DNA of 64,000 nucleotides, from assembly GCA_035288045.1 (NCBI GenBank), contig DATEBA010000012.1, forward strand, positions 15,979-79,978. The letters are read 5' to 3'. A program made the translations under genes and the position numbers. A model generated the notes under the pieces. The model did no database searches. It had not been told where the DNA came from and was given only the letters and a program-made list of their open reading frames with translations. Below, one piece after another: positions 1 through 64,000 of this stretch (position 1 is the first letter of the stretch; each line of letters starts with the position of its first letter). The DNA comes from Actinomycetota bacterium (lineage in GTDB: Bacteria; Actinomycetota; UBA4738; HRBIN12).

Positions 1-1
1 C

Positions 2-622
2 AACGACGGGCTCGGCACGATCCCGCTCGTCTCCCCGGCGGCCTCGTCCACCGCGGAGCTCGTCTACGGGCTGATCCGGAGGATGGGCGGCGAGATCCCG
101 GGGGGCGCCGCCGCCTGCCTGTACGCGGGGCTGGTCACCGACACGGGGCGGTTCCAGTACGAGGCCGTGAGGCCGGAAGTATTGCGACTCGCGGCCGAGC
201 TCCGGGAGTTCCCCTTCGATCACGCGAAGCTCGCGCGGGGCCTCTACGAGGACAACGGGATCGCCTACCTGCGCCTCCTCGGGTCGGCGCTTGGGCGCAT
301 GAAGCACGAGCCCGCCGTCGATATGGTCTGGACCTACCTGACCCGCGCCGATCTGGCCGATGCGGGGGTGCACCCGGCGGAGACCGACGACCTGATCGAC
401 GTGGTTCGCACGGCGCGAGAGGCCGACGTCACCGTGGTGCTCAAGCAGCAGCGCGACGGCAGGTTCAAGGTGAGCATGCGCTCGCGGGGCGGTCACGACC
501 TCGCGACGATCGCCTCGGCAAACGGCGGCGGCGGGCACCGGCTCGCGGCGGGGTACACGTCCGACCTCGGGCCGGCCGACACCATCGAGGCGCTGAAGCG
601 ATCTCTCCGGGGAGGGGCGTGA
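2..622 (+). CDS. nrnA: DHH/DHHA1 phosphoesterase NrnA (oligoribonuclease / pAp phosphatase); C-terminal part, 5' end outside window
   Basis: The reading frame is open from the window edge into ORF 83..622. It shows a DHHA1-like Gly-rich C-terminus (SANGGGGH) and lies upstream of truB as in the rbfA-nrnA-truB cluster. Confidence 0.7.
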   Translation, partial: NDGLGTIPLVSPAASSTAELVYGLIRRMGGEIPGGAAACLYAGLVTDTGRFQYEAVRPEVLRLAAELREFPFDHAKLARGLYEDNGIAYLRLLGSALGRMKHEPAVDMVWTYLTRADLADAGVHPAETDDLIDVVRTAREADVTVVLKQQRDGRFKVSMRSRGGHDLATIASANGGGGHRLAAGYTSDLGPADTIEALKRSLRGGA

Positions 623-1470
623 ACGCGGGTCCCGAGGGCCTTCTCCTCGTCAACAAGCCCGAGGGCGTGACCTCCCACGATGTCGTCGACTCGGTGCGCC
701 GGGCCCTGGGCACGCGAAAGGTCGGGCACGCGGGGACGCTCGACCCCATGGCGACGGGGCTCCTTCTGCTCGGCGTCGGACGTGCGACCCGGCTCCTCCG
801 CTTCCTGTCGGAGCTCGACAAGACCTACGAGGGCACGGCGCGGCTCGGCGAGGAGACGGACACGCTGGATGCCGAGGGCGCGCTCGTTAGGACGGCGCCG
901 GTCGCCGCCGAAAGGTGCGACGTCGAGCGCGCGGCCCGGGCGCTGGTGGGGGAGTCCATGCAGCGACCACCCGCGTATTCGGCCGTGAAGGTGGGAGGCA
1001 AGAAGCTCTACGAGGCGGCGAGGCGAGGCGAGGCCGTCGAAGCCGAGGCCCGGCCGATCCGTATCGAGGCGTTCAACGTGTTCGGCTTCGACGGCCGGGA
1101 CGTCGAGTTCCGGGTGACGTGCAGCAGCGGCACCTACGTGCGCGCGCTTGTGGCCGACCTCGGCAGCACGCTTGGGTGCGGTGCGTACCTCGTCAGGTTG
1201 GTTCGAACGAGCATCGGTGAGTTCGCGCTCGCCGGGGCCGGTCGGCCCGAGGCGCCCGGGGACCCGCTTCCTCTCGAGGCGGCCGTCGCGCACCTCCCCC
1301 GGCTGGACATCGATCAGGAGGAGGCGGTAGCCGCCTCGCACGGAAGGATCCTGGGTCCCGCTGGGATCGCCGGCCCCTACGGGGTCTTCGGTCCCGGCGA
1401 CCGACTGATAGGCGTCTACCGGGATAGGGGCGCCCACGCGCGCCCGCTCGTGATCTTGGGCCCGGCCTGA
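619..1470 (+). CDS. truB: tRNA pseudouridine(55) synthase TruB
   Basis: N-terminus LLLVNKPEGVTSHDVV...GHAGTLDPMATGLL matches the TruB catalytic motif. The start overlaps the nrnA stop by 4 bp. Confidence 0.9.
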   Translation: MNAGPEGLLLVNKPEGVTSHDVVDSVRRALGTRKVGHAGTLDPMATGLLLLGVGRATRLLRFLSELDKTYEGTARLGEETDTLDAEGALVRTAPVAAERCDVERAARALVGESMQRPPAYSAVKVGGKKLYEAARRGEAVEAEARPIRIEAFNVFGFDGRDVEFRVTCSSGTYVRALVADLGSTLGCGAYLVRLVRTSIGEFALAGAGRPEAPGDPLPLEAAVAHLPRLDIDQEEAVAASHGRILGPAGIAGPYGVFGPGDRLIGVYRDRGAHARPLVILGPA

Positions 1471-1561
1471 GAAGTCGGCCCGGTCTTTGCCGAGCCTTAG
1501 TCGAAGCTTTTCCGTCCCGGGATGCGCCGGGTGGTGACTCTCGTCGATTTCACCTTATGAG

Positions 1562-2958
1562 ATGCGATCCGCGATCAGATCCCGTGGCGCACGTGGATGG
1601 GCGGTCGCCCCCGTGCTCGCTGCCGGGGTATTGCTTGCTCCGGTCCGCGGTGCCGCCACGTCCGCGGAGCCGCCCAGCGTGGTCATCATCTACACGGACG
1701 ACCAGCGTGCCGACACCCTCTGGGCGATGCCGAACGTCCAGACGCTGCTCGCGGACCGCGGCGTCACCTTCACCAACGCGTTCGTCGTGAACCCGGTGTG
1801 TTGCCCTAGCCGCTCGAGCCTGCTGACCGGCAAGTATTCCCACTCGACCGGCGTGTGGCGCAACGTCATGCCCTACGGTGGATTCCCGGCACTGGACGAC
1901 TCCTCGACGTTGGCGACGTGGCTTCGGGGGGCGGGGTACTCGACAGGCTTGTTAGGCAAGTACCTGAACGGCTATTGGGACGCGCCCACGTACGTGCCGC
2001 CGGGGTGGGACAGGTGGCGCGTTCCCGCGTTCTGGATACTACGACTACCAGCTGAACGTCGACGGGACCCTCGTGTCACACTGGGCGAGGCCCGCCGACT
2101 ACTCAGCGGACGTGCTCGCCGGGTACGCCAAGTCGTTCCATCGACTCCACGACCGGCCCGCTGTTCATGTACTTCACGCCCTACGCGCCGCACGAGCCCG
2201 CGATCCCCGCGCCGCGTCACGAGACGGCCTTCTCTGACCTGGCCGCCTGGCGGCCGGCCAGCTACAACGAGGCCGACGTCTCCGACAAGCCTGCGTGGGG
2301 TCGGACGGGCCGGCTCTGGGGGGAGACGAAGCAGGCGAAGGTCGACGCGTTCCGCCTGAGCCAGCTCCGTTCGCTGCCGGCCGTCGACGAGGCGGTGGCC
2401 CGGATCGTGGCTGCTCTCGAACGGACCGGCCGGCTGTCGAACACGATGATCGCCTACATGGGAGACAATGGTTTCGCGTGGGGCGAGCACCGCCTGAGAG
2501 GGGAGTTGATGGCGTACGAGGAAAGTATCCGCGTGCCCTTCGTGCTCAGGTACGACCCCCTCGTGAGCCTGGGCCGTGCGGACGAGCACTTCGTCCTCAA
2601 CATCGACGTCGCACCGACGGCCGCCGAGATCGCCGGTGTGACGACGCCGGCCGTGGACGGCCAGAGCCCCGTGCCGCTGTTGACGAACGCGCGGACCGCA
2701 TGGCGGACCGACTTCCTGGTCGAACGGTTGAAGAAGCCGGGGTCTCGGGTACCGAGCTATTGCGCGGTACGCGGGAAGCACGCGATGCTGATCGAATACG
2801 AGACCGGCGAACTGGAGCTGTACGACCTCACGCAGGATCCCTTCGAACTCACCAACCTCGCGTCGGAGCCAAAGCACGCCCCGATGCTCGGGCGGTTGAC
2901 GGACCGCCTTCGGGATCTGTGTAGCTCGCCGCCACCGGGCACGCCGCTGCCGCTCTGA
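1562..2958 (+). pseudogene. Arylsulfatase-family paralog disrupted by two +1 frameshifts
   Basis: Signal peptide and the CCPSRSS (C-x-P-x-R formylglycine) signature are present. Colinear alignment to the intact downstream paralog (3066..4490) requires a frame change near 2018-2022 and again near 2138-2140. The track splits it into ORFs 1562..2359 and 2167..2958. Confidence 0.7.
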
Positions 2959-3065
2959 CCCCGCTCGTTGGTACCAGGGGCTACCGGCCGCGAGATCCCG
3001 CCGAGGGGCCCCAGGCGTCCCCCCGGGATCCATACCGAGAAGTGTCCGGCCTCGGCCTTTAGTCC

Positions 3066-4490
3066 GTGGCGTCCCCTGCCGACAACGCTCTCATGCGAGC
3101 GGTGGCGATCCGGCGAGTCGTGGTCCGGGTCCTGGTCCTCGGAACGGTTCTCCTCGGCCTCGTCCCGGCGCGCTCGGCGCAGGCCGCGCCGCCGGCCGAT
3201 CCTCCGAGCGTCGTTGTCATCTACTCGGACGATCAGCGGTTCGACACCCTGTGGGCGATGCCGACCGTGCAGGACAAGCTCGCCGCAAGAGGGATCACGT
3301 TCTCGAACGCCTTCGTCCCGAACCCGTTGTGCTGCCCGAGCCGCGCGAGCCTACTCACCGGCAGGTACTCGCACAGCAACGGGGTCTGGAACAACGTTCC
3401 GCCCTACGGGGGATTCGATGCTTTCGACGACTCCGAGACGCTCGCCACCTGGCTGCAGGGCGCGGGCTACACCACTGGACTCTTCGGGAAGTACCTGAAC
3501 CGCTACTGGTCCCACGCGGATTACGTTCCGCCGGGGTGGGACCGCTGGGTGGCGTTCCCGCTGTCCGGCTACTTCGACTATCGTCTGAGCTTCGACGGAA
3601 ACGTCGTCTCGTACCGGAGCGATCCGTCCGATTACTCCACCGACGTGCTCGCCTCGGAGGTCGTGTCGTTCATCGAGAGCACGAACGGCCCGCTCTTCGC
3701 CTACTACGCGCCGTACGCGCCCCACGCGCCGTCGACCCCGGCGCCGCGGCACGAGGGTGCCTTCAAAGGAGTCGGGAAATGGAGGCCGGAGAGCTACGAC
3801 GAGGCCGACGTTCTCGACAAGCCGAACTGGGTCCGTGCGCTCAAGCCCTGGGACCACGACAAGAGCTCAACCGTGGACTCACATCGCCGTGACCAGCTGG
3901 CGACGCTTCTAGCTCTCGACGAGGCAGTGGGGCATATCGTGGACGCGCTGAGGCGCACCGGGCGGCTGTCGAACACGATGGTCGTGTTCATGGGTGACAA
4001 CGGCTACTCGCTCGGGGAGCACCGCTGGAAGGGGAAGCACGCTCCGTACGAGGAGTCGATCCGGGTCCCGGCGGTCGTGCGCTACGACCCACTGATCGCG
4101 TCCGCCCGGACCGACGATCAACTGGTGCTCAACATCGACGTGGCTCCAACCGCGCTCGAGCTCGCAGGCGTGGACGTTCCGGACCTCGACGGGAGGAGCC
4201 TCGTCCCGTTGTTCTCCGACCCGAGAGAGTCCTGGCGCTCCGACTTCTTGCTCGAGCGCCTGGCCAAGCCGACGAACCGTGTTCCGAGCTTCTGCGGGGT
4301 GCGAGGGGAGGAGCTCAAGTTCGTCGTCTACGAGACCGGCGAGCAGGAGCTTTACGATCTGGTCGCGGACCCGGGGGAGCTCCGTAACGTCGTCGACGAG
4401 TCCGCGTACGCGGACACGGCGGCGGCCATGCAAACGCGGACGTCCGAACTCTGCACGTCGCCCCCACCGGGGATGACCCTCCCGTTCTGA
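3066..4490 (+). CDS. Secreted sulfatase (formylglycine-dependent sulfatase family)
   Basis: Twin-arginine-like signal peptide, the CCPSRAS sulfatase signature and full-length colinearity with the sulfatase fold. A GTG at 3066 or the ATG at 3093 (MRAVAIRR...) could be the start. Confidence 0.8.
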   Translation: MASPADNALMRAVAIRRVVVRVLVLGTVLLGLVPARSAQAAPPADPPSVVVIYSDDQRFDTLWAMPTVQDKLAARGITFSNAFVPNPLCCPSRASLLTGRYSHSNGVWNNVPPYGGFDAFDDSETLATWLQGAGYTTGLFGKYLNRYWSHADYVPPGWDRWVAFPLSGYFDYRLSFDGNVVSYRSDPSDYSTDVLASEVVSFIESTNGPLFAYYAPYAPHAPSTPAPRHEGAFKGVGKWRPESYDEADVLDKPNWVRALKPWDHDKSSTVDSHRRDQLATLLALDEAVGHIVDALRRTGRLSNTMVVFMGDNGYSLGEHRWKGKHAPYEESIRVPAVVRYDPLIASARTDDQLVLNIDVAPTALELAGVDVPDLDGRSLVPLFSDPRESWRSDFLLERLAKPTNRVPSFCGVRGEELKFVVYETGEQELYDLVADPGELRNVVDESAYADTAAAMQTRTSELCTSPPPGMTLPF

Positions 4491-4528
4491 CCCTCTGAGC
4501 GGCTCCTGACTCCGGTACCCTGCCCGCC

Positions 4529-5467
4529 ATGGACGTGGTGCGAGGCATCGAAGCGCTGCCGCTCGCGGCGGGCCAGGCGGTCGTCACGATCGGGTTCTTC
4601 GACGGGGTCCATCTCGGGCACCGTGCGGTCCTCGTCCGGACGGTCGACGCAGCCCGCGAGCGTGGCGTCCGCGCCGTCGCGGTCACCTTCGACCGTCACC
4701 CGAGGGAGATCCTCACGCCCGACAACGTGCCGCGCCTCATCACGACCGTAGAGCGCAGGGCGTCGCTCATAGAGGCAGTGGGCATCGATACGCTGATCGT
4801 GCTGGAGTTCACCGAGGAACTGTCCCGCTGGCCCGCTGAGGAGTTCATGCGCCGCGTCCTCGCGGAGGGCCTAGCCGCCGTCCACGTCGTGGTCGGGGCC
4901 AACTTCACGTTCGGTCACCGCGCCCTCGGAACGGTCGAGACTCTGTCGAAGGAAGGCCCGACCCACGGGTTCACGGCCGAGGGCGTTGGTCTCCTCGACG
5001 TCGACGGGCGACGGATCTCGTCCTCCTCGGTGCGAGATGCGCTGGCGGAGGGAGACCTCGCCTGGCCGCAGACGGCGCTCGGCCGGCGGTTCGTGCTCGA
5101 CGGCGAGGTCGTGCCCGGCCACGGCCGCGGAAAGGAACTCGGCTTCCCTACGGCGAACCTCCGCACCTGGCCGCGCCTCCTTCTTCCGGGGGGAGGCATC
5201 TACGCCGGACGCGTCGAGCTGCACGGGAGCCCCTACGTGGCCGCCATCAGCGTCGGCACCAACCCGACGTTCGGGGTCGAGCCCCTTCACGTCGAGGCCT
5301 ACCTGCTCGAGTACGACGGGCATGACCTGCGGGGCCAGCCGCTGTCGGTGGAGTTCTGGGCCAGGCTCCGCGACGAGGAGCGCTTCGTGTCCCCCGAGGC
5401 GCTCGTGCGGGCGATCTCGGACGACGTCGAGCGGACGCGGGAGATCGTGTCGGGGCCGGATCGGTGA
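4529..5467 (+). CDS. ribF: Bifunctional riboflavin kinase / FMN adenylyltransferase
   Basis: GFFDGVHLGHRAV nucleotidyltransferase motif plus a C-terminal riboflavin kinase domain; conserved position in the truB cluster. Confidence 0.9.
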   Translation: MDVVRGIEALPLAAGQAVVTIGFFDGVHLGHRAVLVRTVDAARERGVRAVAVTFDRHPREILTPDNVPRLITTVERRASLIEAVGIDTLIVLEFTEELSRWPAEEFMRRVLAEGLAAVHVVVGANFTFGHRALGTVETLSKEGPTHGFTAEGVGLLDVDGRRISSSSVRDALAEGDLAWPQTALGRRFVLDGEVVPGHGRGKELGFPTANLRTWPRLLLPGGGIYAGRVELHGSPYVAAISVGTNPTFGVEPLHVEAYLLEYDGHDLRGQPLSVEFWARLRDEERFVSPEALVRAISDDVERTREIVSGPDR

Positions 5468-6540
5468 CGGGACGCCACGCCCGCAGGAGCAAGGTCCCCT
5501 TAGGGATCGTGGTGGCGGTCCTCCTCCTGTCGGTCGCCGTGGGAATCATGTCGCGGAGCCCGGCGACCGGGCCCGCCGACGCTGTTGCGCCCCGAGCGGG
5601 GACCGCGTCGGCCGCTCCGGGGAGCGAAGCGCTCACTCCAGTTCGTCCCGAGGGCGCGCAGGAAGCGGCTCCTCCCGAGGAGTCCGGCGGACGCCTCGTG
5701 ATCCACGGCGCAGGTGACGTGAACGTCGACCCGACCTACATCCCCAACTTCCGGGCTCACGGGTACGGGTACGCCTGGTCCGGCCTCGGCGGGCTCTTCA
5801 GGCGCGACGACCTAACGGTGATCAACCTCGAGTGCGCCGTGTCCGACCTGGGAGGCGCCGTGCCCAAGGAGTTCAACTTCCGCGGGGATCCCGCTGCCCT
5901 GCCGTCGATGCGCGAGGCCGGCGTCGAGGTGGCGAACCTAGGGAACAACCACGCTTACGACTACGGTCCCGATGCGCTGGTCGACACGATCCGGAACCTG
6001 CGCCGCAACGACATCGCTCCGGTGGGGGCCGGCGCCGACGAGGACGAGGCTCTGTCGCCGGCTCTGCTCGAGGTGAACGGGTGGACGGTTGCGGTCGTGG
6101 GCTTCGACCAGGTCGTGGACCCATACCCCGACGCGATCGCGACGGAGGCGAAGCCAGGGACGGCAGCCGGGCACGACGCCGGCCTGATGGTGCGGGCCAT
6201 CCGCGCTGCCGACCGCGGAGCCGACATCGTGATCGTCACGATCCACTGGGGTGTCGAGCTGGACACGCAGCCGCGGGCAGAGCAGGTCGCCCTCGGCCAT
6301 AGATTCGTCGACGCCGGGGCCGACGTCATATTCGGGCACCACTCCCACCGGCTCCAGCCGATGAGCACCTACAGGCGCCGCCCGATCTTCTGGGGACTCG
6401 GCAACTTCGTGTGGCCCTCGCTGTCGGTCGCCGGCTCCACGACCGCCGTCGCCGAGGTGGTGGTCTCGAAGCACGGCGTCTACCGCGGCGAGCTACTGCC
6501 CGCCTACATCCAGTCGAGCGGGCACCCCGTCCTTCGCTGA
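5464..6540 (+). CDS. CapA/PGA_cap-family metallophosphatase-like protein (poly-gamma-glutamate capsule synthesis-like), membrane anchored
   Basis: N-terminal TM segment followed by a CapA-type domain (NLGNNHAYDYG, IVTIHWGVE, FGHHSHRLQP motifs). GTG start overlaps the ribF stop. Confidence 0.7.
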   Translation: MTGRHARRSKVPLGIVVAVLLLSVAVGIMSRSPATGPADAVAPRAGTASAAPGSEALTPVRPEGAQEAAPPEESGGRLVIHGAGDVNVDPTYIPNFRAHGYGYAWSGLGGLFRRDDLTVINLECAVSDLGGAVPKEFNFRGDPAALPSMREAGVEVANLGNNHAYDYGPDALVDTIRNLRRNDIAPVGAGADEDEALSPALLEVNGWTVAVVGFDQVVDPYPDAIATEAKPGTAAGHDAGLMVRAIRAADRGADIVIVTIHWGVELDTQPRAEQVALGHRFVDAGADVIFGHHSHRLQPMSTYRRRPIFWGLGNFVWPSLSVAGSTTAVAEVVVSKHGVYRGELLPAYIQSSGHPVLR

Positions 6541-7268
6541 TGCCGAACCTGTCCGCCGGCCCGCTCGCGCTGGTGCTGCTCTCCGTCGCCATCGGGGGGA
6601 CGATCCAGGGCGCGATCGGGTTCGGCTTTGCGCTGATTTGCGTCCCGGTGCTTGCGCTGGTGCTGCCCGAGGCCGTCCCGTTCACGGTGCTCTTCCTGGC
6701 ATTGCCCTTGACGGTGTGGATGGCGCTGCGGGAGCGCGCCCACATCGACGTTCGGGGGTTCCTCTCGATCCTGGCCGGTAGGGTGCTCGGGACCGCGGCG
6801 GGCGTCTGGATCCTGGTCGCGGTTTCCTCGGGGGCCGTGTCGGTGCTGCTCGGGTCCCTGATCGTGGTCGCCGTGCTCGTGAGCGCCCTGGGGCTCGACG
6901 TCGAACCGACCCGCGGGATGACCTTCGGGGCGGGGATCGTGTCCGGGGTCATGGGAACCGCCTCGGCGATCGGCGGACCCGCGCTCGTCGTGGTCTACCA
7001 GCGCCGGCCGGGACCGGAGCTCCGTTCGACGCTCGCGCTCTCGTTCACGGTCGGGCTTCTCATGTCGATCGGCGCGCTTCTCGCGGCGGGGGAGATCCGC
7101 GCATGGCACGCCGTGCTGGCCCTCGAGCTGCTGCCCGCACTCGGTCTCGGCCTGTGGCTTTCTCGATCGATCGCCCGGTTCCTCGACGCCCGCTGGCTCC
7201 GGCCGGCAGTGCTCGCGTTCGCCCTCCTCGCGGGCGTCGTCATCGCGGTCCGCGGGGTCCTCGGGTGA
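6540..7268 (+). CDS. TauE/SafE-family (DUF81) sulfite/anion exporter membrane protein
   Basis: Polytopic membrane protein with the two Gly-rich internal repeats typical of TauE. The ATG overlaps the capA-like stop (ATGA). Confidence 0.7.
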   Translation: MPNLSAGPLALVLLSVAIGGTIQGAIGFGFALICVPVLALVLPEAVPFTVLFLALPLTVWMALRERAHIDVRGFLSILAGRVLGTAAGVWILVAVSSGAVSVLLGSLIVVAVLVSALGLDVEPTRGMTFGAGIVSGVMGTASAIGGPALVVVYQRRPGPELRSTLALSFTVGLLMSIGALLAAGEIRAWHAVLALELLPALGLGLWLSRSIARFLDARWLRPAVLAFALLAGVVIAVRGVLG

Positions 7269-7302
7269 GCCCGAGGGCCTGTGGTAGCCTCATCCGGAAC
7301 CC

Positions 7303-7572
7303 ATGGCGCTTCCCACCGAACGCAAATCCCAGATCGTCGCCGAATACAGGCGCTCCGAAACCGACACCGGTTCGACCGAGGTCCAGGTCGCGGTGCTCAC
7401 CAAGCGGATCGAGGAGCTCACCGAGCACCTCAAGGCCCACAAGAAGGACCACGCTTCCCGGCGGGGCCTGCTCCAGCTGGTCGGCCGGCGCCGGCGTCTG
7501 CTCGAGTACCTGAAGCGCGAGGACATCGCCCGCTACCGTGAGCTGATCTCCCGACTGGGGCTCCGGCGATAG
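7303..7572 (+). CDS. rpsO: 30S ribosomal protein S15
   Basis: 89-aa protein with a canonical S15 sequence ([10 protein letters not shown]...LLEYLKRED). Confidence 0.95.
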
Positions 7573-7745
7573 GAGGGATGCGAACGACCGACTAGTCCGA
7601 CAGGGCGAGGGGCTGCCCGGGTCGGTTATCAGTTGCGAGCTCCCGAGCCGCGCTCGGGCGCCCACCACTGAGAACCGGCCGACTCCTCGCCCCGAGCACC
7701 CGGAGCGCGCGCCCGGCGCGCCCCCACGGCAAGGAGGAACGGCAG

Positions 7746-10016
7746 ATGGCCACCAAGCTCACGAAGACCTTCGGGTCGCAAGACATCACGTTCGAATCCG
7801 GCAAGCTCGCCATGCAGGCGGGCGGGTCCGTGGTCTGCACGCTCGGCGAGACTCAGGTGCTCGCCACCACGACGTCCGCTGCCCCCCGGGAGGGCATCGA
7901 CTTCTTTCCGCTCACGGTCGACGTCGAGGAGCGGATGTACGCGGCAGGAAAGATCCCCGGCGGATTCTTCCGTCGCGAGGGACGGCCGTCCGAGACGGCG
8001 ATCCTGACCGCCCGACTCATCGACCGTCCGCTCCGGCCGACGTTCAGGGACGGCTACAACGACGACGTCCAGGTGGTGATCACCGTCCTCTCGGTCGACA
8101 TGGGCAACCCCTACGACATCCCTGGGATCAACGCCGCAAGCCTGTCCACGATGATCGCAGGGCTGCCGTTCGACGGTCCCGTCGGCGCGGTTCGCATGGG
8201 ACTGATCGGCGGCGAGTGGCGCATCAACCCGACCTTCCAGGAGACCGAGGAGGCGACGTTCGACGTCGTGGTTGCCGGCCGCCGCAGCGACAAGGAAACG
8301 ATCGACATCCTGATGATCGAGGGCGAGGCGCCCGACGATGCCTGGGCGCTTCTGCAGGCCGGCGAGCCCAGCATCCTCCCGACCGAGGAGGTCGTCGCGG
8401 AGGGCCTCGAGGCCGCAAAGAGCGCGATAGACAAGATGGTCGACTTCCAGCTCGATTTCCTGGCCGCGCTCGACGTGCAGCCGAAGCCCTTCGAGCCGAA
8501 GTTCGCCTTCTCCGACGAGACCTTGGGTGCCGTCGAGGCGTTCGCAGGCCCCCGGATCACCGCAGCGCTCGTGCCGGCCGAGCAGGAGCGCGACGAGGCG
8601 CTGTCCGAGATCAAGGACGAGCTGAAGGCCCACCTGCTCCAGACCTGGGGCGAGGAGGGTTTCGCGGAGCGCGCCGCCGAGGTCTCGCCGGCGTTCAAGA
8701 GGCTGCAGAAGAAGGTGATGCGCAAGCGGATCCTCGGCGACGGCGTCCGCCTGGACGGACGGGGCCCGACCGACATCCGCCAGCTGTCCTGCGAGGTCGG
8801 GCTCGTTCCGCGCGCGCACGGCTCGTCGCTGTTCCAAAGGGGCGAGACCCAGGTCCTGAACGTCACCACACTCGGCATGCTTCGGATGACCCAGATGATC
8901 GATACGCTCGACCCCGATGAGTCGAAGCGCTACATCCACCATTACAACTTCCCGCCGTTCTCAACCGGGGAGACCGGTCGGATCGGCTCGCCTCGCCGAC
9001 GGGAGATTGGCCATGGCGCGCTCGCCGAGCGGGCGCTCGTTCCGGTGGTCCCGAGCGAGGAGGAGTTCCCCTACGCCCTCCGGCTCGTCTCGGACGTGCT
9101 GTCCTCGAACGGCTCCACGTCGATGGCGAGCGTGTGCGCTTCGACCCTGTCGCTCATGGATGCCGGCGTGCCGATCAAGGCTCCGGTGGCCGGGATCGCG
9201 ATGGGTCTGATCGCCGAGGGTGAGCGCTACGTGACCCTGACCGACATCCTCGGCGCAGAGGACGCGCTCGGCGACATGGACTTCAAGGTTGCCGGCACGA
9301 GGGACTGGGTGACAGCGATCCAGCTCGACATGAAGGTGACGGGCCTCCCGGCCGAGGCGCTCTCGCAAGCGCTGAAGCAGGCGCGCGAGGCCAGGCTCTT
9401 CATCCTCGACACGATGCTCGCGGCGATCGCCGAGCCGCGTGAGGAGGTGAACGCCAAGGCCCCGAGGATCCTCACCGTCAAGATCCCCGTCGACAAGATC
9501 GGCGAGGTGATCGGCCCCAAGGGCAAGAAGATCAACGAGATAGTCGCCCTCACCGGCGCCGACATCGACATCCAGGACGACGGGACGGTGTTCATCGGGG
9601 CCCGCGAGGGGGCGGGTGCTGAGGAAGCGGCGCGGATCATCGACGAGATCGCCAACCCAAGGCCGGTCCTCGTCGGCGAGCGCTACCAGGGGACGGTCGT
9701 CAAGACGACGACCTTCGGCGCCTTCGTGAACCTGGTACCCGGGCGCGACGGGCTCGTTCACATCTCCAAGCTGGGCCGCGGCAAGCGGCTCTCACGCGTC
9801 GAGGAGGCGGTGAAGGAGGGCGACAGCCTCGAGGTCGAGGTCCAGGAGATCGACGCGATGGGCAAGGTCAGCCTGAAGCCGGTCGGGCCCGAGTGGGAGG
9901 TGCCCGAGGGGACGGTCGTCGAGGAGCAGCCTAGGCGCGAGAGACCATACGCCGACCGTCGGCCGCGCGACCGGGACCGGCGGCCCCGCCGCGATCGCGA
10001 GCCCCGGCGCGACTGA
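7746..10016 (+). CDS. pnp: Polyribonucleotide nucleotidyltransferase (PNPase)
   Basis: Two RNase PH domains, a KH domain and an S1 domain, with an Arg/Asp-rich C-terminal tail. AAGGAGGAAC RBS upstream; conserved rpsO-pnp synteny. Confidence 0.95.
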
Positions 10017-10026
10017 GGGTCGCGCG

Positions 10027-11334
10027 GTGCCGATCCGCCGTACCGAGTTCGGCTCCGGCCTCAGGGTCGTAACCGAACGGATGCCAGGCGTGCGCTCGGT
10101 GGCACTCGGCTTCTGGGTGCTGGCCGGCTCGCGCGACGAGCAGCCTCGCATCAGCGGCTCGTCGCACTTCCTAGAGCACCTGCTGTTCAAGGGAACGCGG
10201 ACCCGGTCGGCGCGCGACATCGCCGAGGCCTTCGACGCCGTTGGCGGCGATGTGAACGCGTTCACCGCCAAGGAGTACACCTGCTTCTACGCGCGGGTAC
10301 TCGACCGAGATCTCCCGATGGCCGTCGCTCACCTCTGCGACATGCTTCAGCACTCGGTGATCCGCGCCCGGGACGTCGACGCGGAGCGCCAAGTCATCCT
10401 CGAGGAGATCAACATGCACGATGACGATCCGGGCGACCTCGTGCACGACCTGTTCACCGAGACCCTCTGGCCGGGCCACCGGCTCGGCCGCCCGATCCTC
10501 GGCACTCGCGAGACCGTCGAGGCGGCCTCCCGCGAGCAGATCCGGCGGTTCTACAAGGGCCATTACACACCCGGGAACCTCGTCATCTCTGCTGCGGGGA
10601 GCGTCGATCACGATGGGTTGCTCCAGGCGATCCGGAGCGGCATGGAGACCGGGCGCGTGAAGGCCGACGGCGACGCCTCCGGGTGGAGGCTCCGCGCGAG
10701 CGGGGAGGAGCCTCGGCCGTCCGGCAAGACTTTGGTGCGGCGACGCGCAACCGAGCAGGGGCACATCTGCATCGGCACGAACGGGCTCCCCCGCGGCGAC
10801 CGCGACCGGTTCGCTTTCGGCATCACGAACGCGGCTCTTGGGGGCGGGATGTCCTCCAGACTGTTCCAGGAGATCCGCGAGAAGCGCGGGCTCGTGTACT
10901 CCGTGTACAGCTACCACACGATGTACACGGAGGCCGGGGTGTTCGCCACGTATGTGGGGACGACGCCGGCACGCGCCGGGCAGGTGATCGATCTCGTGCG
11001 GGCCGAGCTCGAGGACATGGCGTCGGGCGGTCTCGCCGAGGAGGAGTTCGAGCGTGGGAAGGGCCATATGATGGGCTCGCTCGTGCTCTCGCTGGAGGAT
11101 CCCGGAGGACGGATGTCGCGGTTGGGCAAGTCGGAGATCTCCCACGGCGAGATCCTCACCGTCGATCAGATCCTGCGGCGGATCTCTCGAGTGTCGCTCG
11201 ACCAGGCGCAGGCCGCCGCGGCACGCGTGCTCTCTCGCCCCCTCACCCTTGCCGTGCTCGGGCCGTTCGACGAGGAGGAGTTCGGCGCGACCGACGCGGA
11301 GACGCTTGCGGCGCACCACGTGGGGGTGCCGTGA
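10027..11334 (+). CDS. M16-family zinc peptidase (pitrilysin/insulinase-like, PepR-type)
   Basis: HFLEHLLFKGT inverted zincin motif (HxxEH); position downstream of pnp as in actinobacteria. Confidence 0.85.
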   Translation: MPIRRTEFGSGLRVVTERMPGVRSVALGFWVLAGSRDEQPRISGSSHFLEHLLFKGTRTRSARDIAEAFDAVGGDVNAFTAKEYTCFYARVLDRDLPMAVAHLCDMLQHSVIRARDVDAERQVILEEINMHDDDPGDLVHDLFTETLWPGHRLGRPILGTRETVEAASREQIRRFYKGHYTPGNLVISAAGSVDHDGLLQAIRSGMETGRVKADGDASGWRLRASGEEPRPSGKTLVRRRATEQGHICIGTNGLPRGDRDRFAFGITNAALGGGMSSRLFQEIREKRGLVYSVYSYHTMYTEAGVFATYVGTTPARAGQVIDLVRAELEDMASGGLAEEEFERGKGHMMGSLVLSLEDPGGRMSRLGKSEISHGEILTVDQILRRISRVSLDQAQAAAARVLSRPLTLAVLGPFDEEEFGATDAETLAAHHVGVP

Positions 11335-12140
11335 TCCGCGTCGGGGTTGTCGGCGCCTGCGGTCGGATGGGCCAGATCGTGTGCAGGACCGTCGTCGAGG
11401 ACCCGGACCTCGCCCTGGTCGCCGCGATCGACCGCTCACGAGTGGGAGAGCGGATCGGGCCGCTCGTCGGGCACCCGGAGATCAACGGAGTCAACGTCTC
11501 CGACGAGCTCGACTCGCTCACCGACGCCGAGTGCGAGGTGGCCGTCGACTTCACGCACCCCGACGTGGTGCGCGAAAACGTCCGCTGGTGCGTCGCTCAC
11601 GCGGTGAACCTAGTCGTGGGAACGACCGGTCTCACCGAGCCCGACCTGAACGGCTTCCGTGAGCTACTGGAGCACGAGGGTGGCGAGTCCAACGTGATCG
11701 TCGCACCAAACTTCGCGCTCGGTGCGGTGCTCATGCAGCACTTCTCCGCGATCGCCGCGCGGTTCCTCCCGGCTGCCGAGGTGATCGAGCTGCACCACGA
11801 GGGTAAGGCCGATGCCCCATCGGGGACGGCTCTGGCGACGGTTCGGAGGATCCTCGGCGAGCGCCAAGCCGAGTATCGGGGCCCCGACGCCGAGTCGCTC
11901 GAGGGCGCGCGCGGCGGCGAGCTGCAGGGCGTTCGCGTGCACTCGGTTCGCCTGCCGGGGCTGGTGGCGCACCAAGAGGTCATCTTCGGCGGGCAGGGCC
12001 AGACGCTCACGATCCGGCACGACTCGATGGATCGTAGCTCCTTCATGCCCGGGGTCGTGATGGCAGTAAAGGCGATCGCGTCGCGTCGCGGGCTTACCGT
12101 CGGGCTGGAGCAGCTCCTCGACCTGCCGCCGACGCGGTGA
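11331..12140 (+). CDS. dapB: 4-hydroxy-tetrahydrodipicolinate reductase
   Basis: N-terminal IRVGVVGACGRMG Rossmann motif with a DapB C-terminal domain. GTG start overlaps the M16 stop. The longer ORF 10683..12140 is an in-frame upstream artefact. Confidence 0.85.
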   Translation: MIRVGVVGACGRMGQIVCRTVVEDPDLALVAAIDRSRVGERIGPLVGHPEINGVNVSDELDSLTDAECEVAVDFTHPDVVRENVRWCVAHAVNLVVGTTGLTEPDLNGFRELLEHEGGESNVIVAPNFALGAVLMQHFSAIAARFLPAAEVIELHHEGKADAPSGTALATVRRILGERQAEYRGPDAESLEGARGGELQGVRVHSVRLPGLVAHQEVIFGGQGQTLTIRHDSMDRSSFMPGVVMAVKAIASRRGLTVGLEQLLDLPPTR

Positions 12141-12934
12141 CCCGGAGCCTCGCGGCCGTCTTCGCACATCCCGACGACGACGCGTACGGGGTCTCGGGTT
12201 CCGTCGCTCTCCTTGCCGGCGGTCTCGAGCTGACCGTCGTTCTCGCGACGAGCGGGGAGGCGGGTCGGCTAGCCGACTCGAGCCTCGCGACTCCGGAAAC
12301 TCTCGGGCGGGTGCGCGAGGAGGAGGACCGCGCCTCGTGGCGCGCGATCGGGATCACCCCACAGCGTCTGGAGTTCCTGCGCTATCCCGACGGAGGTCTA
12401 GCCGGTGTCTCTAGCGACGAGCTCGTCGAGCGGGTCGCGTCGGTGCTCGCGGAGACGCGGCCCGAGGTGGTCATCTCCTTCGGTCCGGACGGGGTAACCG
12501 GGCACGGTGACCACGTCGCGATCGCCACCGCCACCGAGGAGGCCTTCCTCCGATCGCGTGAGGCCTCGGAACATGACGACGCGTTCCGTCGCCTGCTCCG
12601 TGTGGCGATCCCGGAGAGCCGGCTCGAGCGGCTCGGCGAGCGTCTGCGCGAGCACGGACTCGAGCCGCTCGAGCCGACGCAGCCGTTCCAGCCTCGCGGG
12701 GTGCCCGATGACCGGATCGCGGTGTCCGTCGACGTGTCGAGCGTATACGCGAAGAAGCTCGAGGCAGTCCGTGCGCACCGCAGCCAGGACGAGATGGTCG
12801 ACCTCCCGTCCGATCTCTGGCCGATGCTCCTCGGCGAGGAGCACTTCGTCCTGGGATGGCCCGAGCGCTCCGCCGGAGCGCCCCTGCTGCGAAGCGTTTT
12901 CGAGGGACTGCCGACGCCCGGACGCTCGCGGTGA
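12137..12934 (+). CDS. PIG-L/LmbE-family deacetylase (MshB/Mca-like)
   Basis: AHPDDD zinc-binding motif near the N-terminus and a GHGDH motif. Confidence 0.8.
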   Translation: MTRSLAAVFAHPDDDAYGVSGSVALLAGGLELTVVLATSGEAGRLADSSLATPETLGRVREEEDRASWRAIGITPQRLEFLRYPDGGLAGVSSDELVERVASVLAETRPEVVISFGPDGVTGHGDHVAIATATEEAFLRSREASEHDDAFRRLLRVAIPESRLERLGERLREHGLEPLEPTQPFQPRGVPDDRIAVSVDVSSVYAKKLEAVRAHRSQDEMVDLPSDLWPMLLGEEHFVLGWPERSAGAPLLRSVFEGLPTPGRSR

Positions 12935-13024
12935 ACCGCGCCCTCTCGCGCTCGACCGATTCGCGCTGCGGCACTGCCGGAGATAGGCTCGTGCCGGGCC
13001 CACTGCCCATGGGCCCCCAGGGGG

Positions 13025-14098
13025 TTGGCGATGCGGGCAGAGGTCGCGAAGGAAGCAGTCACCCGCGTCGTCTTGGGTGCTCTTGTAGCCGCGTCGCTAC
13101 TCACAGGCACCCAGGCGTCGGCGGGCCTGCGCTGCGCGGGCAAGGCGGCCACGATCGTCGGGACGCGCCATTCGGACTCGATCGCGGGAACACCCGGGCC
13201 CGACGTCATCGTGGGACGCGCCGGGCACGACGTGATCATCGGCCTCGGGAGCCGCGACCGGATCTGCGGTGGACGAGGGGGCGACAGGATCCGGGCCGGA
13301 AGGGGTCCCGATCGCGTCTTCGGAGAACGGGGGAACGACCGGATCCGCGGCGCCGAGGGAGAGGACCTGGTCGAGGGCGCGGCGGGTCGCGACCGCGTGG
13401 TCGGAGGCTCCGACGCCGACACGATCTCGGGCGCCGAGGGCGCCGACCGGCTGCTCGGCGGCTCGGACGCGGACCGCCTCTTCGGCGGCCGGGGGGAGGA
13501 TCTTCTCGTCGGTGGTCCCGGGAAGGACTCCTTGAGCGGCGGCGGGAACGCCGACCGGTTCGGGGGCGGACCGGGCTCGGATCTCCTCGGGGACGAGCGG
13601 AGCGAGCAGGGCGACGATGTCGGCTTCGGCGGCAAGGGCCGGGACGTCATCGCACTCGGTGAGGGCGACGATGTGCTGAAAGGAGGGCTCGGCCGGGATC
13701 AGGCGTCGTACTACGTCGCTGCGGCCGGGATCCGAGCGAACCTCGACCGCGAGGTTGCGCGCGGCGAGGGTTCGGACCGGCTCGTCGGGATCGAGGACGT
13801 CATCGCGTCCCGCTTCGGGCACGACGACGTGCTCATCGGCGACGAGGGACCGAACGCCCTATCGGGCGGAGACCTGGCCGCTGCCGGCGCCGACGTGATC
13901 GGCGGTAGAGAGGGACGAGACGACCTTGCCGGGGGGTTCGGGGGCGACACGATCCGCGGGGGCGCGAACGGCGACCGGCTCTTCGGGGGAGGAGGCGACG
14001 ACCTCCTGAACGGCGGTCAGGGCGCCGATCGGCTCAGGGGAGGCCTGGGTGTCGACGAGTGCGTGCGGGGCGAGCTCATCATCGGGTGCGAGGTCTAG
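13025..14098 (+). CDS. Secreted protein with hemolysin-type (RTX-like) calcium-binding nonapeptide repeats; paralog family member 1
   Basis: Signal peptide, then many G-x-D-x-[IL]-x-G-G repeats and a C-terminal Cys pair (ECVRGELIIGCEV). Paralogous to 44743..45780 and 58012..58587. Confidence 0.7.
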   Translation: MAMRAEVAKEAVTRVVLGALVAASLLTGTQASAGLRCAGKAATIVGTRHSDSIAGTPGPDVIVGRAGHDVIIGLGSRDRICGGRGGDRIRAGRGPDRVFGERGNDRIRGAEGEDLVEGAAGRDRVVGGSDADTISGAEGADRLLGGSDADRLFGGRGEDLLVGGPGKDSLSGGGNADRFGGGPGSDLLGDERSEQGDDVGFGGKGRDVIALGEGDDVLKGGLGRDQASYYVAAAGIRANLDREVARGEGSDRLVGIEDVIASRFGHDDVLIGDEGPNALSGGDLAAAGADVIGGREGRDDLAGGFGGDTIRGGANGDRLFGGGGDDLLNGGQGADRLRGGLGVDECVRGELIIGCEV

Positions 14099-14550
14099 CC
14101 GAGCCTGATCTGCTCCACCTCTATCGTCCCGCTATCGTCTTGGGTTAGGAGGACGCCCTCGCACTCTCCGAGCGGCTCGATCTCTCGGTCGGTCAGGCCG
14201 AGCACCGCCTTCTCGATCAGCGGGGTGTGACCGACGGCGAGACCGCGGCCTCCTTCGGGGACACGGGAGAGGAGCTCGCGGAGGACGGCCGCCAGCCGGG
14301 AAGGAGTGCGGTCTCCGTCGCTCTCGCCGACCAGACCCGGGACCACGTCGTGGGACGGTAGCGGTAGGCCGCGCCCTCGGAGCAACCACGCGACCGTCTC
14401 CGCTGCCCGCCGGGCGGGGGAGGTGAAGACTGCGGAGTAGCCACCGGCAAGGGTCCGGCCGACGTCCTCGGCCTGCGCACGGCCCTCGGGCGAGAGCCGG
14501 TCCTCTTCTGGGTCCCGCGCGGCATGCCGCCGCACCTCTAGGGAGCGCAT
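14095..14550 (-). CDS. Histidine phosphatase superfamily protein (SixA/phosphoglycerate-mutase-like)
   Basis: The RHAA motif (RHG variant) at the N-terminus and the overall size fit a SixA-like protein. Confidence 0.6.
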   Translation of the reverse strand: MRSLEVRRHAARDPEEDRLSPEGRAQAEDVGRTLAGGYSAVFTSPARRAAETVAWLLRGRGLPLPSHDVVPGLVGESDGDRTPSRLAAVLRELLSRVPEGGRGLAVGHTPLIEKAVLGLTDREIEPLGECEGVLLTQDDSGTIEVEQIRLG

Positions 14551-14579
14551 CGGGTCACCACCTCCCGGGTTCGCGTATC

Positions 14580-15035
14580 ATGCCGCAATCCATGAGGACC
14601 AAGCTCGCTTCCACCCTGCTCGTCGCCCTGCTAGCTCTGGGCACGGCCGCCTGCGACAAGGCCAAGAGCCAGCCAGACAGCGACGGCACGATCACCACGC
14701 CCCCGGAGGAATCGGTCGGCCCGATCGGGACGACGAAGGACGAGTTCCGCTACCAGAACGCCGGCCTAGTAGCGGTCCTCAAGTTCCGGGGGAAGGGCGG
14801 GACGCTCCAGGTCGAGAACGACTCCGGGTTCGACCTCCCGACGCCCGGCTTCTACGTCCTTGACGCGCGTGACGGCCACGAGATCGAGGGGACGGTAGAG
14901 GGATCCGAGCCCGTTCCCGACGGGGAGAAGAAGACCTTCCAGATCTCGGTCGGCGAGGGCTTCGAGCTCGAGAACGTCGGTCTCGTGATCTTGCTCATGG
15001 GCGAGGACAACTACGGCGCCTTCGTGAACGTCTAG
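14580..15035 (+). CDS. Putative secreted lipoprotein, function unknown
   Basis: Signal peptide ending LALGTAAC (lipobox-like Cys). Confidence 0.5.
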   Translation: MPQSMRTKLASTLLVALLALGTAACDKAKSQPDSDGTITTPPEESVGPIGTTKDEFRYQNAGLVAVLKFRGKGGTLQVENDSGFDLPTPGFYVLDARDGHEIEGTVEGSEPVPDGEKKTFQISVGEGFELENVGLVILLMGEDNYGAFVNV

Positions 15036-15102
15036 CGGGGAGTTGCGCCGGGGGTTGCGCCCTGAATAGACTCCCCTCGTCTGTTCCTGAGAGGGGCCTG
15101 GG

Positions 15103-16284
15103 ATGGTGCCTCGACCAGCGCTACGGAGCGCCCTCGCGGTTGTGCTGGCCACGTCTCTCGCCCTCACGACCGCACCCGGGGCGGCCGCCCACGACAACCG
15201 CTTCCGCGACGGGAACGACACGCCCGGAGCGCTGGATCTCGCCCAGGCTGCGGTCGGGCACGACCGTGGAGTCGTCCACACCTTCACGACGCACGAGAGA
15301 TGGCCCGCGAAGCTCCTGAAGGAGGACGGTTTCTTCGTGCTCGGCATAGACCTGAACGGCGACAGGGACTATGAGCTGAACGCGTTCGTCTTCTACTTCC
15401 GAGGGGGCATCAGGGGGATCCTGGTCAGGGGGCGTCGGCTCGTGGCGAAGCTTCCCGCATCCAAGACAAGCTCCAGATCCGCGAAGGTCGAGATCCCGGA
15501 GCGCTACCTGCTCCCCGGCTACTGGTGGGCCGCGTTCAGCATCTACGCGCCCGATGAAGGGAAATGCGAGAAAGGATGCATCGACGCGCTACCGAACAGA
15601 TTCCCGCTGATCGCCCACGACCTCGAAGCGCCGACGATCAAACTCGAGTCGTTCCCCCGGATCTCGACGACGGCCTCGAACACCACGAGCTTCCCGGTGT
15701 CCTTCAGGGTCAACGACGACGGGCCCGGCAAGCTCATGTGGAGCCTCGACCGGCGCGCCTACGGAACGCAGTCCTGGTCCTCGATCGAGACCGGTAGGTC
15801 CGAGGGCGACAAGATCATCAGGGTGGACGGGCGTGAGGGCGCCACTTACGAGTTCCGGGTGCGAGCGACGGACGGCCAAAACTCGAGGGTGAGCCCAACG
15901 CGCGTGGTCATCGTTCCCTACGACGATCGGAACAAGCTCCTCACATACGACGGCCCCGGAGGAGAGTCGGACTGGTCCTCCGACGCGGTCAGCGGCTACT
16001 TCCAGGGAACGCGGCACGAGTCCTCGATCGCAGGCGCGACGATTGAGTTCACGTTCACCGGTAGGTACCTCGCCATCTACGGGGGGCCGACCGCCGGTGG
16101 AACCGGACGGATCCTGGTCGACGGGGAACAGGTCGACACTTTCTCCGAGGACTCCTCGACGAACAAGGGTCAGAAGATCGCCGAGCGGGGTTGGGGGGCG
16201 GCCCGTGAGCGCACCATCACCATCGAGGTGACCTCCGGGACGATACTCATAGACGCGATCGTAGCGACTCCCGCTTCGCTTTGA
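15103..16284 (+). CDS. Secreted hypothetical protein (possible Ig/fn3-like middle domain)
   Basis: Clear signal peptide (ATSLALTTAPGAAAH). No catalytic motif recognised. Confidence 0.5.
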   Translation: MVPRPALRSALAVVLATSLALTTAPGAAAHDNRFRDGNDTPGALDLAQAAVGHDRGVVHTFTTHERWPAKLLKEDGFFVLGIDLNGDRDYELNAFVFYFRGGIRGILVRGRRLVAKLPASKTSSRSAKVEIPERYLLPGYWWAAFSIYAPDEGKCEKGCIDALPNRFPLIAHDLEAPTIKLESFPRISTTASNTTSFPVSFRVNDDGPGKLMWSLDRRAYGTQSWSSIETGRSEGDKIIRVDGREGATYEFRVRATDGQNSRVSPTRVVIVPYDDRNKLLTYDGPGGESDWSSDAVSGYFQGTRHESSIAGATIEFTFTGRYLAIYGGPTAGGTGRILVDGEQVDTFSEDSSTNKGQKIAERGWGAARERTITIEVTSGTILIDAIVATPASL

Positions 16285-16321
16285 CCGCGGGCCGCAGCGC
16301 GCCGGCGGGGTCGCCGGGCGG

Positions 16322-16864
16322 CTAGCGTGTGCCGGGCTCGGTCTCGCCGGCCTCGCGGCGGGCGATCACGAATAGCAGGTCGGAGAGCCGGTTCAGGTAG
16401 CGAACGACGTCTTCGTTCACAACCCCTCCGGCGTTCCGCATGTCGACGACGCGCCGTTCGGCCCGCCGCACTATGGTCCTCGCCACGTCGAGCGTCGCCG
16501 ACACGGGGTTCGCGCCGGGTACCACGAACTCGCGGGGGAGGGGACTATCCGCGACGATCGCGTCGATCCGCCGCTCGAGCCCCTCGATCATCTCCGCCGT
16601 CACGAGCGACACCCCCCGCTCCAGCTTCTCGCGCCGCTCGGGGTTGGTCGCGAGGTCCGCTCCCAACACGAAGAGCTCCCGCTGCAGGGTGAGGATCTCC
16701 TCCTTTACCGCGGGATCGCCGGATAGGGCCCTGGCCAGCCCGAGAACGGCGACGGCCTCGTCGACGGTTCCGTAGGCAAGCGTCACCCAGTCCGCCTTCG
16801 ACACCCGGCCGCCGTGGAACAGCCCCGTCGTTCCATCATCGCCCGTCCGTGTGTAGATGCGCAC
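16322..16864 (-). CDS. ATP:cob(I)alamin adenosyltransferase, PduO-type
   Basis: VRIYTRTGDDGTTGL N-terminal signature. The GTG start at 16864 is preferred over the longer 16948 extension. Confidence 0.8.
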   Translation of the reverse strand: MRIYTRTGDDGTTGLFHGGRVSKADWVTLAYGTVDEAVAVLGLARALSGDPAVKEEILTLQRELFVLGADLATNPERREKLERGVSLVTAEMIEGLERRIDAIVADSPLPREFVVPGANPVSATLDVARTIVRRAERRVVDMRNAGGVVNEDVVRYLNRLSDLLFVIARREAGETEPGTR

Positions 16865-17124
16865 CGGACGGCTAGGATAGCGAGGACAACTGCACCAACG
16901 CACGAGATGCACGAGCAACGCACACGACGTGTTCAACATGTGACTCATGTGGCTCTTATTCCACTTGTGCGGTTGGTTGAACGGTGGTATCGTGCCCTCC
17001 TCTCGTTGGGGGGCGGCCGTGGCAAGGCAGGGCGCCTGACCGGGGCCCGGCCGCCCGCCCGGCGACCAGGTCGGCTACCAGTTCGGCCACCCGTCCGCCG
17101 CCGCACCCGGGGCAAGGAGGAACG

Positions 17125-18009
17125 ATGACCGGTAGGTTCGGGGCGGTCGTCACCGCCATGGTCACCCCGTTCCGGGACGACCACTCGCTCGATCTCGACA
17201 CGGCGCAGGAGCTGGCCGGCTATCTGCTGGAGCACGGCTCGGACGCCGTGGTGGTGACCGGCTCGACGGGCGAGGCGCCGACGCTCACCCATCAGGAGAA
17301 GGCCGAGCTCTATCGGGCCGTCACCGAGGCGGCACGCGGCAAGGGCAAGGTGATCTGCGGAACCGGCACGTACTCGACCGCAGAGACCCTTCAACTGACC
17401 GAGGCGGCCGAGGAGGCCGGCGCCGACGGCCTGCTCGTCGTCACGCCGTACTACAACAAACCCCCTCAGCGCGGCCTGATCGCGCACTTCCAGCGCGTCG
17501 CCGACGCGACCGCTCTGCCGATCATCGCGTACAACATCCCCGGCCGGACGGCGACGAGGATCGAGCACGAGACGCTTCTGCAGCTCGCGGCCGTTGCGAA
17601 CATCGTTGCGGTGAAGGACTCCACCGGCGACTTCCAGGGGATCTCCCGGCTCGTGGGCGAGGCGCCACCCGACTTCGAGGTGTACTCGGGCGACGACTGG
17701 GCGACCTTCGGGTACGTCTGCCTCGGTGCGGTCGGGGTCGTATCGGTCGCCTCGCACCTCGTCGGGAACAGGATCAGACAAATGATCGACCTGATCGAGG
17801 GCGGCGACCACGCTGCCGCGCGCAAGATCCACCGCGAGCTCGAGCCTCTGTTCAATGCCCTCTTCATCACGAGCAACCCGATCCCTGTGAAGGCTGCGCT
17901 CGAGATGGTCGGCCGCGCGGCCGGCCCGCCCCGGCTCCCGCTGGTGCCGGCCACGCCGGACGAGCGCAAGCGCATCCAGAAAGCCCTGGAGGATGCCGGC
18001 CTCCTCTAG
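17125..18009 (+). CDS. dapA: 4-hydroxy-tetrahydrodipicolinate synthase
   Basis: TAMVTPF...GSTGE motifs with AAGGAGGAAC RBS. The upstream in-frame extension from 16984 is rejected. Confidence 0.9.
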   Translation: MTGRFGAVVTAMVTPFRDDHSLDLDTAQELAGYLLEHGSDAVVVTGSTGEAPTLTHQEKAELYRAVTEAARGKGKVICGTGTYSTAETLQLTEAAEEAGADGLLVVTPYYNKPPQRGLIAHFQRVADATALPIIAYNIPGRTATRIEHETLLQLAAVANIVAVKDSTGDFQGISRLVGEAPPDFEVYSGDDWATFGYVCLGAVGVVSVASHLVGNRIRQMIDLIEGGDHAAARKIHRELEPLFNALFITSNPIPVKAALEMVGRAAGPPRLPLVPATPDERKRIQKALEDAGLL

Positions 18010-19672
18010 CCAGGACGGACCCGCGCGCGTCGTCTTCCTCGGCGGGGTCGGCGAGGTGGGCCGGAACATGGCCTGCGTCGAGCTGTCCGATCGCATCCTG
18101 ATAGTCGACGTCGGATTGTCGTTCCCCACCGCGGAGATGCCCGGGGTCGACCTGGTCCTTCCCGACTTCGAGTACCTCCGGGACAACGCCGGACGGATCG
18201 AGGCGGTCGTGCTCACTCACGGCCACGAGGACCATATCGGCGGGCTTCCGTACCTCCTCCGCGAGTTCGAGGGACGGCTGCCGGTCCTCGGCACACCGTT
18301 CACGCTCGCCCTGCTCGAGGGCAAACTGGAGGAGCACGGCATGCGCGAGCGCGCCGACCTCCGCGAGGCGGTCGTGGGCGAAGGCTCGATCGTAGGGCCG
18401 TTCTCGATGCGGTTCATACGGGTCACCCACTCGATCCCCGACGGGATGGCGGTGGCGATAGACACGCCGTACGGGACGATCCTGCACACCGGCGACTTCA
18501 AGATCGACCAGACGCCCCTGGACGGGCGACCGACCGACCTGCATGCCCTTGCCGAGGAGGCCAATCGCGGGGTTCACCTGCTGCTCTCCGACTCGACGAA
18601 CGCCGAGGAGGCGGGTCACACGGCCAGCGAGCGGACGGTCGGGCCGGTCCTACACGACATCATCGCCGGCGCGTCGCAGCTGGTGGTGGTCGCGTGCTTC
18701 TCGAGCCACATCCACCGGATACAGCAGGTGGTGAACGCCGCGCGATCCAACGAGCGGGTCGTGGCGTTCCTCGGGCGCTCGATGCACCAGAGCGTCGCCG
18801 CGGCCCGGCGCCTGGGCATCCTGCGGGTCCCCGAAGAGGACGTCGTCCCGATCGAGGAGGTGGACGACCTCGATCCCGGTCGCGTCGTCGTGGTTTCGAC
18901 CGGCTCTCAGGGCGAGCCCTATTCGGCGCTCTCTCTGATGGCGGCCCGCGAGCACAAATGGGTGAAGCTCCGCGAGGGGGACAGCGTCGTGCTTTCATCG
19001 TCGCTGATCCCGGGCAACGAGCCGGCGATCCACCGTGTCGTCGACGGCCTCTACCGCACCGGCGCGAACGTCTTCCACGTTCCGGCGGCACCCGTACACG
19101 CGTCTGGGCATGCCGCCGTCGAGGAGCTGCGCCTGATGCTCTCGATGGTCCGGCCGCGGTGGTTCATCCCGATCCACGGGGAACGCCGCCACCTCAACCA
19201 CCACGCCCAGATCGCGCGCGAGGTCGGCGTTACCGCAGAGCACGTCCTGATCTGCGAGGACGGCGATCTGATCGAGGTTACCGAGGACGTGAAGATCGCC
19301 GGGCGGGTTCCGGCCGGGATGACCTTCGTCGACGGTCTCGGGATCGGCGACGTCGGGGGCCAGGTCCTCCGAGACCGCCGGAAGCTGTCCGGCGACGGGG
19401 TCGTCGTTGTCGTGGTGGCCGTCGACGCCCACCACGGCCAGATCGTGGGCGGCCCGGACATCATCAACCGGGGCTTCGTCTACGAGGAGACCTCGGCCGA
19501 CATCCTTGAACAGGCGGCGGACCGCGTCATGCTTTCGCTGAAGGAGAGCGCCGAGGCCGAGGTCACCGACCGGAGCGTGCTCCAACAGAACATCCGGCGG
19601 GTGCTGGGCAGGTACTTCTGGGAGGTCACCCAGCGCAAGCCGGTCATATTGCCCGTGATCATGGAGGTCTAG
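17993..19672 (+). CDS. rnj: Ribonuclease J (metallo-beta-lactamase / beta-CASP)
   Basis: THGHEDHIGG motif, beta-CASP architecture and the 559-aa size. Confidence 0.9.
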   Translation: MPASSSQDGPARVVFLGGVGEVGRNMACVELSDRILIVDVGLSFPTAEMPGVDLVLPDFEYLRDNAGRIEAVVLTHGHEDHIGGLPYLLREFEGRLPVLGTPFTLALLEGKLEEHGMRERADLREAVVGEGSIVGPFSMRFIRVTHSIPDGMAVAIDTPYGTILHTGDFKIDQTPLDGRPTDLHALAEEANRGVHLLLSDSTNAEEAGHTASERTVGPVLHDIIAGASQLVVVACFSSHIHRIQQVVNAARSNERVVAFLGRSMHQSVAAARRLGILRVPEEDVVPIEEVDDLDPGRVVVVSTGSQGEPYSALSLMAAREHKWVKLREGDSVVLSSSLIPGNEPAIHRVVDGLYRTGANVFHVPAAPVHASGHAAVEELRLMLSMVRPRWFIPIHGERRHLNHHAQIAREVGVTAEHVLICEDGDLIEVTEDVKIAGRVPAGMTFVDGLGIGDVGGQVLRDRRKLSGDGVVVVVVAVDAHHGQIVGGPDIINRGFVYEETSADILEQAADRVMLSLKESAEAEVTDRSVLQQNIRRVLGRYFWEVTQRKPVILPVIMEV

Positions 19673-19673
19673 G

Positions 19674-21893
19674 GTGGCGACGACGAAGCGCCGCGGGTCG
19701 TCCAAGAGCTCGTTGAAGAAGAAGAGGACCCCGGTGCGCCAGCACCTGGCACCCTGGGCGCGCGACGCCCTGGGAGTCGGCCTCGTGGTCGCAGCCCTTC
19801 TCGCGGTTCTCGCGCTGTGGTTCGATGCGGCCGGTCCGGCGGGAGGCGTGATCGAGTACGTGCTCCACGGGACGATCGGAAGCGCCGCCGTGATCTTCCC
19901 GTTCCTCGGCTTCTATTGGGGCGTGCTCTTGCTCCGCGGGACGGCCGAGGACGACCGGGTGCGCATGTTCATCGGCTTCGCGATCGCGGTCGTGGGGATC
20001 CTTGGGCTCCACTCGATCGTGAACGGCAACCCGAGCCCGGCCTCAGGCTACTCGGGGATCCGGGACGCCGCCGGGATGCTCGGCGCGATCGCGGCCTGGC
20101 CGCTCTCCAACGTCGTGTCGGCGATCGGCGCCGGCATCGTCTGCGCCGGCCTGGCGTTCCTCGGCATTCTGATCTTCTCGGGAACCCCGCTCGCCACGGT
20201 GTGGGAGAGGTTGGGCGAGCTCCGCGAGGAGCTGGCCGAGCGACAGGACGCCCGGATAGCCCGCGAGGAGGAGCGGGAGAAGGAGGCGATGCGCCGACGG
20301 GCGGTCCGTGACGAGGAAGAGGAGGGTCCGACCGTCGTTCTCCCCGAGCTCTTCGACGAGGAGGAGCCGGAGGAAGAGGAGGAGCTCGAGATCCCGCCGC
20401 GCCTGGTCCGAGCGGCCGAGGCCGAGCAGCCGGAGGAGTACGAGCTGCCGCCGCTCTCGTTGCTGCGCAAGGCGCCTTCTTCTTCGGCAGACGGGCGGGA
20501 CGAGGAGCACACCATGGAGGCCCTCGAGCGCACGTTCGTCAACTTCGGCGTGCCGGCGCGGGTGCCGACCGCGCACCGCGGGCCGACGGTGACCCTCTAC
20601 GAGGTCGAGGTCGAGGCCGGAACCAAGGTGCACAAAGTGCTCTCGCTGGCCGACGACATCGCCTACGCGCTCGCGACGCCGGACGTCCGCATCATCGCTC
20701 CTATCCCGGGGCGGTCGGCCATCGGCGTCGAGGTCCCGAACAAGGTGCGCGACTTCGTGACCCTTGGCGACGTGCTTCGCTCCAGGTCCGCAAAGGAGGC
20801 GGCAGACCCCCTGTCGGTCGGGCTGGGCAAGGACGTCCACGGGCGGACGGTGATGGTGAACCTCTCGGACATGCCTCACCTGCTCATCGCCGGCGCGACC
20901 GGGGCGGGCAAGTCGTCGCTGATCAACGCGTTCGTGACGTCGATCCTCATGCGAACGACTCCCGAGGAGGTGAAGCTAGTCCTGGTCGACCCCAAGCGCG
21001 TCGAGCTGTCGCACTTCGCCGACCTGCCGCACCTGCTGTCGCCGGTGATCGTGCATCCGAAGCGCGCCGCGGAGGCGCTCGAGTGGGTCGTCCGGGAGAT
21101 GGAGCTGCGCTACGAGATCCTGGCCACCGTCGGGGTTCGAGACCTGGACGGCTACCACGAGGGACTCGAGGAGGGAACCCTTCGCATCCCTCCCGGGCGA
21201 GAGGATGACTTCGAGCCGCTGCCGTTCCTGCTGGTAGTGATCGACGAGCTGGCCGACCTGATGATGGTCGCTCCGCGCGCCGTCGAGGACGCGATATGCC
21301 GGATCGCGCAGATGGCCCGCGCGGTCGGGATCCACCTGGTCGTGGCCACGCAGAGGCCATCGGTCGACGTGGTCACGGGGCTCATCAAGGCGAACATCCC
21401 CTCGCGGATCGCGCTGATGACGTCGTCCCAGGCAGACTCGCGCGTGATCCTGGACATGAACGGTGCCGAGCGCCTGGTCGGCCACGGCGATATGCTTTTC
21501 GCCCCGTCGAGCCTCTCCAAGCCGCTGCGCCTCCAGGGCGCGTTCGTGACGGAGGCCGAGATCCAGGCGGTAACCGAGTTCATCCGCTCGCAGCGCGAGC
21601 CGGAGTACGCGACGCACGTCGAGGGGCTCGGGAAGCCCCCCGCCGAGGACGAGGACCTGGGCGGCGACGACGAGCTCCTGGAGCAGGCTGCCGAGTTGGT
21701 CATCAGCTCGCAGTTCGGGTCGACGTCGATGCTCCAGCGCAAGCTCAAGGTCGGCTTTTCGCGCGCGGGGCGCTTGATGGATCTGCTGGAGCAACGCGGG
21801 ATCGTCGGGCCGTCGGTGGGATCCAAGCCGCGCGACGTGCTGATCACGTGGGAGGAATGGGAGGAGTCCCGCGCCGCCCACACGGGGTCCTGA
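19674..21893 (+). CDS. ftsK: DNA translocase FtsK/SpoIIIE
   Basis: N-terminal TM helices, an acidic linker, Walker A (GATGAGKSS) and a C-terminal gamma wHTH domain. Confidence 0.9.
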   Translation: MATTKRRGSSKSSLKKKRTPVRQHLAPWARDALGVGLVVAALLAVLALWFDAAGPAGGVIEYVLHGTIGSAAVIFPFLGFYWGVLLLRGTAEDDRVRMFIGFAIAVVGILGLHSIVNGNPSPASGYSGIRDAAGMLGAIAAWPLSNVVSAIGAGIVCAGLAFLGILIFSGTPLATVWERLGELREELAERQDARIAREEEREKEAMRRRAVRDEEEEGPTVVLPELFDEEEPEEEEELEIPPRLVRAAEAEQPEEYELPPLSLLRKAPSSSADGRDEEHTMEALERTFVNFGVPARVPTAHRGPTVTLYEVEVEAGTKVHKVLSLADDIAYALATPDVRIIAPIPGRSAIGVEVPNKVRDFVTLGDVLRSRSAKEAADPLSVGLGKDVHGRTVMVNLSDMPHLLIAGATGAGKSSLINAFVTSILMRTTPEEVKLVLVDPKRVELSHFADLPHLLSPVIVHPKRAAEALEWVVREMELRYEILATVGVRDLDGYHEGLEEGTLRIPPGREDDFEPLPFLLVVIDELADLMMVAPRAVEDAICRIAQMARAVGIHLVVATQRPSVDVVTGLIKANIPSRIALMTSSQADSRVILDMNGAERLVGHGDMLFAPSSLSKPLRLQGAFVTEAEIQAVTEFIRSQREPEYATHVEGLGKPPAEDEDLGGDDELLEQAAELVISSQFGSTSMLQRKLKVGFSRAGRLMDLLEQRGIVGPSVGSKPRDVLITWEEWEESRAAHTGS

Positions 21894-22080
21894 CGGTCGA
21901 ACCGGCGTCCACAGCCGCCATCACCGCCAGGTGCTGGACCTTGCGCGCGGCGTGGCTGTCAAGGACGACGAGGTCGTGCCAAATACGAACGCCGTCTGGC
22001 CGAGAGAGGGATTGCCCGACACGCTAAGTTGGCGGGACAATTCTGCGACCCAGAGGGATTTGGTCGAAACGACGCCACAG

Positions 22081-22467
22081 ATGAGCAAGAGGACCCGACA
22101 CCGCCGTTGGCCGGTAGTCGTGCCGTCACTGCTCGTTCTGGGGATCCTGCTTTGGGCCTCGTCTTCATACTTCTTGGGCATGTTCATGGGCGCCCGCAGC
22201 ATCCCTAGCTTGCAGATCGTGAACAAGACGGACCAGACGATCTCAATCTTCTACCTCCTTCCGGACGGAACGGAGGCAATGTCGATCGAGATTTCTCCTC
22301 ATACTGTGGCGGACGCACCCATCACCTGCGGGAAGAATGAGATCGTCGCGCGGACGCGAAGTGGCGCCGAAGTGGCACGTCGCGGTCCCTTCCCTGATTG
22401 CAACTTGGAAAGGTGGTCATCGCCGCGCCGCGCTCGGGATGAATCCGTTTCCAGACCGGTCAAGTAA
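22081..22467 (+). CDS. Small membrane-anchored hypothetical protein in a low-GC patch
   Basis: ATG at 22081 (MSKRTRHRRWPVVVPSLLVLGILLWA...), one TM helix. Local GC is visibly lower than flanking DNA. Confidence 0.4.
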   Translation: MSKRTRHRRWPVVVPSLLVLGILLWASSSYFLGMFMGARSIPSLQIVNKTDQTISIFYLLPDGTEAMSIEISPHTVADAPITCGKNEIVARTRSGAEVARRGPFPDCNLERWSSPRRARDESVSRPVK

Positions 22468-22523
22468 CTGAACCGCTTCGGGCCCGCTGGTTTGTCACAT
22501 GCGGGGGCGCCCGGCATGCTTGG

Positions 22524-24314
22524 GTGAGGCTTGGCCAGCCCCCGTCGGTAGCCCTAGGGGATCTGTTGAGCGAGCAAAGAAGCGTTTTCGTCCGCGGCAT
22601 GCGGATCATCTGGTCCTACGTGAGGACCCACCCGGTGCCATTCGCCGTAGCGGTGAGCGGGGCGGCTGTCTACGCCGGCGCAACGGTCGCGAGCACTGTT
22701 GTCCTGGGCAAGGTCACCGACGGGGTCATCACCCCGGCATTCCGCGGGCGGGTGAGCACCGGGACGATCCTGTGGGGCGCGGCCGCGGTGATCGCCGTCG
22801 GGCTCGTCCGCGCGGCCGGGATCGTCGCCAGGCGCTACTTCGCCGGCATGACCGGCGCGCGCATGCAGCGCACCCTCCGCGAGCAGGTCGTGGAGCGCTA
22901 CCGGGCGCTTCCCCTCGCCTACCATCGCGCCCGCCCTACCGGTGAGCTCCTCGCGCACACCCAGGCCGACGTCGAGGCAGCGACCGAGGTCCTGCATCCG
23001 CTCCCGTTCTCCACCGCGGTCGTTCTGCTCGTCGTGTTCGCGGTGGTCTCTCTCCTCGTCACCGACCTGTTCCTAGCCGCGATCGGCCTCGCGGTCCTGC
23101 CCTTCCTTGCCGAGCTGAACCGCGTCTACTCCAGGAAGGTGGAGGCTCCCCTCGGGCGCGCGCAGGAGCGGATCGGCGAGCTCGCCTCCGTGGTCCACGA
23201 GAGCGTGGACGGCGCACTGGTGGTGAAGACGCTCGGCCGGGAGCCGACCGAGGTGGCCCGCCTCGCGGCAAAGGCAGACTCCGTGCGAACGGAACGCGTC
23301 GCGGCAGGACGCCTGCGGGCCGCGTTCGAGCCTCTGTTCGAGACGTTGCCGAACCTGGCCGTCGTCGTGCTCCTGGTTGTCGGCGCGTGGCGGGTATCGA
23401 CCGACGCGATCACCGTCGGCGACCTCGTCAGGTTCGTGAGCCTGTTCCTCCTGCTCGCGTTCCCCGTCCGCGTGATCGGGTTCGCTCTATCGGACGTTCC
23501 CCGCGCCGTCGTTGGGCGAGAGCGCCTCCAGGAGGTCTTCGACGAGCCCGTGACCCTGCCCCCGGCTGTCGAGGCGCTGCCGCTGCCCGGGGGCTCACTC
23601 GACGTGTCCGTCCGGTCGGTGAGCTTCTCCTACGGCGACTACCGGGTCCTGGACGACGTCTCGTTCGATCTGGCTCGGGAAGAGTCCGTGGCCGTTGTCG
23701 GGCCGACCGGTGCCGGCAAGACGACTCTTGCGGAGCTGCTCGTGCGCCTGGCGGACCCCGACTTCGGGTCTGTCCGGCTCGGAGGTGTGGACCTCCGCCA
23801 CCTCGATCCCGCGGAGCTTCGTGCCGCCGCGGCCATCGTGTTCCAGGAGAGCTTCCTGTTCGCCTCGACGGTGGGCGAGAACATCGCGCTCGGGCGGCCG
23901 ATGGGTGACGAAGAGGTCGTGCACGCCGCGCGGCTCGCGCAGGCCGACGGGTTCATCGGGGGCCTGCCCGACGGTTATGAGACGGTCGTCGGCGAGCGAG
24001 GCGTGACCCTGTCGGGCGGCCAGCGCCAGCGGGTAACGCTGGCCCGAGCGCTCGCCGGCCGCCCGCGGCTGGTGATCCTCGACGACGCGATGTCGTCGGT
24101 AGATCCGACCGTCGAGGCGGCGATCCTCGCCGGGCTCCGCGGCGCGCTCGGCGGGACGACCGTCGTCGTGATCGCCCACCGGCCCGCGACGATCGCTCTC
24201 GCGGACCGGGTGCTGTTCCTCGGGCGGGGAAGGATCCTGGCGGAGGGGACCCACGAGGAGCTGCTGGCTCGCCCGGAGTACGCGGCCATCGTGCTCGCGA
24301 AGGAGCCGGTGTGA
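22524..24314 (+). CDS. ABC exporter, fused permease/ATPase subunit 1 of a heterodimeric pair
   Basis: Six-TM domain plus an NBD with Walker A (GPTGAGKTT), LSGGQRQR signature and Walker B (LVILDDAMS). The internal ATG at 22599 is an alternative start. Confidence 0.85.
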   Translation: MRLGQPPSVALGDLLSEQRSVFVRGMRIIWSYVRTHPVPFAVAVSGAAVYAGATVASTVVLGKVTDGVITPAFRGRVSTGTILWGAAAVIAVGLVRAAGIVARRYFAGMTGARMQRTLREQVVERYRALPLAYHRARPTGELLAHTQADVEAATEVLHPLPFSTAVVLLVVFAVVSLLVTDLFLAAIGLAVLPFLAELNRVYSRKVEAPLGRAQERIGELASVVHESVDGALVVKTLGREPTEVARLAAKADSVRTERVAAGRLRAAFEPLFETLPNLAVVVLLVVGAWRVSTDAITVGDLVRFVSLFLLLAFPVRVIGFALSDVPRAVVGRERLQEVFDEPVTLPPAVEALPLPGGSLDVSVRSVSFSYGDYRVLDDVSFDLAREESVAVVGPTGAGKTTLAELLVRLADPDFGSVRLGGVDLRHLDPAELRAAAAIVFQESFLFASTVGENIALGRPMGDEEVVHAARLAQADGFIGGLPDGYETVVGERGVTLSGGQRQRVTLARALAGRPRLVILDDAMSSVDPTVEAAILAGLRGALGGTTVVVIAHRPATIALADRVLFLGRGRILAEGTHEELLARPEYAAIVLAKEPV

Positions 24315-26092
24315 GCGAGCCGACTCCTCCGACCGAGGGCGCGCTTCGGGTTCTGCGTCGCGGACTCCGCGACTCGCCGGCTCTCCGCCGCGGCTTTCGA
24401 TTCACGGTCCTGCTCGCTCTGGTGGTGACCGCGGGGCGGCTCACGATCCCCGTGCTCATCAACCTGGTGATCGATCGGGGCCTGTCGGGGCCGGACGGGT
24501 ACCGGCCGGGGTTGGTGCTCGTCCTGGGGGCCGCCGGCGCGGCCGTCTCGCTCCTCGTCTATCTCGCGGGGCGAGTCGCCTACACCCGGCTAGTGAAGGC
24601 CAGCGAAGCGGCGCTCCGCGACCTGCGTGTGCGGGCGTTCGAGCACATCCACGAGCTCTCGATCGCCGACCAGAACGAGCAGCGCCGCGGAGCCTTCGTG
24701 GCCAGGGTCACCTCCGACATCGACGTCCTCGCCATGTTCATGGAGTGGGGCGCGATCTCGTGGGTGGTGTCGCTCTCGATCATGACGGGCGCGCTCGCGC
24801 TGATGTTGTTCTTCTCGTGGTGGCTGACGCTCGTGGTGATCGCGGTGGTGATCCCGCTCGTGTTCGTGATGCGGGCGATGCAGCGGGGGATGGCGACCGC
24901 GTATAACCGCGTGCGCGACCGGGTGGGCGAGGCCCTCTCGGAGGTCTCCGAGTCGGTCATGGGAGCCGCGGTCGTCCGCGCCTACCGTCTGGAGGACCGG
25001 ACCGAGGCGAAGGTCAAGGAGGCGATCGGACACCAGTACCGGGCCCAGATGAACGCGAACCGTTACATGGCCATGATCTTCCCGACGGGCGACCTGTTCG
25101 GCTCTGTGGCCGTCGCCGCATCGGTCGCCCTCGGCGCATGGTTGGGGCCCGGCCACGGGCTCACGGTGGGTTCCCTGGTCGCCTTCCTGTTCCTGGTGGG
25201 CGTCCTGATCGAGCCACTCTCGGAGCTGTCGGAAACCTTCGACACGACCCAGAGCGCGATCGCCGGGTGGAGGAAGGTGCTGGGGCTGCTCGACCTGCCG
25301 GCCGACGTCACAGAGCCGTCTCCGGGCCAGCCCCTAGCGTCGGGGGCGTTATCCGTTGCGGCGCAGGGCGTGGAATTCTCTTACCGCGACGGTGTGCCGG
25401 TGCTTCGCGGGATCGACCTCGAGCTTCCCGCCGGGACTCACGCCGCGATCGTCGGCGAGACCGGATGCGGCAAGACGACGTTCGCGAAGCTCCTGTGCCG
25501 TCTTGCGGATCCGACGTCCGGGCGCATCCTCCTGGGCGACGTGGATCTCCGTGAGGTCGTGCGGCGGTCCCGACGCGACTCGGTCCGTATGGTGGCCCAG
25601 GACGGTTTCCTCTTCGACACCACGATCCGGGAGAACGTCCGCTACGGGCGCGAGGACGCGACCGACGAGGACGTCGAGCGTGCCTTCAATGATCTCGGTC
25701 TTGACTGGTGGGTTCGCCGTCTCCCCGAGGGGCTGAACACGCCGGTCGGCGAGAGGGGCGAGGGCCTGTCGGCGGGGGAGCGTCAGCTGGTGGCGCTCGC
25801 GCGCGCGCTGCTCGCGGAGCCGGGGCTCCTGATCCTTGACGAGGCGACGAGCGCGGTCGACCCCGAGACCGAGCGCACGCTGGCGGTGGCCATGGAGCGG
25901 GCGTCTGCGGGGAGGACGACCGTAGCCATCGCGCACCGGCTCTCGACCGCGGAGGGCGCCGACATCGTGCTCGTCTTCGATAGAGGCAGGATCGTCGAGC
26001 GCGGGCGGCACGATGAGCTCGTCGCCGCGGGCGGCATCTACGCGTCCCTCTACGAGAGCTGGCTCGGGAACGCGCATGCCCGACGCCTATAA
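24311..26092 (+). CDS. ABC exporter, fused permease/ATPase subunit 2
   Basis: Same architecture (GETGCGKTT, LSAGERQLVALARAL). Start overlaps the stop of subunit 1. Confidence 0.85.
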   Translation: MSEPTPPTEGALRVLRRGLRDSPALRRGFRFTVLLALVVTAGRLTIPVLINLVIDRGLSGPDGYRPGLVLVLGAAGAAVSLLVYLAGRVAYTRLVKASEAALRDLRVRAFEHIHELSIADQNEQRRGAFVARVTSDIDVLAMFMEWGAISWVVSLSIMTGALALMLFFSWWLTLVVIAVVIPLVFVMRAMQRGMATAYNRVRDRVGEALSEVSESVMGAAVVRAYRLEDRTEAKVKEAIGHQYRAQMNANRYMAMIFPTGDLFGSVAVAASVALGAWLGPGHGLTVGSLVAFLFLVGVLIEPLSELSETFDTTQSAIAGWRKVLGLLDLPADVTEPSPGQPLASGALSVAAQGVEFSYRDGVPVLRGIDLELPAGTHAAIVGETGCGKTTFAKLLCRLADPTSGRILLGDVDLREVVRRSRRDSVRMVAQDGFLFDTTIRENVRYGREDATDEDVERAFNDLGLDWWVRRLPEGLNTPVGERGEGLSAGERQLVALARALLAEPGLLILDEATSAVDPETERTLAVAMERASAGRTTVAIAHRLSTAEGADIVLVFDRGRIVERGRHDELVAAGGIYASLYESWLGNAHARRL

Positions 26093-26127
26093 TCGCTGCT
26101 GGTCCGACCCAACCCGAGGAGTTCCGC

Positions 26128-26823
26128 TTGCAGGATGCGAAGACCGGGGTCGGCTCGACGCTCAGGAAGGCGCGGCTCGTGCGAGGCGTGAGCCTCGATG
26201 AGGCGAGCCGCGACACGAGGATCCGCCCCGACGCGCTGACCGCGCTGGAGGATGAGGACTTCGGCGCGCTCCTCGGCGACGTCTACGTGCGCGGCGCCAT
26301 CCGTTCCTACGCCACGTACCTGGGTCTGGACGGCGCGGACCTGGTAACCACCTACGCGCTCGGCGCCGGCGAGCCGCCGACCGCGCAGCCGCCGCCGTTG
26401 CACACGCGTCGTGCCGTTGGTGAGAGGCGGCCCGGCAACCACCGGCTGGCGTTCATGGTCGCGGGAGTGCTGCTCGCGGCCGCGGCCGCGTTCGGGGTCA
26501 TCTCGACGCGCGAGGCCGCGCCACCGCCTTCGTCTCTCGAGACGGCACCGCCGGTCGCCGAGGTGGCCACCGAACCGGTGATCGACCTCGCCATGGTGGC
26601 GCACGGCAAGGTGCGGGCCATCGTCGTCGTCGACGACGGAGTTCGCGAGGTGCTGACGCTCGAGCCCGAAGAGCAGCTCGCCTTCGAGGCGGTGGAGTCG
26701 ATCAGGGTGCGCTTGGCGCGCGGCAGCCTCGTGGAGGTCACCGTGAACGGCGAGGCCCTGGGCGCTCCCGGCGTCCCGGGGAAATCCTGGGAGCAAACCT
26801 TTTTCGCGCCGGCGACGCCATGA
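26128..26823 (+). CDS. RodZ-like protein (XRE HTH + TM + DUF4115)
   Basis: N-terminal HTH (LRKARLVRGVSLDEAS...), a single TM helix and a C-terminal DUF4115-like beta domain. Translationally coupled to cinA. Confidence 0.65.
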   Translation: MQDAKTGVGSTLRKARLVRGVSLDEASRDTRIRPDALTALEDEDFGALLGDVYVRGAIRSYATYLGLDGADLVTTYALGAGEPPTAQPPPLHTRRAVGERRPGNHRLAFMVAGVLLAAAAAFGVISTREAAPPPSSLETAPPVAEVATEPVIDLAMVAHGKVRAIVVVDDGVREVLTLEPEEQLAFEAVESIRVRLARGSLVEVTVNGEALGAPGVPGKSWEQTFFAPATP

Positions 26824-28082
26824 GGGCGGAGATCCTCGGGATCGGGACCGAGATCCTGCTCGGCCAGATCGCGAACACGAACGCCCGATGGATGTCCGAA
26901 CGGCTGGCCGAGATAGGCGTGGACGTGCTCCACCATCAGGTCGTCGGCGACAACGTCGAGCGCATCGCAGAGGCGTTCGGGCTGGCGCTGTCGCGCTCCG
27001 ACGTCGTGATCGCGACCGGCGGCCTGGGTCCCACGCAGGACGACGTCACCCGCGACGGCCTGGCGACGGCGCTCGGGGTGGGGTTCGAGCGGCATCCCGA
27101 GATCGAGGAACTACTTCGGCAGAAGTTCGCGCTCCTGGGCCGCGAGATGCCCGAGTCGAACCTGCTTCAGGCCGACGTGCCCGCGGGAGGGCGCTACATA
27201 GCGCCGAAGCGCGGGACGGCGCCGGGTCTGGTCTGCGAACTCGACGGCAAGCGCGTGTACGCCGTGCCGGGGGTGCCGGCCGAGATGCGGGAGATGATGG
27301 AGGAGACGATCCTGCCGGAGCTCCGACTCCTCGCCGGCGACGCGGCCATCGTCTCGCGGGTCCTCCGGTGCACCGGCATCGGCGAGTCGCGGGTCTCGAT
27401 GCTTCTGGACGACCTGTTCCACCTCTCCTCCAACCCGACGGTCGCCTATCTCGCGTCGTCTGGAGAGGTAAAGGTCAGGCTCACCGCCAAGGCCGACACC
27501 GCCGCCGAGGCCGAGACGCTGATCGAGCCGATCCTCGACGAGGTCCTCATCAGGCTCGGCGACTTCGTCTTCACGGCGCGCGACGAGTCGCTGGAGGAGG
27601 CGGTGCTGCGGTTGCTTCGCGAGCACGGAAGGACGCTCGCGTGCGGGGAGTCGCTCACCGGCGGTGAGGTCTCGGAGCGGCTAACCTCGGTTCCAGGCGC
27701 GTCGGATTCCTTCCTCGGGTCGGCGGTCGCCTACGTCTCCGAGGCCAAGCGCTCGGTCCTGGGCGTCTCGCGGGAAATCCTCAACGTGGACGGACCCGTC
27801 AGCGAGGCCTGCGTGAGGGAGATGGCGGCCGGCGCTCGCAAGGTCTTCGGCGCGGATGTTGGCCTGGGGATCACCGGGGTTGCCGGCCCCGATGCGCACG
27901 GCGGCCACGAGCCGGGATCGGTCTGGGTAGCGATCGACGCGGACGACGTGCATCACGCCAGGTTCTTCCTCGCGCCGGGGGACCGCGACCAGATACGGCG
28001 GTGGGCCTCGCAGGCTGCCCTCGACCTCGTGCGCCGGTACCTGGAGGGAAGGCCGCTTCCCGACGCCGATCGGATCATCTGA
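26820..28082 (+). CDS. cinA: Competence/damage-inducible protein CinA (MocF-like + CinA C-terminal domain)
   Basis: MRAEILGIGTEILLGQIANTNA N-terminus and a C-terminal CinA deamidase domain (ACGESLTGG). Confidence 0.85.
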   Translation: MRAEILGIGTEILLGQIANTNARWMSERLAEIGVDVLHHQVVGDNVERIAEAFGLALSRSDVVIATGGLGPTQDDVTRDGLATALGVGFERHPEIEELLRQKFALLGREMPESNLLQADVPAGGRYIAPKRGTAPGLVCELDGKRVYAVPGVPAEMREMMEETILPELRLLAGDAAIVSRVLRCTGIGESRVSMLLDDLFHLSSNPTVAYLASSGEVKVRLTAKADTAAEAETLIEPILDEVLIRLGDFVFTARDESLEEAVLRLLREHGRTLACGESLTGGEVSERLTSVPGASDSFLGSAVAYVSEAKRSVLGVSREILNVDGPVSEACVREMAAGARKVFGADVGLGITGVAGPDAHGGHEPGSVWVAIDADDVHHARFFLAPGDRDQIRRWASQAALDLVRRYLEGRPLPDADRII

Positions 28083-28666
28083 TGGCCCGGGACCGCGCAT
28101 CCCGGCCGGAGGCCCGGCCGCTGCGTCTGTTCGTCGCGATCACGATCCCGGAGCGGGTCAGCGTCGCCCTGGCGGACGCGATCGCGCCGTGGCGCGAGCG
28201 TTTCCCGAGGGCACGGTGGGTTCCTCGGGAGAACGTGCACGTGACCCTCAAGTTCCTGGGGAGCACCTGGCCGCGGCTGCTGGAGTGGGTCGTCGAGGAG
28301 GTCGGCTCGGCGGCGTCGGCTCGCGTCCGGTTCGAGTCGAGGCTGGAGGGCCTAGGCGCCTTCCCCTCTGAGCGCCGCGCCCGGGTCCTTTGGGCGGGGC
28401 TGCACGATCCCGACGGAAGGATGGCCGCGATGGCCACCTCTCTCGACGAGGCCCTCGCGCGCGAATTCGCGCCGGAGAAGCGGGGCTTCACGCCGCACCT
28501 GACCGTCGCCCGTTCGCGGCCTCCTCTAGAGCTCCCCCGGGGGTTCGCGGAGACCTCGGTCGAGAGCGAGCCGTTCGTCGTCGAGCGGCTGGTTCTCTTC
28601 CGGAGCCACCTGCGACGGCCGACTCCCCTCTACGAGCCGCTCGACGAGTTCGCCCTCGGCGGATGA
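28082..28666 (+). CDS. thpR: RNA 2',3'-cyclic phosphodiesterase (2H family, ThpR/LigT)
   Basis: Two H-x-T-x motifs (HVTLKFLG and HLTVAR). ATG overlaps the cinA stop. Confidence 0.8.
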   Translation: MARDRASRPEARPLRLFVAITIPERVSVALADAIAPWRERFPRARWVPRENVHVTLKFLGSTWPRLLEWVVEEVGSAASARVRFESRLEGLGAFPSERRARVLWAGLHDPDGRMAAMATSLDEALAREFAPEKRGFTPHLTVARSRPPLELPRGFAETSVESEPFVVERLVLFRSHLRRPTPLYEPLDEFALGG

Positions 28667-28690
28667 AGCCGCGTGTTCGCCTCCTTGACC

Positions 28691-28706
28691 TCGAACATAC
28701 GTTCGA
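28691..28706. promoter_or_regulatory. LexA operator (Cheo/SOS box) upstream of recA
   Basis: Perfect TCGAAC-ATAC-GTTCGA palindrome (GAAC-N4-GTTC) immediately after a TTGACC -35-like hexamer, 130 bp upstream of the recA ATG. Confidence 0.8.
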
Positions 28707-28835
28707 CTAGTCTCACCCTGGTTGCGGCTTCGTAATGACAGTGGTGTGATTCGTGTCAGACCCCCGGGCTAGGGTCCGGCCGAAGGGTTCGCCCGGATTG
28801 CGGCCTCGCGGGCGAGGGGAAAGAAAGGGGCTTCG

Positions 28836-29939
28836 ATGGACCGCGACAAGATGCTGGACGTGACGCTCTCCCAGATCGAGAAGCAATTCGGGAAGGGCGC
28901 CGTGATGAAGCTCGGTGAGCACCCGGCGGGGCAAGGCATAACTGTGACCCCGACGGGGGCGCTAGCGCTGGACATCGCGCTCGGTGTCGGTGGCATACCC
29001 AGGGGGCGGGTGGTCGAGGTCTTCGGCCCCGAGGGCTCGGGAAAGACCACCGTCTGCCTCCACATCATCGCCGAGGCACAGCGGCACGGCGGCATCGCGG
29101 CCTTCATCGATGCCGAGCACGCGCTTGACCCGACCTACGCGCGGACCCTCGGCGTGAACATAGACGAGCTCCTGGTCTCCCAGCCCGACTCCGGCGAGCA
29201 GGCCCTCGAGATCGCCGACATGCTCGTGCGCTCGGCGGCTCTGGACGTCGTCGTCATCGACTCGGTGGCGGCGCTCGTGCCGCGCGCCGAGATCGAGGGG
29301 GAGATGGGCGACTCGCACGTCGGGCTGCAGGCGCGCCTCATGTCCCAGGCGATGCGGAAGCTCTCCGGGTCCCTGTCGCGGTTCGAGACCACGGCCATCT
29401 TCATAAACCAGCTTCGCGAGAAGATCGGCGTGATGTTCGGCAACCCCGAGACCACACCCGGCGGGCGCGCGCTCAAGTTCTACTCATCGGTTCGCCTCGA
29501 CGTCCGCAAGATCGAGAACCTGAAGGATGGGACCGAGGTGGTGGGGTCGCGTACGCGCGTGAAGGTCGTGAAGAACAAGGTGGCGCCGCCGTTCCGGCAG
29601 TGCGAGTTCGACATCATATACGGCAAGGGCATCTCGAAGGAAGGCTCGCTCCTGGACGTCGGCGTCGATCTGGAGATCATCAAGAAGTCCGGCGCCTGGT
29701 TCACCTACGAGGGCGAGCAGCTCGGCCAGGGTAAGGAGAACGCTCGTCAGTTCCTGGCGGAGCACCAGGACATGGCCGACGAGATCGACAGGCGGATCCG
29801 GGAAGGTGTGGGTCTCACGGCCTTCGAGGGCGCCGACGAGCCGATCCAGGTCGACCCGGAGGTCGTCGTGCCCGAGGCGTCTCCGGAGCAGGCTGCTAAG
29901 TCAAAGCTAAAGGAGCCCGAGCCGCAGGCGGCGAGCTGA
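28836..29939 (+). CDS. recA: Recombinase RecA
   Basis: Canonical RecA sequence (GPEGSGKTT Walker A, L1/L2 loops), 367 aa, no intein. Confidence 0.97.
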
Positions 29940-29945
29940 GGCGCG

Positions 29946-30449
29946 ATGAGCGTGCGAGCCGGGCGTCGCGGCGGTACCCCGCGAAGCCTGCACGACCGCG
30001 CGCTTGGGCTGCTCGCGGTGCGGCCTCGGTCGCGCCGGGAGCTCCGCGATCGCCTGCTTCGCGCGGGGTTCGAAGCCGCCGAGGTTGACGAGGAGCTCGT
30101 TGGGCTCGAGGAGGTCGGACTGGTCGACGACGTCCGGTTCGCGAGGGCCGTAGCCGAGCACGAGTCCGGCGTTCGCCGCTCGGGATCCCGAGCTCTGGCG
30201 AACGCCCTGCGGGCCAAGGGGGTCGGGCCCGATACGGTCTCCGAGGTGGTGTCCGAGCACGGAGAGGGGGACGAGGCGCGCGCGCTGGCGCTTGCCCGCT
30301 CACGAGCGGCCCGGATGGCCCGCGTGGACCCCGCCAAGGCGTTCGGGCGCCTCGTGGGGCTCCTCGCGAGAAGGGGCTACGACCCGGCCCTCTGTCGCAC
30401 GGCCGCCCGCGCTGCCCTCGAGCTGGAGGTGGCCGAGACCGAGCCCTGA
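29946..30449 (+). CDS. recX: RecA regulator RecX
   Basis: Immediately downstream of recA; three-helix repeat protein of typical size (167 aa). Confidence 0.8.
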   Translation: MSVRAGRRGGTPRSLHDRALGLLAVRPRSRRELRDRLLRAGFEAAEVDEELVGLEEVGLVDDVRFARAVAEHESGVRRSGSRALANALRAKGVGPDTVSEVVSEHGEGDEARALALARSRAARMARVDPAKAFGRLVGLLARRGYDPALCRTAARAALELEVAETEP

Positions 30450-30700
30450 CCGTTGCCACTCTAGCCACCCTTGCCTCCGGAGCCGAGCCGCCGTAAATTG
30501 TCGGTCAGAGAGGCTTCTTCGGATACCCAAACTGTTCGTCTACCTGAATGAATCGGACCAAGAGCGAAGAGATCCTTCAAGAGGGGCGCGAAGGACCCCC
30601 CGGGGACCGCGCACCCTAGGTCCATCTCAGCCTGGCCGAGCAGCGGGCCCCCGACGGGCCTCTGTTCGGCTTTGCTCTAGGCGAGAGAAGGGATCGAACG

Positions 30701-32233
30701 ATGGAGCAGGCGATCGCACTGATCGCGGCCCTGCTCGGCGGCGCGGGGGTCGGCTACCTCGTACGCCAGATGATCGCAACGTCTAGGGCGCAGACCGCCG
30801 AGTCGCGGGCCCAGAAGATCCTCCTCGACGCGCAGCGCGAGGCGCGGCAGGTGGTAGAGAGCGCCCTCAAGGAGGTCAAGCAGGAGATCGCCGCGATGCG
30901 CCGCGACGCGGAGCAGGACGTCCGCGGACGGCGCGAAGAGCTGAAGCGCCAGGAACAGCGCCTGTCGCAGAAGGAGGAGCACCTCGAGGCCAAGCTAGAT
31001 GATGTCATTCGCCGCGCGGCGGACCTCGATGACCGCGAGGACAGCCTGATCAGGGTCCGCGAGCAGCTCGAGAAGCAGTTCGAGGTGCACCGCAGGAAGC
31101 TCGAGGCTGTCGCGGGGATGACCGCGCTCGAGGCGAGAGAAGCACTGACGGCCGAGATCGTGAACGAGGCCAAGCGCTCGGCGATGTCGACCGTCCGCGA
31201 GATCGAACAGCAGGCCCGCGAGGAGGGCGAGGAGCGCGCACGCAAGATCGTGACCGTTGCGATCCAGCGCGTGGCCTCCGAGCAGACGAGCGAGTCGAGC
31301 GTGTCGGTCTTCGCGCTGCCCTCCGACGACATGAAGGGCCGCATCATCGGGCGGGAAGGTCGCAACATCAGGGCCTTCGAGGCCCTCACGGGCGTGAACA
31401 TCATCATCGACGACACGCCCGAGGCGGTGGTCCTCTCGTGCTTCGACCCGGTTCGCCGGGAGACGGCCCGTCTGACCCTGGAGAAGCTCGTGCAAGACGG
31501 CCGGATCCACCCCGCGCGGATCGAGGAGATGCACGAGCGATCGGGGAAGGAGATCGAGGAGCGGATCAAGCGCGCCGGGGAGGAGGCCGTCATGGAGGTC
31601 GGGATCACCGACATGAGCCCCGAGCTCGTCAAGCTGCTCGGCCGTCTCCAGTACCGGACCTCCTACGGGCAGAACGTGCTGCGCCACCTGGTGGAGTCCG
31701 CGCACATCGCCGGCGCCATAGCGTCCGAGCTGGGCGTCGAGCCGGCGGTCCCGGCCCGGGGCGCGCTCCTGCACGACATCGGCAAGGCCGTGACCCACGA
31801 GGTCGAGGGCTCCCACGCCATCATCGGTGCCGAGATCGCGCGGCGCCTCAAGGAGTCGCCGGGGGTGGTGCACTGCATCGAGTCGCACCACGGGGAGGTG
31901 GAGCAACGCACGATCGAGGCCGTGATCGCCCAGATCGCGGACCACATCTCCGGCGGACGACCCGGCGCTCGCCGCGAGAGCCTCGAGACGTACGTGAAAC
32001 GCCTCGAGAGGCTGGAGGAGATATGCAACGGCTTCCCGGGGGTAGAGAAGACCTATGCGATGCAGGCCGGACGGGAGGTCCGCGTCCTCGTGAAGCCGGA
32101 CGAGGTGGACGACCTCCAGGCCCAGGTGATGGCGCGCGACATCGCGAAGCAGGTAGAGGAGGAACTGCAGTACCCCGGCCAGATAAGGATCACGGTGATC
32201 CGGGAGAGCCGATCTGTGGAGTTTGCTAGGTGA
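30701..32233 (+). CDS. rny: Ribonuclease Y (TM + KH + HD)
   Basis: N-terminal TM, coiled-coil, a KH domain (IIGREGRNIRAFE) and an HD domain (HDIGKA). Confidence 0.9.
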   Translation: MEQAIALIAALLGGAGVGYLVRQMIATSRAQTAESRAQKILLDAQREARQVVESALKEVKQEIAAMRRDAEQDVRGRREELKRQEQRLSQKEEHLEAKLDDVIRRAADLDDREDSLIRVREQLEKQFEVHRRKLEAVAGMTALEAREALTAEIVNEAKRSAMSTVREIEQQAREEGEERARKIVTVAIQRVASEQTSESSVSVFALPSDDMKGRIIGREGRNIRAFEALTGVNIIIDDTPEAVVLSCFDPVRRETARLTLEKLVQDGRIHPARIEEMHERSGKEIEERIKRAGEEAVMEVGITDMSPELVKLLGRLQYRTSYGQNVLRHLVESAHIAGAIASELGVEPAVPARGALLHDIGKAVTHEVEGSHAIIGAEIARRLKESPGVVHCIESHHGEVEQRTIEAVIAQIADHISGGRPGARRESLETYVKRLERLEEICNGFPGVEKTYAMQAGREVRVLVKPDEVDDLQAQVMARDIAKQVEEELQYPGQIRITVIRESRSVEFAR

Positions 32234-33588
32234 GTCGGAGCGACAAGTACCTGATCCGCACGTTCGGGTGCCAGATGAACGAGCACGACTCCGAGCGGAT
32301 CGCGGGTCTGCTGGAGACCGACGGGCTCGTCCCCACCGAGGAGGCGGCGGACGCACGGATCGTCGTGTTCAACACGTGCGCGATCCGCGAGAATGCCGAC
32401 AACCGTCTCTACGGGAACCTCGGGCACCTTCGAGCCCTGAAGGAACGGAACCCCGGCCTCCGGATCGTGGTAGCGGGGTGTCTGGCGCAGAAGGACGGCC
32501 CGGTCATCCAGGAGAGGGCGCCGTGGGTCGACGTCGTGGTCGGGACTCACGCGCTTCCCGGCCTGCTGGAGCTCCTTCGCCGGGCGGAGGAGGAGGGGCC
32601 GCAGACAGACGTCCGGGAGTACACCGAGGTCTTCCCGAGCGCGCTCCCGGCCCGCCGGGAGGTCGCCCATCACGCGTGGGTCTCCATCGCAGTCGGGTGC
32701 GACAACACGTGCTCCTTCTGCATCGTTCCCTTCGTCCGCGGGCCGCAGCGGTCGCGGACGAAGGGTGACGTCCTCTGCGAGGTGCAGGGTCTCGCTCGCG
32801 GGGGGGTGGTGGAGGTCACGCTCCTGGGTCAGAACGTGAACACGTTCGGACGCGACCTGACCGTCCCGGGCTCGAGCCGGCAGCCAATGTTCGCCGACCT
32901 CCTGCGAGCGATCTCGTCGGTCGAGGGCATCCGGAGGATCCGGTTCACGAGCCCGCATCCACACGACTTCACCCCCGACGTCATCGACGCGATCGCCGAG
33001 TGCGAGCCCGTCTGCGAGCACATACACTTCCCGCTCCAGTCCGGCTCGGACGGCGTCCTGCGCGCGATGCGGCGCTCCTACCGGAGCCAGAGGTACCTCG
33101 AGTGGCTGGAGAGGATCCGAGCGTCGGTGCCCGGCATCGCGGTGAGCACCGACATCATCGTGGGATTCCCCGGGGAGAGCGAGGAGGACTTCGAGGCGAC
33201 CCTGGACGTCGTTCGGGCGGCCCGATTCGACTCGGCCTACACCTTCCAGTACTCGCCGCGTCCGGGTACGAGGGCGGTGTCGATGCCCGGCCGGGTCCCG
33301 AAGGATGTCGTCCAGGAGCGGTTCGATCGGCTCGTCGCCCTGCAGGAGGGGATCTCGCTGGAGAAGAACCTAGCGCTGGTGGGTTCGATCGCCGAGATCC
33401 TCGTGGAGGGCTCCGGCCGCAAGGGGCGCGTCCAGGGACGGACCCGCACTAACAAGGTCGCTCACGTGGACGTCGATTACCCACCGGGCGCGTTCCTGTC
33501 CACCCGCATCGCGTCGGCCGCCCCCCACCATCTCGTCGGCGAAGTCGTGGCGGTCGAAGGAGCGCGGGAGCCCGTCGTCGTCGCCTGA
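32230..33588 (+). CDS. miaB: tRNA-2-methylthio-N6-dimethylallyladenosine synthase (radical SAM methylthiotransferase)
   Basis: FGCQMNEHDSE N-terminus, CxxxCxxC radical-SAM cluster (CDNTCSFC) and a TRAM domain. Confidence 0.9.
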   Translation: MSRSDKYLIRTFGCQMNEHDSERIAGLLETDGLVPTEEAADARIVVFNTCAIRENADNRLYGNLGHLRALKERNPGLRIVVAGCLAQKDGPVIQERAPWVDVVVGTHALPGLLELLRRAEEEGPQTDVREYTEVFPSALPARREVAHHAWVSIAVGCDNTCSFCIVPFVRGPQRSRTKGDVLCEVQGLARGGVVEVTLLGQNVNTFGRDLTVPGSSRQPMFADLLRAISSVEGIRRIRFTSPHPHDFTPDVIDAIAECEPVCEHIHFPLQSGSDGVLRAMRRSYRSQRYLEWLERIRASVPGIAVSTDIIVGFPGESEEDFEATLDVVRAARFDSAYTFQYSPRPGTRAVSMPGRVPKDVVQERFDRLVALQEGISLEKNLALVGSIAEILVEGSGRKGRVQGRTRTNKVAHVDVDYPPGAFLSTRIASAAPHHLVGEVVAVEGAREPVVVA

Positions 33589-34508
33589 TGGCTGCGGGGC
33601 CGCTCCTGGCGCTGGTCGGACCGACCGCGGCGGGCAAGTCCGAGGCGGCGCTTGAGATCGCGCAAGGTATCGGAGCCGAGATCGTGTCGGTGGACTCCAT
33701 GCTCGTGTACCGCGGGATGGACGTCGGGACGGCCAAGCCCTCCCCGGGCGACCGCGCTCGGGTTCCCCACCACCTCCTTGACGTTGCCGATCCGTCCGAG
33801 CCCTTCTCGGTCTCGCGCTTCCAATCGCTCGCTCGGAAAGCGCTCGAGGGGATCGCGGAGCGGGGTCGCCGGCCGTTGCTCGTGGGCGGGTCCGGCCTCT
33901 ACTTCCGCGCCGTCGTCGACGATCTCGAGTTCCCCGGCACCGATCAGGCGACCCGTCTCGCGCTCGAGGCGGAGGCGGCCAAGAGTGGCGCCGAGCGTAT
34001 ACACGCGCGCCTGGCGGCGCTCGACCCCGTAGCAGCGGGCAAGATCCAGGTGGGGAACGTCCGCCGCATCGTGCGGGCGCTCGAGGTTGCGTCGCTCACC
34101 GGGCGTCGGTTCTCGTCATTCGCAGTGGCCTGGGACCGGTATCCGCCCGAGCGGGTCCGCGCCGCCGGTGTGGAGGTTGCGCGGGAGGCGCTTCGAGGAA
34201 GGATCGAGCGCCGGGTGCACCGCATGATCCAGGGTGGCTTTGCCGAGGAGGTCGGCAGCCTTCTCGCGGGAGGCTTCGGCGGATGGCTCACCTCCACGAA
34301 GGCCATCGGGTACGCTGAGGTGGCTCGTCACCTGCGGGGGGACTGCTCCCTGGAGGGGGCGATAGCGGACACCGTGAAAAGGACGGTCTCCCTGGCGAGG
34401 CGCCAGATGGCCTGGTTCCGCCGCGACCCCCGGATCCGATGGTTCGTCGCGGGGGAGAAGGGCGCCGCGGGCATCGCGGCGGAGCTGCTGGAGTACCTGC
34501 GTGGATGA
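33588..34508 (+). CDS. miaA: tRNA dimethylallyltransferase
   Basis: P-loop LALVGPTAAGKS; downstream of miaB with start/stop overlap. Confidence 0.9.
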   Translation: MAAGPLLALVGPTAAGKSEAALEIAQGIGAEIVSVDSMLVYRGMDVGTAKPSPGDRARVPHHLLDVADPSEPFSVSRFQSLARKALEGIAERGRRPLLVGGSGLYFRAVVDDLEFPGTDQATRLALEAEAAKSGAERIHARLAALDPVAAGKIQVGNVRRIVRALEVASLTGRRFSSFAVAWDRYPPERVRAAGVEVAREALRGRIERRVHRMIQGGFAEEVGSLLAGGFGGWLTSTKAIGYAEVARHLRGDCSLEGAIADTVKRTVSLARRQMAWFRRDPRIRWFVAGEKGAAGIAAELLEYLRG

Positions 34509-35361
34509 GCTGCGGTTCTGGAAGTACCACGGGACGGGGAACGACTTCGTCATGGTCGAGGACCTCGACGACGACATGCTCCTTGCGCCCGAGCTCGTCT
34601 CGCGTCTGTGCGACCGGCGGTTCGGCGTCGGTGGCGACGGGCTGATCCGCGTCGCGCCCGCTGAGGGCGCCGACTTCTTCATGGACTACCTGAATGCGGA
34701 CGGCAGCGTCGCCGAGATGTGCGGCAACGGGATCCGCTGCCTCGGGAAGCTCGTGTACGAGCGAGGGCTTACCACCAAGACCGAGCTCGACGTGGACACG
34801 CTCACCGGCGTCAGGCATCTGTCCCTCCGCGTCGAGGGGGGCGCCGTCGTCTCGGTCACGGTCGGCATGGGCCCTCCCGCCTTCTCGCGCAAGGAGATCC
34901 CGATGTCGGGGCCGCCCGACGAGCCGTTCCTGCGTCGGCCGTTCGCCGTAGACGGACGGACGTTCGAAGCGTCGGCGGTGTCGATGGGGAACCCGCACCT
35001 CGTCCTGTTGGTGGGCGAAGAGCCGGACCCCGCGGACGTCCGTCGGATCGGGCCCCTGGTCGAGCGCCACGAGCTGTTCCCCGAGAAGACGAACGTCGAG
35101 TTCGTCGCGCCCGACGGCGACGGGATAGCCGTCCGGGTCTGGGAGCGCGGCGTGGGCGAGACGATGGCCTGCGGCACGGGGGCTTGCGCGGCCGTGGTCG
35201 CCGCCAACGAGGCCGGGCTGGTGGGCCGAGTCGCGCAGGCCCGATTCCCCGGCGGCGTGCTCCAGGTCGAGCGTCGGGACGACGACGTCCTGCTGACGGG
35301 CCCGGCGGAACGCGTGTTCGAGGGGATCGCCGATCCCGCGTGGCTGGAGGCAACCGGTTGA
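34501..35361 (+). CDS. dapF: Diaminopimelate epimerase
   Basis: KYHGTGNDF N-terminal motif and catalytic Cys motifs (CGNGIRC, ACGTGACA). Confidence 0.9.
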   Translation: MDELRFWKYHGTGNDFVMVEDLDDDMLLAPELVSRLCDRRFGVGGDGLIRVAPAEGADFFMDYLNADGSVAEMCGNGIRCLGKLVYERGLTTKTELDVDTLTGVRHLSLRVEGGAVVSVTVGMGPPAFSRKEIPMSGPPDEPFLRRPFAVDGRTFEASAVSMGNPHLVLLVGEEPDPADVRRIGPLVERHELFPEKTNVEFVAPDGDGIAVRVWERGVGETMACGTGACAAVVAANEAGLVGRVAQARFPGGVLQVERRDDDVLLTGPAERVFEGIADPAWLEATG

Positions 35362-36515
35362 GGGTCGCGAGCCGGATAGAGTCGCTGCCGCCATACCTGT
35401 TCGCCGAGCTCGACAAGAAGCTCGCGGCCAAGCGCGCCGAGGGGGTCGACGTGATCTCGCTCGGTGTCGGCGACCCGGATCAACCGACGCCCGACCACGT
35501 CGTCCGCGCCATGCAGAGCGCCGTGGCCGAGAGCACGAATCACCGGTATCCCTCGTACTACGGGAGCCGGGAGTTCCGCCAGGCCGTCGTCGACTGGTAC
35601 ATGCGTCGCTTCGGCGTCGCGCTCGACCCCGAGACCGAGGTGCTCGCGCTGATCGGCTCGAAGGAGGGGCTCGGGCACCTGTCGTTCGCGTTCGTGGACC
35701 CCGGCGACGAGGCGCTCGTCCCGGATCCCGGCTACCCCGTCTACGCCATCAGCACGCTCCTGGCGGGCGGCATCCCGATGTCGCTGCCGATGCCGGCCGA
35801 GCGCGGCTTCCTTCCGGACTTCGAGGACACCGCGGTCACCGCGCGAACGAAGCTGCTCTGGTTGAACTTCCCGAGCAACCCGACGGCCGCCGTCGCCGAT
35901 CGCTCGACCTTCGAGGAGGCCGTCGCGTTCGCGGTGGAGCACGGGCTCCTGCTCGCGCACGACGCGGCCTACTCGGAGATCACGTTCGACGGCTACGTGG
36001 CACCCTCGGTCCTCCAGGTGCCCGGCGCGAAGGACGTGGCCCTCGAGTTCGGTTCGCTCTCGAAGTCGTCGAATATGACGGGTTGGCGGATCGGGTACTG
36101 CGTCGGGAGCGCGCACGCGATCAGGGCCCTGTCGATCGTGAAGACGAACCTGGACTCCGGCCAGTTCACCGCCGTACAGCAGGCGGCGATCGCTGCGCTC
36201 TCGGGGCCCGACCGGGTCCTGGATGAGCTCCGAGCGACGTATCAGCGTCGGCGGGATCTCGTGATCGGGACCCTGAACGGCCTCGGCTGGGAGCTCACGC
36301 CGCCGCTCGGTTCGATCTACGTGTGGCTACCGGCGCTCGAGGGGCAGAGCTCAGCCGGGTTCGCCGATCTCCTGCTGGACGAGGCGGGCGTGTTCGTCGC
36401 GCCCGGGACGGGATACGGCCCTGCCGGCGAGGGGTACGTGCGGATATCGCTCACGGTGCCGGAGGACCGGCTCGCCGAAGCGATGGACCGGGTCGCGCGG
36501 GTCGTGGGGGGCTGA
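35358..36515 (+). CDS. dapL: LL-diaminopimelate aminotransferase-type class I aminotransferase
   Basis: PLP-lysine motif SLSKSSNMTGWRIG, a DapL-like N-terminus (LPPYLFAELDKK) and a position after dapF. A TTG start at 35358 overlapping the dapF stop is assumed. The long in-frame ORF from 34719 is rejected. Confidence 0.7.
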   Translation: MRVASRIESLPPYLFAELDKKLAAKRAEGVDVISLGVGDPDQPTPDHVVRAMQSAVAESTNHRYPSYYGSREFRQAVVDWYMRRFGVALDPETEVLALIGSKEGLGHLSFAFVDPGDEALVPDPGYPVYAISTLLAGGIPMSLPMPAERGFLPDFEDTAVTARTKLLWLNFPSNPTAAVADRSTFEEAVAFAVEHGLLLAHDAAYSEITFDGYVAPSVLQVPGAKDVALEFGSLSKSSNMTGWRIGYCVGSAHAIRALSIVKTNLDSGQFTAVQQAAIAALSGPDRVLDELRATYQRRRDLVIGTLNGLGWELTPPLGSIYVWLPALEGQSSAGFADLLLDEAGVFVAPGTGYGPAGEGYVRISLTVPEDRLAEAMDRVARVVGG

Positions 36516-37852
36516 TGGCCGAGCGACCCAGGCGTCGCCCCGCCGACCCGGGCGCCCTCGAGTCACCCCTGTCGGCGACCTGGCGCCCCCGAGTGCGAGA
36601 GAAGGCCGTCCTGGTGGGGGTGGGCAGGGGGCTCGATTCCTCGTCGCTCGACGAGTTGGCTGCTCTCGCCGATACCGCTGGAGCGGAGCCGGTGGCGCGG
36701 ATCCTTCAGGCGCGGACGGATCCTGACCCGGCGACCTTCGTCGGCAAGGGCAAGCTCGAGGAGATCCACCGCGCGCTGCACGGCTCGGGCGCCGATGCTG
36801 TGATCCTGGACGACGAGCTCTCGCCCGGGCAGCTCCGCAACCTGGAGGAGCGGCTGGGGGTCAAGGTGGTCGATCGGACGGCCCTGATCCTCGACATCTT
36901 CGCTCTCCACGCACGGTCGCGCGAAGGCAAGGCGCAGGTGGAGCTCGCGCAGCTTAACTACCTCCTGCCGCGGTTGCGCGGATGGGGCGAGGCCATGTCC
37001 AGGCTGGGCGGCGGGATCGGCACCCGGGGGCCCGGTGAGACGAAGCTTGAGGTCGATCGGCAGCACATCAAGCGGCGGATCTCGAAGCTGGGCCGCGACC
37101 TGCGCGACCTCTCGCGCACGCGCGCCGTCAAGCGTTCGCGCCGCCAGAGGTCTGGAGTGCCGCAGGTCGCGATCGCCGGGTACACGAACGCCGGGAAGTC
37201 GACCCTCATGAACGCACTGACGAGAGCAGACGTGGTCGTGGCCGATCAGCTGTTCGCGACCCTGGACCCGACGGCCCGGCGCCTGGGTTTGCCCGGGGGT
37301 CGCACGGTCGTGGTCTCGGACACCGTCGGGTTCGTACGCAAACTGCCCCATGATCTCGTCGAGGCGTTCCGCTCGACGCTCGAGGAGGTGGGCTTTGCGA
37401 GCCTCGTGCTGCACGTGGCCGACGGGTCGTCTCCGGAAGTGGAGGAGCAAGTGAACGCGGTGCGCGAGGTGTTGGCCGAGATCGGGGCCGGCGCGATCCC
37501 CGAGGTCCTCTGCATGAACAAGATCGACCGCATGAGCGAGGTGGAGCTTGCCCGCGCGGCGCGCAGATTCCCCGAAGCCGTTTTCGTGTCCGGGCTCCAA
37601 GGTGAGGGGCTGGTCGAGCTCGTCGACCGGATCGCCGAGGCGCTCCCACGACCACCGGTCGAGGTCACGGTACTCGTCCCCTACGGCCGAGAGGAACTGA
37701 CGGCTCGGCTGCATCGCGAGGCCGAGGTGCTGTCCTCCGACGCCACGACCGATGGAACGTTGGTGCACGCCCGGGTGGGGGAGCGCCTGCTCGCGGCGAT
37801 CAGCGACCTGGTGGTGGCCCCCGACGGTGCCGCGAGGTTCGGGGATCCCTAG
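36515..37852 (+). CDS. hflX: GTPase HflX
   Basis: HflX N-domain, G1 motif GYTNAGKST and G3 motif DTVGF. ATG overlaps the dapL stop. Confidence 0.85.
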   Translation: MAERPRRRPADPGALESPLSATWRPRVREKAVLVGVGRGLDSSSLDELAALADTAGAEPVARILQARTDPDPATFVGKGKLEEIHRALHGSGADAVILDDELSPGQLRNLEERLGVKVVDRTALILDIFALHARSREGKAQVELAQLNYLLPRLRGWGEAMSRLGGGIGTRGPGETKLEVDRQHIKRRISKLGRDLRDLSRTRAVKRSRRQRSGVPQVAIAGYTNAGKSTLMNALTRADVVVADQLFATLDPTARRLGLPGGRTVVVSDTVGFVRKLPHDLVEAFRSTLEEVGFASLVLHVADGSSPEVEEQVNAVREVLAEIGAGAIPEVLCMNKIDRMSEVELARAARRFPEAVFVSGLQGEGLVELVDRIAEALPRPPVEVTVLVPYGREELTARLHREAEVLSSDATTDGTLVHARVGERLLAAISDLVVAPDGAARFGDP

Positions 37853-38841
37853 GGGCTCCCGATGCTCCAGAGGGCGGGGTCGCCCCAGGCCCCGGTTATC
37901 ACGCGGTCCGGGTTCTCGCCCTTGTCCTCCGCGAAGCGGAGCGCGAGGAGCTGGAGGCGCGCGGTCAGGGGGATCTGCGCTAGGAGCGGGGGAAGATCGG
38001 CGGGCTCCACGACCGTGGTGACGCCGATGCCCTCGGCTTCGGCCGCGCGCGCGACGGCTGAGACGAACCCATCGGGGTCCGGTGGGGAGAGTGCGACCAT
38101 GTGATCCTCGGCCGTGAGAGGCACGGCAGACCCGTGCAACAGGTACTCGGCGTCGTAGCCCTCGCAGAGCGTCCGCGAGGCCTCGCGCAACTTGAGCGCA
38201 CCTTCCCGAGCGGTCACCGACGCCGGGCCCGCGCCGTAGAGGAGGAGTAGGCGGCGGGGTCGAGGGACCCGCTGGATGCCCGGGTCGGCGATCGCCGCGC
38301 GGACCGCCCCGGGCACCTTGGCGAGCGTGTCCGCCGCCGCCGTGTCGGAGCCCAGCGCCGCAGCGATACGGGCGAGGATGATCAACGCGCCGGAGTAGCT
38401 CACCGTGTAGGTTTCGGACTCCTCCTTGGGAACGGTCTCGATGGAGTCGGGCAGCTCGCCGTTCTGGCGGGTGATCGCCACCACCCTTATCCCGGCGTTC
38501 ACGGCTTGACGGAACCCCGCCGCCACGTACGCGGTCTCGGCGCCGGCGTTGTGGCTGATCAGTATCACTCCGTCCTGCGGGGTGACGAACGGAGGCCAGG
38601 TGACGAAATGCATGGAGGGGACGGCGACCGCGCCGCGTCCGGCCTCCTGAAGCATGGCGGCGCCGAGCTCCGCTGCGTGTTGGCTCGTGCCGGTTCCGAC
38701 GAGCCACAGCCGGCGGCATCGATGCAGCCGCTCGGCGGCCTCGTGGAGGCGGGGTTCGTCGTGGGTCAGGAGCCGTTCGAGCTGTTCGGGTTGGGAGTTG
38801 ATCGCCCGCTCAAGGGCGGTCGTCGCCCGCTGTTCCTGCAA
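37849..38841 (-). CDS. SIS-domain sugar-phosphate isomerase-like protein (double SIS)
   Basis: LWLVGTGTSQHAA SIS motif and a second SIS half. The start is taken as a TTG (plus-strand 38839-38841), 35 bp downstream of the lexA stop. The 567-aa track ORF running through lexA in another frame is an artefact. Confidence 0.6.
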   Translation of the reverse strand: MQEQRATTALERAINSQPEQLERLLTHDEPRLHEAAERLHRCRRLWLVGTGTSQHAAELGAAMLQEAGRGAVAVPSMHFVTWPPFVTPQDGVILISHNAGAETAYVAAGFRQAVNAGIRVVAITRQNGELPDSIETVPKEESETYTVSYSGALIILARIAAALGSDTAAADTLAKVPGAVRAAIADPGIQRVPRPRRLLLLYGAGPASVTAREGALKLREASRTLCEGYDAEYLLHGSAVPLTAEDHMVALSPPDPDGFVSAVARAAEAEGIGVTTVVEPADLPPLLAQIPLTARLQLLALRFAEDKGENPDRVITGAWGDPALWSIGSP

Positions 38842-38876
38842 GCCCCACCTCCCGGCGGATCCGGTTGCGACGGAGC

Positions 38877-39482
38877 TTAGAGCTTCCTCAGGACCGCCAC
38901 CACCTTGCCGACGATCCGCCCGTCGGGCATCTCGAGCGGCTCGAGCGACGGGTTCTCGGGGAGGAGAAGGACGCGCCCGTCCTCCCGGTGGAAACGCTTG
39001 ACGGTGGCCTCGTCCTCCGCCGGCCCGGGGAGGAGCGCGGCGACGATATCGCCTTCGCCTGCCGTGTCCTGGCGGCGCACCAGCACGAGGTCTCCGTCGA
39101 GGATCCCGGCGCCGACCATGGAATCGCCGACGACCCGGAGCGCGAAGTGGTCGGCGCCTTCTGCGAAGTCGGCCGGCACCGTCAGGTACTCCTCGATGTT
39201 CTCCTCGGCGAGGACAGGGGCGCCGGCGGCGATCCGGCCCACGAGCGGAACGACCGCGCCCTTGGCTCGGCGCCCGGCCAGCTCGATCGCGCGCGGCTTG
39301 GTGGGATCGCGGCGGAGGAGCCCCCTGCGCTCGAGGTTCGCGAGTTGGCTGTGAACGCTCGACGACGAGGTCAACCCGACGGCGTGACCGATCTCCCGGA
39401 CCGTCGGTGGATAACCCCGGTGCCGCACCGTCTTGGAGATGAACTCGAGGATGCGACGCTGCCTGGCTGTGAGATCGTCCAT
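38877..39482 (-). CDS. lexA: SOS repressor LexA
   Basis: wHTH N-domain and S24 peptidase C-domain with cleavage-site AAG and Ser/Lys dyad (GDSM...KRF). AGGAGG RBS before the ATG at 39482. Confidence 0.9.
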   Translation of the reverse strand: MDDLTARQRRILEFISKTVRHRGYPPTVREIGHAVGLTSSSSVHSQLANLERRGLLRRDPTKPRAIELAGRRAKGAVVPLVGRIAAGAPVLAEENIEEYLTVPADFAEGADHFALRVVGDSMVGAGILDGDLVLVRRQDTAGEGDIVAALLPGPAEDEATVKRFHREDGRVLLLPENPSLEPLEMPDGRIVGKVVAVLRKL

Positions 39483-39527
39483 GTGACCCCTCCTGGTGCC
39501 GGACCCTAGCACGGGCAGCGCCTGGAA

Positions 39528-39543
39528 TCAAACATACGTTCGG
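39528..39543. promoter_or_regulatory. LexA box 1 (one mismatch) in the lexA / LysM divergent region
   Basis: TCAAAC-ATAC-GTTCGG; an AAAC-N4-GTTC near-palindrome. Confidence 0.55.
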
Positions 39544-39551
39544 TCTTGACA

Positions 39552-39567
39552 TCGAACACCCGTTCGC
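39552..39567. promoter_or_regulatory. LexA box 2 in the lexA / LysM divergent region
   Basis: TCGAAC-ACCC-GTTCGC, a GAAC-N4-GTTC Cheo box, 9 bp from box 1. Confidence 0.75.
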
Positions 39568-39580
39568 TCACGATTGCAGC

Positions 39581-39862
39581 GTGGCTCGAACACGTGTGCG
39601 GTGGCGGCGCCTCTGCTCGGCTGTTCTGGGGATTGGGCTGCTGCTCTGGCTGGCGGGAGCCGTGACTGCCGATGACCGTTCCCAGGACCCGGACACGGTG
39701 TACACGGTTCGGGGCGGCGACACGGTGTGGGAGATCGCCTCGCGGGAGGTTGGCTCCGCAGGGGACCCTCGCCCCGTGGTCGATGCCATCGTCGGCTCGA
39801 ACGCGATCGATCCGGGCGCCCTTGCTCCGGGGAGCGAGCTGTGGATCTCAGCCGGCGGTTGA
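39581..39862 (+). CDS. Small secreted/membrane LysM-domain protein (Rv2719c-like position next to lexA)
   Basis: TM helix followed by a LysM signature (YTVRGGDTVWEIA). Confidence 0.65.
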   Translation: MARTRVRWRRLCSAVLGIGLLLWLAGAVTADDRSQDPDTVYTVRGGDTVWEIASREVGSAGDPRPVVDAIVGSNAIDPGALAPGSELWISAGG

Positions 39863-39896
39863 CGGCCCAGATGTTGCCCGGTACCGTCCAGCCGAA

Positions 39897-39911
39897 CCCC
39901 ATATCTTGTGG
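39897..39911. promoter_or_regulatory. NrdR-box-like near-palindrome upstream of nrdR
   Basis: CCCCATATCTTGTGG (CCA...TGG arms) shares the CCACA/ATCTTG words with the two sites upstream of nrdJ. Confidence 0.35.
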
Positions 39912-40399
39912 CGAGGTGCGCAGTGCGGTGCCCTTGGTGTCATCACGAAGAGGATCGAGTTGTCGATTCCCGGCCTGCGGAGAACGGGTCGGCCATCCGC
40001 CGGAGGCGAGAGTGCGTCTCCTGCGCTCGCCGGTACACAACCTTCGAGCGGATCGAGCAGGTGCTCCTCACGATCGTGAAGCGCGACGACTCCCGCGAGC
40101 CATACGAGCGGGAGAAGGTGCTGGCCGGCGTCCGCAAGGCTCTCAAGAACCGGCCGGTGAGCGAGGAGGACGTGGTGTCGCTCGCCGAGAGGGTTGAGGG
40201 GCGGCTCCGGCGGAAGGGCCCCGAGGTGGCGTCGCAGGACGTGGGGCTGGAGGTGCTGGCTCAGCTAGGGAAGCTGGACCAGGTCGCGTACATGCGGTTC
40301 GCTAGCGTCTACAAGGACTTCCAGGAGATAACCGACTTCGAGCGAGAGCTCGGGCTCCTGCTGCAGAAGCGGGAGCCGGCCAAGCGCCGGAGCCGCTGA
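39908..40399 (+). CDS. nrdR: Transcriptional repressor NrdR (zinc ribbon + ATP-cone)
   Basis: RCPWCHHEEDRVVDSR...RRRRECVSCARRYTTFE zinc ribbon. The GTG at 39923 gives the canonical MRCPWC N-terminus and is probably the true start. Confidence 0.85.
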   Translation: MARCAVRCPWCHHEEDRVVDSRPAENGSAIRRRRECVSCARRYTTFERIEQVLLTIVKRDDSREPYEREKVLAGVRKALKNRPVSEEDVVSLAERVEGRLRRKGPEVASQDVGLEVLAQLGKLDQVAYMRFASVYKDFQEITDFERELGLLLQKREPAKRRSR

Positions 40400-40430
40400 C
40401 CGGCCTCGGTCCACGGGCCGGTGAGATACT

Positions 40431-40468
40431 AGATGTTGTGGTCGACAAAGATTCTCGCCACATCATCT
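40431..40468. promoter_or_regulatory. 11-bp inverted repeat (AGATGTTGTGG-N16-CCACATCATCT): candidate NrdR operator pair upstream of nrdJ
   Basis: The two half-sites lie 27 bp centre to centre, about 95 bp upstream of the nrdJ ATG. Confidence 0.45.
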
Positions 40469-40561
40469 TGACGAACGGCCCCGGTGGAGGCAGAATCACG
40501 GGCGCGTGATTACAGGCCTGTAAGAGCCTTCCCCAAGGGCGCGATACAAGGGGGACCGAGA

Positions 40562-43270
40562 ATGAACCAGGGGGACGTCCAGGTCATCCGCGAGGGTCTG
40601 ACCTTCAAGCGGTACTTCACGAACGAGGGCGTCCATCCCTTCGACGAGGTCGAATGGGAAAGGCGGGACGCGGTCATCCCGAACTACAAGGAGGGCGGGA
40701 ACGCCTTCGAGCAGCCCGACGTGGAGTTCCCGGCCAGCTGGTCGCAGAACGCCACCAACATAGTCGCGCAGAAGTACTTCAGGGGCACCCTCGGAACACC
40801 GGAGCGCGAGTCGAGCGTCCGCCAGCTGATCTCACGGGTGGTCGACACGATCCGCGGATGGGGCGTGAAGGACGCCTACTTCGAGACCGAGCACGACGCG
40901 CAGGTCTTCGGCGACGAGCTCACGCATCTGCTCGTCACCCAGAAGGCGTCGTTCAACTCCCCTGTGTGGTTCAACCTCGGGGTCCCCAACGTGCCGGTGC
41001 AGGCTTCCGCGTGCTTCATCCTGGCCGTCGACGACACGATGAGCTCGATCCTGAACTGGTACGTCGAGGAGGGAACGATCTTCAAGGGCGGCTCCGGGTC
41101 GGGGATCAACCTTTCGGGGCTCCGCTCGAGCAAGGAGCCCCTGGGTGGTGGCGGAACCGCTTCGGGTCCCGTGTCTTTCATGCGCGGCGCCGACGCGAGC
41201 GCCGGGACGATCAAGTCGGGGGGAAAGACCCGCCGCGCCGCGAAGATGGTCGTGCTGAACGCCGATCATCCGGACGTTCGCGACTTCATATGGTGCAAGG
41301 CCGTCGAGGAGCGAAAGGCGAGGGCCCTGCAGGCCGCCGGGTTCGACATGGATCTCGACGGGAAGGACTCACATTCGGTCCAGTACCAGAACGCGAACAA
41401 CTCCGTCCGCGTGACCGACGAGTTCATGCAGGCCTACCTCGAGGACCGCGACTGGAAGTTGAAGGCCGTCACGACGGGCGAGACGATCGAGCCGATCCGC
41501 GCGCGAGACCTCATGCGGGACATCACGCTCGCGGCGTGGGAATGCGCCGATCCGGGGATGCAGTACGACACCACAACAAACGAATGGCACACGTGCCCGG
41601 CGTCGGGTCGCATCAACGCCAGTAACCCCTGTTCGGAGTACGTTCACCTGGACAACTCAGCATGCAACCTGGCCTCGCTCAACCTGCTCAAGTTCCTGGA
41701 CGAGGAGAGCGCCTTCGACGTCGCGAGCTTCAGGCACGCCGTCGAGGTCGTGTTCACGGCCCAGGAGATCATCGTCGGCAACTCGGATTACCCCACTGAC
41801 AAGATCGCGCGGAACGCCAAGGCTTTCCGGCAGCTCGGTCTGGGCTACGCGAACCTGGGTGCGCTTCTCATGGCTCGAGGACTGCCGTACGACTCCGACG
41901 GCGGGCGTGCCTGGGCGGGTGCGATCACGTCGCTCATGACCGGCCAGGCGTACCGCGCGAGCGCGCGCATAGCCGAGGTCACGGGGCCCTTCGCCGGGTT
42001 CCCGCCGAACCGCGACGCGATGCTTCGCGTCATGCGCAAGCACCGAGCGGCGGCCGACGACATCGACCCCGACCACGTGCCCGAAGGCCTCCTCTCCGCG
42101 GCGAGGAGCGCCTGGGACGAGGCGATCTCGCTCGGCGAGCTGCACGGCTACCGCAACGCGCAGGTGAGCGTGCTCGCTCCCACCGGCACGATCGGCCTGA
42201 TGATGGACTGCGACACCACCGGCATCGAGCCGGACCTGGCCCTGGTCAAGAACAAGAAGCTCGTCGGCGGCGGCACGATGCGAATCGTGAACCAGACGGT
42301 GGCGCGCGCACTCCGGCGCCTCGGGTACTCCGAAGAGCAGGCAGATGACATCGTCGCCTACATCGCGGAGCACAACTCGGTCGTGGGGGCGCCCCACCTG
42401 CGCGAGGAGCACTATCCCGTGTTCGACACCTCGATGGGCGAGCGGGCCATCCACTACATGGGACACGTCCGAATGATGGCGGCCGTCCAGCCGAGCATCA
42501 GCGGGGCAATCAGCAAGACCGTGAACATGCCCGAGCAGGCGACGGTCGAGGAGGTGGAGCAGCTGTTCGTGGAGTCGTGGCGGCTGGGACTGAAGGCCGT
42601 CGCCATCTACCGCGACAACTGCAAGGTCGCTCAACCGCTCTCCGCCGACAAGAAGGCCAGGGCCGAGGAGCCGGCTCCGGTCGCCCAACCGGTTCGCAGG
42701 CGCCTGCCTCAGTCCCGGCCTTCGCGGACGATCTCGTTCGCGGTCGGGGAGGCTGAGGGTTACATCACGGCGGGCGAGTACCCCGACGACGGGATCGGGG
42801 AGATCTTCCTCAAGGTCTCCAAGCAGGGGTCCACGCTTTCCGGCGTGATGGACGCGTTCGCGATCGCGGTGTCCCTCGGGCTCCAGTACGGGGTGCCCCT
42901 GGAGGCGTTCGCGTCGAAGTTCATCAACATGAAGTTCGAGCCGTCGGGGATCACGAACGACCCCGATGTACGACTAGCGAGCTCGCTGGTGGACTACGTG
43001 TTCCGGCGGCTGGCGATTGACTACCTGGCGCCGGAGAAGAGGGAGTCGCTCGGGGTCCGAAGCATCGAGGAGCGCAAGGCGCTGATCGCGAACGGCAACG
43101 GTGGGGAGGTCGCTGCAGCGGTCGCAGAACCGGAGACGGCCGAAGCGCCCGAGAAGCAGAGCGCGCAGGCAGCCGATGCCCCGCTCTGCTACTCGTGTGG
43201 CTCCAAGATGCAGCCGGCGGGCTCGTGCTACGTCTGCCCGTCCTGCGGCTCGACGAGCGGCTGTTCGTGA
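40562..43270 (+). CDS. nrdJ: Adenosylcobalamin-dependent (class II) ribonucleoside-diphosphate reductase
   Basis: Class II RNR motifs (active-site NPCSEY, C-terminal CxxC...CxxC zinc ribbon) and about 900 aa. The ATG at 40562 follows an AAGGGGGA RBS; the upstream 40484 extension is rejected. Confidence 0.9.
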   Translation: MNQGDVQVIREGLTFKRYFTNEGVHPFDEVEWERRDAVIPNYKEGGNAFEQPDVEFPASWSQNATNIVAQKYFRGTLGTPERESSVRQLISRVVDTIRGWGVKDAYFETEHDAQVFGDELTHLLVTQKASFNSPVWFNLGVPNVPVQASACFILAVDDTMSSILNWYVEEGTIFKGGSGSGINLSGLRSSKEPLGGGGTASGPVSFMRGADASAGTIKSGGKTRRAAKMVVLNADHPDVRDFIWCKAVEERKARALQAAGFDMDLDGKDSHSVQYQNANNSVRVTDEFMQAYLEDRDWKLKAVTTGETIEPIRARDLMRDITLAAWECADPGMQYDTTTNEWHTCPASGRINASNPCSEYVHLDNSACNLASLNLLKFLDEESAFDVASFRHAVEVVFTAQEIIVGNSDYPTDKIARNAKAFRQLGLGYANLGALLMARGLPYDSDGGRAWAGAITSLMTGQAYRASARIAEVTGPFAGFPPNRDAMLRVMRKHRAAADDIDPDHVPEGLLSAARSAWDEAISLGELHGYRNAQVSVLAPTGTIGLMMDCDTTGIEPDLALVKNKKLVGGGTMRIVNQTVARALRRLGYSEEQADDIVAYIAEHNSVVGAPHLREEHYPVFDTSMGERAIHYMGHVRMMAAVQPSISGAISKTVNMPEQATVEEVEQLFVESWRLGLKAVAIYRDNCKVAQPLSADKKARAEEPAPVAQPVRRRLPQSRPSRTISFAVGEAEGYITAGEYPDDGIGEIFLKVSKQGSTLSGVMDAFAIAVSLGLQYGVPLEAFASKFINMKFEPSGITNDPDVRLASSLVDYVFRRLAIDYLAPEKRESLGVRSIEERKALIANGNGGEVAAAVAEPETAEAPEKQSAQAADAPLCYSCGSKMQPAGSCYVCPSCGSTSGCS

Positions 43271-43280
43271 TCCCTGATCT

Positions 43281-43309
43281 AGGAGGGCGGGGCTCGAACC
43301 CGCCCTCCT
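43281..43309 (+). terminator. Intrinsic-terminator-like hairpin after nrdJ
   Basis: Perfect 11-bp stem AGGAGGGCGGG / CCCGCCCTCCT with a 7-nt loop, 10 bp after the stop. No T-tract, which is common at high GC. Confidence 0.6.
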
Positions 43310-43322
43310 CGGAAGGCCCGCC

Positions 43323-43664
43323 GTGGCGCTTGACTACTGGCTGATCGAGCGCGAGAGCGCGACGGTGGGCATCCCCGTGGGAGGAGAGGAGCGGGCGACG
43401 CGGTTCTACGGGGAGGTTCTCGGGATGGAGCCGCTCCCAGGAGAGGGATTCCGCTCACAGGGGCTACAGCTGCGACTCGATATCGAGGTACCGTTCCGCC
43501 CCGTGGAGCAGCTCGCCGCGATGGTGGTATCCGACTTAGAGGCGTTGCTGGCTCGGCTCGCCGAGCACGGCGTCAGGGCCGATGGGGAGCAGCTCGAGTT
43601 CTTCCAGCGCGTGGTGGTTCACGACCCGTTCGGCAACGGGCTCGAGCTGATCGCTGAGCGGTGA
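43323..43664 (+). CDS. VOC/glyoxalase-bleomycin-resistance family protein
   Basis: Size (113 aa) and beta-alpha-beta-beta-beta signature with C-terminal [10 protein letters not shown]. Confidence 0.55.
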
Positions 43665-44095
43665 CCGAGCTCCCGTTCCGGCGGATCGATCCCGGTGTCC
43701 CGCTTCCGTCGCGGGCGCATCCTGGGGACGCCGGGCTCGACCTGCACTCGGCCGTCGACCTCGAGCTCGGTCCTGGGGACCGCACGCTTGTGCCGACGGG
43801 ACTCGCGGTCGCGATCCCGGAGGGGTTCGCGGGGCTCGTGCTTCCCCGCTCGGGGCTGGCCTCGAGACAGGGGATCACGATGGCCAACTCGCCGGGTCTG
43901 ATCGATGCCGGCTACCGGGGCGAGGTGATCTGTGCGGTCGTTAACCTGGATCGCGAGCAACCCGTGCGGATCCGGCGCGGGGACCGCATCGCGCAGCTCG
44001 TGATCGTGCCGGCGCCGACGCTCGAGCCGGTGACCGTAGATGAGCTGCCCGCCTCGTCCCGTGGGGAGGATGGGTTCGGCTCGACGGGTCCCTAG
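43661..44095 (+). CDS. dut: dUTP diphosphatase
   Basis: The five dUTPase motifs are present, including AGxDL, RSG and GxIDxGYRG. Confidence 0.9.
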
Positions 44096-44155
44096 CCTCG
44101 GTTGAAGGAGCTTCGGGGACAACCTAGACTCGATGAGGCGCCTTCCGGCGCGCAG

Positions 44156-44228
44156 GCGGACGTGGCTCAGCTGGTAGAGCACCACCTTGCCAAGGTGGGG
44201 GTCGCGGGTTCGAATCCCGTCGTCCGCT
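44156..44228 (+). tRNA. tRNA-Gly (anticodon GCC)
   Basis: Cloverleaf traced by hand: acceptor GCGGACG/CGTCCGC and anticodon loop TTGCCAA. CCA is not encoded. Confidence 0.85.
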
Positions 44229-44276
44229 CGGATCCGGCCCGTGGAAGGGATGCAAACCCGGGCCGCGTGTTCGCTC

Positions 44277-44347
44277 GGCGGGGTGGCCGAGTGGTTAGGC
44301 AGGGGTCTGCAAAACCCCGTACACCGGTTCAATTCCGGTCCCCGCCT
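44277..44347 (+). tRNA. tRNA-Cys (anticodon GCA)
   Basis: Acceptor GGCGGGG/CCCCGCC and anticodon loop CTGCAAA. Confidence 0.8.
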
Positions 44348-44369
44348 CTCGTGTAGCATTGCCCCACCC

Positions 44370-44441
44370 GGGCGGTTAGCTCAGGGGGAGAGCGCTTCCT
44401 TGACGCGGAAGAGGCCAGAGGTTCAAATCCTCTACCGCCCA
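44370..44441 (+). tRNA. tRNA-Val (anticodon GAC)
   Basis: Acceptor GGGCGGT/ACCGCCC and anticodon stem-loop CTTCC-TTGACGC-GGAAG. The Gly-Cys-Val order is typical of actinobacteria. Confidence 0.85.
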
Positions 44442-46194
44442 CGATCTGAAACCCCTGGTAGAGGCTAGGTTGCCGAGGTCATCAAGAGACGTCCTCCTGG
44501 ATCAAGAGGACGCACTAGCGGAGGCGGGGTTCAGGTACGTGGGTCTCCAGCCAGTTCTTGGCGTAAGGGTGGTCTCTCTTGTGAAGCCTCTCCGCGTGGA
44601 AGAAGATCCGGATGCCTTCTGGTCACGACGTCCTCAAGCTTGCGACTACTGCGCCCCTGCGGTACGTGAAGGCGTAGAGCAGCGGCACATGCAACTCAAT
44701 CGAGCAGGATGCCCTCGGCAATCCAAGGGTAGGATCCTCGGCATGCGGATCCGAAGAGCGCTAGCTGTGAGCTCCACAGCATCGATCCTCTTGTTGATGC
44801 TTGCTCCTGTTTCCAGCGTGAGTGGAACGGTTGCTCAGTGTTTCGGGGAACCGGCGACAATCGTCGGCACCCCTGAAGCTGACCGCATCCGAGGGACCGA
44901 TCACGCAGACGTGATCGTCGGTCTTGGGGGTCGGGACGTGATCGTCGGGCGGAAGGGGCTTGACCTCATCTGTGGGAACGATGGACCGGACCGATTGGAT
45001 GCCGGGCGGGCCGGCGACAAGCTCTCGGGAGGCCTCGGCAGCGACGACATCTACGACGGGCGAGGCGACGACATTTCACTCGCGGGCCCAGGGCGGGATC
45101 AGCTGACGAGCATCGTGCAGGCGAGCCCCTGCGACGTGTTTTGCCGCACCTACGACCGATGGAACGACCGGGTGGCCGGTGGCCCGGGGACGGACCGCCT
45201 CTTCATAGATGGGGGCTACGCCAACCTCTCGACGGGTGTCTATGTCACAGATGCCTCCAACGATCGCATCGCGGGCATTGAAGACGTCAGTGGTGGGTTT
45301 CTGAACGAGACGATCATCGGAAACGCTCGTGACAACATGCTGGACGCATACCTTGGCGAGGAAGACATCGTTCGGGGACGAGCGGGTGATGACATCATCG
45401 GCATCTCGGGCAGCGATTTCGAGCAGTCCGAGAACGGCCGCATGTACGGTGGCCCGGGAGACGACTGGCTCGACTTTGAGCATGACGCTCAGGTTGATCT
45501 ACGTGAAGGAACCGCGAGTTCCTCCGGGGGAGAACTTGTGCTTGCGGGTTTTGAGAACGTGCGAGCCAGCGCCAACTCCCTCCTCGCTGGCGACTCGGGA
45601 CCGAACACGCTCATTGGCGAGTTCGGTGTGGACACGCTGATCGGGCGAGCTGGGCGAGATGTCTTGATCAGTCACCTCCGGGATGACTCTCTTGATGGTG
45701 GAAGAGGAACCGATCGCCTTAATGGAGGCAAAGGGACGGATTCGTGTCACCACGGCGAAGTGGTCTCAAATTGTGAGTGAGAGGCCAGGAGGCAGGCCGG
45801 GCTAGCAGCTCTGGAGGCAGCTCGACACCCTGAAGGACGAGATGGAGGAGGGCGACCAGTTCGGGTCGTCCCTCGCCTAGCGCCTCGGGAGCAGGAGGGG
45901 CCGCCAGGCTCCGTTCGCGCCTGGACTTCGTCGCGAGGTCACGGGATCCGGGGAGGGTGCACCGAGCTGGTTTCGCCGTCCGAGCGCTGGGCGCTTTCCG
46001 GCCCCGATTCTTCCCTCCGGTAAGGGGCGGGCAGACGGCCGGTGCCGTACGCCTCGGACACCTGGGAACAGACAGAGCGGTCAACTCCTGGTCAAGGAGC
46101 CGACCGAATCTGACGGTACTCGACGTCACTGGTGTGACGATCGAGACGGGCGTTGAGCAGCAGCGGTGCTGGTCAAGGCATTGCCCTTGACTCT
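44442..46194 (+). mobile_element. Putative degraded integrated islet C at tRNA-Val(GAC), bounded by the first tRNA 3'-half repeat
   Basis: It lies between the intact tRNA 3' end and direct repeat 46195..46237, has a lower-GC leader (44442..44742) and carries a single secreted RTX-like cargo gene. No integrase is present. Confidence 0.45.
44743..45780 (+). CDS. Secreted RTX-like calcium-binding repeat protein; paralog family member 2
   Basis: ATG 44743 with RBS. Signal peptide, CFGEPATIVGT block, G-x-D-x-[IL]-x-G repeats and a C-terminal Cys pair. Colinear with 13025..14098. Confidence 0.7.
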   Translation: MRIRRALAVSSTASILLLMLAPVSSVSGTVAQCFGEPATIVGTPEADRIRGTDHADVIVGLGGRDVIVGRKGLDLICGNDGPDRLDAGRAGDKLSGGLGSDDIYDGRGDDISLAGPGRDQLTSIVQASPCDVFCRTYDRWNDRVAGGPGTDRLFIDGGYANLSTGVYVTDASNDRIAGIEDVSGGFLNETIIGNARDNMLDAYLGEEDIVRGRAGDDIIGISGSDFEQSENGRMYGGPGDDWLDFEHDAQVDLREGTASSSGGELVLAGFENVRASANSLLAGDSGPNTLIGEFGVDTLIGRAGRDVLISHLRDDSLDGGRGTDRLNGGKGTDSCHHGEVVSNCE

Positions 46195-46237
46195 TTGACG
46201 CGGAAGAGGCCAGAGGTTCAAATCCTTTACCGCCCAC
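46087..46237 (+). repeat. att-like repeat 1 of tRNA-Val(GAC): ~105-bp element arm plus 43-bp copy of the tRNA 3' half (46195..46237)
   Basis: TTGACGCGGAAGAGGCCAGAGGTTCAAATCCTTTACCGCCCAC matches the tRNA from the anticodon loop to the 3' end with 1 mismatch. The preceding arm is about 75% identical to the 47821..47930 arm. Confidence 0.8.
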
Positions 46238-47930
46238 CAAGGCCGACGGCGCAATCCCGGATCGCTCAGGACGCCAGATACCGGGCCAGGGCGAACCTCC
46301 GGCCACTACCCTCTTCGCGCGATCCTGCCGCGACGATCCTGCCGTCGGCCTGGATGGCGAGAGCGAAAGCCGTGGCGAACCCACCTCCGAACCTGGTGGT
46401 TACCTTCCCGTCCGACCCAAACGTGTCATCGAGGATCCCGTCAGTCGCGTACCGAGCTAGGGCGAACCGGCCCTCCGTATCGTTCGAAACTTCACCCGAC
46501 GCCACGATCCTGCCGTCGGTCTGGATGGACACCGCGTGAAGGCCGGCATCGCCTGTGGCAAAACGGGTCAGGACTTCGCCGTCCCCTCCAAATGTCTCGT
46601 CGAGGCTGCCATTCCTCCTGTGGCGGAAGAGGGCGAAACCCGCTCCTCCACTCGACCCCCCCACAACGACCTTGCCGTTGGGCTGGATTGCGAGTGCGGA
46701 AGCGCCGCCGTCGGGGTTCAGGACCTTCCCGTCACCCCCGAAGGTGGCATCCAGCGTCCCATCGACGTTGTACCGAGCAAGGGCAAGAGCCGAGCCCGGA
46801 AAGGTGAAGAGGCCCCCCGCCACGACGATCCTGCCGTCAGACTGGACAGCCAAGGCGTCCGCTAGGGCCTCCCCGCGAAATCTCGTCCTCACCTTCCCGT
46901 CGCCCCCGAACGTAGCGTCCCGCGTGCCATCGGTGTTGTACCGGGCGAGGGCGAATCCGGCTCCCTCGAGGGCGAAGGAGACTCCGGCGGCCACGATCCT
47001 GCCGTCGGATTGGATGGATACCGCCGAGGCGGAGGCACCGCCGGCGGCGAGTCTGGTCCGAACTCGTCCGTCACCGCCGAACGTGGCGTCGAGGGTACCG
47101 TTGGTCTTGTACCGGGCGAGGGCGAAGCCGCCCGAGAATTCACCCGCTGCAACGATCTTGCCGTCGGTCTGGATGGCGACTGCGGAAGCGGTGCCGCCGG
47201 GGGTCAGGACCTTCCCGTCGCCCCCGAAGGTGGCATCCAGCGTGCCGTCGGTGTTGTACCGGGCCAGAGCGAATGCCTCGCCTACACGCGATCCCTCGGC
47301 TCGACCCGCCGCAACGATCTTGCCGTCGGCTTGGATGGCGACCCCTGAGGCTAGTGCGGAGACTGTCCGCCGAGGCCAGGTCAAGACCTTCCCATTGCCT
47401 CCGAAGCTCGTATCGAGGTCGCCCGCCGCTGCTGCCGCCGAGGGAGCATTGATCGACAACATGAAGATGAGCGTCGCACTTGCCGCGAGGATCCGAGCCT
47501 GCATCGTGTCAATCTCTCTCTCGAAGTTGCGTCATTAGACCTTCGCCTTCGACACCGGGTCAAGGGTCGGTCCGAGCTGGAGCTCGCGGGAAACTTTGCG
47601 GGAGTGGGAGTAGGAGCCCGCTTCGCCTCTCGCGAACTGGTGGCCGAGTGAATCCGGTGGCTACCGTGGCGAGCTCCACATCAGCCAAGCGATCTACCGT
47701 CGTCCGGTGCCACGGCTGCCTCTGCGAGCCGCTGTCTTCTTCGGCCGCCCCTGCGGTTGATCATTGCGGACCGGCCTGGCCTTGAGGGTGGCCAGTTTCC
47801 TGCTCTTGATTCTGGTCAACCTCTGGTCAAGGAGCCGACGGAATCAGACGGTACTCATCAGTACTCGTGTGGCGAGCGAGAATGCCCGCGAGCAGCAGAA
47901 GTCCTGGTCATGACGCTGTGCGGCACCTCC
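46238..47930 (+). mobile_element. Putative degraded integrated islet D (second tandem unit at tRNA-Val(GAC))
   Basis: Bounded by repeats 1 and 2; single cargo gene (delta-60 repeat protein). Confidence 0.45.
46266..47504 (-). CDS. Secreted delta-60-repeat protein (GxLDxxFGGDGKV...QxDGKIV repeats)
   Basis: Signal peptide followed by about eight ~50-aa repeats with the consensus G-T-L-D-A-T-F-G-G-D-G-K-V ... A-x-Q-x-D-G-K/R-I-V-A-A-G ... ALARY. Confidence 0.7.
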   Translation of the reverse strand: MQARILAASATLIFMLSINAPSAAAAAGDLDTSFGGNGKVLTWPRRTVSALASGVAIQADGKIVAAGRAEGSRVGEAFALARYNTDGTLDATFGGDGKVLTPGGTASAVAIQTDGKIVAAGEFSGGFALARYKTNGTLDATFGGDGRVRTRLAAGGASASAVSIQSDGRIVAAGVSFALEGAGFALARYNTDGTRDATFGGDGKVRTRFRGEALADALAVQSDGRIVVAGGLFTFPGSALALARYNVDGTLDATFGGDGKVLNPDGGASALAIQPNGKVVVGGSSGGAGFALFRHRRNGSLDETFGGDGEVLTRFATGDAGLHAVSIQTDGRIVASGEVSNDTEGRFALARYATDGILDDTFGSDGKVTTRFGGGFATAFALAIQADGRIVAAGSREEGSGRRFALARYLAS

Positions 47931-47973
47931 TTGACGCGGAAGAGGTCGAAGGTTCAAATCCTTCACCGCCCAC
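47821..47973 (+). repeat. att-like repeat 2 of tRNA-Val(GAC): arm plus diverged copy of the tRNA 3' half (47931..47973)
   Basis: TTGACGCGGAAGAGGTCGAAGGTTCAAATCCTTCACCGCCCAC has 5 mismatches to the tRNA. The arm TCTGGTCAAGGAGCCGACGGAATCAGACGGTACTC... parallels 46087... Confidence 0.7.
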
Positions 47974-48460
47974 CAGCGAAGTCCCGCCGGTGTGAGTTGA
48001 CGACTCATCGACGCCGTCACCGGATGGACGCTCTTCGAGCAGCGGGAGACTGACTCCGTAGAACCAAGTGTCGCACTTCCTCCTGTCAGTGAGGGAGACA
48101 GTTGCCCAACATGGCGGGCCGATTTCGGACCGCGAATTTGATCCCCGCAGCCCTCGCTCCGGCCCTTCGGCCTCAAACTCACCCACGGCACCGCCCGCTC
48201 ACCCCCACCCGTAGGGAGTCGGTCGGAGTCCTCGCCCCGAGCGCCGTCCTGGGGTTACCTCCCAAGAGAAGTGTTTGCCCAGGTAGATGGCGTCTGGGGC
48301 AACCCCGACCAATGCTCCCCAGACCCTGCCGCCGGACCTAACCCCCCGGAGAGGAAATCCGTCATTAGGCGGATGCATCGTTAGTCCGTTTGCACTAGGA
48401 TTCAGGCACCACCCGGCGTAGCCGGGGTGGAGGAGCGTGACCTGCCTGAGGAGGGGGTCG

Positions 48461-48985
48461 ATGAGGAGAGCCACGGTGTCGCTGGCGGCCATAGTCGTGG
48501 TGGCGATGTTCGCGACGCCCGCGTTCGCCAACGCGGGGGAGCAGTGCCCGGACGGTACGGACAAGTTCGAGGTGAACGGCGACGCAACCGGTGGGTCGTG
48601 GGAGTGGGGCGGCGACGGCATCTCCGTCGACGTGAGCGGCGCCTCTGCGACGATCACCTTGGACGCCGGTGTCGTCATCGACAGCGTCTGCTGGAAGTCC
48701 GGGATCAACGAGGGCCCGCTGGGGTACGCGACGGGTCCATGGGTCGGTCCCACGACGTTCACGATCCAGACGAACAGCGGTCAGTATCTTTCGAACATCC
48801 ACTTCTACCGCGGCGAGTACCCGCCCGATGGGTACGGCCCCAACGCTGCCACCAGCACGAGCGCGCCGAAGGATCAGAGCGCGGTTCGGCTGACGTGGGG
48901 GATCGTCCTGGCGGTTGTGGCTACGTGGGCGCTCACGCGGACTCTGGTTCGCCGGAGACTCGAGACGCGCAAGGTCGAGGAGTGA
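48461..48985 (+). CDS. Surface protein with signal peptide and C-terminal sorting-signal-like tail (R-L-T-W-G + TM + RRRL)
   Basis: ATG 48461 with GAGGAGGGGG RBS. Signal peptide ...ATPAFANAG, a Ser/Thr/Pro-rich linker, SAVRLTWG, a ~17-residue hydrophobic segment and a basic RRRLETRK tail. Confidence 0.6.
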   Translation: MRRATVSLAAIVVVAMFATPAFANAGEQCPDGTDKFEVNGDATGGSWEWGGDGISVDVSGASATITLDAGVVIDSVCWKSGINEGPLGYATGPWVGPTTFTIQTNSGQYLSNIHFYRGEYPPDGYGPNAATSTSAPKDQSAVRLTWGIVLAVVATWALTRTLVRRRLETRKVEE

Positions 48986-49077
48986 TCGGATAGCTATTCG
49001 TTCTTGAGCTGCGCATCCCCCCCCGAGTTCCTGACTGGCTCCGGGTGGGGAGCCGGCTCCTGGGAGAGGGGGGATCG

Positions 49078-49689
49078 ATGAGGCGACTGTCGGTAGCGCT
49101 GTTGGCGGTGCTTGTCGTTGGGCTGGTGGCCGGGCCGGCCGCCGCCGGGAACAAGGGGACGGTGAAGATAGAGGAGGTTCCTATCGACCTCCTGCCGGAT
49201 AACTCGCCGCATCCGGGATGCGATTTCCTGATCGAGTTCTTCCATTATCCGGAGGGCTCCGAGGTTAGTTGGGTGTTCACCGTGCACCCGCCGACCTCGG
49301 ACACCAACGGACCGGGCTCGGTCGTCGGAAGCGACAGCGCGACCCTGGATCCGGAGGACGCCAACAACCACCACCTCAACCTCTCCAGGGTCCAGAACAT
49401 CGAGGCTGGGTTGATCGCGTCCGGCGTTGAGGCGCACCCGCAGCAGGGGTTCCACGTGAAGCTCTCCGTGACCGGGCCCGAGGGCCCGAAGTACAAGGTG
49501 TTCTGGGTCGAGTGCGCAGGCTACCCGCCGCGTGCGGCCCCCGACACGAGCGGCACGAGCGCCGTCACTCCGACGGATGACTCGGCCGCGCGCATCACGT
49601 GGGGCATGCTGGGGGCGTTCCTCGCCGCTGGCGTCGTGCTCCGTTCGATCCTCCGGCGCCGCCTCGCGCTCCGGCGGACCGGCGGCTGA
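49078..49689 (+). CDS. Paralogous surface protein with the same C-terminal tail (A-R-I-T-W-G + TM + RRRL)
   Basis: ATG 49078 with RBS. Signal peptide, a PDTSGTSAVTPTDD linker, SAARITWG, a hydrophobic segment and RRRLALRR. Confidence 0.6.
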   Translation: MRRLSVALLAVLVVGLVAGPAAAGNKGTVKIEEVPIDLLPDNSPHPGCDFLIEFFHYPEGSEVSWVFTVHPPTSDTNGPGSVVGSDSATLDPEDANNHHLNLSRVQNIEAGLIASGVEAHPQQGFHVKLSVTGPEGPKYKVFWVECAGYPPRAAPDTSGTSAVTPTDDSAARITWGMLGAFLAAGVVLRSILRRRLALRRTGG

Positions 49690-49909
49690 TCCTACGAGGG
49701 CAGTTAGCACCTGGGATCCCGGGCCTCGTGCCCGGGATCCTGGCCTTGTGGGCGGCCCTCGATTAGGCCGGGAATCCCCCTTGCGCGTCGGATTCCCCGG
49801 TGCAAGACTGAGAGGTCCGAGCTGCGAGGCTCGGCGACCGACGGCGGCGCGACGCGGGCACGCGCCGCCGTCTCCTATGGGTGACGAGGGGTGATATCTT
49901 GCCGCCCAC

Positions 49910-49984
49910 GGGCGCGTAGCTCAGCGGGAGAGCGCTTGCTTCACACGCAAGAGGTCGCAGGTTCAAAACCTGCCGCGCCCACCA
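49910..49984 (+). tRNA. tRNA-Val (anticodon CAC), CCA encoded
   Basis: Acceptor GGGCGCG/CGCGCCC, anticodon arm CTTGC-TTCACAC-GCAAG and T-arm GCAGG-TTCAAAA-CCTGC. Confidence 0.85.
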
Positions 49985-49994
49985 GACAGGATCG

Positions 49995-50280
49995 GAGGCT
50001 CACAAGGGATTGGCGAAGAGCTCCCGGCCGTGGGTCCCATCGTTGGCGGCGAAGAAGAGGGTCCCAGCGACGTTCGCAAGGGACTTCGGGTGCGAGCCCC
50101 CAGATTCCGGGTAGATGTCGTTGACCTGGACTGTGCCGGCCTCGGTTCCGTCGCTCTTCCAAAGCTCGTAGCCGTCCGTGCCGTCGTCGGCAGCGAAGAA
50201 CAGGGTCCTCCCGACGTTGGTGAGGAACCTTGGGTACGACCTCGCCGATCCGGTTTCTGTCCCGTGTATTCCGGCGATTC
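49995..50280 (-). pseudogene. Remnant of an ELWxxDG-repeat protein gene (no start, truncated)
   Basis: The DNA is alignable, at roughly 75% identity, to the repeat-coding part of 51852..53045 (compare 50150..50230 with 52650..52740). No complete ORF. Confidence 0.5.
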
Positions 50281-50490
50281 ATGGAGCGTGCGCCCGAGTA
50301 CAGCTTCGAGCCCCACGCATACCTCGCGGACGACGAGCATGGAGTGGAGCTCCAGAAATCCCACTACAGGCGGGGCGACCAGACGCTGGACACAAACGAC
50401 ACGTTCGTCTGCCACTTCCGAGACGGCAAGGTCACAGAGACGTGGCTGTCGACAGACGATCCGTACGGCGTGGACGAATTCCTCGGCTAG
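50281..50490 (+). pseudogene. C-terminal fragment of a SnoaL/NTF2-like protein
   Basis: ...TFVCHFRDGKVTETWLSTDDPYGV resembles the C-terminal strands of SnoaL-like polyketide cyclase/NTF2 folds. Only about 70 codons, with no N-terminal half. Confidence 0.35.
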
Positions 50491-50511
50491 CCGCGGGACC
50501 ATCGAGTTGCT

Positions 50512-51843
50512 CTACTCTCCGCGGGCGCTGTGCTCGACGATCGACGCGAGATCGACCCTGGCCAGGTAGGAGTCGAAGCTACCGGCGTTCGACTCGCCCG
50601 CGAAGGTGCCCGAGGTGTCGCCGATCACGAACAGATCGCCGGCCGCGCCCCATCCCCAGCCCACCGTTTCCTCTTCGTCGGTTCCGAATTCGAGTGTCCA
50701 TTGAGCGTCGCCCGTCGTCGGCTCGAACGCCCGGGCGAAGACGTCGTCACCGCCGAGGTTCGTTTGGCCATGGAAGGCGCCACCTGTGGTCCCCACGGTC
50801 ACCACGTCGCCCCGCACCAGCGTCGCGCCCGCGGACGCATCGACGGCCCTCGTGCCGAACTGCCTGGTCCAAAGCCCGACGCCTGCCGGCGAGAATCCGC
50901 GGATGAAGGCGTCGGACCTACCCCTTCTCTCGAACCCGCGGAAGGATCCCCAGGTCTGGCCCGACACGTACACGCCGCTCGCATCGGCCGCCAGCCCCGA
51001 CCCGATGTCGGCCCTGTTGGTACCGAACTGGCGCAGCCACAATCTCCTCCCGTCTCGAGAGAACAGGGCGAGGAACGCGTCCAAGTCGCCGTGAGAGCGC
51101 GCCCCGGGAAGGTGACCGTCGGTGAAGCCGTTCACGTAGATGCCCTGTGGGGCGATCATCGCCGCCCACGCTTCCTCATACCCCCGCCCGCCGAACTGCC
51201 GCAGCCACTCCATCGCTCCCCGCTTGTCGAAGCGGGCGAGGAACAAGTCGGCGCTGCCATGGTTCACACGGTTCGCGAACGCGCCGAAGGTGTACCCGAA
51301 CACGAAGACGCCCGACCGGTCCACCACGATGCCCGCCGCGTAGTCGTCCTCGTCCGTTCCGAACTGCGCCATCCACCGCTCGTTCCCCTCGAGGTCGTAC
51401 CTCGCGACGAACGCATCGGCTCCCCCCGCGCTGGTCTGACCGGGTAACGAACCCGTCGTGGCACCGTCCACGTAGAGGCCAGACGCGTCCGCGCGCGCGG
51501 CGCCGACCTCCTCCCACCTCCTCGTGCCGAACTGCACGGTCCAGACCTCCGAGCCCCGCGCGTCGGTGCGCCTGATCCATCCGTCCGCGTCCCCCTCGCT
51601 GGCCTGCCCCGGGAGGGCGCCGTAGGTCAGACCCCCCGTGAAGACGTCCCCCCCGAAGGAGTCGACCGCGTAGGTGCCGAGCTCCGGAGCCGGAGAGCCG
51701 AACTGATCGACCCAGGCCACGGACCAGGTGATCGCCGCGCTCGGGGGCCCGAGGAGACCAACGAGAACCGCTAGCAACGCAGCGAGCGGGAACGCCGGGC
51801 CGCCCCAGCGACCGGGCGCTCCCGCGGCTCGAGACAGCGTCAT
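50512..51843 (-). CDS. Secreted beta-propeller repeat protein (SBBP-like repeats: W..QFGT...D.A.GV..D.SGVYV.G.T.G...G)
   Basis: Start at 51843 (MTLSRAAG... signal/TM), then about eight ~48-aa repeats. Confidence 0.65.
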   Translation of the reverse strand: MTLSRAAGAPGRWGGPAFPLAALLAVLVGLLGPPSAAITWSVAWVDQFGSPAPELGTYAVDSFGGDVFTGGLTYGALPGQASEGDADGWIRRTDARGSEVWTVQFGTRRWEEVGAARADASGLYVDGATTGSLPGQTSAGGADAFVARYDLEGNERWMAQFGTDEDDYAAGIVVDRSGVFVFGYTFGAFANRVNHGSADLFLARFDKRGAMEWLRQFGGRGYEEAWAAMIAPQGIYVNGFTDGHLPGARSHGDLDAFLALFSRDGRRLWLRQFGTNRADIGSGLAADASGVYVSGQTWGSFRGFERRGRSDAFIRGFSPAGVGLWTRQFGTRAVDASAGATLVRGDVVTVGTTGGAFHGQTNLGGDDVFARAFEPTTGDAQWTLEFGTDEEETVGWGWGAAGDLFVIGDTSGTFAGESNAGSFDSYLARVDLASIVEHSARGE

Positions 51844-51851
51844 CGACCTGG

Positions 51852-53045
51852 TCACGGAATGGTCACGAAGTCGTCCAGGAACGACCGCGCGATCGCGATG
51901 TCGTTCCTCCACGCCCAGGATATGCCGTGGCACTGTCCGGTCTCACCGTCGCCTACGGCGACCGCGACGTTGGAGTTCCCGAGGAAGTAGGGCGCGCCCG
52001 CATCTCCGCTGCAGACGCCCCCCTGTCCGGTCGCGGTCGAGTTGATCTGCAGCTCGATGGTGCCCGGGTCGATCGCCGCGATCTGGGCCGTCGCCCACCG
52101 CCGCGCTCCGTCGAACCAGTAATCGCACGGCCCAGAGCCCGAGCAGTCGGCCTCGACGCCGTAGCCGACCACCGTGAGCGACTGGCTCTTCTTCACCGAC
52201 TCCAGCTGGTCGAGCGTAGGCAGCCGGGCCGGAGTGATGCCTCGAACGGGCCTGGCGAGGATCGCAACCCCGTAGAGGTTGAAGCCGTTGGTGAAGTTCA
52301 CCTCCGGGTGCAAGTACCCGGCCTCGACGGTTCGGAGGGTCGACGTCTCTGGATCGAGCACCGGGTCGAACGAGACCACCGCCCGACCGCCGATCGACTG
52401 GGCGTATTCCACGCCGCCCGGGCACTCCGGAACCGTGAGGAACGCGGTCGAGGAGATCAACACACCCGAACAGAAGGCGAAGACCTCACCGTCCGGATCC
52501 TCCAGCACCATCACCCCGACGTTCGGGTCGCTCTTCCACAACTCGCGGCCAGTGATGCCGTCGTCTGTGGCGCGGAAGAACAGGGTCCCTCCAACGTTGA
52601 TGAGCGTGCCCGGGTACGAGCCCCCCAATCCTGGGACGATGTCCTTCACTTGCACTGTCCCGGCCTCGGTCCCGTCGCTCTTCCACAGCTCGGGGCCGCT
52701 GATGCCGTCGTTGGCGCGCAAGAACAGGGTTCCCCCGACGCTGGTGAGGAGCCTTGGGCGGAACCACGGACCCGACATGGCCGATCGGGGGTTGATGTCC
52801 TTCACCAGGGCCGTACCGGTTTCTGTCCCGTCGCTCTTCCACAGCTCGGGGCCGCTGACGCCGTCGTTGGCGCGCAAGAACAGGGTCCCTCCGACGTTGG
52901 TGAGGCTGCCGAGGTGCGAGGTCGTCGATCCGGGGTTGATGTCGCGGACCAGGTAAGGACTCCCGGCGGCGCTTGCAGAGGGCGCGGCAGGAAGCGATGC
53001 CACGAGACAGACGAGGATCAGCGCCGCCTTTCGTACGGTTCGCAT
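51852..53045 (-). CDS. Secreted protein: three ELWKSDGT-type repeats + trypsin-like (S1) domain with all three catalytic residues substituted
   Basis: Start at 53045 (MRTVRKAALILVCLVASLPAAPSASA) with AGGAG RBS. Repeats GTLFLRANDG(V/I)SGPELWKSDGTE x3. The S1 fold landmarks CSGVLIS...LTVPEC (His->Glu), GVAILARP (Asp->Gly) and CSGDAGAP (Ser->Ala) are all altered. Confidence 0.6.
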   Translation of the reverse strand: MRTVRKAALILVCLVASLPAAPSASAAGSPYLVRDINPGSTTSHLGSLTNVGGTLFLRANDGVSGPELWKSDGTETGTALVKDINPRSAMSGPWFRPRLLTSVGGTLFLRANDGISGPELWKSDGTEAGTVQVKDIVPGLGGSYPGTLINVGGTLFFRATDDGITGRELWKSDPNVGVMVLEDPDGEVFAFCSGVLISSTAFLTVPECPGGVEYAQSIGGRAVVSFDPVLDPETSTLRTVEAGYLHPEVNFTNGFNLYGVAILARPVRGITPARLPTLDQLESVKKSQSLTVVGYGVEADCSGSGPCDYWFDGARRWATAQIAAIDPGTIELQINSTATGQGGVCSGDAGAPYFLGNSNVAVAVGDGETGQCHGISWAWRNDIAIARSFLDDFVTIP

Positions 53046-53184
53046 CGCTCGGCTCCTCGTTGGCCACCGGCAGGGGGAAGATTTCGACAAGCGAGACTCT
53101 ACTGATGTCGGAGGAAGCAGCGCAAGGCTCTGGCTGATTCGCCGATAGATACCTTGGGTTCGCGTCCTCTGTCCCCCCTGACGC

Positions 53185-53238
53185 GATAACCTTCTCGATT
53201 CGCTCGCCTCTGACGTGCATAATGTCCAAGGCGCACAG
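53185..53238 (+). repeat. Left part of the att arm of the tRNA-Val(CAC) islets, interrupted by IS30
   Basis: GATAACCTTCTCGATTCGCTCGCCTCTGACGTGCATAATGTCCAAGGCGCACAG parallels 58794..58846; the last 24 bp are identical. Confidence 0.75.
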
Positions 53239-54693
53239 ACCAGGTTCAACGGGTCCTCGCAACACCGGCTGGCTGGACTGAGAGTAGGTGATCGTTCAAA
53301 GCTTCGGCGGGCGTGCGCCAGTCGAGAGTCTTGCGCGGCCGAGTGTTCAGCGCCAGGGCGACGGCTTCGAGATCATCGGCGTTGTGTTTGCTCAGGTCGG
53401 TTCCTTTGGGGAAGTACTGGCGCAGCAGTCCGTTGGTGTTCTCGTTCGTGCCGCGCTGCCAGGGGCTGTGCGGGTCACAGAAATAAACCGCGAGACCGGA
53501 GCCGATCCGCAGTTCGGCGTGTTTGGCCATCTCCTTGCCTCGGTCCCAGGTGAGGGAGCGCCGAAGCTGTGCGGGGAGTGTCGTGATCGTGGACGCGATA
53601 GCGTCGCGGACGGCCTCGGCCCCGTACCCGGCGAGCGCCGGCCCGTTCTTGACTCGTGGCTCGGTGCCGTAGCCCTCCAGGCGGGGTAGGTGCAGCAACA
53701 TTGTGAACCGGGTGGTTCGCTCGACCAGCGTCCCGATCGCGGATCGGTTCAGCCCGATGATCAGGTCCCCTTCCCAGTGCCCGGGCACCGCACGATCCGC
53801 GACCTCGGCTGGGCGGGCGCTGATCATGACTTCGGGTGTGATGAAGCCGTCGCGGCGCTGTCGGGAACGAGCTCGAGGCACGCGCAGTGCTCGACCGGTG
53901 CGCAGACACGAGACCAGCTCCCGGCGCAGCGCCCCGCGGCCCTGCACGTAGAGCGCCTGGTAGATCGCCTCGTGTGAGATCCGCATGGACCCATCATGAG
54001 GGTGCTCGACACGCAGCCGGTTCGAGATCTGCTCCGGGCTCCAGGACTTGGCCCAGCGCCGGTCTTGGCGGCGACCGTGCCGACGACCGATCCAGCGCAC
54101 CTCGGGTCCGGGCACGAGCTCACCGTCGGGTCGGGTTATCGAACCGGCGAGGCGGTCCTGCACGTACTCGCGCAGCTGCTCGTTCGCGGCGAGCTTGGAG
54201 ACCTTCGGGCGGCTGGCTCGCCGCTCTGCGTGCCACTGCGCCGTCGACGCCCGGTACTCCAAGCGGTACGTGCGAGTCGAGGCGTTGCGGCGGAGCTCCC
54301 GCGAGATCGTTGACGGCGACCGACCCAACCGTCGGGCGATCGCGCGCACCCCGACGAGCTGGGCGTGCAGGAGCGCGATCTCCTCGCGTTCAGCAAAGGA
54401 CAGGTAGCGACCAGACAAGTGGACTCAGCGAGATGGGTGGCATCCCGCCAGCGTGACGGAACCACCTCGCCCCGACCGCCAGCGACACGCCGGCCTCGCC
54501 GGCGGCGTCCTCACTGGATGCGCCACGCGCTATCGCCTCCCAGAACGGCACTCGGTCTTCGCGCCGAGCCGTCGAAGGCCGCCCCGGGGACCACATCTGA
54601 CCGCGCATCGCACGGATCGCCTGCTGACGCTCGCGAACACCCATCGCGCACCACCTCCGTCTCGAGGTGTTGCGACGACCACTTGATTCCGCC
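53239..54693 (-). mobile_element. IS30-family insertion sequence, apparently intact (1455 bp)
   Basis: 28-bp imperfect terminal inverted repeats (ACCAGGTTCAACGGGTCCTCGCAACACC vs reverse complement of the right end; 19/28 matches, the inner 10 identical). Flanked by a 3-bp CAG direct repeat (53236-38 and 54694-96). The uninterrupted target sequence is visible at 58823..58860. Confidence 0.75.
53246..54418 (-). CDS. IS30-family DDE transposase
   Basis: N-terminal HTH (LSFAEREEIALLHAQLVGVRAIARRLGRSPSTISRELRRN) and a DDE domain (HWEGDLI, DRGKE, NENTNGLLRQYFPKGTDL), 390 aa. Confidence 0.9.
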   Translation of the reverse strand: MSGRYLSFAEREEIALLHAQLVGVRAIARRLGRSPSTISRELRRNASTRTYRLEYRASTAQWHAERRASRPKVSKLAANEQLREYVQDRLAGSITRPDGELVPGPEVRWIGRRHGRRQDRRWAKSWSPEQISNRLRVEHPHDGSMRISHEAIYQALYVQGRGALRRELVSCLRTGRALRVPRARSRQRRDGFITPEVMISARPAEVADRAVPGHWEGDLIIGLNRSAIGTLVERTTRFTMLLHLPRLEGYGTEPRVKNGPALAGYGAEAVRDAIASTITTLPAQLRRSLTWDRGKEMAKHAELRIGSGLAVYFCDPHSPWQRGTNENTNGLLRQYFPKGTDLSKHNADDLEAVALALNTRPRKTLDWRTPAEALNDHLLSVQPAGVARTR

Positions 54694-54757
54694 CAGCGCA
54701 TAGACCCGGGTGCTTCACACGCAAGAGGTCGCAGGTTCAAAACCTGCCGCGCCCACA
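54694..54757 (+). repeat. Right part of att arm plus direct repeat 1 of the tRNA-Val(CAC) 3' half (54712..54757)
   Basis: CGCATAGACCCGGGT + GCTTCACACGCAAGAGGTCGCAGGTTCAAAACCTGCCGCGCCCACA is identical to tRNA positions 49938..49981. Confidence 0.85.
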
Positions 54758-54773
54758 AGGGTCGCGAACGAGC

Positions 54774-55363
54774 ATGTCAGAGGGTGTGTGTAGCCTCTTC
54801 GGGTCGGCGCGGTGCGCGAGCACAGCGTCGGTTGAGCGGCTGATCGAGTTCCTGGAGTCGGGCGGGATGCCCACGGCGATCGAGAACGTCAAACGCGAGC
54901 ACCTCGAGAGCTCATCGAGCACTTGGTCGAGACGAGGGCGCCGGCGACGGCCTCGAACAGGTTCCGAGCCGTGAAGGGGTTCTTCGCGTGGGCCACGCGC
55001 GACGAGGAGGTGATCGCCGAGTTGCCGATGCGGAACATGGCTTCCCCGCGGGTCCCCGAGTCGCCGCCGGACCTGGTCAGCGAGGACGAGGTGCGCGCGC
55101 TGCTCGCGACCTGCCGCGGCAACGCGTTCGACTCTCGGCGCGACGAGGCGATCATCCGGCTCCTCTACGACACCGGCGCCCGGCGAAGCGAGGTCGCGAA
55201 CCTGCGCCTCGACGACGTCGACGCAGCCCTCCCGCAAGGCGCGAGGGCCAAACGGAGGCTCGCCGGATGGCTCGGACCGAGAAGCTCTCGCCGGAGCAGC
55301 GATCCCTACGCGCGCGTCTCGCTGCGCACGCGCTTCACTCCTCGCGGGACTCTCGCGAGCTAA
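54774..55363 (+). pseudogene. Tyrosine recombinase (phage-integrase family) pseudogene
   Basis: The N-terminal SAM-like/core-binding region and catalytic box I (RDEAIIRLLYDTGARRSEVANLRLDDVD) are present. A 20-bp tandem duplication (54897..54936, GAGCACCTCGAGAGCTCATC|GAGCAC...) shifts the frame. The downstream box II/Tyr region is absent. Confidence 0.65.
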
Positions 55364-55826
55364 CAGCCAAGGCTCGCGAGAAGTTCCTCGACCGCTTCGC
55401 GCGAGCCGTCGATCCCGACGGCGTCCTCGATCCGGCAGAGCGCGAGAGGCGCGCCGAACACGCGCGGAAACGGTACTTCCTCGAGCTCGCGTACAAGAGC
55501 GCGAAGGCTCGACGGCGAAGGCGGCGCGGTGAGCGAGTCCGCGCGCGCTCGGTGGCTGCGCCGGCTGCGGACCGGCGAGGGCCTCGACGGCGGCTGGTCC
55601 GGGGTCATGTCCGTGGCGAACGGTCTCGCGGCCGCTGGCCTCCCGGAGTCGTTCACCCGCGACGCGCTGCTCGAGCCCTCGAACGTCGGCGCTCGCTACG
55701 TGAACTTCAGCTCGACCGGGAAGGCGAGGCCGACCTCTACGCGCGAGCGTTTGGTCCGCGAGGCGCTTCGGAAGGTGCGAGCGCGGCAGGCTCGAGCTCG
55801 GCCGGTTCGCGACCGAGGCGAGGTGA

Positions 55827-56468
55827 TTGGAGGCGCTGGCCGCGATCCGCTCGGCGATCGACGCCGTTCCCGAGCGATGGCGGTGGACCGCCGGCGCGAC
55901 CGATCGCGCCGTCCTGCTCGCCCTGGTAAGGATCGCGGAGCGGTTCGGACGCCTCGAAGTGGGCGCGTCCGTCCGCCAGGTCGCCGACGAGGCAGGGGTG
56001 GGCGCCGGCAGTGCGTCGAGGGCCCTCGGCCGGCTGCACGACTTCGTGCGGGTCGTCGAGCGCGGCGTCGGCACGCGGGCGTCCACGGTTCGTCTCGAGC
56101 GGGTCGAAGTGTCACGGCGCCGTGACGCACCCGAGCGGCAAGAAGTGGAACCCTCAGGTTCTGTCCCTTCGTGGACAGTAGAGGGTTCCAGTCTTTGCCG
56201 CGACGTGTTCTGGTGGGGCGCGCTGGGCAAGCGGGCCGGACACGCGTTCGAGTTGCTAGGGGTCGAGATGATCCCGACCGAGCGGGTCGCCGGCGTCGCC
56301 GGCCGCGGCGATGAGCAGCGGCGCCGTCATGGGAAGCGGGCGCGCGGGCGCCGGGAGTACCTCGAGCGGCGAAGGGTGGAACGCAAGGACGAAGGCCGAC
56401 GCATCGTGGCGGCCGTGCTGTCAGAGGCGGACGCGATGCTTGCGCCAGGCGCGAGGCGAGGTCGCTGA
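55827..56468 (+). CDS. Winged-helix/HTH protein (candidate element regulator or replication-initiator-like), TTG start
   Basis: AVLLALVRIAERFGRLEVGASVRQVADEAGVGAGSASRALGRLHDFVRV reads as a MarR/Rep-like wHTH. Frame choice is uncertain because of overlapping GC-rich ORFs. Confidence 0.35.
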   Translation: MEALAAIRSAIDAVPERWRWTAGATDRAVLLALVRIAERFGRLEVGASVRQVADEAGVGAGSASRALGRLHDFVRVVERGVGTRASTVRLERVEVSRRRDAPERQEVEPSGSVPSWTVEGSSLCRDVFWWGALGKRAGHAFELLGVEMIPTERVAGVAGRGDEQRRRHGKRARGRREYLERRRVERKDEGRRIVAAVLSEADAMLAPGARRGR

Positions 56469-56745
56469 TGGAGGAGCTGTCGAGCGAACGGGACCGGGCG
56501 GTGATCGAGCGCGCGGTCGAGCAGTTCGTCCTGGCGGTGGTCGAGGGCCGGTTCGTGAACGCCGACGAGGCTGCCGCCGTCGCCTTCGGGGTCGCTCGCC
56601 TTGCCGAGGCCGAGGACCCGAGCACGAGGTCGCGGTGGTGAGGGCGATAGCAGCCCTTGAGCCCCAAGCATCGGCTCTACGGGTGCGGGCGACCGTGCCT
56701 GGACGGCGCCTCGGGACGGTCCTGGGGACGCGAAGTTAATCGGGT

Positions 56746-57036
56746 GTGAGGGGGGAGATCATGCAGAGGACGACGAGCGAGCTGGCCGACCTATCGGACG
56801 AGGAGCTCGAGACCCTGCGGGACGGGCTCGCCCACGACGTCAGAACCGGCGACGCCGACGTCCGGGCTCGCCTCGAGAACGCCGAGGACGAGATCGCGCG
56901 CCGCCAGCGGGAGAGCGAACGAGAGGCGGCCGCCTCGCAGGAAGGCGAGCGCCGGCTCGAGGACGCCAAGAAGATCGAGACGGCGACGGCTTCGTGGACC
57001 GGGGCGCGTTCCTCGACTTCGATAGGTGGGTGTTGA
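56746..57036 (+). CDS. Small acidic coiled-coil hypothetical protein
   Basis: Probable start at 56761 (MQRTTSELADLSDEELETLRDG...). No recognisable domain. Confidence 0.3.
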   Translation: MRGEIMQRTTSELADLSDEELETLRDGLAHDVRTGDADVRARLENAEDEIARRQRESEREAAASQEGERRLEDAKKIETATASWTGARSSTSIGGC

Positions 57037-57315
57037 GCGAGATCGAGTGCGTGCTTCGGCTCCGCAGCTCCGACGTCGTTCGGGTCGAGGTCACCGAAGG
57101 CACCGGACAGGCGTTCATAGCCTCGTAGGCGGCCGCAGGGCTCGGGCGTGGTACCGCGCGACTCAGGTGGGGGTTTCGACGGTTTCGCCGGGAACGAGAA
57201 AAAGCGGGGCCTGGTGGGCCCAGCTAAGAGTGTCGCGGCGCCGCGACACTTCAAAGGCGGCAGCGACGGTCCCGCACCTCGGCCGAGTGGTAGGCGGTGT
57301 TGAAGCGCGGGCGCT

Positions 57316-57331
57316 GGTTACCTAGGTAACC
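57316..57331. repeat. Perfect 16-bp palindrome GGTTACCTAGGTAACC
   Basis: Exact dyad in the non-coding stretch of islet B, upstream of the secreted-protein gene pair. Confidence 0.8.
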
Positions 57332-57544
57332 ACCCCACACCCGCCAGGCCCGGGCGAGCAGGCGGGCCTCGACGAGGCGACGGTCATTGACTCCGATGTC
57401 GACGAGCTTCGTCGAGCCCATTGTCCGGACCTCGGGCAATGGACCGGTCGCCTCCAGCCTTCGCGATCTCAACCGTTCCGCTGACCCTCGTCGACGACCC
57501 TCGGCGAGCCTGCCACCGGGGGGGTTGACAGGGCCTTTGTCGTT

Positions 57545-58015
57545 GTGCTAGGGACCGAGATGGACGTGGTTAAGCGTGCAGGAATCGCTCTTGTGCTCTC
57601 GGGCTCCATCGCGTTCGTCGGTACCCTCGTCGGTGCAGCGGCTCCGGGAGGCGTCTCGCCCGGCGCCTATCCGAAAGTCGCTGTCGATCAGGAGACCGGC
57701 CTGGTCACTCCGGCCGAAGTTGGGGAGGTAGAGCCTTGCCCAGAGAACGGCCTCGTGCCGGCCGGTAGCACCTGCCAGCTTCTCGCGATTGGTAACGGGG
57801 AATACAGCTGGCACGTCCTTGAAGCGGCCGAGGCGGCCCCTCCATGCGAACGAGCTACGGCCCCATCGGGGACAGATCCGTCAAGCTGCACAGTCCTCAG
57901 AGTCGAGCCGAGCAGCGTGGGTGATTCGGCGCTGCTGGCTTTCACAGCTTCGAACGGTGATGTGGTGCGGGTTTGGGTCTTCCCGGGGGGAAGACAAATC
58001 GTGTTTGACTCATGA
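57545..58015 (+). CDS. Secreted hypothetical protein (Cys-containing, 156 aa)
   Basis: Signal peptide (AGIALVLSGSIAFVGTLVGAAAP) preceded by a TTGACA -35-like hexamer. Stop overlaps the start of the next gene. Confidence 0.5.
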   Translation: MLGTEMDVVKRAGIALVLSGSIAFVGTLVGAAAPGGVSPGAYPKVAVDQETGLVTPAEVGEVEPCPENGLVPAGSTCQLLAIGNGEYSWHVLEAAEAAPPCERATAPSGTDPSSCTVLRVEPSSVGDSALLAFTASNGDVVRVWVFPGGRQIVFDS

Positions 58016-58587
58016 GGCCGATTCGAATACTGGTCGTCGGTCTGGCGTTGCTGATCGCCACGCCCGTCGCGCTGGCGACGCACACAGTCTCAAACTCATG
58101 CTTCGGCGAAAGCGTTGAGATTCAGGGAACAGACGGCAACGACTCGAACGTACGGGGAGATGGTTCAGCAAACGTGATAGCCATCGGGGCCGGGAGCGAC
58201 AACATCTACTCGCACGGTTCTGGGGATCGTGTCTGCGCCGACGACGACAACGATTACACCGAGGGCGGAAATGGTGCTGATCGTTTGGCAGGAAATGGCG
58301 GAAATGACGGGGTTCTGGGCGAAGACGTCGGCGACACGGAGGTTCAGGGGAATACGGGCACAGATGCTGTAGAGGGGAACGCGGGAAATGACGAGGCCCT
58401 TAGAGGCGGGGGCGGATCAGATAACGTCAATGGCGGGAACGGCGACGACACTCTCTACGATGGCTCAGGTGATGATCTGGTCGACGGCGGACCCGATATC
58501 GACACCTGGAAGCCCTGTCCCGACGGCATAAATGACACGGATGTCAACATCGAGAACTATTTCGTCGCCCAAGACGAGTTCTGTTGA
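58012..58587 (+). CDS. Secreted RTX-like calcium-binding repeat protein; paralog family member 3 (short form)
   Basis: Signal peptide, SCFGESVEIQGTDGND block, G-N/S-G-x-D repeats and C-terminal Cys residues. Confidence 0.65.
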   Translation: MRPIRILVVGLALLIATPVALATHTVSNSCFGESVEIQGTDGNDSNVRGDGSANVIAIGAGSDNIYSHGSGDRVCADDDNDYTEGGNGADRLAGNGGNDGVLGEDVGDTEVQGNTGTDAVEGNAGNDEALRGGGGSDNVNGGNGDDTLYDGSGDDLVDGGPDIDTWKPCPDGINDTDVNIENYFVAQDEFC

Positions 58588-58793
58588 TCCGAACTTCGGA
58601 CTTCGGGAGAGGTGGGGTTCTATTAGACCACCCTCGATTGTCGCTCCGCGTCGCGACGACGGACCAAGGCATTCCCGGCACCGACGGCTAGCCAGGGCGC
58701 CATTCGCCGTCTCGTCGGCGAGACTCAGCGCCTCCTCTCGGCGCCACGCTACGATGGCTCGCCGGTCGCCGCCAGCGCGAGTCCGACCGAGGC

Positions 58794-58907
58794 GATACTT
58801 CCTCGCTTCGCTCGCGCCCGAGGTGCATAATGTCCAAGGCGCACAGCGCATAGACCCGGATGCTTCACACGCAAGAGGTCGCAGGTTCAAGACCTGCCGC
58901 GCCCACA
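58794..58907 (+). repeat. att arm plus direct repeat 2 of the tRNA-Val(CAC) 3' half (58862..58907), uninterrupted version
   Basis: GTGCATAATGTCCAAGGCGCACAG|CGCATAGACCCGGATGCTTCACACGCAAGAGGTCGCAGGTTCAAGACCTGCCGCGCCCACA. It equals 53215..53238 joined to 54697..54757, with 2 mismatches. Confidence 0.85.
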
Positions 58908-59000
58908 AGGTGAGCCGGCCCCCCTGAAAACCTCGCAGAGATGCTTGGAACGCTAGGGCACGCGTGGCACGCTATGCGCCCCGATGCACGGAACCCCCCG

Positions 59001-59141
59001 ATGACGTTCGTGACCGCAACCGTCGGCCTCGCGTTCCTGGTGGGCGTGTTTGCCTGGGGAGCCGGGATCCACGTGGAGCTAAAGGAGCGCGTGGAGGCTC
59101 TTCGTCCCCGGAGTCCGTCGCGCGGCCTGAGCACGAGGTAG
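59001..59141 (+). CDS. Small single-TM protein (46 aa), tandem paralog 1
   Basis: MTFVTATVGLAFLVGVFAWGAGIHVELKERVEAL...; shares the LVxVFAWGxGI core with the next ORF. Confidence 0.35.
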   Translation: MTFVTATVGLAFLVGVFAWGAGIHVELKERVEALRPRSPSRGLSTR

Positions 59142-59238
59142 TCCTCCCGGGGGATCGGCGCGTCGGCCCGACGGGGCATCGGTGAAATGGCCCGTCGGCG
59201 TGATGGGAACTGCCCCGGCCGCGTGGCACCGTGTTGGC

Positions 59239-59367
59239 ATGCTTCCCGTGCTGCTTCTGATCGCCCTTGCCCTCCTCGTAGCGGTTTTCGCCTGGGGAGA
59301 GGGCATCGACGAGCAGGTCCGGGACCGGGCGCGAGCGCACCGCCGTGCGGCTCGTCGCGTCGCCTGA
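59239..59367 (+). CDS. Small single-TM protein (42 aa), tandem paralog 2
   Basis: MLPVLLLIALALLVAVFAWGEGIDEQVRDRARAHRRAARRVA. Confidence 0.35.
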   Translation: MLPVLLLIALALLVAVFAWGEGIDEQVRDRARAHRRAARRVA

Positions 59368-59415
59368 CGCCATCTCCTTGCCGGCCCAGCGGGCGTGCCC
59401 GGATATCATGCCGGC

Positions 59416-61335
59416 ATGCCGGAACTCACGTTCCCCGATGGTCGCCGGGTGACGCTCCCCGAAGGCGAGCCCACCGGCGCCGCGCTGGAACCCGGGGCGG
59501 TCGCCGCCCGTGTGGACGGACGCCTCGTGGACCTGTCGTTCGTGCCGGAGGCCGACGCGAAGGTGGAGCCGGTCGCGGCGGCGGAGCCCGACGGCCTGCA
59601 CGTCCTTCGCCACTCGGCGGCGCACGTGATGGCGCAGGCCGTCTGCGACGTGGTCCCCGGTGCACGCTACGCGATCGGGCCGCCGATCGAAGACGGGTTC
59701 TATTACGACTTTGACGTGCCGCGGGCGCTTGGCCCCGAGGACCTGCCCCGGATCGAGGCCCGCATGGCCGAGATCGTCGCGGCCGACCAGCCGTTCGTTC
59801 GCGAGGAGCTCTCCCGCGACGAGGCGCTCGCCCGCTTCGCGGACCAGCCGTACAAGCGAGAGATCATCGAGGGTCTGGACGAAGCCGAGGGCGCCGGCGC
59901 CGAGCGCATGTCGGTGTACCGCAACGGCGGATGGGCCGACCTCTGCGAGGGGCCGCACGTCCCGTCGACCGGCCGCGTCGGCGCCTTCAAGCTCCTGTCG
60001 CTCGCCGGCGCGTACTGGCGGGGCGACGAGGCGCGCCCGATGCTCCAGCGGATCTACGGCACGGCCTGGGCGTCGGAGGAGGACCTGGAGGCATACCTGC
60101 ACCGGGTGGAGGAGGCGGAGCGGCGCGACCACCGGAAGCTCGGGCGCCAGCTCGATCTGTTCTCGTTCCCCGAGGAGCTCGGGCCCGGCCTCGCGGTGTG
60201 GCACCCGCGCGGCGGGATCTTCCGCAAGCAGCTGGAGGACTTCGTGCGCGAGATCCACCTCGAGCGCGGGTACGAGATCGTGGCGACGCCCCACCTCGCG
60301 CGGCGCGTCCTGTGGGACACCTCCGGGCACACGGAGAAGTACATCGAGAACATGTACCCGGAGATGACGCGGGACGACGCATCGTACTTCGTGAAGCCGA
60401 TGAACTGCCCCTTCCACGTCCTCATCTACCGGGCGCAGACGCGCTCGTACCGGGACCTGCCGATGCGCCTGTCGGAGCTCGGGACCGTCTACCGCTACGA
60501 GAGGGCGGGAGTGCTCCACGGCCTGCTCAGGCTCCGGGGGCTCACCCAGGACGACTCGCACATCATCTGCCGCGAGGACCAGCTAGTGGACGAGATCCTG
60601 GGGGTGTTCGATCTCGCGCTCGCGATCCACCGCACGTTCGGATTCGAGGACCCGGTCGTCACGCTGTCGACGCGACCCGGGCAGGCGATCGGCGACGAGC
60701 GGATGTGGTCCAGGGCCATAGAGGCGCTGCGGATGGCTCTCGACCGCAGTGGCCTGGGCTACACGGTGGCTGAAGGGGAGGGCGCGTTCTACGGCCCTAA
60801 GGTCGACTTCCACTTCCACGACGCGATCGGGCGCCTGTGGCAGCTCGGGACGGTCCAGTGCGACTTCGCGCTGCCCGAGCGGTTCGAGATGGAGTACATG
60901 GGGGAGGACAACCGCCGGCACCGTCCGGTGATGGTCCACCGCGCGATCCTCGGGTCGATCGAGCGCTTCAGCGGCGTTCTGATCGAGCACTATGCCGGCG
61001 CGTTCCCGCTGTGGCTCGCGCCGGAGCAGGTCCGCGTTGCGCCGGTGGCCGACCGGCACGTCAAGCACGCGCGCATGCTCGGCGACCGGCTTCGTGCCGC
61101 GGGGCTCCGTCCGTTGGTTGACGACTCGAAGGAGACCGTGGGCAAGAAGGTGCGGGCGGCTCAGCTGCTCAAGGTTCCCTACACCCTGGTCGTCGGCGAC
61201 AGGGAGATCGAGTCGGGCGCGCTCACCGTCCGCGACCGCGAGGGGAACGAGACGAAGGGCATCGGGTTCGACGCGTTCGTTCGTTCGCTGGCCGACGAGG
61301 CCACCTCCCGCTCCCTGGAACCTTCGCGGTTCTGA
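59416..61335 (+). CDS. thrS: Threonine--tRNA ligase
   Basis: TGS domain N-terminus (MPELTFPDGRRVTLPEG), class II aaRS motifs and a C-terminal anticodon-binding domain. The ATG at 59416 is preferred over the track's 59395. Confidence 0.9.
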   Translation: MPELTFPDGRRVTLPEGEPTGAALEPGAVAARVDGRLVDLSFVPEADAKVEPVAAAEPDGLHVLRHSAAHVMAQAVCDVVPGARYAIGPPIEDGFYYDFDVPRALGPEDLPRIEARMAEIVAADQPFVREELSRDEALARFADQPYKREIIEGLDEAEGAGAERMSVYRNGGWADLCEGPHVPSTGRVGAFKLLSLAGAYWRGDEARPMLQRIYGTAWASEEDLEAYLHRVEEAERRDHRKLGRQLDLFSFPEELGPGLAVWHPRGGIFRKQLEDFVREIHLERGYEIVATPHLARRVLWDTSGHTEKYIENMYPEMTRDDASYFVKPMNCPFHVLIYRAQTRSYRDLPMRLSELGTVYRYERAGVLHGLLRLRGLTQDDSHIICREDQLVDEILGVFDLALAIHRTFGFEDPVVTLSTRPGQAIGDERMWSRAIEALRMALDRSGLGYTVAEGEGAFYGPKVDFHFHDAIGRLWQLGTVQCDFALPERFEMEYMGEDNRRHRPVMVHRAILGSIERFSGVLIEHYAGAFPLWLAPEQVRVAPVADRHVKHARMLGDRLRAAGLRPLVDDSKETVGKKVRAAQLLKVPYTLVVGDREIESGALTVRDREGNETKGIGFDAFVRSLADEATSRSLEPSRF

Positions 61336-61820
61336 TGGAACGGCTCTGGACTCCCTGGCGGATGGAGTACATCCGGACGGCCGGGGAGCAGGAGGGATGC
61401 ATCTTCTGCGAGCTGCCGGCCGAGGGCGACGACGACAGGACCCACGTCCTGACGAGGAGCCAGAGGGGGTTCGTTATCCTCAACGCGTTCCCCTACAACC
61501 CCGGGCATCTCATGGTCGCGCCGTTCCGCCACACGGGTGATCCCGAGGGGCTCGACGCCGCCGAGCTGGTCGACCTGGGCAGGCTGATCCAGGCCGCCGT
61601 CCGGGCTCTGCGCGAGGAGATGGCCCCTCACGGCTTCAACGTGGGCATGAACCTCGGGCAGGTCGCCGGCGCCGGCATCCCGGATCATCTGCATTGGCAC
61701 GTCGTTCCGCGGTGGAACGGCGACAGCAACTTCATGCCCGTCGTGGGGCAGACCAAGGTGCTGCCGGAGCTGCTCGACGAGACCTACCGGCGCCTGGCGC
61801 CTCGTTTCCGGGAGTCTTGA
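61335..61820 (+). CDS. HIT-family protein (Ap4A phosphorylase / GalT-like branch)
   Basis: HLHWHVVPR histidine triad. The thrS-adjacent position mirrors the mycobacterial Ap4A phosphorylase. Confidence 0.7.
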   Translation: MERLWTPWRMEYIRTAGEQEGCIFCELPAEGDDDRTHVLTRSQRGFVILNAFPYNPGHLMVAPFRHTGDPEGLDAAELVDLGRLIQAAVRALREEMAPHGFNVGMNLGQVAGAGIPDHLHWHVVPRWNGDSNFMPVVGQTKVLPELLDETYRRLAPRFRES

Positions 61821-61825
61821 CCGGA

Positions 61826-63913
61826 CTACTTCTTGGCCTCTTCCTTGGCCTTCTGCGCCTCGGCGATGACCTTGTCGGCTACGTGCGACGGAACCTCCTC
61901 GTAGTGGGAGAACCTCATCGTGAAGGCTCCGCGCCCACCGGTCATCGATCGCAGGTCGATCGCGTAACGGGCCACCTCGGCCTGTGGCACGAGCGCCTTG
62001 ATCCGCTGCTTGCCGGGGCCGGCCGACTCCATGCCGCCGATCTTCGCCCGCTTGGAGTTCAGGTCGCCCATGATGTCGCCGGTGTAGTCGTCGGGGACCA
62101 GGACCTCGATCTCGACGATCGGCTCGAGGAGGACGACGCCCGCCGCCTGTGCGGCCTCCTTGAGCGCCATGGAACCCGCGATCTGGAACGACATGTCCGA
62201 GGAGTCCACGGTGTGCGCCTTGCCGTCGAACAGCCTCACGCGCACGTCGACCATCGGGTAGCCGGACAGAGCGCCCTCGGTCATCGCCCTCACGATCCCC
62301 TTCTCCACCGAGGGGATGAACTGATTGGGGATGATGCCGCCCACGATCTTGTCGACGAACTCGAAGCCGCCGCCGCGGGGGAGGGGCTCGATCTCTATCG
62401 AGCAGACGCCGTACTGGCCGTGTCCGCCGGTCTGCTTCACGTAGCGGCCGGTCGCCTGAGCCTTGGTCCGGACCGTTTCCTTATACGGGATCCGCGCCGG
62501 GCGGGTGTTCACCTCGACTCCGAACTTGTTCTTCATCCGCTCGACCGTTACCTCGAGATGGGACTCGCCCATGCCGTACATCACGGTCTCGTGCGTCTCC
62601 TCCGACCGCTCGATCCGGAGGGTCGGATCCTCCTCGCGTAGCCGGGCGAGCGCGGTCGATAGCTTGTCCTCATCGCCCTTGGTCTTCGGCTCGATCGCGA
62701 AGGCCAGCAGCGGCTGCGGCATCTCTACGGCAGGGAGGGTCACCGGGTCATCCTTGGCGGAGAAGGTGTCTCCTGTGGTCGTTTGAGAGAGCTTTGCGAT
62801 CGCGCCGATGTCGCCGGCGGGTACCTCGGCGACCGTTTCGTGTTCCTTGCCGCGCAAGGTGAACAGCTGCCCCACCCGCTCCTCGGTCGCCTTCGTGGCG
62901 TTGTAGACAGGCGAGTCGGGGCGGACCTTGCCCGAGAAGACCCGGAAGATCGTGATGTGGCCGACGTAGGGGTCGGAGACGGTCTTGAAGACGAGCGCGG
63001 TGGTCGGCAGGGAAGGGTCGCAGGCCCGCTCCTTCTCCTCGCCCGACTTGGCCGTCACCTTGACCGGGGCCCGGTCCGCCGGCGAGGGGAACTCCTGAGC
63101 GATGAACGAGAGGAGGCGGTCGACGCCGATCGGCCGGGCGGCGGCGCCCACTAGGACGGGGGCGATGCGGGCGTCGGCGAACCCGGACTTCACGCCGTGG
63201 ATCACGTCGTCCTCGGAGAGCTCGCCCTGCTCGAGGTACTTCTCGATCAGCGCGTCGTCGGCCTCGGCGACGGCCTCCATCAGCTTCTCCCGGAGCGGCT
63301 CCGCCTTGCCGGCTATGTCGTCGGGCCAGGGGGCCTCCTCGGCGCGGGGACCGCCACCGTAGATGTGGGCCTTCTTCGTCAGCAGGTCGGCCACGCCCCT
63401 GAAGTCGTGCTCCTCCCCGATCGGGAGCTCGAGGGGCGCGACCTGGGTGCCGAAGGCCGATACGAGCTCGTCGAGCGTGCGTTCGAACGACGCGCGCTCG
63501 CGATCCATCTTGTTCACGAGGATCGCCCGTGGGAGACCTGCCTCGGCGGCGAGCTCCCAAGCGACCTCGGTCTGTACCTCGACGCCGTCGACGGCAGAGA
63601 CCACGAGGATCACGGCGTCCACTGCCCGGATCGCCGACCGGACGTCGCCCACGAAGTCGGCGTAGCCGGGAGAATCAAGGACGTTCAGCTTCACGCCCTC
63701 CCACTCGATCGGGGCCATCGCCAGCGAGACGCTTATGCCCTTGCGGATCTCCTCCGGGTCGTGGTCCGAGACCGTGTTGCCGTCCTCGACCCTGCCCATC
63801 CGGGTGATGGCGCCCGCAGCGAACAGCATCGCCTCCAGGAGCGTGGTCTTGCCGGCGCCGCCGTGTCCCACGAGCAAGACGTTCCGGATGTCGCGTGCGT
63901 CGTAGGTCTTCAA
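61826..63913 (-). CDS. Elongation factor G-family translational GTPase (EF-G paralog)
   Basis: G1 motif VGHGGAGKTT, the five-domain EF-G length (695 aa) and a location away from the rpsL-rpsG-fusA-tuf operon. Confidence 0.8.
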   Translation of the reverse strand: MKTYDARDIRNVLLVGHGGAGKTTLLEAMLFAAGAITRMGRVEDGNTVSDHDPEEIRKGISVSLAMAPIEWEGVKLNVLDSPGYADFVGDVRSAIRAVDAVILVVSAVDGVEVQTEVAWELAAEAGLPRAILVNKMDRERASFERTLDELVSAFGTQVAPLELPIGEEHDFRGVADLLTKKAHIYGGGPRAEEAPWPDDIAGKAEPLREKLMEAVAEADDALIEKYLEQGELSEDDVIHGVKSGFADARIAPVLVGAAARPIGVDRLLSFIAQEFPSPADRAPVKVTAKSGEEKERACDPSLPTTALVFKTVSDPYVGHITIFRVFSGKVRPDSPVYNATKATEERVGQLFTLRGKEHETVAEVPAGDIGAIAKLSQTTTGDTFSAKDDPVTLPAVEMPQPLLAFAIEPKTKGDEDKLSTALARLREEDPTLRIERSEETHETVMYGMGESHLEVTVERMKNKFGVEVNTRPARIPYKETVRTKAQATGRYVKQTGGHGQYGVCSIEIEPLPRGGGFEFVDKIVGGIIPNQFIPSVEKGIVRAMTEGALSGYPMVDVRVRLFDGKAHTVDSSDMSFQIAGSMALKEAAQAAGVVLLEPIVEIEVLVPDDYTGDIMGDLNSKRAKIGGMESAGPGKQRIKALVPQAEVARYAIDLRSMTGGRGAFTMRFSHYEEVPSHVADKVIAEAQKAKEEAKK

Positions 63914-64000
63914 AGGGCCTCCTCGTCGGGAACTCGGGGGATTCTATCGCCGTGGTTGCCGAGTCCCGGAGCCTATAGGTGACGGTGATACCCTGCAGCC

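What the first reader, a model, noticed from the sequence alone, without database searches (positions are those of the whole stretch)
13025..58587. Three-member family of secreted RTX-like Ca-binding repeat proteins, two of them on tRNA-linked islets
13025..14098, 44743..45780 and 58012..58587 share a signal peptide, a conserved post-signal block (C-x-G-x-x-A/V-T/E-I-x-G-T), runs of G-x-D-x-[IL]-x-G nonapeptide-like repeats and C-terminal Cys residues. One copy is in the core and two are cargo of different tRNA-Val islets. The pattern suggests an expanding, horizontally shuffled adhesin or S-layer-like family. No T1SS components are adjacent, and the signal peptides imply Sec export.
Basis: seen in the sequence. 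Interest (0 to 1): 0.6.

Follow-up and report, generated by a model that had tools for sequence, protein, structure and literature searches.

The report
Sec-exported cysteine-capped calcium beta-roll proteins
Three genes of an uncultured actinobacterium encode secreted calcium-binding "beta-roll" proteins of a large, unstudied family that carries ordinary signal peptides instead of using the dedicated secretion machine of classical RTX toxins, and two of the genes sit on small decayed mobile islets next to tRNA-Val genes.

Summary
A (13031-14098), B (44743-45780) and C (58012-58587) each have a signal peptide, the block C-x-G-x-x-[AV]-[TE]-I-x-G-T (3 hits against 0.0 expected), and RTX nonapeptides matching Pfam HemolysinCabind (2e-42, 7e-21, 9e-6). 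A and B align end to end, finishing in C-x8-C-E. C shares the N-terminal half only.

The "post-signal block" is better read as the N-terminal cap of an autonomous beta-roll domain with four cysteines. The first two cysteines lie 44 residues apart in 153 of 172 relatives. Cysteine counts are even in 67 of 69. In other Actinomycetota MAGs, mostly Thermoleophilia, the same domain is a C-terminal module on secreted beta-propellers and peptidases, and occurs four times in tandem in one protein.

The AlphaFold model of A (pLDDT 88) is one long beta-roll, closest to the CyaA RTX domain. I found no T1SS genes near A and no T1SS C-terminal target domain, so Sec export is the reasonable reading.

B and C lie on islets bounded by 46-nt tRNA-Val 3'-half repeats, two islets in tandem per tRNA. 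The islet next to C's (2a) is precisely absent in some natural contigs.

Adhesin or S-layer function and recent horizontal shuffling are not shown. Overall: a new variant of a known kind, of moderate interest.

The parts
13031..14098 (+). Protein A (355 aa from ATG 13031; 357 aa from TTG 13025). It has a signal peptide, an N-cap block (C37 ... C81), a long RTX beta-roll and a C-cap C346-x8-C355-E. It is the core-genome copy.
   Evidence: GC3 0.84; AF2 pLDDT 88, a strand every 9 residues from 52 to 347; identical protein in 25 blocks, always between PIG-L and His_Phos genes.
44370..44442 (+). tRNA-Val(gac), last gene of a Gly-Cys-Val tRNA cluster (44156-44442). Its 3' 46 nt (44397-44442) form the left att-type repeat.
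44443..46237 (+). Islet 1a (1795 bp, GC 0.62). It carries only gene B and ends in a 46-nt copy of the tRNA-Val(gac) 3' half (46192-46237, 44/46 identical). ARAGORN reads this copy as a pseudo 'tRNA-???' at 46148-46239.
44743..45780 (+). Protein B (345 aa): signal peptide, N-cap (C33 ... C77), RTX repeats and C-cap ...C-HHGEVVSN-C-E. It is the cargo of islet 1a.
   Evidence: GC3 0.67; called as 345 aa in all contigs; a 124-aa module from L045 aligns to B 32-121 at 56% identity and to B 277-345.
46238..47973 (+). Islet 1b (1736 bp). It carries one gene, a secreted delta-60/DUF5122 beta-propeller protein (46266-47504, minus strand). It ends in a second tRNA-Val(gac) 3'-half copy (47928-47973, 41/46) with compensatory T-stem changes. 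Its roughly 100-nt right end is 78% identical to that of islet 1a.
   Evidence: D5, D9; TIGR02608 5e-97.
49910..49984 (+). tRNA-Val(cac). Its 3' 46 nt (49937-49982) form the left att-type repeat.
49983..54756 (+). Islet 2a (4.8 kb). Genes: an SBBP beta-propeller protein (50512-51933, minus), an ELWxxDGT-repeat/trypsin-like protein (51852-53249, minus), and an IS30-family element (about 53240-54692; transposase 53246-54418, minus) inserted into the islet's conserved right end. It ends in an exact 46/46 tRNA-Val(cac) 3'-half copy (54711-54756). It is precisely absent in contig L009 (blastn junction inside the repeat), and contig L021 has the matching gene order.
   Evidence: L009 joins window 49982 to 54711 inside the repeat; L021, gene order only.
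54757..58906 (+). Islet 2b (4.15 kb). Genes: a truncated tyrosine-recombinase gene (54923-55363), several unknown small ORFs, and the upC-C gene pair. It ends in a 45/46 tRNA-Val(cac) 3'-half copy (58861-58906). ThrRS (59416-61335) follows.
   Evidence: Phage_integrase, profile positions 4-50 of 172 only; phrog_1 integrase 2.7e-17.
57545..58015 (+). upC: a 156-aa protein with four Cys and an N-terminal hydrophobic signal or anchor. It overlaps the start of C by 4 nt (ATGA). The same pairing is conserved in C's only close relative.
   Evidence: 52% identity, E 5e-29, same 4-nt overlap in L108.
58012..58587 (+). Protein C (191 aa): signal peptide, N-cap variant (C30 ... C75, spacing 45), looser RTX-like repeats, and a different C-terminus (C168 ... 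C191 as the last residue). It is the cargo of islet 2b.
   Evidence: GC3 0.65; AF2 pLDDT 57, inconclusive.

Best explanation
A, B and C are paralogous members of a large, uncharacterised family of Sec-exported calcium-binding beta-roll (RTX-repeat) proteins of Actinomycetota.

The conserved N block (C-x-G-x-x-A-T-I-V-G-T ... I-C-G, two Cys 44 residues apart) and the C-terminal C-x8-12-C-E are the two caps of an autonomous beta-roll domain with four cysteines. This domain occurs in two settings. In one it stands alone directly behind a signal peptide: A and B have the roll lengthened to about 300 residues, and C is a short variant with its own C-cap. In the other it is a roughly 120-residue C-terminal module on secreted beta-propellers and peptidases.

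Proposed mechanism (steps 1-5 are inferred, not shown):
1. The chain crosses the membrane unfolded through Sec, because the repeats cannot fold at cytoplasmic Ca2+ levels.
2. Signal peptidase I cuts 2-7 residues before the first Cys.
3. Extracellular Ca2+ drives folding of the roll.
4. Two disulfides (C1-C2 and C3-C4) lock the caps.
5. The product is a rigid, non-enzymatic rod that acts as a structural, binding or stabilising module outside the cell.

B and C were brought in as cargo of small, now decayed integrative elements that target tRNA-Val genes. Two such elements lie in tandem at each of two tRNA-Val genes. A is a resident core gene.
For: Shown:
- RTX repeats match Pfam HemolysinCabind.
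- A and B are colinear over their full length.
- In a 27-sequence alignment, C37, C81, C346, C355 and E356 are invariant.
- C1-C2 spacing is 44 in 153 of 172 relatives, and Cys counts are even in 67 of 69. In GTDB loci the counts are 75 of 81 and 78 of 81.
- 99% of members have a hydrophobic h-region upstream. A small-x-small site lies 2-7 residues before the Cys in 156 of 164, and a Tat-like motif occurs in 1 of 164.
- The AF2 model of A has pLDDT 88: a signal helix followed by an uninterrupted beta-roll. The best PDB matches are CyaA RTX (E 2.7e-8), then lipases and serralysins.
- The block occurs 33 times next to a signal peptide and 52 times internally, as a module of median 118 aa. Partner domains include DUF5122, PD40 and NHL-type propellers, an M14 peptidase and a zincin.
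- L045 has four tandem complete modules. One of them aligns to both ends of B.
- No T1SS target domain matched. No HlyD or C39 domain is present near A.
- Core genes are those of an Actinomycetota MAG.

Islets:
- 46-nt tRNA 3'-half repeats, 44/46, 41/46, 46/46 and 45/46 identical.
- An integrase fragment.
- Low GC3 of B and C.
- Islet 2a absent exactly at the repeat in L009, and absent by gene order in L021.
Against: - No biochemical data exist for any member.
- The disulfides are inferred from invariance, fixed spacing and even Cys counts. I could not inspect the model's coordinates.
- Ca2+ binding, signal-peptide cleavage and Sec dependence are inferred.
- The function of the stand-alone proteins is not constrained beyond 'non-enzymatic secreted beta-roll'.
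- C matches Pfam only just above threshold (26 bits against a 23-bit cut-off). Its AF2 model is poor (pLDDT 57) and it lacks the C-x-CE cap.
- Islets 1a, 1b and 2b are present in every contig seen, so their mobility is historical at best. Islets 1a and 1b have no integrase remnant.
- B has an RR pair in its n-region (RIRRALAV), so Tat export is not strictly excluded for it.
Confidence: 0.7

Rival explanations
1. The proteins are cell-surface adhesins or S-layer subunits. The beta-rolls would coat the cell or bind surfaces, and the islet-borne copies would provide surface variation.
For: - The proteins are secreted, repetitive and Ca-binding, like cyanobacterial and proteobacterial RTX S-layer proteins and adhesins (general knowledge; Linhartova 2010).
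- All cargo of the four islets is secreted repeat protein, a pattern typical of surface-variation islands.
- Several paralogs per genome occur in related MAGs: 10 assemblies have 2 loci each, even with a very narrow search pattern.
Against: - No SLH, LPXTG, transmembrane or other anchoring domain matched; only repeat families match.
- A and B end immediately after the Cys-Glu cap.
- They are only 19-36 kDa, small for adhesins.
- The same domain is mostly an appendage of enzymes and propellers, which argues for a general module rather than a dedicated lattice protein.
Confidence: 0.2
2. They are exported by a type I-like ABC system, as classical RTX proteins are, and the N-terminal hydrophobic segment is not a cleaved signal peptide.
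For: - RTX repeats are classically T1SS-linked.
- A heterodimeric-type ABC exporter pair lies 8.4 kb downstream of A (22524-26092).
Against: - The N-termini have canonical n-h-c signal peptides across 164 relatives, with a small-x-small site.
- No NCBIfam T1SS C-terminal target domain matched.
- The C-terminus is a conserved Cys-x-Cys-Glu cap, not an unstructured secretion signal.
- The ABC pair has no C39 or HlyD partner and is separated from A by housekeeping genes.
- Linhartova et al. found no T1SS homologues in RTX-bearing Actinobacteria.
- The module also sits at the C-terminus of proteins that have their own N-terminal signal peptides.
Confidence: 0.03
3. The resemblance among the three ORFs is only Gly/Asp-rich low complexity, with no true homology.
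For: The Gly/Asp-rich composition inflates alignment scores. C has only one Pfam stretch above threshold.
Against: - Composition-adjusted BLASTP gives E 4e-35 end to end for A against B, with both non-repeat caps aligned.
- The strict N-block motif occurs 3 times against 0.0 expected.
- Four cysteines are invariant across 27 sequences.
- The profile-profile match to C starts exactly at its N-terminal Cys.
Confidence: 0.01
4. The tRNA-Val 3'-half copies are remnants of local tRNA gene duplication or rearrangement, not attachment sites of integrative elements. On this reading B and C are ordinary chromosomal genes.
For: Islets 1a and 1b contain no recombinase remnant and are present in every contig seen. 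None of the 79 related loci shows the arrangement.
Against: - The repeats run from the anticodon loop to the 3' end, which is typical of tyrosine-integrase att sites.
- A truncated integrase lies right after the repeat that opens islet 2b.
- Islet 2a is deleted or absent exactly at the repeat in a natural contig.
- Pairs of islets share conserved right ends next to the repeat.
- B and C have GC3 0.65-0.67 against 0.80-0.92 for core genes.
- The distal gac fragment carries compensatory T-stem changes.
Confidence: 0.05
5. They are RTX cytolysins or bacteriocins acting on other cells.
For: The family name, and the CyaA RTX domain being the best structural match.
Against: - The match is only to the repeat domain.
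- There is no hydrophobic pore-forming region, no acylation-site region, and no toxin or immunity gene nearby.
- The whole mature chain of A is modelled as beta-roll.
Confidence: 0.03

Closest known systems
[quoted passage not shown]
   Same: Both have tandem GGxGxDxUx nonapeptides and a parallel beta-roll fold. Both are organised in blocks, with V-D-L-x-x-G-x-A ... I-E-N-V-x-G-S linker segments between the runs of repeats. The top PDB matches by fold and by sequence are 7usl, 7rah and 6sus, followed by lipases and serralysins.
   Different: The proteins here have a cleavable N-terminal Sec-type signal peptide instead of an uncleaved C-terminal T1SS signal. No ABC/MFP genes accompany them. They carry invariant cysteine caps at both ends, and the host is Actinomycetota. 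The chain would emerge N-terminus first, the reverse of T1SS substrates.
RTX genes noted in Actinobacteria by Linhartova et al. 2010 (PMC3034196)
   Same: That review reports putative RTX genes in six Actinobacteria whose genomes lack T1SS homologues. This is probably the same phenomenon.
   Different: The genes were only listed. No signal peptide, cap motifs, domain modularity or structure were described. My literature searches found no later characterisation.
Non-catalytic Ca-dependent beta-roll/beta-helix modules appended to enzymes or adhesins (AlgE R-modules, MpAFP region IV)
   Same: Both are short RTX-type modules attached to a functional domain as a Ca2+-dependent stabilising or binding unit. 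The PDB search recovers 2ml1-3, 2agm and 3p4g.
   Different: Those proteins are T1SS substrates of Gram-negative bacteria and lack the four-Cys caps. Here the partner domains are DUF5122, PD40 and NHL-type propellers and M14, M23 and GH25 enzymes with N-terminal signal peptides.
Tandem tRNA-targeting integrative elements and their remnants (tycheposons, Hackl et al., bioRxiv 10.1101/2020.12.28.424599; cis-mobilisable elements and additive flexible genomic islands, from my own knowledge)
   Same: Successive integrations at one tRNA gene push older elements outward. Elements are separated by partial tRNA copies, integrases are fragmented, and presence or absence varies among co-occurring strains (one search compared).
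   Different: These islets are very small (1.7-4.8 kb). Two consist of a single gene with no mobility gene at all. The cargo is exclusively secreted repeat proteins, the host is an Actinomycetota MAG, and no activity has been demonstrated.

Membership tests
RTX / HemolysinCabind repeat (beta-roll) proteins | Tandem nonapeptide repeats GGxGxDxUx | tested here: met
   Pfam PF00353: A 2.2e-42 (8 stretches), B 7.3e-21 (6), C 8.9e-6 (1; 26 bits against a 23-bit cut-off). The 9-residue register is visible in the sequence.
RTX / HemolysinCabind repeat (beta-roll) proteins | Right-handed parallel beta-roll fold | tested here: met
   A: AF2 pLDDT 88.1 with a strand every 9 residues from 52 to 347. Foldseek matches CyaA RTX at E 2.7e-8. 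C: model pLDDT 56.7, inconclusive.
RTX / HemolysinCabind repeat (beta-roll) proteins | Ca2+ bound in the GGxGxD turns, with Ca2+-dependent folding | not testable with these tools
   Inferred from conservation of the Asp and Gly positions only.
Classical RTX exoproteins (T1SS substrates) | Uncleaved C-terminal secretion signal and no N-terminal signal peptide | tested here: not met
   N-terminal n-h-c signal peptides are present in A, B, C and 164 relatives. The C-terminus is a conserved C-x8-12-C-E cap. No NCBIfam T1SS C-terminal target domain matched at E<=0.01.
Classical RTX exoproteins (T1SS substrates) | Linked ABC transporter, membrane-fusion protein and outer-membrane factor genes | tested here: not met
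   A's neighbours are housekeeping genes. The only ABC exporter pair I scanned lies 8.4 kb away and has no HlyD or C39 domain. The islets of B and C contain no transporter. The whole genome was not available.
tRNA-targeting integrative genomic islands | Insertion at the 3' side of a tRNA gene, with a direct repeat of the tRNA 3' part at the far end | tested here: met
   46-nt repeats at 44397-44442, 46192-46237 and 47928-47973, and at 49937-49982, 54711-54756 and 58861-58906. Identities are 44/46, 41/46, 46/46 and 45/46.
tRNA-targeting integrative genomic islands | Tyrosine or serine recombinase gene next to the att site | tested here: inconclusive
   Only a truncated gene is present, in islet 2b (146 aa; Pfam match covers profile positions 4-50 of 172). 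None was found in islets 1a, 1b or 2a; 2a has an IS30 transposase instead.
tRNA-targeting integrative genomic islands | Atypical composition and presence/absence polymorphism between strains | tested here: met
   GC3 of B is 0.67 and of C 0.65, against 0.80-0.92 for core genes. Islet 2a is absent exactly at the repeat in L009, and by gene order in L021. The islets that carry B and C themselves were present in all contigs seen.
S-layer proteins / cell-wall-anchored adhesins | Cell-envelope anchoring element (SLH, LPXTG sortase signal, C-terminal transmembrane segment or similar) | tested here: not met
   There are no Pfam or NCBIfam matches other than RTX repeat families. A and B end directly after the Cys-Glu cap.
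Bacterial lipoproteins | Lipobox [LVI][ASTVI][GAS]C at the end of the signal peptide | tested here: not met
   The residue before the conserved Cys is mostly R, T, S or K, and a small-x-small site lies 2-7 residues upstream. The same Cys block also occurs internally in long proteins.
Tat substrates | Twin-arginine motif [ST]-R-R-x-F-L-K in the n-region | tested here: not met
   A Tat-like pattern occurs in 1 of 164 relatives. A and C have no RR. B has RIRRALAV, a weak resemblance only.

The most novel reading that the evidence does not exclude
The four-Cys capped beta-roll may be a distinct, Sec-compatible form of the RTX fold. Classical T1SS substrates emerge C-terminus first and nucleate folding at a C-terminal cap. 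Here the chain emerges N-terminus first, and a conserved, disulfide-stapled N-cap (C-x-G-x-x-ATIVGT ... ICG) would be the folding nucleus for Ca2+-driven N-to-C vectorial folding outside the cell. The module would serve Actinomycetota as a general Ca2+-triggered folding, stability or retention tag for exoproteins such as propellers, peptidases and wall hydrolases. The stand-alone proteins A, B and C would be free versions that associate with the same extracellular partners.
Probability: 0.3. Interest if true: 0.65.

Novelty: new variant of a known kind. Interest (0 to 1): 0.4.

Why it matters
RTX beta-rolls are the textbook example of secretion-coupled, Ca2+-ratcheted folding, and the model is built entirely on T1SS substrates that leave the cell C-terminus first.

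A large family with the same repeats but an N-terminal signal peptide and invariant cysteine caps at both ends would give a natural test of whether beta-roll folding polarity and capping adapt to the export route. The family comprises thousands of metagenomic proteins, mostly from soil and sediment Thermoleophilia and other Actinomycetota. It would also explain the 2010 observation that Actinobacteria carry RTX genes without T1SS.

It defines a domain that Pfam and NCBIfam currently see only as loose repeats, which would improve annotation of many exoproteins in poorly cultured Actinomycetota.

The islet part is ordinary biology. It is nevertheless a clean example of tandem accretion at tRNA genes with population-level polymorphism.

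Tried and rejected
- **Alignment-based genome scan.** The full 27-sequence alignment had no stretch conserved enough for the genome scan. I used a 9-sequence N-block alignment instead. Its pattern is narrow ([RSK]C[FA]G[KR][AR]ATIV), so family counts are lower bounds.
- **tRNA or islet linkage as a family trait.** tRNAs lie within 5 kb in 17 of 79 related loci. None has a tRNA 3'-fragment repeat bracketing the gene, even with relaxed matching, and the positive control on the window works. Rejected as a general feature. I could not compute a proper genomic background for the 17/79 figure.
- **Close relatives of B and C as evidence of recent transfer.** B has no relative above 39% identity. C has one full-length relative at 53%, on a 1.6-kb contig.
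- **AF2 model of C.** With a 4-sequence alignment it gave pLDDT 57, which is not usable.
- **AFDB50 fold search.** The library was not available.
- **PHROGs scan.** Among the small islet 2b ORFs and the two genes between the islet pairs, only the integrase fragment matched.
- **Synteny of A in related MAGs.** tblastn with A's neighbours found no matches in the 79 loci. The same search unexpectedly revealed the delta-60 fusions.
- **Alternatives considered and rejected** (see the membership tests): lipoprotein, Tat substrate, T1SS substrate, cytolysin, and a pure low-complexity artefact.

Full report
**1. The observation**

The three ORFs exist as described.
- Gene calls in public metagenome contigs carrying identical proteins place A at 13031-14098 (355 aa, ATG), B at 44743-45780 (345 aa) and C at 58012-58587 (191 aa).
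- Each begins with a typical n-h-c signal peptide, followed within a few residues by C-x-G-x-x-[AV]-[TE]-I-x-G-T.
- That strict pattern occurs three times in the six-frame translation of the window, against a mean of 0.0 in 100 Markov-1 simulations. It occurs only in these ORFs, each time followed by clusters of G-x-x-G-x-D-x-U-x nonapeptides.
- Pfam HemolysinCabind matches all three (2.2e-42, 7.3e-21, 8.9e-6).
- C aligns with A, B and a family profile from its N-terminal Cys through the repeats (hhalign probability 98.6%, E 6.5e-16), but its C-terminus is different.

**2. The family**

A search of 5.8 billion proteins with A gave 3672 hits.
- Among the best 120, 75 carry the N block after a hydrophobic leader, 37 end in a Cys pair, and 26 have both. 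Where named, they are called only 'calcium-binding protein' or 'Ca2+-binding RTX toxin-like protein', mostly from Actinomycetota MAGs.
- In a 27-sequence full-length alignment, C37, C81, C346, C355 and E356 (numbering of A) are invariant.
- Over 172 relatives, the distance from the first to the second Cys is exactly 44 residues in 153. Mature chains with both caps have an even number of Cys in 67 of 69. This is the pattern expected for two structural disulfides.
- The Cys sits at median position 33, and 99% have a hydrophobic stretch upstream.
- The residue before the Cys is mostly R, T, S or K, so there is no lipobox. A small-x-small site lies 2-7 residues upstream in 156 of 164, and a Tat-like motif occurs in 1 of 164.

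**3. The N block is a domain cap, not a post-signal feature**

A scan of one genome per GTDB species with the narrow pattern [RSK]C[FA]G[KR][AR]ATIV found 79 loci. Nearly all are Actinomycetota MAGs (Thermoleophilaceae, Solirubrobacterales, Miltoncostaeaceae, Acidimicrobiia), plus two Chloroflexota.
- Of 85 occurrences, 33 lie directly behind a signal peptide. These are stand-alone proteins, with a median of 350 residues from the Cys to the stop.
- The other 52 lie 100-880 residues into a longer secreted ORF. There the block opens a C-terminal module of median 118 residues.
- The N-terminal partner domains are DUF5122/delta-60 propellers (about 20 loci by tblastn), PD40 propellers, an NHL/lactonase-type propeller, an M14 carboxypeptidase and a zincin. 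The Pfam column adds M23 peptidase, GH25 lysozyme and PGA_cap.
- One Acidimicrobiia protein (L045) has four complete modules in tandem. Each runs from C-x-G-x-x-ATIVGT through ICGG to C-x-CE, and Pro/Thr linkers separate them.
- One of these 124-residue modules aligns to B residues 32-121 (56% identity) and, separately, to B 277-345, ending exactly at ...NCE.
- So A and B are the same domain with the middle of the roll lengthened by further repeats and by the V-D-L-x-x-G-T-A ... I-E-x-V-x-G-S linker segments that also separate the RTX blocks of CyaA.

**4. Fold and export**

AlphaFold2 on A with the family alignment gives pLDDT 88.1 and pTM 0.72. The model has a helix at 4-26 (the signal peptide) and then one strand every nine residues from 52 to 347.
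- Foldseek against the PDB finds the CyaA RTX domain first (7usl_C, E 2.7e-8; also 7rah and 6sus), followed by family I.3 lipases, serralysins and the Ca-dependent antifreeze beta-helix. A profile search of PDB sequences gives the same list. All of these are T1SS substrates of Gram-negative bacteria.
- The proteins here have N-terminal signal peptides, and no NCBIfam T1SS C-terminal target domain matched.
- No transporter genes lie in the islets.
- A's neighbours are housekeeping genes. The nearest ABC exporter pair I scanned is 8.4 kb away and has no HlyD or C39 domain.
- The core genes belong to an NCBI 'Actinomycetota bacterium' MAG (HLB61467.1). The thrS-HIT-...-Lip_A_acyltrans-GT4 arrangement fits that phylum.
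- Linhartova et al. (PMC3034196) had already noted RTX genes in six Actinobacteria lacking T1SS homologues. I found no later work on them.
- Sec export, SPase I cleavage, Ca2+-driven folding outside the cell and oxidative locking of the caps are inferences from these features. They also rest on established knowledge that RTX repeats stay disordered at cytoplasmic Ca2+ levels and that Actinobacteria commonly use disulfides in exported proteins.

**5. The islets**

ARAGORN finds a tRNA Gly-Cys-Val(gac) cluster at 44156-44442 and tRNA-Val(cac) at 49910-49984.

The last 46 nt of each tRNA-Val, from the anticodon loop to the 3' end, recur twice downstream:
- 46192-46237 (44/46 identical) and 47928-47973 (41/46) for gac;
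- 54711-54756 (46/46) and 58861-58906 (45/46) for cac.

This defines four islets:
- **1a** (44443-46237): gene B only.
- **1b** (46238-47973): a delta-60 propeller gene only.
- **2a** (49983-54756): an SBBP propeller, an ELWxxDGT/trypsin-like protein, and an IS30-family element inserted into the islet's right end.
- **2b** (54757-58906): a truncated tyrosine recombinase right after the repeat, small unknown ORFs, then upC and C.

Within each pair the islets share a roughly 100-nt conserved right end next to the repeat. The distal gac fragment has compensatory T-stem changes, so it derives from another functional allele. B and C have GC3 of 0.67 and 0.65, against 0.80-0.92 for surrounding genes and 0.84 for A.

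In metagenome contig L009, islet 2a is missing exactly. The contig matches the window at 47429-49982 and at 54711-64000, at 99.8-99.9% identity, with the junction inside the repeat. Contig L021 shows the matching gene order. Islets 1a, 1b and 2b are present in every contig seen.

This is the picture described for successive integrations at one tRNA gene, with decay of the older elements, as for tycheposons.

It is not a property of the protein family. tRNAs lie within 5 kb in 17 of 79 related loci, but none has a tRNA-fragment repeat around the gene. B and C also have no near relatives elsewhere that would document recent transfer.

**6. Function**

Nothing but beta-roll is present in A and B. 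No anchoring domain, catalytic domain or pore-forming region matches.

The commonest setting of the domain is as a C-terminal appendage on secreted propellers and hydrolases. I therefore favour a Ca2+-dependent structural, binding or stabilising module, with the stand-alone proteins as free versions.

Two local observations fit an association with partner proteins:
- B lies next to a stand-alone delta-60 propeller, the domain it is most often fused to elsewhere.
- C is translationally coupled to a small secreted Cys-containing protein, and this pairing is conserved in its only close relative.

An adhesin or S-layer role is not excluded, but it has no specific support.

**7. Verdict**

It is wrong or unproven on what the N block is, on adhesin or S-layer function, and on horizontal shuffling as a family trait.

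The proteins are a new variant of a known kind: RTX beta-rolls with Sec signal peptides and cysteine caps, forming a modular domain not captured by Pfam or NCBIfam. Interest is moderate (0.4). The most novel surviving reading is a reversed-polarity, N-cap-nucleated beta-roll used as a general exoprotein module, with probability about 0.3.

Noticed in passing
window 44370-47973 and 49910-58906: Each of two tRNA-Val genes is followed by two tandem islets separated by 46-nt copies of the tRNA 3' half. Within each pair the islets share a roughly 100-nt conserved right end next to the repeat (46079-46175 vs 47814-47910; 53189-53238 plus 54690-54710 vs 58797-58860).
   Followed up: yes
window 49983-54710; L009, L017, L021: Islet 2a (4.7 kb) is exactly absent, at the 46-nt repeat, in contig L009 (the same JGI contig as L017). 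Contig L021 shows the matching gene order. The surrounding sequence is 99.8-99.9% identical, so this is a natural presence/absence polymorphism.
   Followed up: yes
window about 53240-54692: An IS30-family element (transposase 53246-54418, minus strand; 21-nt inverted repeats at 53246-53266 and 54666-54686) has inserted into the conserved right end of islet 2a, splitting it.
   Followed up: partly
window 46266-47504 (-), 50512-51933 (-), 51852-53249 (-): All identifiable islet cargo encodes repeat or beta-propeller proteins: delta-60/DUF5122, SBBP and ELWxxDGT/trypsin-like. The delta-60 protein has a visible signal peptide. In other genomes, DUF5122 and other propellers are fused to the same beta-roll module found in B.
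   Followed up: partly
window 57545-58015 and 58012-58587; L108 3-850: C overlaps by 4 nt (ATGA) with an upstream gene for a 156-aa signal-peptide protein with four Cys and no family match. The same gene pair and overlap occur in C's only close relative (52-53% identity).
   Followed up: partly
L045 3420-6176: An Acidimicrobiia MAG protein (918 aa) has a PD40 propeller, a Ser/Thr-rich linker and four tandem complete four-Cys beta-roll modules. This is the clearest evidence that the module is autonomous.
   Followed up: partly
window 46148-46239: ARAGORN's 'tRNA-???' (2-nt anticodon) is not a gene. It is the right end of islet 1a joined to the tRNA-Val(gac) 3'-half repeat.
   Followed up: yes
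window 47928-47973: The distal tRNA-Val(gac) fragment differs from the functional gene by compensatory changes in the T stem (GGTCGAAGG/CCTTCACC against GGCCAGAGG/CCTCTACC). It therefore derives from a different functional tRNA-Val allele.
   Followed up: no
window 44470-45780: The longest ORF containing B (436 aa from TTG 44470) starts right after the tRNA and is stored as such in one JGI record (P0128). The 345-aa form starting with the signal peptide is the call in all the long contigs examined, and is the plausible gene.
   Followed up: partly
L079 1329-3350: In a Solirubrobacteraceae MAG, a tRNA-Val(gac) is followed directly by a delta-60 propeller fused to the beta-roll module. This echoes the window's tRNA-Val(gac)/B/delta-60 arrangement, but no tRNA-fragment repeat is present.
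   Followed up: partly
window 54923-55363; L009 2572-3162: The integrase remnant of islet 2b is called as 130, 146 or 196 aa in different contigs. The contigs differ by a single indel over 9.3 kb, so this is a decaying pseudogene with strain-specific frameshifts.
   Followed up: no

Follow-up and report, generated by a model that had tools for sequence, protein, structure and literature searches.

Tyrosine recombinases insert islands and prophages into tRNA genes at their 3' part, the crossover lying in the anticodon loop, and tandem islands at tRNA genes are already known. Williams is said to have classified integration into tRNA genes in 2002, including crossover in the anticodon loop. CIMEs are flanked by att sites, lack integration genes of their own, stand in tandem at a single site and are open to mobilisation in trans by a related integrase, and the ssrA-targeted islands of Dehalococcoides carry their own recombinase. 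Tandem accretion and CIMEs next to ICEs in streptococci are reviewed in PMC5704250 and PMC7563491. The tycheposons of Prochlorococcus encode their own deep-branching tyrosine recombinase together with hallmark genes of replication and packaging, and in tycheposon islands new arrivals push older elements inward, with remnants and partial tRNAs scattered (10.1101/2020.12.28.424599). PMC3146451 describes the Dehalococcoides islands as site-specific at a small stable-RNA gene, with cargo modules mobilised at its 3' end.

The locus analysed here lies in a stretch of 64,000 nucleotides from an actinobacterial genome (the window). Behind a tRNA-Val(GAC) gene, two islets of about 1.75 kb each, low in GC, carry one repeat-protein gene apiece, and each is closed by a copy of the tRNA 3' part. 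The features are, in order:

44370..44442, + strand: functional tRNA-Val(GAC), head of the array and putative attL-type junction (ARAGORN; Rfam tRNA, 68.3 bits)
44454..44464, + strand: CCTGGTAGAGG, a variant of the GC(A/T)GGTCAGAGG motif (sequence reading; recurrence elsewhere)
44743..45780, + strand: cargo gene of islet 1, RTX/HemolysinCabind protein of 345 aa (Pfam PF00353, E = 7.3e-21; translation)
46078..46192, + strand: arm of unit 1, right end of islet 1 (nhmmer E = 1.3e-27; repeat family D9; alignment A3)
46193..46240, + strand: displaced tRNA-Val(GAC) 3' part, copy 1 (anticodon stem through CCA, 1 mismatch in 43 nt)
46266..47504, − strand: cargo gene of islet 2, DUF5122 beta-propeller protein of 412 aa (Pfam PF17164, E = 4.1e-61, 7 stretches)
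47812..47927, + strand: arm of unit 2, right end of islet 2 (nhmmer E = 6.3e-28; D9; A3)
47928..47976, + strand: displaced tRNA-Val(GAC) 3' part, copy 2 (5 mismatches in 43 nt, ends in CCA)

As in tRNA-integrating islands and prophages, the repeat begins at the anticodon stem and includes the 3' end, the tRNA appears regenerated at the proximal junction, the inserts are of foreign composition and a complex arm with direct repeats adjoins the distal repeat. In contrast to these elements, the islets measure only about 1.75 kb with one gene each, and no integrase or excisionase gene was found in them or in 25 complete cassettes of the same family from other loci. The att-like flanks, the lack of integration genes and the tandem arrangement at one site resemble CIMEs; however, the array lacks an integrase-bearing partner element, and the units, here in uncultured Actinomycetota, are very small and form arrays of up to four or more. 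Successive arrivals would displace older elements and leave partial tRNAs behind as in tycheposon islands, whereas tyrosine recombinase and hallmark genes are missing from islets and cassettes, the phylum is another one and the arm of 115 bp is conserved. With the Dehalococcoides islands the locus shares site specificity and cargo at the 3' end of a stable-RNA gene, but target gene and lineage differ. Not described before is a family whose sampled units are all tiny cassettes with nothing but cargo, each with a complex att arm that is highly conserved and without a recombinase nearby.

The 43-nt 3' part of the tRNA gene (44400-44442) recurs at 46195-46237 with one mismatch and at 47931-47973 with five. 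This had been stated in the sequence-only reading and was confirmed by a repeat search of the window, which recovered both copies independently as families D5 and D6. The similarity of the copies to the tRNA starts a few bases before the 43-nt part, within the anticodon stem (5' strand), and the block common to all three sequences runs from about 44396 onward. Direct repeats of the tRNA 3' part bound the inserts, the proximal one belonging to the intact tRNA. The copies extend through an encoded CCA; the live gene itself ends in CGA. In the distal copy, four of the five changes lie in the T-stem, where pairing is kept by compensatory exchange (AGAGG/CCTCT to GAAGG/CCTTC). If the islets arose by insertion at the tRNA, this copy would be the oldest. 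The GC(A/T)GGTCAGAGG motif recurs about 10 nt past many cores in other loci, and this recurrence suggests that CCTGGTAGAGG, at the left end of islet 1, may be a binding site on the P' side.

The two arms are 78% identical without gaps (46079-46175 versus 47814-47910; repeat family D9), and a 34-nt arm pattern matched twice in the window versus 0.00 matches expected from shuffles. Both E-values listed above were obtained with an nhmmer profile built from nine arms of other genomes plus the window's own two; independently of this profile, blastn aligned both window arms to arms of other genomes. The similarity noticed earlier between the two arms is therefore highly significant. The unit 1 arm contains, in this order, GGTCAAC-N3-TGGTCAAGGAGCCGAC-N-GAATC, GACGGTACTCGACGTCAC and an imperfect hairpin ending in GCTGGTCAAGG, and the motif order is the same in unit 2. 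Two TGGTCAA sites 11 bp apart mark the distal end, two CGGTACTC-like sites are spaced by 10 bp, and a third TGGTCA-like site is separated from the core by about 20 nt. In the family alignment of 36 distinct units, columns 3-33 hardly vary, and the distal 60 nt are nearly invariant across MAGs whose cassettes otherwise have nothing in common. Judged by these motifs, the arm is a putative protein-binding platform; by analogy, its layout would suit the arm-type sites of an integrase and the sites of a directionality factor, as in lambda-like tyrosine recombinases. The role of TGGTCAGAG as an arm site is insecure, because the motif resembles the tRNA D-loop and occurs beside genuine tRNAs. The arm was also considered as the start or end of a gene and rejected as such, since reverse-strand translations beside nine arms gave no conserved ORF. 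No conserved small ORF, for example for an excisionase, was found within 600 bp upstream of the arms.

The arm is conserved as a sequence with direct-repeat motifs and not as an RNA fold. RNAalifold folded only the T-arm and a weak 5' stem, pair counts supported neither a leader structure nor an acceptor stem, and a structured RNA was discarded as an explanation of the arm; in Rfam searches of the arm units, only the tRNA family was matched. These results bear on the idea that the units are tRNA-like small RNA genes, pseudo-tRNAs that have a leader, or products of local duplication in the tRNA region instead of recombination scars, which we regard as highly improbable. ARAGORN predicts a 92-nt 'tRNA-???' at 46148-46239 and full tRNA-Val genes over many units elsewhere, the units of one locus (L034) score 29-34 bits with the Rfam tRNA model, and GCTGGTCAGAGC of the arm is D-loop-like. 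However, the units of the window stay under every Rfam threshold, the pseudo-acceptor stem is 61% and the sole leader hairpin 77% paired, with little covariation, and promoter-like sites were not found in 44300-48300. Genuine tRNAs are preceded by DNA without resemblance to the arm, and the inserts between the units are foreign and differ among relatives.

The proposal that each unit carries a single secreted repeat-protein gene and no recombinase agrees with the Pfam results for both islet genes, among which no recombinase was found, the secretion being judged by eye from signal-peptide-like N-termini. The islet 1 protein contains RTX calcium-binding nonapeptide repeats; the islet 2 protein is seven bladed, with the internal DNA repeats D2/D3. 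Local GC is 0.59-0.64 at the islet 1 cargo gene versus 0.69-0.71 in the flanks, and the GC3 of the islets is below that of the core genes. Upstream of the array head lie dut, the class II RNR gene and lexA. Collinearity with the window extends to about 20 independent contigs, which stem from different ENA and JGI samples, so the stacked islets are not an assembly artefact. Contig L013 is 100% identical over the tRNA cluster and both islets (44156-47045) and 99.4-99.8% identical in the RNR-to-dut genes just upstream of the tRNA cluster.

Occupancy of the site varies among relatives. Six syntenic loci (L081-83, L085-87), with a dUTPase 77-80% identical to that of the window, keep dut and the tRNA genes Gly-Cys-Val(GAC), but behind tRNA-Val(GAC) they hold entirely different DNA with neither islets nor arm. 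The islet flanks are accordingly not the intergenic DNA conserved in all relatives that would have spoken against integration. Within the species, both islets are present in all of the approximately 20 contigs, and neither an empty site nor an alternative allele was found for the GAC array.

The arm joined to a tRNA 3' part is a family of about 80 arms in 64 loci, namely 9 loci in 7 actinobacterial MAGs and 55 metagenome loci. This family of uncultured soil and sediment Actinomycetota is previously undescribed, and the presence of its arm in many other genomes behind genuine tRNA-Val genes is in favour of the sequence-only reading. The arms are co-oriented within every locus, with up to four units in 8 kb (L004, L034 and L027), and genuine tRNA-Val(GAC or TAC) genes head the arrays in L009, L033, L034, L059 and L060. 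In all five unit-bearing loci that could be aligned (L009, L033, L034, L060 and L045, the last from the window's species at 99.6% identity), the identity between tRNA and unit sets in within the anticodon stem, at its 5' strand, and continues to the 3' end. Such a constant start is characteristic of the attR junctions that tyrosine integrases produce. The cores following TGGTCAA arms are of the types Val-GAC, Val-TAC, Val-CAC and Ile-GAT-like; the family is not specific for the GAC anticodon. Several units elsewhere have truncated cores or partial arms. The arm gave no match on viral contigs with three patterns and no blastn match in PLSDB or INPHARED. A breakpoint in the anticodon loop between L001 and L004 was considered as proof of crossover and dismissed, since the comparison with L003 suggests a possible deletion instead.

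The 25 complete cassettes range from 0.23 to 6.7 kb (median 1.9 kb) and carry diverse cargo. As in integron arrays, small and mostly single-gene cassettes stand co-oriented with one site each, and the recombinase lies outside the cassettes. One could accordingly imagine a dedicated integron-like platform, in which the tRNA is a fixed acceptor, arm and core are the cassette sites and a recombinase of its own moves one- or two-gene cassettes singly. A cassette of 1.5 kb shared at 97% identity by two different MAGs with different neighbours agrees with this idea, as does the single array of L004, in which Val-type and Ile-like cores are mixed. In contrast to integrons, intI and attI are absent beside the array, no recombinase stands beside any array head examined, the sites are conserved by sequence, including the tRNA fragment, instead of folding like attC, and gene orientation within the cassettes is mixed; moreover, the breakpoints of cassette sharing often miss the core boundaries. 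We therefore consider a platform of this kind improbable.

Downstream of the GAC array, another one lies at the adjacent tRNA-Val(CAC). Its integrase-less island at 49985-54710 is precisely absent from contig L089, which is 99.8-99.9% identical on both sides, and a third allele occupies the site in L015. Such presence and absence indicates that islands lacking an integrase of their own come or go at the repeats within the species; the loss in L089 could also stem from homologous recombination between the 49-bp repeats. The distal island of this array starts, 13 bp past its repeat, with a XerD-like integrase (54773-55222) that is decayed, frameshifted and truncated. An IS30-family transposase was examined as the island recombinase and set aside, since it belongs to an ordinary IS that has inverted repeats of 21 bp and sits within the CAC-type arm. 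Even with the IS removed in silico, the TGGTCAA arm was absent from the CAC repeats. The sequence-only reading had regarded the two arrays as related but distinct integrating families: distinct they are, given that the arm of the CAC array is unrelated to that of the GAC array, but a relationship does not follow from the data.

Searches for a recombinase covered motifs, one family-specific HMM and the Pfam families listed, a design that might have overlooked a very divergent recombinase. The motifs of box I/box II and of serine recombinases revealed no tyrosine- or serine-recombinase signature in approximately 385 kb of flanks, and not even a recombinase remnant occurred in the complete cassettes (0 of 25). 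The XerD-like HMM had no match among all six-frame ORFs of the arm loci, tblastn with the integrase remnant of the window was negative outside 54687-55363, and there was no recombinase among the best 25 Pfam families listed for 110 ORFs. The array heads of L009, L033, L034, L059, L081-87 and the window have no recombinase beside them. A cognate integrase for the GAC-type arm was found neither in the window and the 64 loci nor on viral contigs, plasmids or phages, and the central recombinase is hypothetical for this reason. The sequence-only reading had proposed to look for an integrase next to a copy of this arm; the one adjacent to a core in the window is the decayed remnant in the CAC array, away from any GAC-type arm.

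The islets are, on balance, probably cargo-only integrative elements accreted at tRNA-Val(GAC) by a hypothetical tyrosine recombinase acting in trans. Both repeats would be attR-type junctions of two successive site-specific integrations into this gene. An incoming circle would carry an attP-like site composed of the arm of about 115 bp and a tRNA copy of about 50 bp that begins at the anticodon stem and includes the 3' end. Recombination within or beside the anticodon loop would rebuild the tRNA from the copy of the element, and the previous 3' part, now behind the arm of the element, would end up at the distal border of the inserted DNA. When a second element entered at the live tRNA, the first islet would be displaced outward. 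Because the islets carry cargo only, the recombinase would have to act in trans, supplied presumably from elsewhere in the genome or by a helper element.

Alternatively, the units could be dead remnants of once-autonomous elements whose integrase end beside the tRNA was deleted, so that the arrays are graveyards without any mobilisation in trans. The frameshifted XerD-like gene of the CAC array illustrates such a path of decay in the same genome, truncated cores and partial arms in many units elsewhere would be expected from it, and the GAC islets are fixed in all contigs of the species. Tandem integrations, degenerate remnants and scattered partial tRNAs are moreover known from the tycheposons of Prochlorococcus (10.1101/2020.12.28.424599). 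We nevertheless think this origin rather unlikely, considering that none of the 25 complete cassettes retains a recombinase remnant, that the cassettes are uniformly small, that the distal 60 nt of the arm hardly vary across MAGs with otherwise unlike cassettes and that, at the neighbouring tRNA-Val(CAC), an island without integrase is present or absent within the species.

Accretion by a recombinase acting in trans could be part of something larger. Tentatively, uncultured Actinomycetota have a tRNA-anchored cassette system, in which a hypothetical recombinase in trans captures, stacks and exchanges integrase-less cassettes. These one- or two-gene cassettes may each carry a composite site of about 170 bp, made up of three to four TGGTCA sites, two CGGTACTC sites and the tRNA 3' part, and an arm-binding tyrosine recombinase may act on it at tRNA-Val and Ile-like genes. 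If this is true, the system would be a functional analogue of integrons that uses att chemistry of the lambda type and provides secreted repeat proteins, kinases and comparable accessory genes. The tRNA-Val genes in a large group of uncultured soil and sediment Actinomycetota would be platforms of gene capture if an integrase in trans serves the cassettes, and such capture would account for the differences between strains in secreted and surface proteins. The consensus of the arm is a ready probe for further arrays and for the missing recombinase.

ARAGORN miscalls units as full tRNA-Val genes in many loci, which matters for the annotation of tRNA gene sets.

The tRNA-Val(GAC) gene is followed by two inserts, islets 1 and 2, each closed by a displaced copy of the tRNA 3' part (the core) that is preceded by a sequence of about 115 bp (the arm; 46078-46192 and 47812-47927). 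Arm and core together are termed a unit. The features of this GAC array and its upstream flank are:

40484-43270, class II ribonucleotide reductase gene, upstream of the array
43661-44095, dut, upstream of the tRNA cluster
44156-44229, tRNA-Gly(GCC), tRNA cluster
44277-44348, tRNA-Cys(GCA), tRNA cluster
44370-44442, tRNA-Val(GAC), last gene of the tRNA cluster
44454-44464, variant of the motif GC(A/T)GGTCAGAGG, after tRNA-Val(GAC)
44743-45780, plus strand, RTX-repeat protein, islet 1
46266-47504, minus strand, seven-bladed DUF5122 propeller, islet 2

Two further copies of the tRNA-Val(GAC) 3' part are present, one at 46195-46237 (one mismatch in 43 nt) and one at 47931-47973 (five mismatches), as the sequence-only reading had claimed and as a repeat search recovered independently (families D5/D6). 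In the window, the similarity between the tRNA and its copies sets in at the 5' strand of the anticodon stem and includes an encoded CCA in both displaced copies, the terminus of the live gene being CGA. The distal copy differs mainly in the T-stem, where four of its five changes are located and complementarity is kept, which fits a former working 3' half of a tRNA. The claimed likeness of the sequences ahead of the copies was confirmed by an ungapped alignment of 46079-46175 and 47814-47910 (78% identity, repeat family D9), and a 34-nt arm pattern matched the window twice (0.00 matches expected). The two inserts between the repeats are each about 1.75 kb long and carry, in agreement with the same reading, a single repeat-protein gene and no recombinase gene. 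The N-termini of both proteins were judged by eye to be signal-peptide-like. The GC content is 0.59-0.66 in the islet region compared to 0.69-0.71 upstream, and the GC3 of the islet genes is lower than that of the core genes.

Both islets are present in all of the about 20 same-species contigs from ENA and JGI samples (dUTPase 99-100% identical). In the next sampled relatives (L081-83, L085, L086, and L087; dUTPase 77-80% identical), the Gly-Cys-Val(GAC) cluster and the genes before it are retained, and tRNA-Val(GAC) is followed by unrelated genes without any arm. Because of this different DNA and the missing arm, the objection that the flanks are conserved intergenic sequence does not hold. 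An origin of both islets by integration is well supported and highly probable. The ribonucleotide reductase of L081-83 and L087 contains a LAGLIDADG intein, which the window copy does not. A further contig, L013, is 96.3% identical to 33676-47045 overall; only 11 of the 428 mismatches fall within 40484-47045 (from the reductase gene to islet 2; 99.4-100% identical), which places the divergence upstream of 40.4 kb. The pattern is due to recent recombination across the tract or, alternatively, to chimeric assembly of the contig.

The arm is not confined to this locus. The pattern CTGGTCAAGGAGCCGACNGAATC retrieved nine loci in seven uncultured actinobacterial MAGs, a somewhat looser pattern retrieved 55 metagenome contigs, and about 80 arm copies were mapped with an nhmmer profile. 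The orientation of the arms is uniform inside every locus. The largest array (L004) comprises four units in 8 kb, L034 and L027 have three units each, and several further loci have two. Genuine tRNA-Val genes head some of the arrays (GAC in L009 and L060; TAC in L033, L034, and L059), and the units behind them share the anticodon loop of the head; further units have CAC or Ile(GAT)-like cores. In all five unit-bearing loci in which genuine tRNA and unit could be aligned (L009, L033, L034, L045, and L060), the identity extends from the 5' strand of the anticodon stem to, or just past, the tRNA 3' end, and the sequence 5' of the genuine tRNAs is unlike the arm. Tyrosine integrases with a crossover in the anticodon loop leave attR junctions of such geometry, and the units would, by analogy, correspond to these junctions. 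Behind one arm family, L004 (oriented 1676-6267) combines Ile(GAT)-like with Val-like cores and includes an "empty" unit of 360 bp, a composition not accounted for by serial insertion at one tRNA. In L032 (oriented 3562-7302), tRNA-Ala(TGC) and a partial tRNA-Ala 3' end delimit a segment that includes Val-type units, an arrangement suggestive of a composite island moved by another integrase. In L033 (oriented about 970-1030), CCCACCGGATC, consisting of the tRNA 3' terminus and flank, occurs four times in tandem behind tRNA-Val(TAC).

Thirty-six distinct units were aligned (A3) to derive their common anatomy. There is hardly any variation in columns 3-33 (TGGTCAAC-N3-TGGTCAAGGAGCCGAC-N-GAAYC), which hold two TGGTCAA repeats 11 bp apart. 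They are followed by two CGGTACTC-like repeats with a spacing of 10 bp, a variable stretch of about 20 nt, and an imperfect hairpin (CTGACCTGC-GAAAGT-GCTGGTCAG), about 17 nt beyond which the anticodon stem begins. Pairing in this hairpin is 77% with slight covariation, and it is only 61% in the ARAGORN-style acceptor stem, compared to 97% with strong covariation in the tRNA-derived T-stem; Rfam reported nothing but tRNA, at a borderline 29-34 bits over some units. For these reasons, the arm is interpreted as a protein-binding platform with putative arm-type integrase sites and directionality-factor sites rather than as an RNA. The related GC(A/T)GGTCAGAGG motif about 10 nt past many cores, genuine tRNAs included, may be a P'-side site; it is also tRNA D-loop-like.

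The cassettes bounded on both sides (n = 25) range from 0.23 to 6.7 kb (median 1.9 kb). Cassette cargo includes Ser/Thr kinases fused to propellers, TolB-like proteins, methyltransferases, GNATs, cupins, ECF sigma factors, two-component proteins, and IS481-like transposases. In about 385 kb around the arms, no recombinase was detected with tyrosine/serine recombinase motifs, with the integrase remnant of the window as tblastn query, or with a XerD-like HMM against all six-frame ORFs, nor was one found upstream of the array heads. Given the limited reach of these screens, a very divergent enzyme may have been missed. The arm was not found in IMG/VR viral contigs, PLSDB plasmids, or INPHARED phages.

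The neighboring array behind tRNA-Val(CAC) contains:

49910-49984, tRNA-Val(CAC), head of the array
49985-54710, proximal island with SnoaL-like ORF, SBBP propeller, trypsin-like protein, and IS30-family IS
50230-50490, SnoaL-like small ORF, left end of the island
about 53246-54686, IS30-family IS (HTH_38 plus rve transposase, 21-bp inverted repeats)
54711-54759, 49-bp repeat of the tRNA-Val(CAC) 3' part
54760-58860, second (distal) island
54773-55222, plus strand, XerD-like tyrosine integrase remnant (PF00589, E = 1.4e-7)
58861-58909, third copy of the 49-bp part, closing the second island

As anticipated, the arm of this array shows no relationship to that of the TGGTCAA family. Before 58861 it comprises GTGCATAATGTCCAAGGCGCACAG|CGCATAGACCCGG and at least about 60 bp more, matching the arm before 54711, which is split by the IS 24 bp from the repeat (probable 3-bp target duplication CAG). 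The SnoaL-like ORF shares 76% DNA identity with L034 5571-5798 and L069 1854-2081, which are cargo of TGGTCAA-arm arrays from other metagenomes; cargo is thus common to both att families. The proximal island encodes no integrase. A JGI contig of the same species (L089) lacks exactly this island, retains a single 49-bp repeat, and matches the window at 99.8-99.9% identity to either side, a case of presence/absence polymorphism located at the att repeats. A third allele of the same species comes from another sample (L015, ENA ERZ27254793), whose last 155 bp contain tRNA-Val(CAC) with a T-loop SNP followed by entirely different DNA. For this genome, it follows that the gain or loss of integrase-less islands within the species takes place exactly at the repeats. 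The integrases of such elements decay in place: the XerD-like remnant, starting 13 bp past repeat 54711-54759, is frameshifted and truncated, and its homologues (about 50% identical) adjoin tRNA-Thr (L088), tRNA-Arg (L091), and tRNA-Pro (L090).

A recombinase acting in trans would mobilize the integrase-less GAC islets. This decayed integrase, the fixation of the GAC islets in the species, and truncated cores in other loci fit dead remnants instead, and the choice between the two is less certain than the integration origin. Mobilization in trans is favored by the lack of an integrase in all 25 complete cassettes, by their uniformly small size, by a distal arm that hardly varies, and by the polymorphism of an integrase-less island at tRNA-Val(CAC); as a whole, the statement that the GAC islets are trans-mobilized is given slightly better than even chances. 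A dedicated integron-like platform is a less probable alternative. Tandem integration at tRNA genes, remnants bounded by partial tRNAs (tycheposons; 10.1101/2020.12.28.424599), and cis-mobilizable elements are already known. What appears undescribed is the TGGTCAA arm family, which has so far been found in uncultured Actinomycetota only, together with cassettes that consistently carry nothing but cargo and arrays of this size; a literature search returned no account of these features.

Many arm-plus-core units (L034, L033, L040, L064, and others) were called full tRNA-Val genes by ARAGORN, although in L034 the units reach 29-34 bits in Rfam versus 77 for the genuine tRNA. Such calls would raise tRNA gene counts in MAG annotation.

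What the first reader, a model, noticed from the sequence alone, without database searches (positions are those of the whole stretch)
48461..49689. Paired surface proteins sharing a candidate novel C-terminal sorting signal ([AV]R[LI]TWG - TM - RRRL)
Two adjacent paralogs have a signal peptide, a divergent middle region and a Ser/Thr/Pro-rich linker. Both end with an almost identical tripartite tail: the conserved motif SAVRLTWG / SAARITWG, a ~17-residue hydrophobic helix and a basic tail (RRRLETRK / RRRLALRR). This is the architecture of sortase (LPXTG) and exosortase (PEP-CTERM) substrates, but the motif is none of the named CTERM classes I know. No sortase, exosortase or rhombosortase gene is in the window.
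Basis: partly seen in the sequence, partly recalled or inferred. Interest (0 to 1): 0.7.

Follow-up and report, generated by a model that had tools for sequence, protein, structure and literature searches.

The report
Shared membrane-anchor tail on two surface proteins
Two neighbouring secreted proteins of an uncultured actinobacterium share a conserved C-terminal tail that looks like a sorting signal, but it occurs only on this gene pair in a few close relatives and has no sorting enzyme nearby, so it is more likely a specialised membrane anchor than a new sorting system.

Summary
Genes A (48461-48985) and B (49078-49689) each encode a signal peptide, a small beta-rich ectodomain, a disordered S/T/P/A-rich linker and a near-identical tail: [LIV]-T-[WFV]-G, 16 hydrophobic residues, then RRR. 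They are not clear paralogs; similarity covers only about the last 70 residues.

The tail is conserved by selection, not recent gene conversion (51-54% nucleotide identity between the A and B tails). It is found in the A-B pair of three related genomes and on one more distant B homolog.

No named sorting-domain model matches it. A tail profile searched against 1.84 billion proteins recovered only these two families. Motif scans of 185,579 species genomes and of JGI metagenomes found no additional carrier. No sortase, rhomboid or exosortase lies within roughly 90 kb.

B belongs to a widespread actinobacterial Ig-like family with interchangeable C-termini: none, LPXTG-like, or a "PTxVxAG" tail that always has a class-F-like sortase gene directly downstream. 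The window's tail is a fourth form, without a sortase.

Best reading (0.5): an uncleaved type I membrane anchor whose outer helix end (TxGxxxA) mediates a specific contact. A true sorting or processing signal remains possible (about 0.25). Interest is modest.

The parts
48461..48985 (+). Gene A: 174-aa secreted protein (signal peptide, small all-beta two-Cys ectodomain, linker, tail). It is lineage-restricted: 4 homolog clusters in 5.8 billion proteins.
   Evidence: ORF and translation. 100% match to VJN50_01720 and only 3 other homologs. GGAGG ribosome-binding site upstream of the ATG. AF2 gives an all-beta model of low confidence, pLDDT 58.
48461..48529 (+). A signal peptide: MRRATVSLAAIVVVAMFATPAFA, with predicted cleavage after AFA.
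   Evidence: Read directly from the sequence. AF2 helix at residues 5-17. The cleavage site is inferred.
48818..48886 (+). A linker (residues 120-142): YPPDGYGPNAATSTSAPKDQSAV.
   Evidence: pLDDT below 50 for residues 119-143. Aligns with the B linker.
48887..48901 (+). A juxtamembrane motif RLTWG (residues 143-147).
   Evidence: T and G are invariant in all 8 tails.
48902..48949 (+). A hydrophobic segment IVLAVVATWALTRTLV (16 residues, with an embedded Arg at +13).
   Evidence: AF2 helix at residues 140-173.
48950..48982 (+). A basic cytoplasmic end: RRRLETRKVEE.
49078..49689 (+). Gene B: 203-aa secreted protein with an Ig-like beta-sandwich ectodomain. It belongs to a widespread actinobacterial family that has no Pfam or NCBIfam model.
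49078..49146 (+). B signal peptide: MRRLSVALLAVLVVGLVAGPAAA.
   Evidence: Sequence. AF2 helix at residues 4-16. The cleavage site is inferred.
49522..49590 (+). B linker (residues 149-171): YPPRAAPDTSGTSAVTPTDDSAA.
   Evidence: pLDDT 47-56 over residues 150-180.
49591..49605 (+). B juxtamembrane motif RITWG (residues 172-176).
49606..49653 (+). B hydrophobic segment MLGAFLAAGVVLRSIL (16 residues, with an embedded Arg at +13).
   Evidence: AF2 helix at residues 181-200.
49654..49686 (+). B basic cytoplasmic end: RRRLALRRTGG. The 'ALxRR' element is conserved in B orthologs, including L043.
49910..49984 (+). tRNA-Val(CAC), which closes the conserved block tRNA-Val(GAC) - A - B - tRNA-Val(CAC).
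   Evidence: The same order occurs in L001 and L003.

Best explanation
A and B are two probably co-transcribed cell-surface proteins. Each is exported by a cleavable signal peptide and retained by an uncleaved C-terminal transmembrane helix (type I topology). The ectodomain and flexible linker lie outside the cell. The helix is roughly ITWG + 16 residues. RRR and the following residues act as a cytoplasmic stop-transfer, positive-inside element. The conserved outer end of the helix (T-aromatic-G-x-x-x-A, often followed by x-x-A) and the residues just outside it form a specific contact surface, not a cleavage site. The most likely contact is between the A and B anchors themselves, or with one common membrane partner. 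That would explain why both tails are conserved in sequence and change together. Shown: the architecture, the conservation, the restriction to this gene pair, and the absence of a linked enzyme. Inferred: the topology, the lack of cleavage, and the helix-helix contact.
For: (1) The tail occurs only on A, B and their orthologs: the profile search of 1.84e9 proteins returned only these two families; the genome motif scan gave zero hits; the metagenome scan found only the known pair plus antisense chance hits; and there was no other carrier in about 1 Mb of actinobacterial loci. Leave-one-family-out HMMs score the other family at 33-46 bits, so a third family as close as A is to B should have been near or above the detection threshold. 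(2) The pair is adjacent, on the same strand, and syntenic between two tRNA-Val genes in three genomes. (3) The specific sequence of the helix and cytoplasmic end is conserved, not just its hydrophobicity. The B linker and tail are 91% identical between the window and L003, while the ectodomain is 64% identical. T(-2), G(0) and A(+4) are invariant, and the spacing to RRR is fixed at 16 residues. (4) The A and B tails co-vary within genomes: '[DEQ]SA[AV]R[LIV]TWG' in the window, L003 and P0021, against 'TSA.GGL.IT[WV]G' plus a 'YPPRDL' linker in L001. A-versus-B nucleotide identity is only 51-54%, with fewer than half of the identical residues using the same codon. (5) No sortase, rhomboid, exosortase or CAAX protease lies in the window or in the extra 10 kb on each side, nor next to the L043 homolog. 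Relatives with a true sortase-type tail always have the sortase gene directly downstream. (6) AF2 models the tail as one continuous helix running through RRRLALRR.
Against: No experiment or whole-proteome scan was possible, so cleavage is not excluded. Conservation along the helix shows no significant one-face periodicity (moment 0.09, permutation p = 0.63). The clearest co-varying positions (-7 to -4) lie outside the membrane, which would suit recognition by an enzyme equally well. The L043 B homolog carries the tail with no A gene within 10 kb, so an obligate A-B heterodimer is not required. The geometry of motif, helix and RRR, and the fact that B's relatives are sortase substrates, keep the sorting-signal reading open.
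Confidence: 0.5

Rival explanations
1. The tail is a genuine, previously unnamed C-terminal sorting or processing signal (hTΩG-CTERM). An enzyme encoded elsewhere in the genome recognises [LIV]T[WFV]G at the outer membrane face. It could be a divergent sortase, a rhomboid-type intramembrane protease, or an unknown transpeptidase. It would cleave the tail and either release the ectodomains or attach them to the envelope.
For: The tail is tripartite with fixed spacing at the extreme C-terminus of two proteins with unrelated ectodomains. T and G are invariant across 8 tails from 4-5 organisms. Juxtamembrane residues co-vary in A and B within each genome, as expected for co-evolution with one enzyme. 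The B family is a recurrent sortase substrate elsewhere: LPXTG-like tails in 19 loci and a sortase-F-coupled tail in 25 loci. With cleavage after the invariant Gly, P4 = L/I/V, P1 = G and P2' = hydrophobic, which fits the rhomboid recognition rule (PMC2941825).
Against: Only two carrier families were found in huge databases. Known systems with an unlinked enzyme have many substrates per genome, and known few-substrate systems have the enzyme adjacent, which is not the case here. There is no hit to any NCBIfam sorting model. The HMM of the sortase-F-coupled tails scores these tails no better than LPXTG control tails. Trp at P2 is reported as deleterious for rhomboid cleavage in the TatA scan, and that motif has low information content. 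Sequence conservation of the helix and the post-RRR residues is unusual for a segment that is discarded.
Confidence: 0.25
2. The tail is a plain membrane anchor with no special motif function. It could be a relic of an ancestral sortase-type signal of the B family that lost its sortase and was copied onto A by an old recombination event. In that case the shared motif reflects common descent only.
For: B-family C-termini are highly interchangeable: none, LPXTG-like, sortase-F type, and other TM tails. MAFFT places B's 'DDSAARITWG' opposite 'DDSAPVSWW.AG' of the sortase-linked relatives. Similarity between A and B extends through the linker and the last beta-hairpin, which looks like a transferred module. 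Tail and ectodomain have different histories in B.
Against: T, G and A are invariant and the spacing is fixed despite about 50% nucleotide divergence and many synonymous differences, which indicates purifying selection on the motif. Both genes switched tail type in parallel in L001 without recent gene conversion. The tail is the most conserved part of B between the window and L003.
Confidence: 0.2
3. The similarity is a chance resemblance or an ORF-calling artefact.
For: TM segments followed by basic residues are compositionally similar in general.
Against: BLASTP E = 3e-06 and hhalign probability 93%. Third-position GC content is 0.85-0.88, typical of real genes here. Orthologs exist in independent assemblies. 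TWG-type tails score 52-84 bits against their HMM, while every other real C-terminus scores 9 bits or less.
Confidence: 0.03

Closest known systems
Sortase sorting signals (LPXTG / LAXTG; TIGR01167, NF041528 and related NCBIfam models)
   Same: A signal peptide at the N-terminus. At the extreme C-terminus: a short motif, a hydrophobic helix and a basic cluster, preceded by a flexible S/T/P-rich stalk. Other members of the B family carry bona fide LPXTG-like tails.
   Different: There is no L-P/A-x-T-G. In T-[WFV]-G the T and G are separated by an aromatic residue. No HMM hit. No sortase in about 90 kb. The helix and cytoplasmic end are sequence-conserved.
Sortase-F-coupled '[VI]PTx[VI][DNP]AG ... 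TM ... RRRG.H / RRRFLHDS' tails of B-family relatives (Kribbella, Nocardioidaceae, Propionibacteriaceae); nearest named model NF058571 GVDTG_CTERM, sub-threshold
   Same: Same ectodomain family as B. Same overall layout of linker, motif, TM and RRR. A loose alignment of 'DDSA..W.G'.
   Different: These tails always have a class-F-like sortase gene 47-420 nt downstream (one at 1447 nt). The window tail has none. Their HMM scores the window-type tails at 0-9 bits, the same as LPXTG controls. NF058571 gives no hit on the window tails, and 19.7 bits (cutoff 29) on the L001 A-ortholog tail alone (P0022; 14.9 bits on the whole protein).
Exosortase, archaeosortase and rhombosortase signals (PEP-CTERM, PGF-CTERM, GlyGly-CTERM, IPTLxxWG-CTERM, MYXO-CTERM)
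   Same: The motif sits directly at the start of the TM helix, with a tight fixed distance to an Arg cluster. IPTLxxWG-CTERM also ends in WG before the helix; this comparison is from my own recollection and was not tested against that model specifically.
   Different: No model hit at E <= 10 on the window tails. Those systems have many substrates per genome and a recognisable enzyme, and they are not typical of Actinomycetota (own knowledge). Only two carrier families were found here.
Rhomboid protease substrates (recognition motif P4 large hydrophobic / P1 small / P2' hydrophobic; Strisovsky et al. 2009, PMC2941825)
   Same: Type I topology, with the motif at the outer end of the TM. [LIV]-T-Ω-G followed by x-hydrophobic fits P4, P1 and P2' if cleavage occurs after the Gly. 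The helix contains Gly residues.
   Different: Trp at P2 is reported as deleterious. The rule is low in information: 64 of 169 type I/III proteins matched in P. stuartii. No rhomboid gene was seen nearby.
Uncleaved type I C-terminal TM anchors with small-xxx-small (GxxxG/GxxxA, glycophorin-A-like) association motifs (own knowledge)
   Same: Invariant G(0)xxxA(+4), A at +7 in 5 of 6 non-redundant tails, a neighbouring Thr, a positive-inside RRR, and conserved helix sequence.
   Different: Association was not tested. The periodicity of conservation is not significant. Part of the conserved and co-varying stretch lies outside the membrane.

Membership tests
Sortase (LPXTG/LAXTG) cell-wall sorting signal | An LPXTG-type pentapeptide (L-P/A-x-T-G) just before the C-terminal helix, recognised by TIGR01167 or related models | tested here: not met
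   The motif is R-[LIV]-T-W-G. No NCBIfam sorting-domain hit at E <= 10 on full proteins or on isolated tails.
Sortase (LPXTG/LAXTG) cell-wall sorting signal | A sortase gene present (adjacent for dedicated systems, anywhere for housekeeping sortases) | tested here: inconclusive
   None in the 64-kb window or in the extra 10 kb on each side.
Sortase-F-coupled tail of B-family relatives / NF058571 GVDTG_CTERM | The '[VI]PTx[VI][DNP]AG' motif upstream of a spacer, TM and RRRG.H; score above the model cutoff | tested here: not met
   A custom HMM of 25 such tails scores the window A and B tails at 5.3 and 0.4 bits, within the range of LPXTG controls. NF058571 gives no hit on the window tails.
Sortase-F-coupled tail of B-family relatives / NF058571 GVDTG_CTERM | A class-F-like sortase gene directly downstream on the same strand | tested here: not met
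   25 of 25 loci with that tail have one. Downstream of B the window, L001 and L003 have tRNA-Val, and L043 has polA.
PEP-CTERM / GlyGly-CTERM / other exosortase or rhombosortase domains | The signature motif (PEP, GG, PGF, and so on) and a model hit | tested here: not met
   No hit on the window tails. Only the L001 A tail gives weak sub-cutoff generic hits (GPS-CTERM 17.9 bits, PEP_CTERM 12.9 bits) that cover only the TM and RRR.
Generic C-terminal protein-sorting domain (tripartite signal on multiple unrelated proteins, co-occurring with a dedicated enzyme) | Tripartite architecture (motif, TM, basic cluster) at the extreme C-terminus | tested here: met
Generic C-terminal protein-sorting domain (tripartite signal on multiple unrelated proteins, co-occurring with a dedicated enzyme) | The tail is found on several otherwise unrelated proteins per genome | tested here: inconclusive
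   Two carriers with unrelated ectodomains. No third family in 1.84e9 representatives, genome and metagenome scans, or 1 Mb of loci. The proteome of the source MAG itself was not scannable.
Generic C-terminal protein-sorting domain (tripartite signal on multiple unrelated proteins, co-occurring with a dedicated enzyme) | Phylogenetic co-occurrence with one processing-enzyme family | not testable with these tools
   Needs complete genomes of the 4-5 carrier organisms. None of them is a GTDB species representative in genome contigs except the L043 MAG, for which only 9.7 kb was fetched.
Rhomboid substrate | P4 large hydrophobic, P1 small and P2' hydrophobic near the outer end of a type I TM helix | tested here: inconclusive
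   The rule fits if cleavage occurs after the invariant Gly (alignment against the rule). However, P2 = Trp is disfavoured, and the motif is common by chance.
Type I single-pass membrane protein (uncleaved C-terminal anchor) | An N-terminal signal peptide, one C-terminal hydrophobic helix of about 18-21 residues, and positive charges on the cytoplasmic side | tested here: met
   Sequence. AF2 helices. RRR cluster. Retention of the helix in the mature protein was not tested.

The most novel reading that the evidence does not exclude
The [LIV]T[WFV]G-TM-RRR tail is a new, lineage-specific protein-sorting or processing signal of an uncultured Actinomycetota clade. An enzyme that is not encoded nearby would read it, for example a divergent sortase or a rhomboid-type protease. 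It would have replaced the sortase-F-type signal that the same protein family uses in other actinobacteria.
Probability: 0.22. Interest if true: 0.6.

Novelty: new variant of a known kind. Interest (0 to 1): 0.3.

Why it matters
If the tail were a real sorting signal, it would add a new class to the sortase/exosortase-type repertoire in a poorly known actinobacterial lineage, and it would point to an unidentified processing enzyme. As it stands, it is a tidy example of a small surface-protein family swapping its mode of surface retention: free, LPXTG, dedicated class-F-like sortase, or conserved TM anchor. The more useful lead for specialists is the side finding. B-family genes are strictly paired with a class-F-like sortase and carry a non-LPXTG 'PTxVxAG' signal. 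This offers candidate natural substrates for class F sortases, whose roles are described as unknown in PMC13251363.

Tried and rejected
1. A tail-alignment query in the search for homologous proteins returned nothing at E <= 10, not even the self hits (153 word candidates). I treated this as uninformative.

A narrower alignment gave zero genome hits.

3. The metagenome hits L090 and L091 looked like new carriers. They are antisense, out-of-frame matches inside a glycosyltransferase gene and were rejected.

4. The NCBIfam hit of A's tail to the Rv1733c family (E = 0.012, 15.6 bits against a cutoff of 80) was judged a generic TM-end resemblance ('ALTR..L.R.R').

5. Recent gene conversion between the A and B tails was rejected: 51-54% nucleotide identity, and most identical residues use different codons.

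6. Homology of the window tail to the sortase-F-coupled tail was rejected, because HMM scores equal those of LPXTG controls.

7. The helical-face conservation test for a dimerisation interface was not significant.

8. Fold searches for B gave only generic Ig-like matches, and the PDB sequence search gave nothing.

9. The AF2 model of A was too poor (pLDDT 58) to use for a fold search. The afdb50 library was unavailable.

10. A possible link between the B family and iron uptake (L043 neighbours are DtxR-like and FTR1-like, judged by eye from the translations) rests on a single locus and was not pursued.

Full report
**What is there**

The stated interval holds two + strand genes. A runs 48461-48985 (174 aa) and B runs 49078-49689 (203 aa). 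Third-position GC content is 0.85-0.88, typical of real genes in this 68% GC DNA. A has a GGAGG ribosome-binding site upstream of its ATG. Both proteins are identical to hypothetical proteins VJN50_01720 and VJN50_01725 of a MAG labelled 'Actinomycetota bacterium'.

Each protein has four parts:
- a Sec-type signal peptide;
- a small beta-rich ectodomain with two cysteines;
- a disordered S/T/P/A-rich linker;
- a tail made of R-[LI]-T-W-G, 16 mostly hydrophobic residues (with an Arg at +13) and RRR plus about 8 more residues.

These are the only two ORFs in the window with a C-terminal hydrophobic-plus-basic tail.

**Is the similarity real, and are they paralogs?**

BLASTP aligns only the linker and the start of the tail (15/35 identities, E = 3e-06). 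Profile-profile comparison aligns A 98-168 with B 128-202 at 93% probability, which covers the last beta-hairpin, the linker and the tail. Nothing else aligns. The shared element is therefore a C-terminal module of about 70 residues. The ectodomains are not detectably related, so 'paralogs' is not supported.

At the DNA level the two tails are only about 51% identical, and fewer than half of the identical residues use the same codon. The same holds for the A/B pairs in two other genomes. The motif is thus kept by selection on the protein, not by recent gene conversion.

**Relatives and conservation of the tail**

A has only three other homolog clusters among 5.8 billion proteins. The block tRNA-Val(GAC) - A - B - tRNA-Val(CAC) is conserved on two metagenome contigs, L001 and L003. 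A more distant B homolog in MAG SMAG_U13301 (L043) carries the same tail type: GRAVTFG-HLLAVLAGFLLVRTLV-RRTVALRRRG. It has no A gene nearby.

Across eight tails (six non-redundant):
- T(-2), G(0) and A(+4) are invariant;
- A(+7) is present in 5 of 6;
- the distance from G to RRR is 16 residues (15 in one tail).

The generalised motif is [LIV]-T-[WFV]-G-x-x-x-A. Both A and B use '[DEQ]SA[AV]R[LIV]TWG' in the window, L003 and P0021. Both use 'TSA.GGL.IT[WV]G' with a 'YPPRDL' linker in L001, so the tails co-vary within genomes. B's linker and tail are 91% identical between the window and L003, although the ectodomain is only 64% identical. Against L001 the ectodomain is 76% identical and the tail 41%.

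**How widespread is the tail?**

- No NCBIfam (release 20) or Pfam model hits the window tails, even at E <= 10 on isolated tails.
- A tail profile searched with full HMMER against 1.84 billion representatives found only the A and B clusters at E <= 0.001.
- Leave-one-family-out HMMs score the other family at 33-46 bits. A third family as close as A is to B should therefore have been at or near that threshold, whereas more divergent tails (12 bits) would be missed.
- The pattern D[DQE]SA[VA]R[LIV]TWG is absent from 185,579 species genomes.
- The pattern SA[VA]R[LIV]TWG[MIV][LV] matched 13 stretches in JGI metagenomes. Three passed the tblastn check. One is the known L003 B gene. The other two are antisense chance matches inside a glycosyltransferase gene.
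- In about 1 Mb of fetched actinobacterial loci, TWG tails score 52-84 bits and every other real C-terminus scores 9 bits or less.

**Genomic context**

The window is core chromosome: PNPase, RNase J, FtsK, RecA/RecX, RNase Y, MiaB/MiaA, DapF, HflX, LexA, NrdR, class II RNR and dUTPase. It contains no sortase, rhomboid, exosortase or CAAX protease. Extending 10 kb beyond each end shows the same picture. tblastn with two sortases found nothing.

**What B is**

AF2 gives a confident Ig-like beta-sandwich (pLDDT above 90 for about residues 30-150). It has only generic fold neighbours and no PDB sequence relative.

A scan of species genomes found 180 relatives, of which 80 loci were kept. Most are Actinomycetota (Kribbella, Nocardioides, Propionibacteriaceae, Acidimicrobiia), with a few Chloroflexota. 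Their C-termini fall into discrete types:
- no tail;
- LPXTG/LAXTG-like signals (19 loci, no adjacent sortase);
- a '[VI]PTx[VI][DNP]AG - spacer - TM - RRRG.H / RRRFLHDS' tail (25 loci);
- another TM tail ('ETKLDGPLALALLGG...');
- the TWG tail (L043).

All 25 loci of the third type have a class-F-like sortase gene 47-420 nt downstream on the same strand (one at 1447 nt). So do the metagenome loci L004-L006. These sortases score 88-96 bits on NF033748, below the cutoff of 166. An HMM of those 25 tails scores the TWG tails no better than LPXTG control tails. None of these tails reaches the cutoff of the nearest named model, NF058571 GVDTG_CTERM. The window tail is therefore a distinct, sortase-unlinked C-terminal form of a family that is otherwise often sortase-anchored.

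**Interpretation**

The data best fit an uncleaved type I membrane anchor shared by two probably co-expressed surface proteins. The evidence is:
- only these two carriers;
- conserved helix and cytoplasmic sequence;
- fixed geometry;
- within-genome co-variation without gene conversion;
- no linked enzyme.

The invariant T-x-G-x-x-x-A at the outer end of the helix resembles small-xxx-small helix-packing motifs (my own knowledge). This suggests A-B association, or association with a common partner. It remains an inference. A test for one-face periodicity of conservation was not significant (p = 0.63), and the clearest co-varying residues lie just outside the membrane.

A real sorting or processing signal remains possible. 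The architecture is right, and B's relatives are sortase substrates. The conserved positions would also fit the rhomboid P4/P1/P2' rule if cleavage followed the Gly (PMC2941825). However, Trp at P2 is disfavoured, and that rule is satisfied by many type I proteins by chance.

A third reading is a plain anchor inherited from a decayed sortase signal and copied onto A. This is less likely, given the selection seen on the motif.

**Verdict**

The sorting-signal interpretation is only partly supported and is closer to its own refutation criterion than to confirmation. Novelty: a new variant of a known kind (C-terminal surface-retention modules). Interest is modest (0.3). The decisive test is a whole-proteome scan of the source MAGs plus determination of the mature C-terminus.

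Noticed in passing
Loci L004-L006, L020, L022, L025, L030, L034, L035, L041, L045, L046, L054, L055, L057, L058, L064, L065, L067-L069, L072, L073, L075, L079, L080, L082, L085 (B gene ends near 6400-7000; sortase follows directly): In Kribbella, Nocardioidaceae, Propionibacteriaceae and related MAGs, every B-family gene ending in '[VI]PTx[VI][DNP]AG - spacer - TM - RRRG.H / RRRFLHDS' is followed on the same strand by a ~200-aa class-F-like sortase gene (25 of 25 genome loci). No NCBIfam sorting-domain model reaches its cutoff on these tails. This looks like a dedicated sortase-substrate cassette with a non-LPXTG signal. Class F sortase roles are described as unknown in PMC13251363.
   Followed up: partly
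window 44370-44442, 46192-46240, 47928-47976 (with 97-nt repeats at 46079-46175 and 47814-47910); 49910-49984 and 54711-54759: The 3' half of tRNA-Val(GAC) is repeated twice downstream. The 3' half of tRNA-Val(CAC) is repeated once, at 98% identity. These look like att-type scars of small islands integrated into both tRNA-Val genes: 44443-46240, 46241-47976 and 49985-54759. L003 lacks these insertions and has tRNA-Gly-Cys-Val directly followed by A and B. ARAGORN calls 46148-46239 an odd 'tRNA-???', and Rfam does not call it a tRNA.
   Followed up: partly
window 49985-55363: The putative island after tRNA-Val(CAC) carries a SnoaL-like fragment (50230-50490), an SBBP beta-propeller protein (50512-51933, -), a trypsin-like protein with internal repeats (51852-53249, -), an IS30-type transposase (53246-54418, -) and, just beyond the repeated tRNA half, a truncated phage-type integrase (54923-55363). 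DNA at 50044-50234 is 62-77% similar to repeat units inside the trypsin-like gene (52568-52914), which suggests a gene fragment.
   Followed up: no
window 44470-45780 (+) and 46266-47504 (-): The two small islands after tRNA-Val(GAC) each encode one secreted repeat protein. One is an RTX/'GGxGxD'-like repeat protein, judged by eye from the translation. The other is a 412-aa DUF5122 (delta-60-type) beta-propeller protein with seven repeats. GC content is lower here (0.63-0.65).
   Followed up: no
window 13025-14098 (+): A 357-aa protein with eight HemolysinCabind (RTX nonapeptide) repeat matches sits in an otherwise housekeeping region.
   Followed up: no
L043 1151-3675: The only B homolog outside the A-B pair that carries the TWG-type tail lies next to a DtxR/IdeR-like repressor gene (2116-2931, -) and an FTR1-type iron-permease-like gene (1151-2026, -). 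Both were judged by eye from the translations. This hints at a metal-uptake context for the conserved His/Cys-rich B ectodomain, but it is a single locus.
   Followed up: no
window 14580-15035 (+) and 15103-16284 (+): Two ORFs with good coding statistics (151 aa and 393 aa) have no Pfam match at E <= 1e-4.
   Followed up: no
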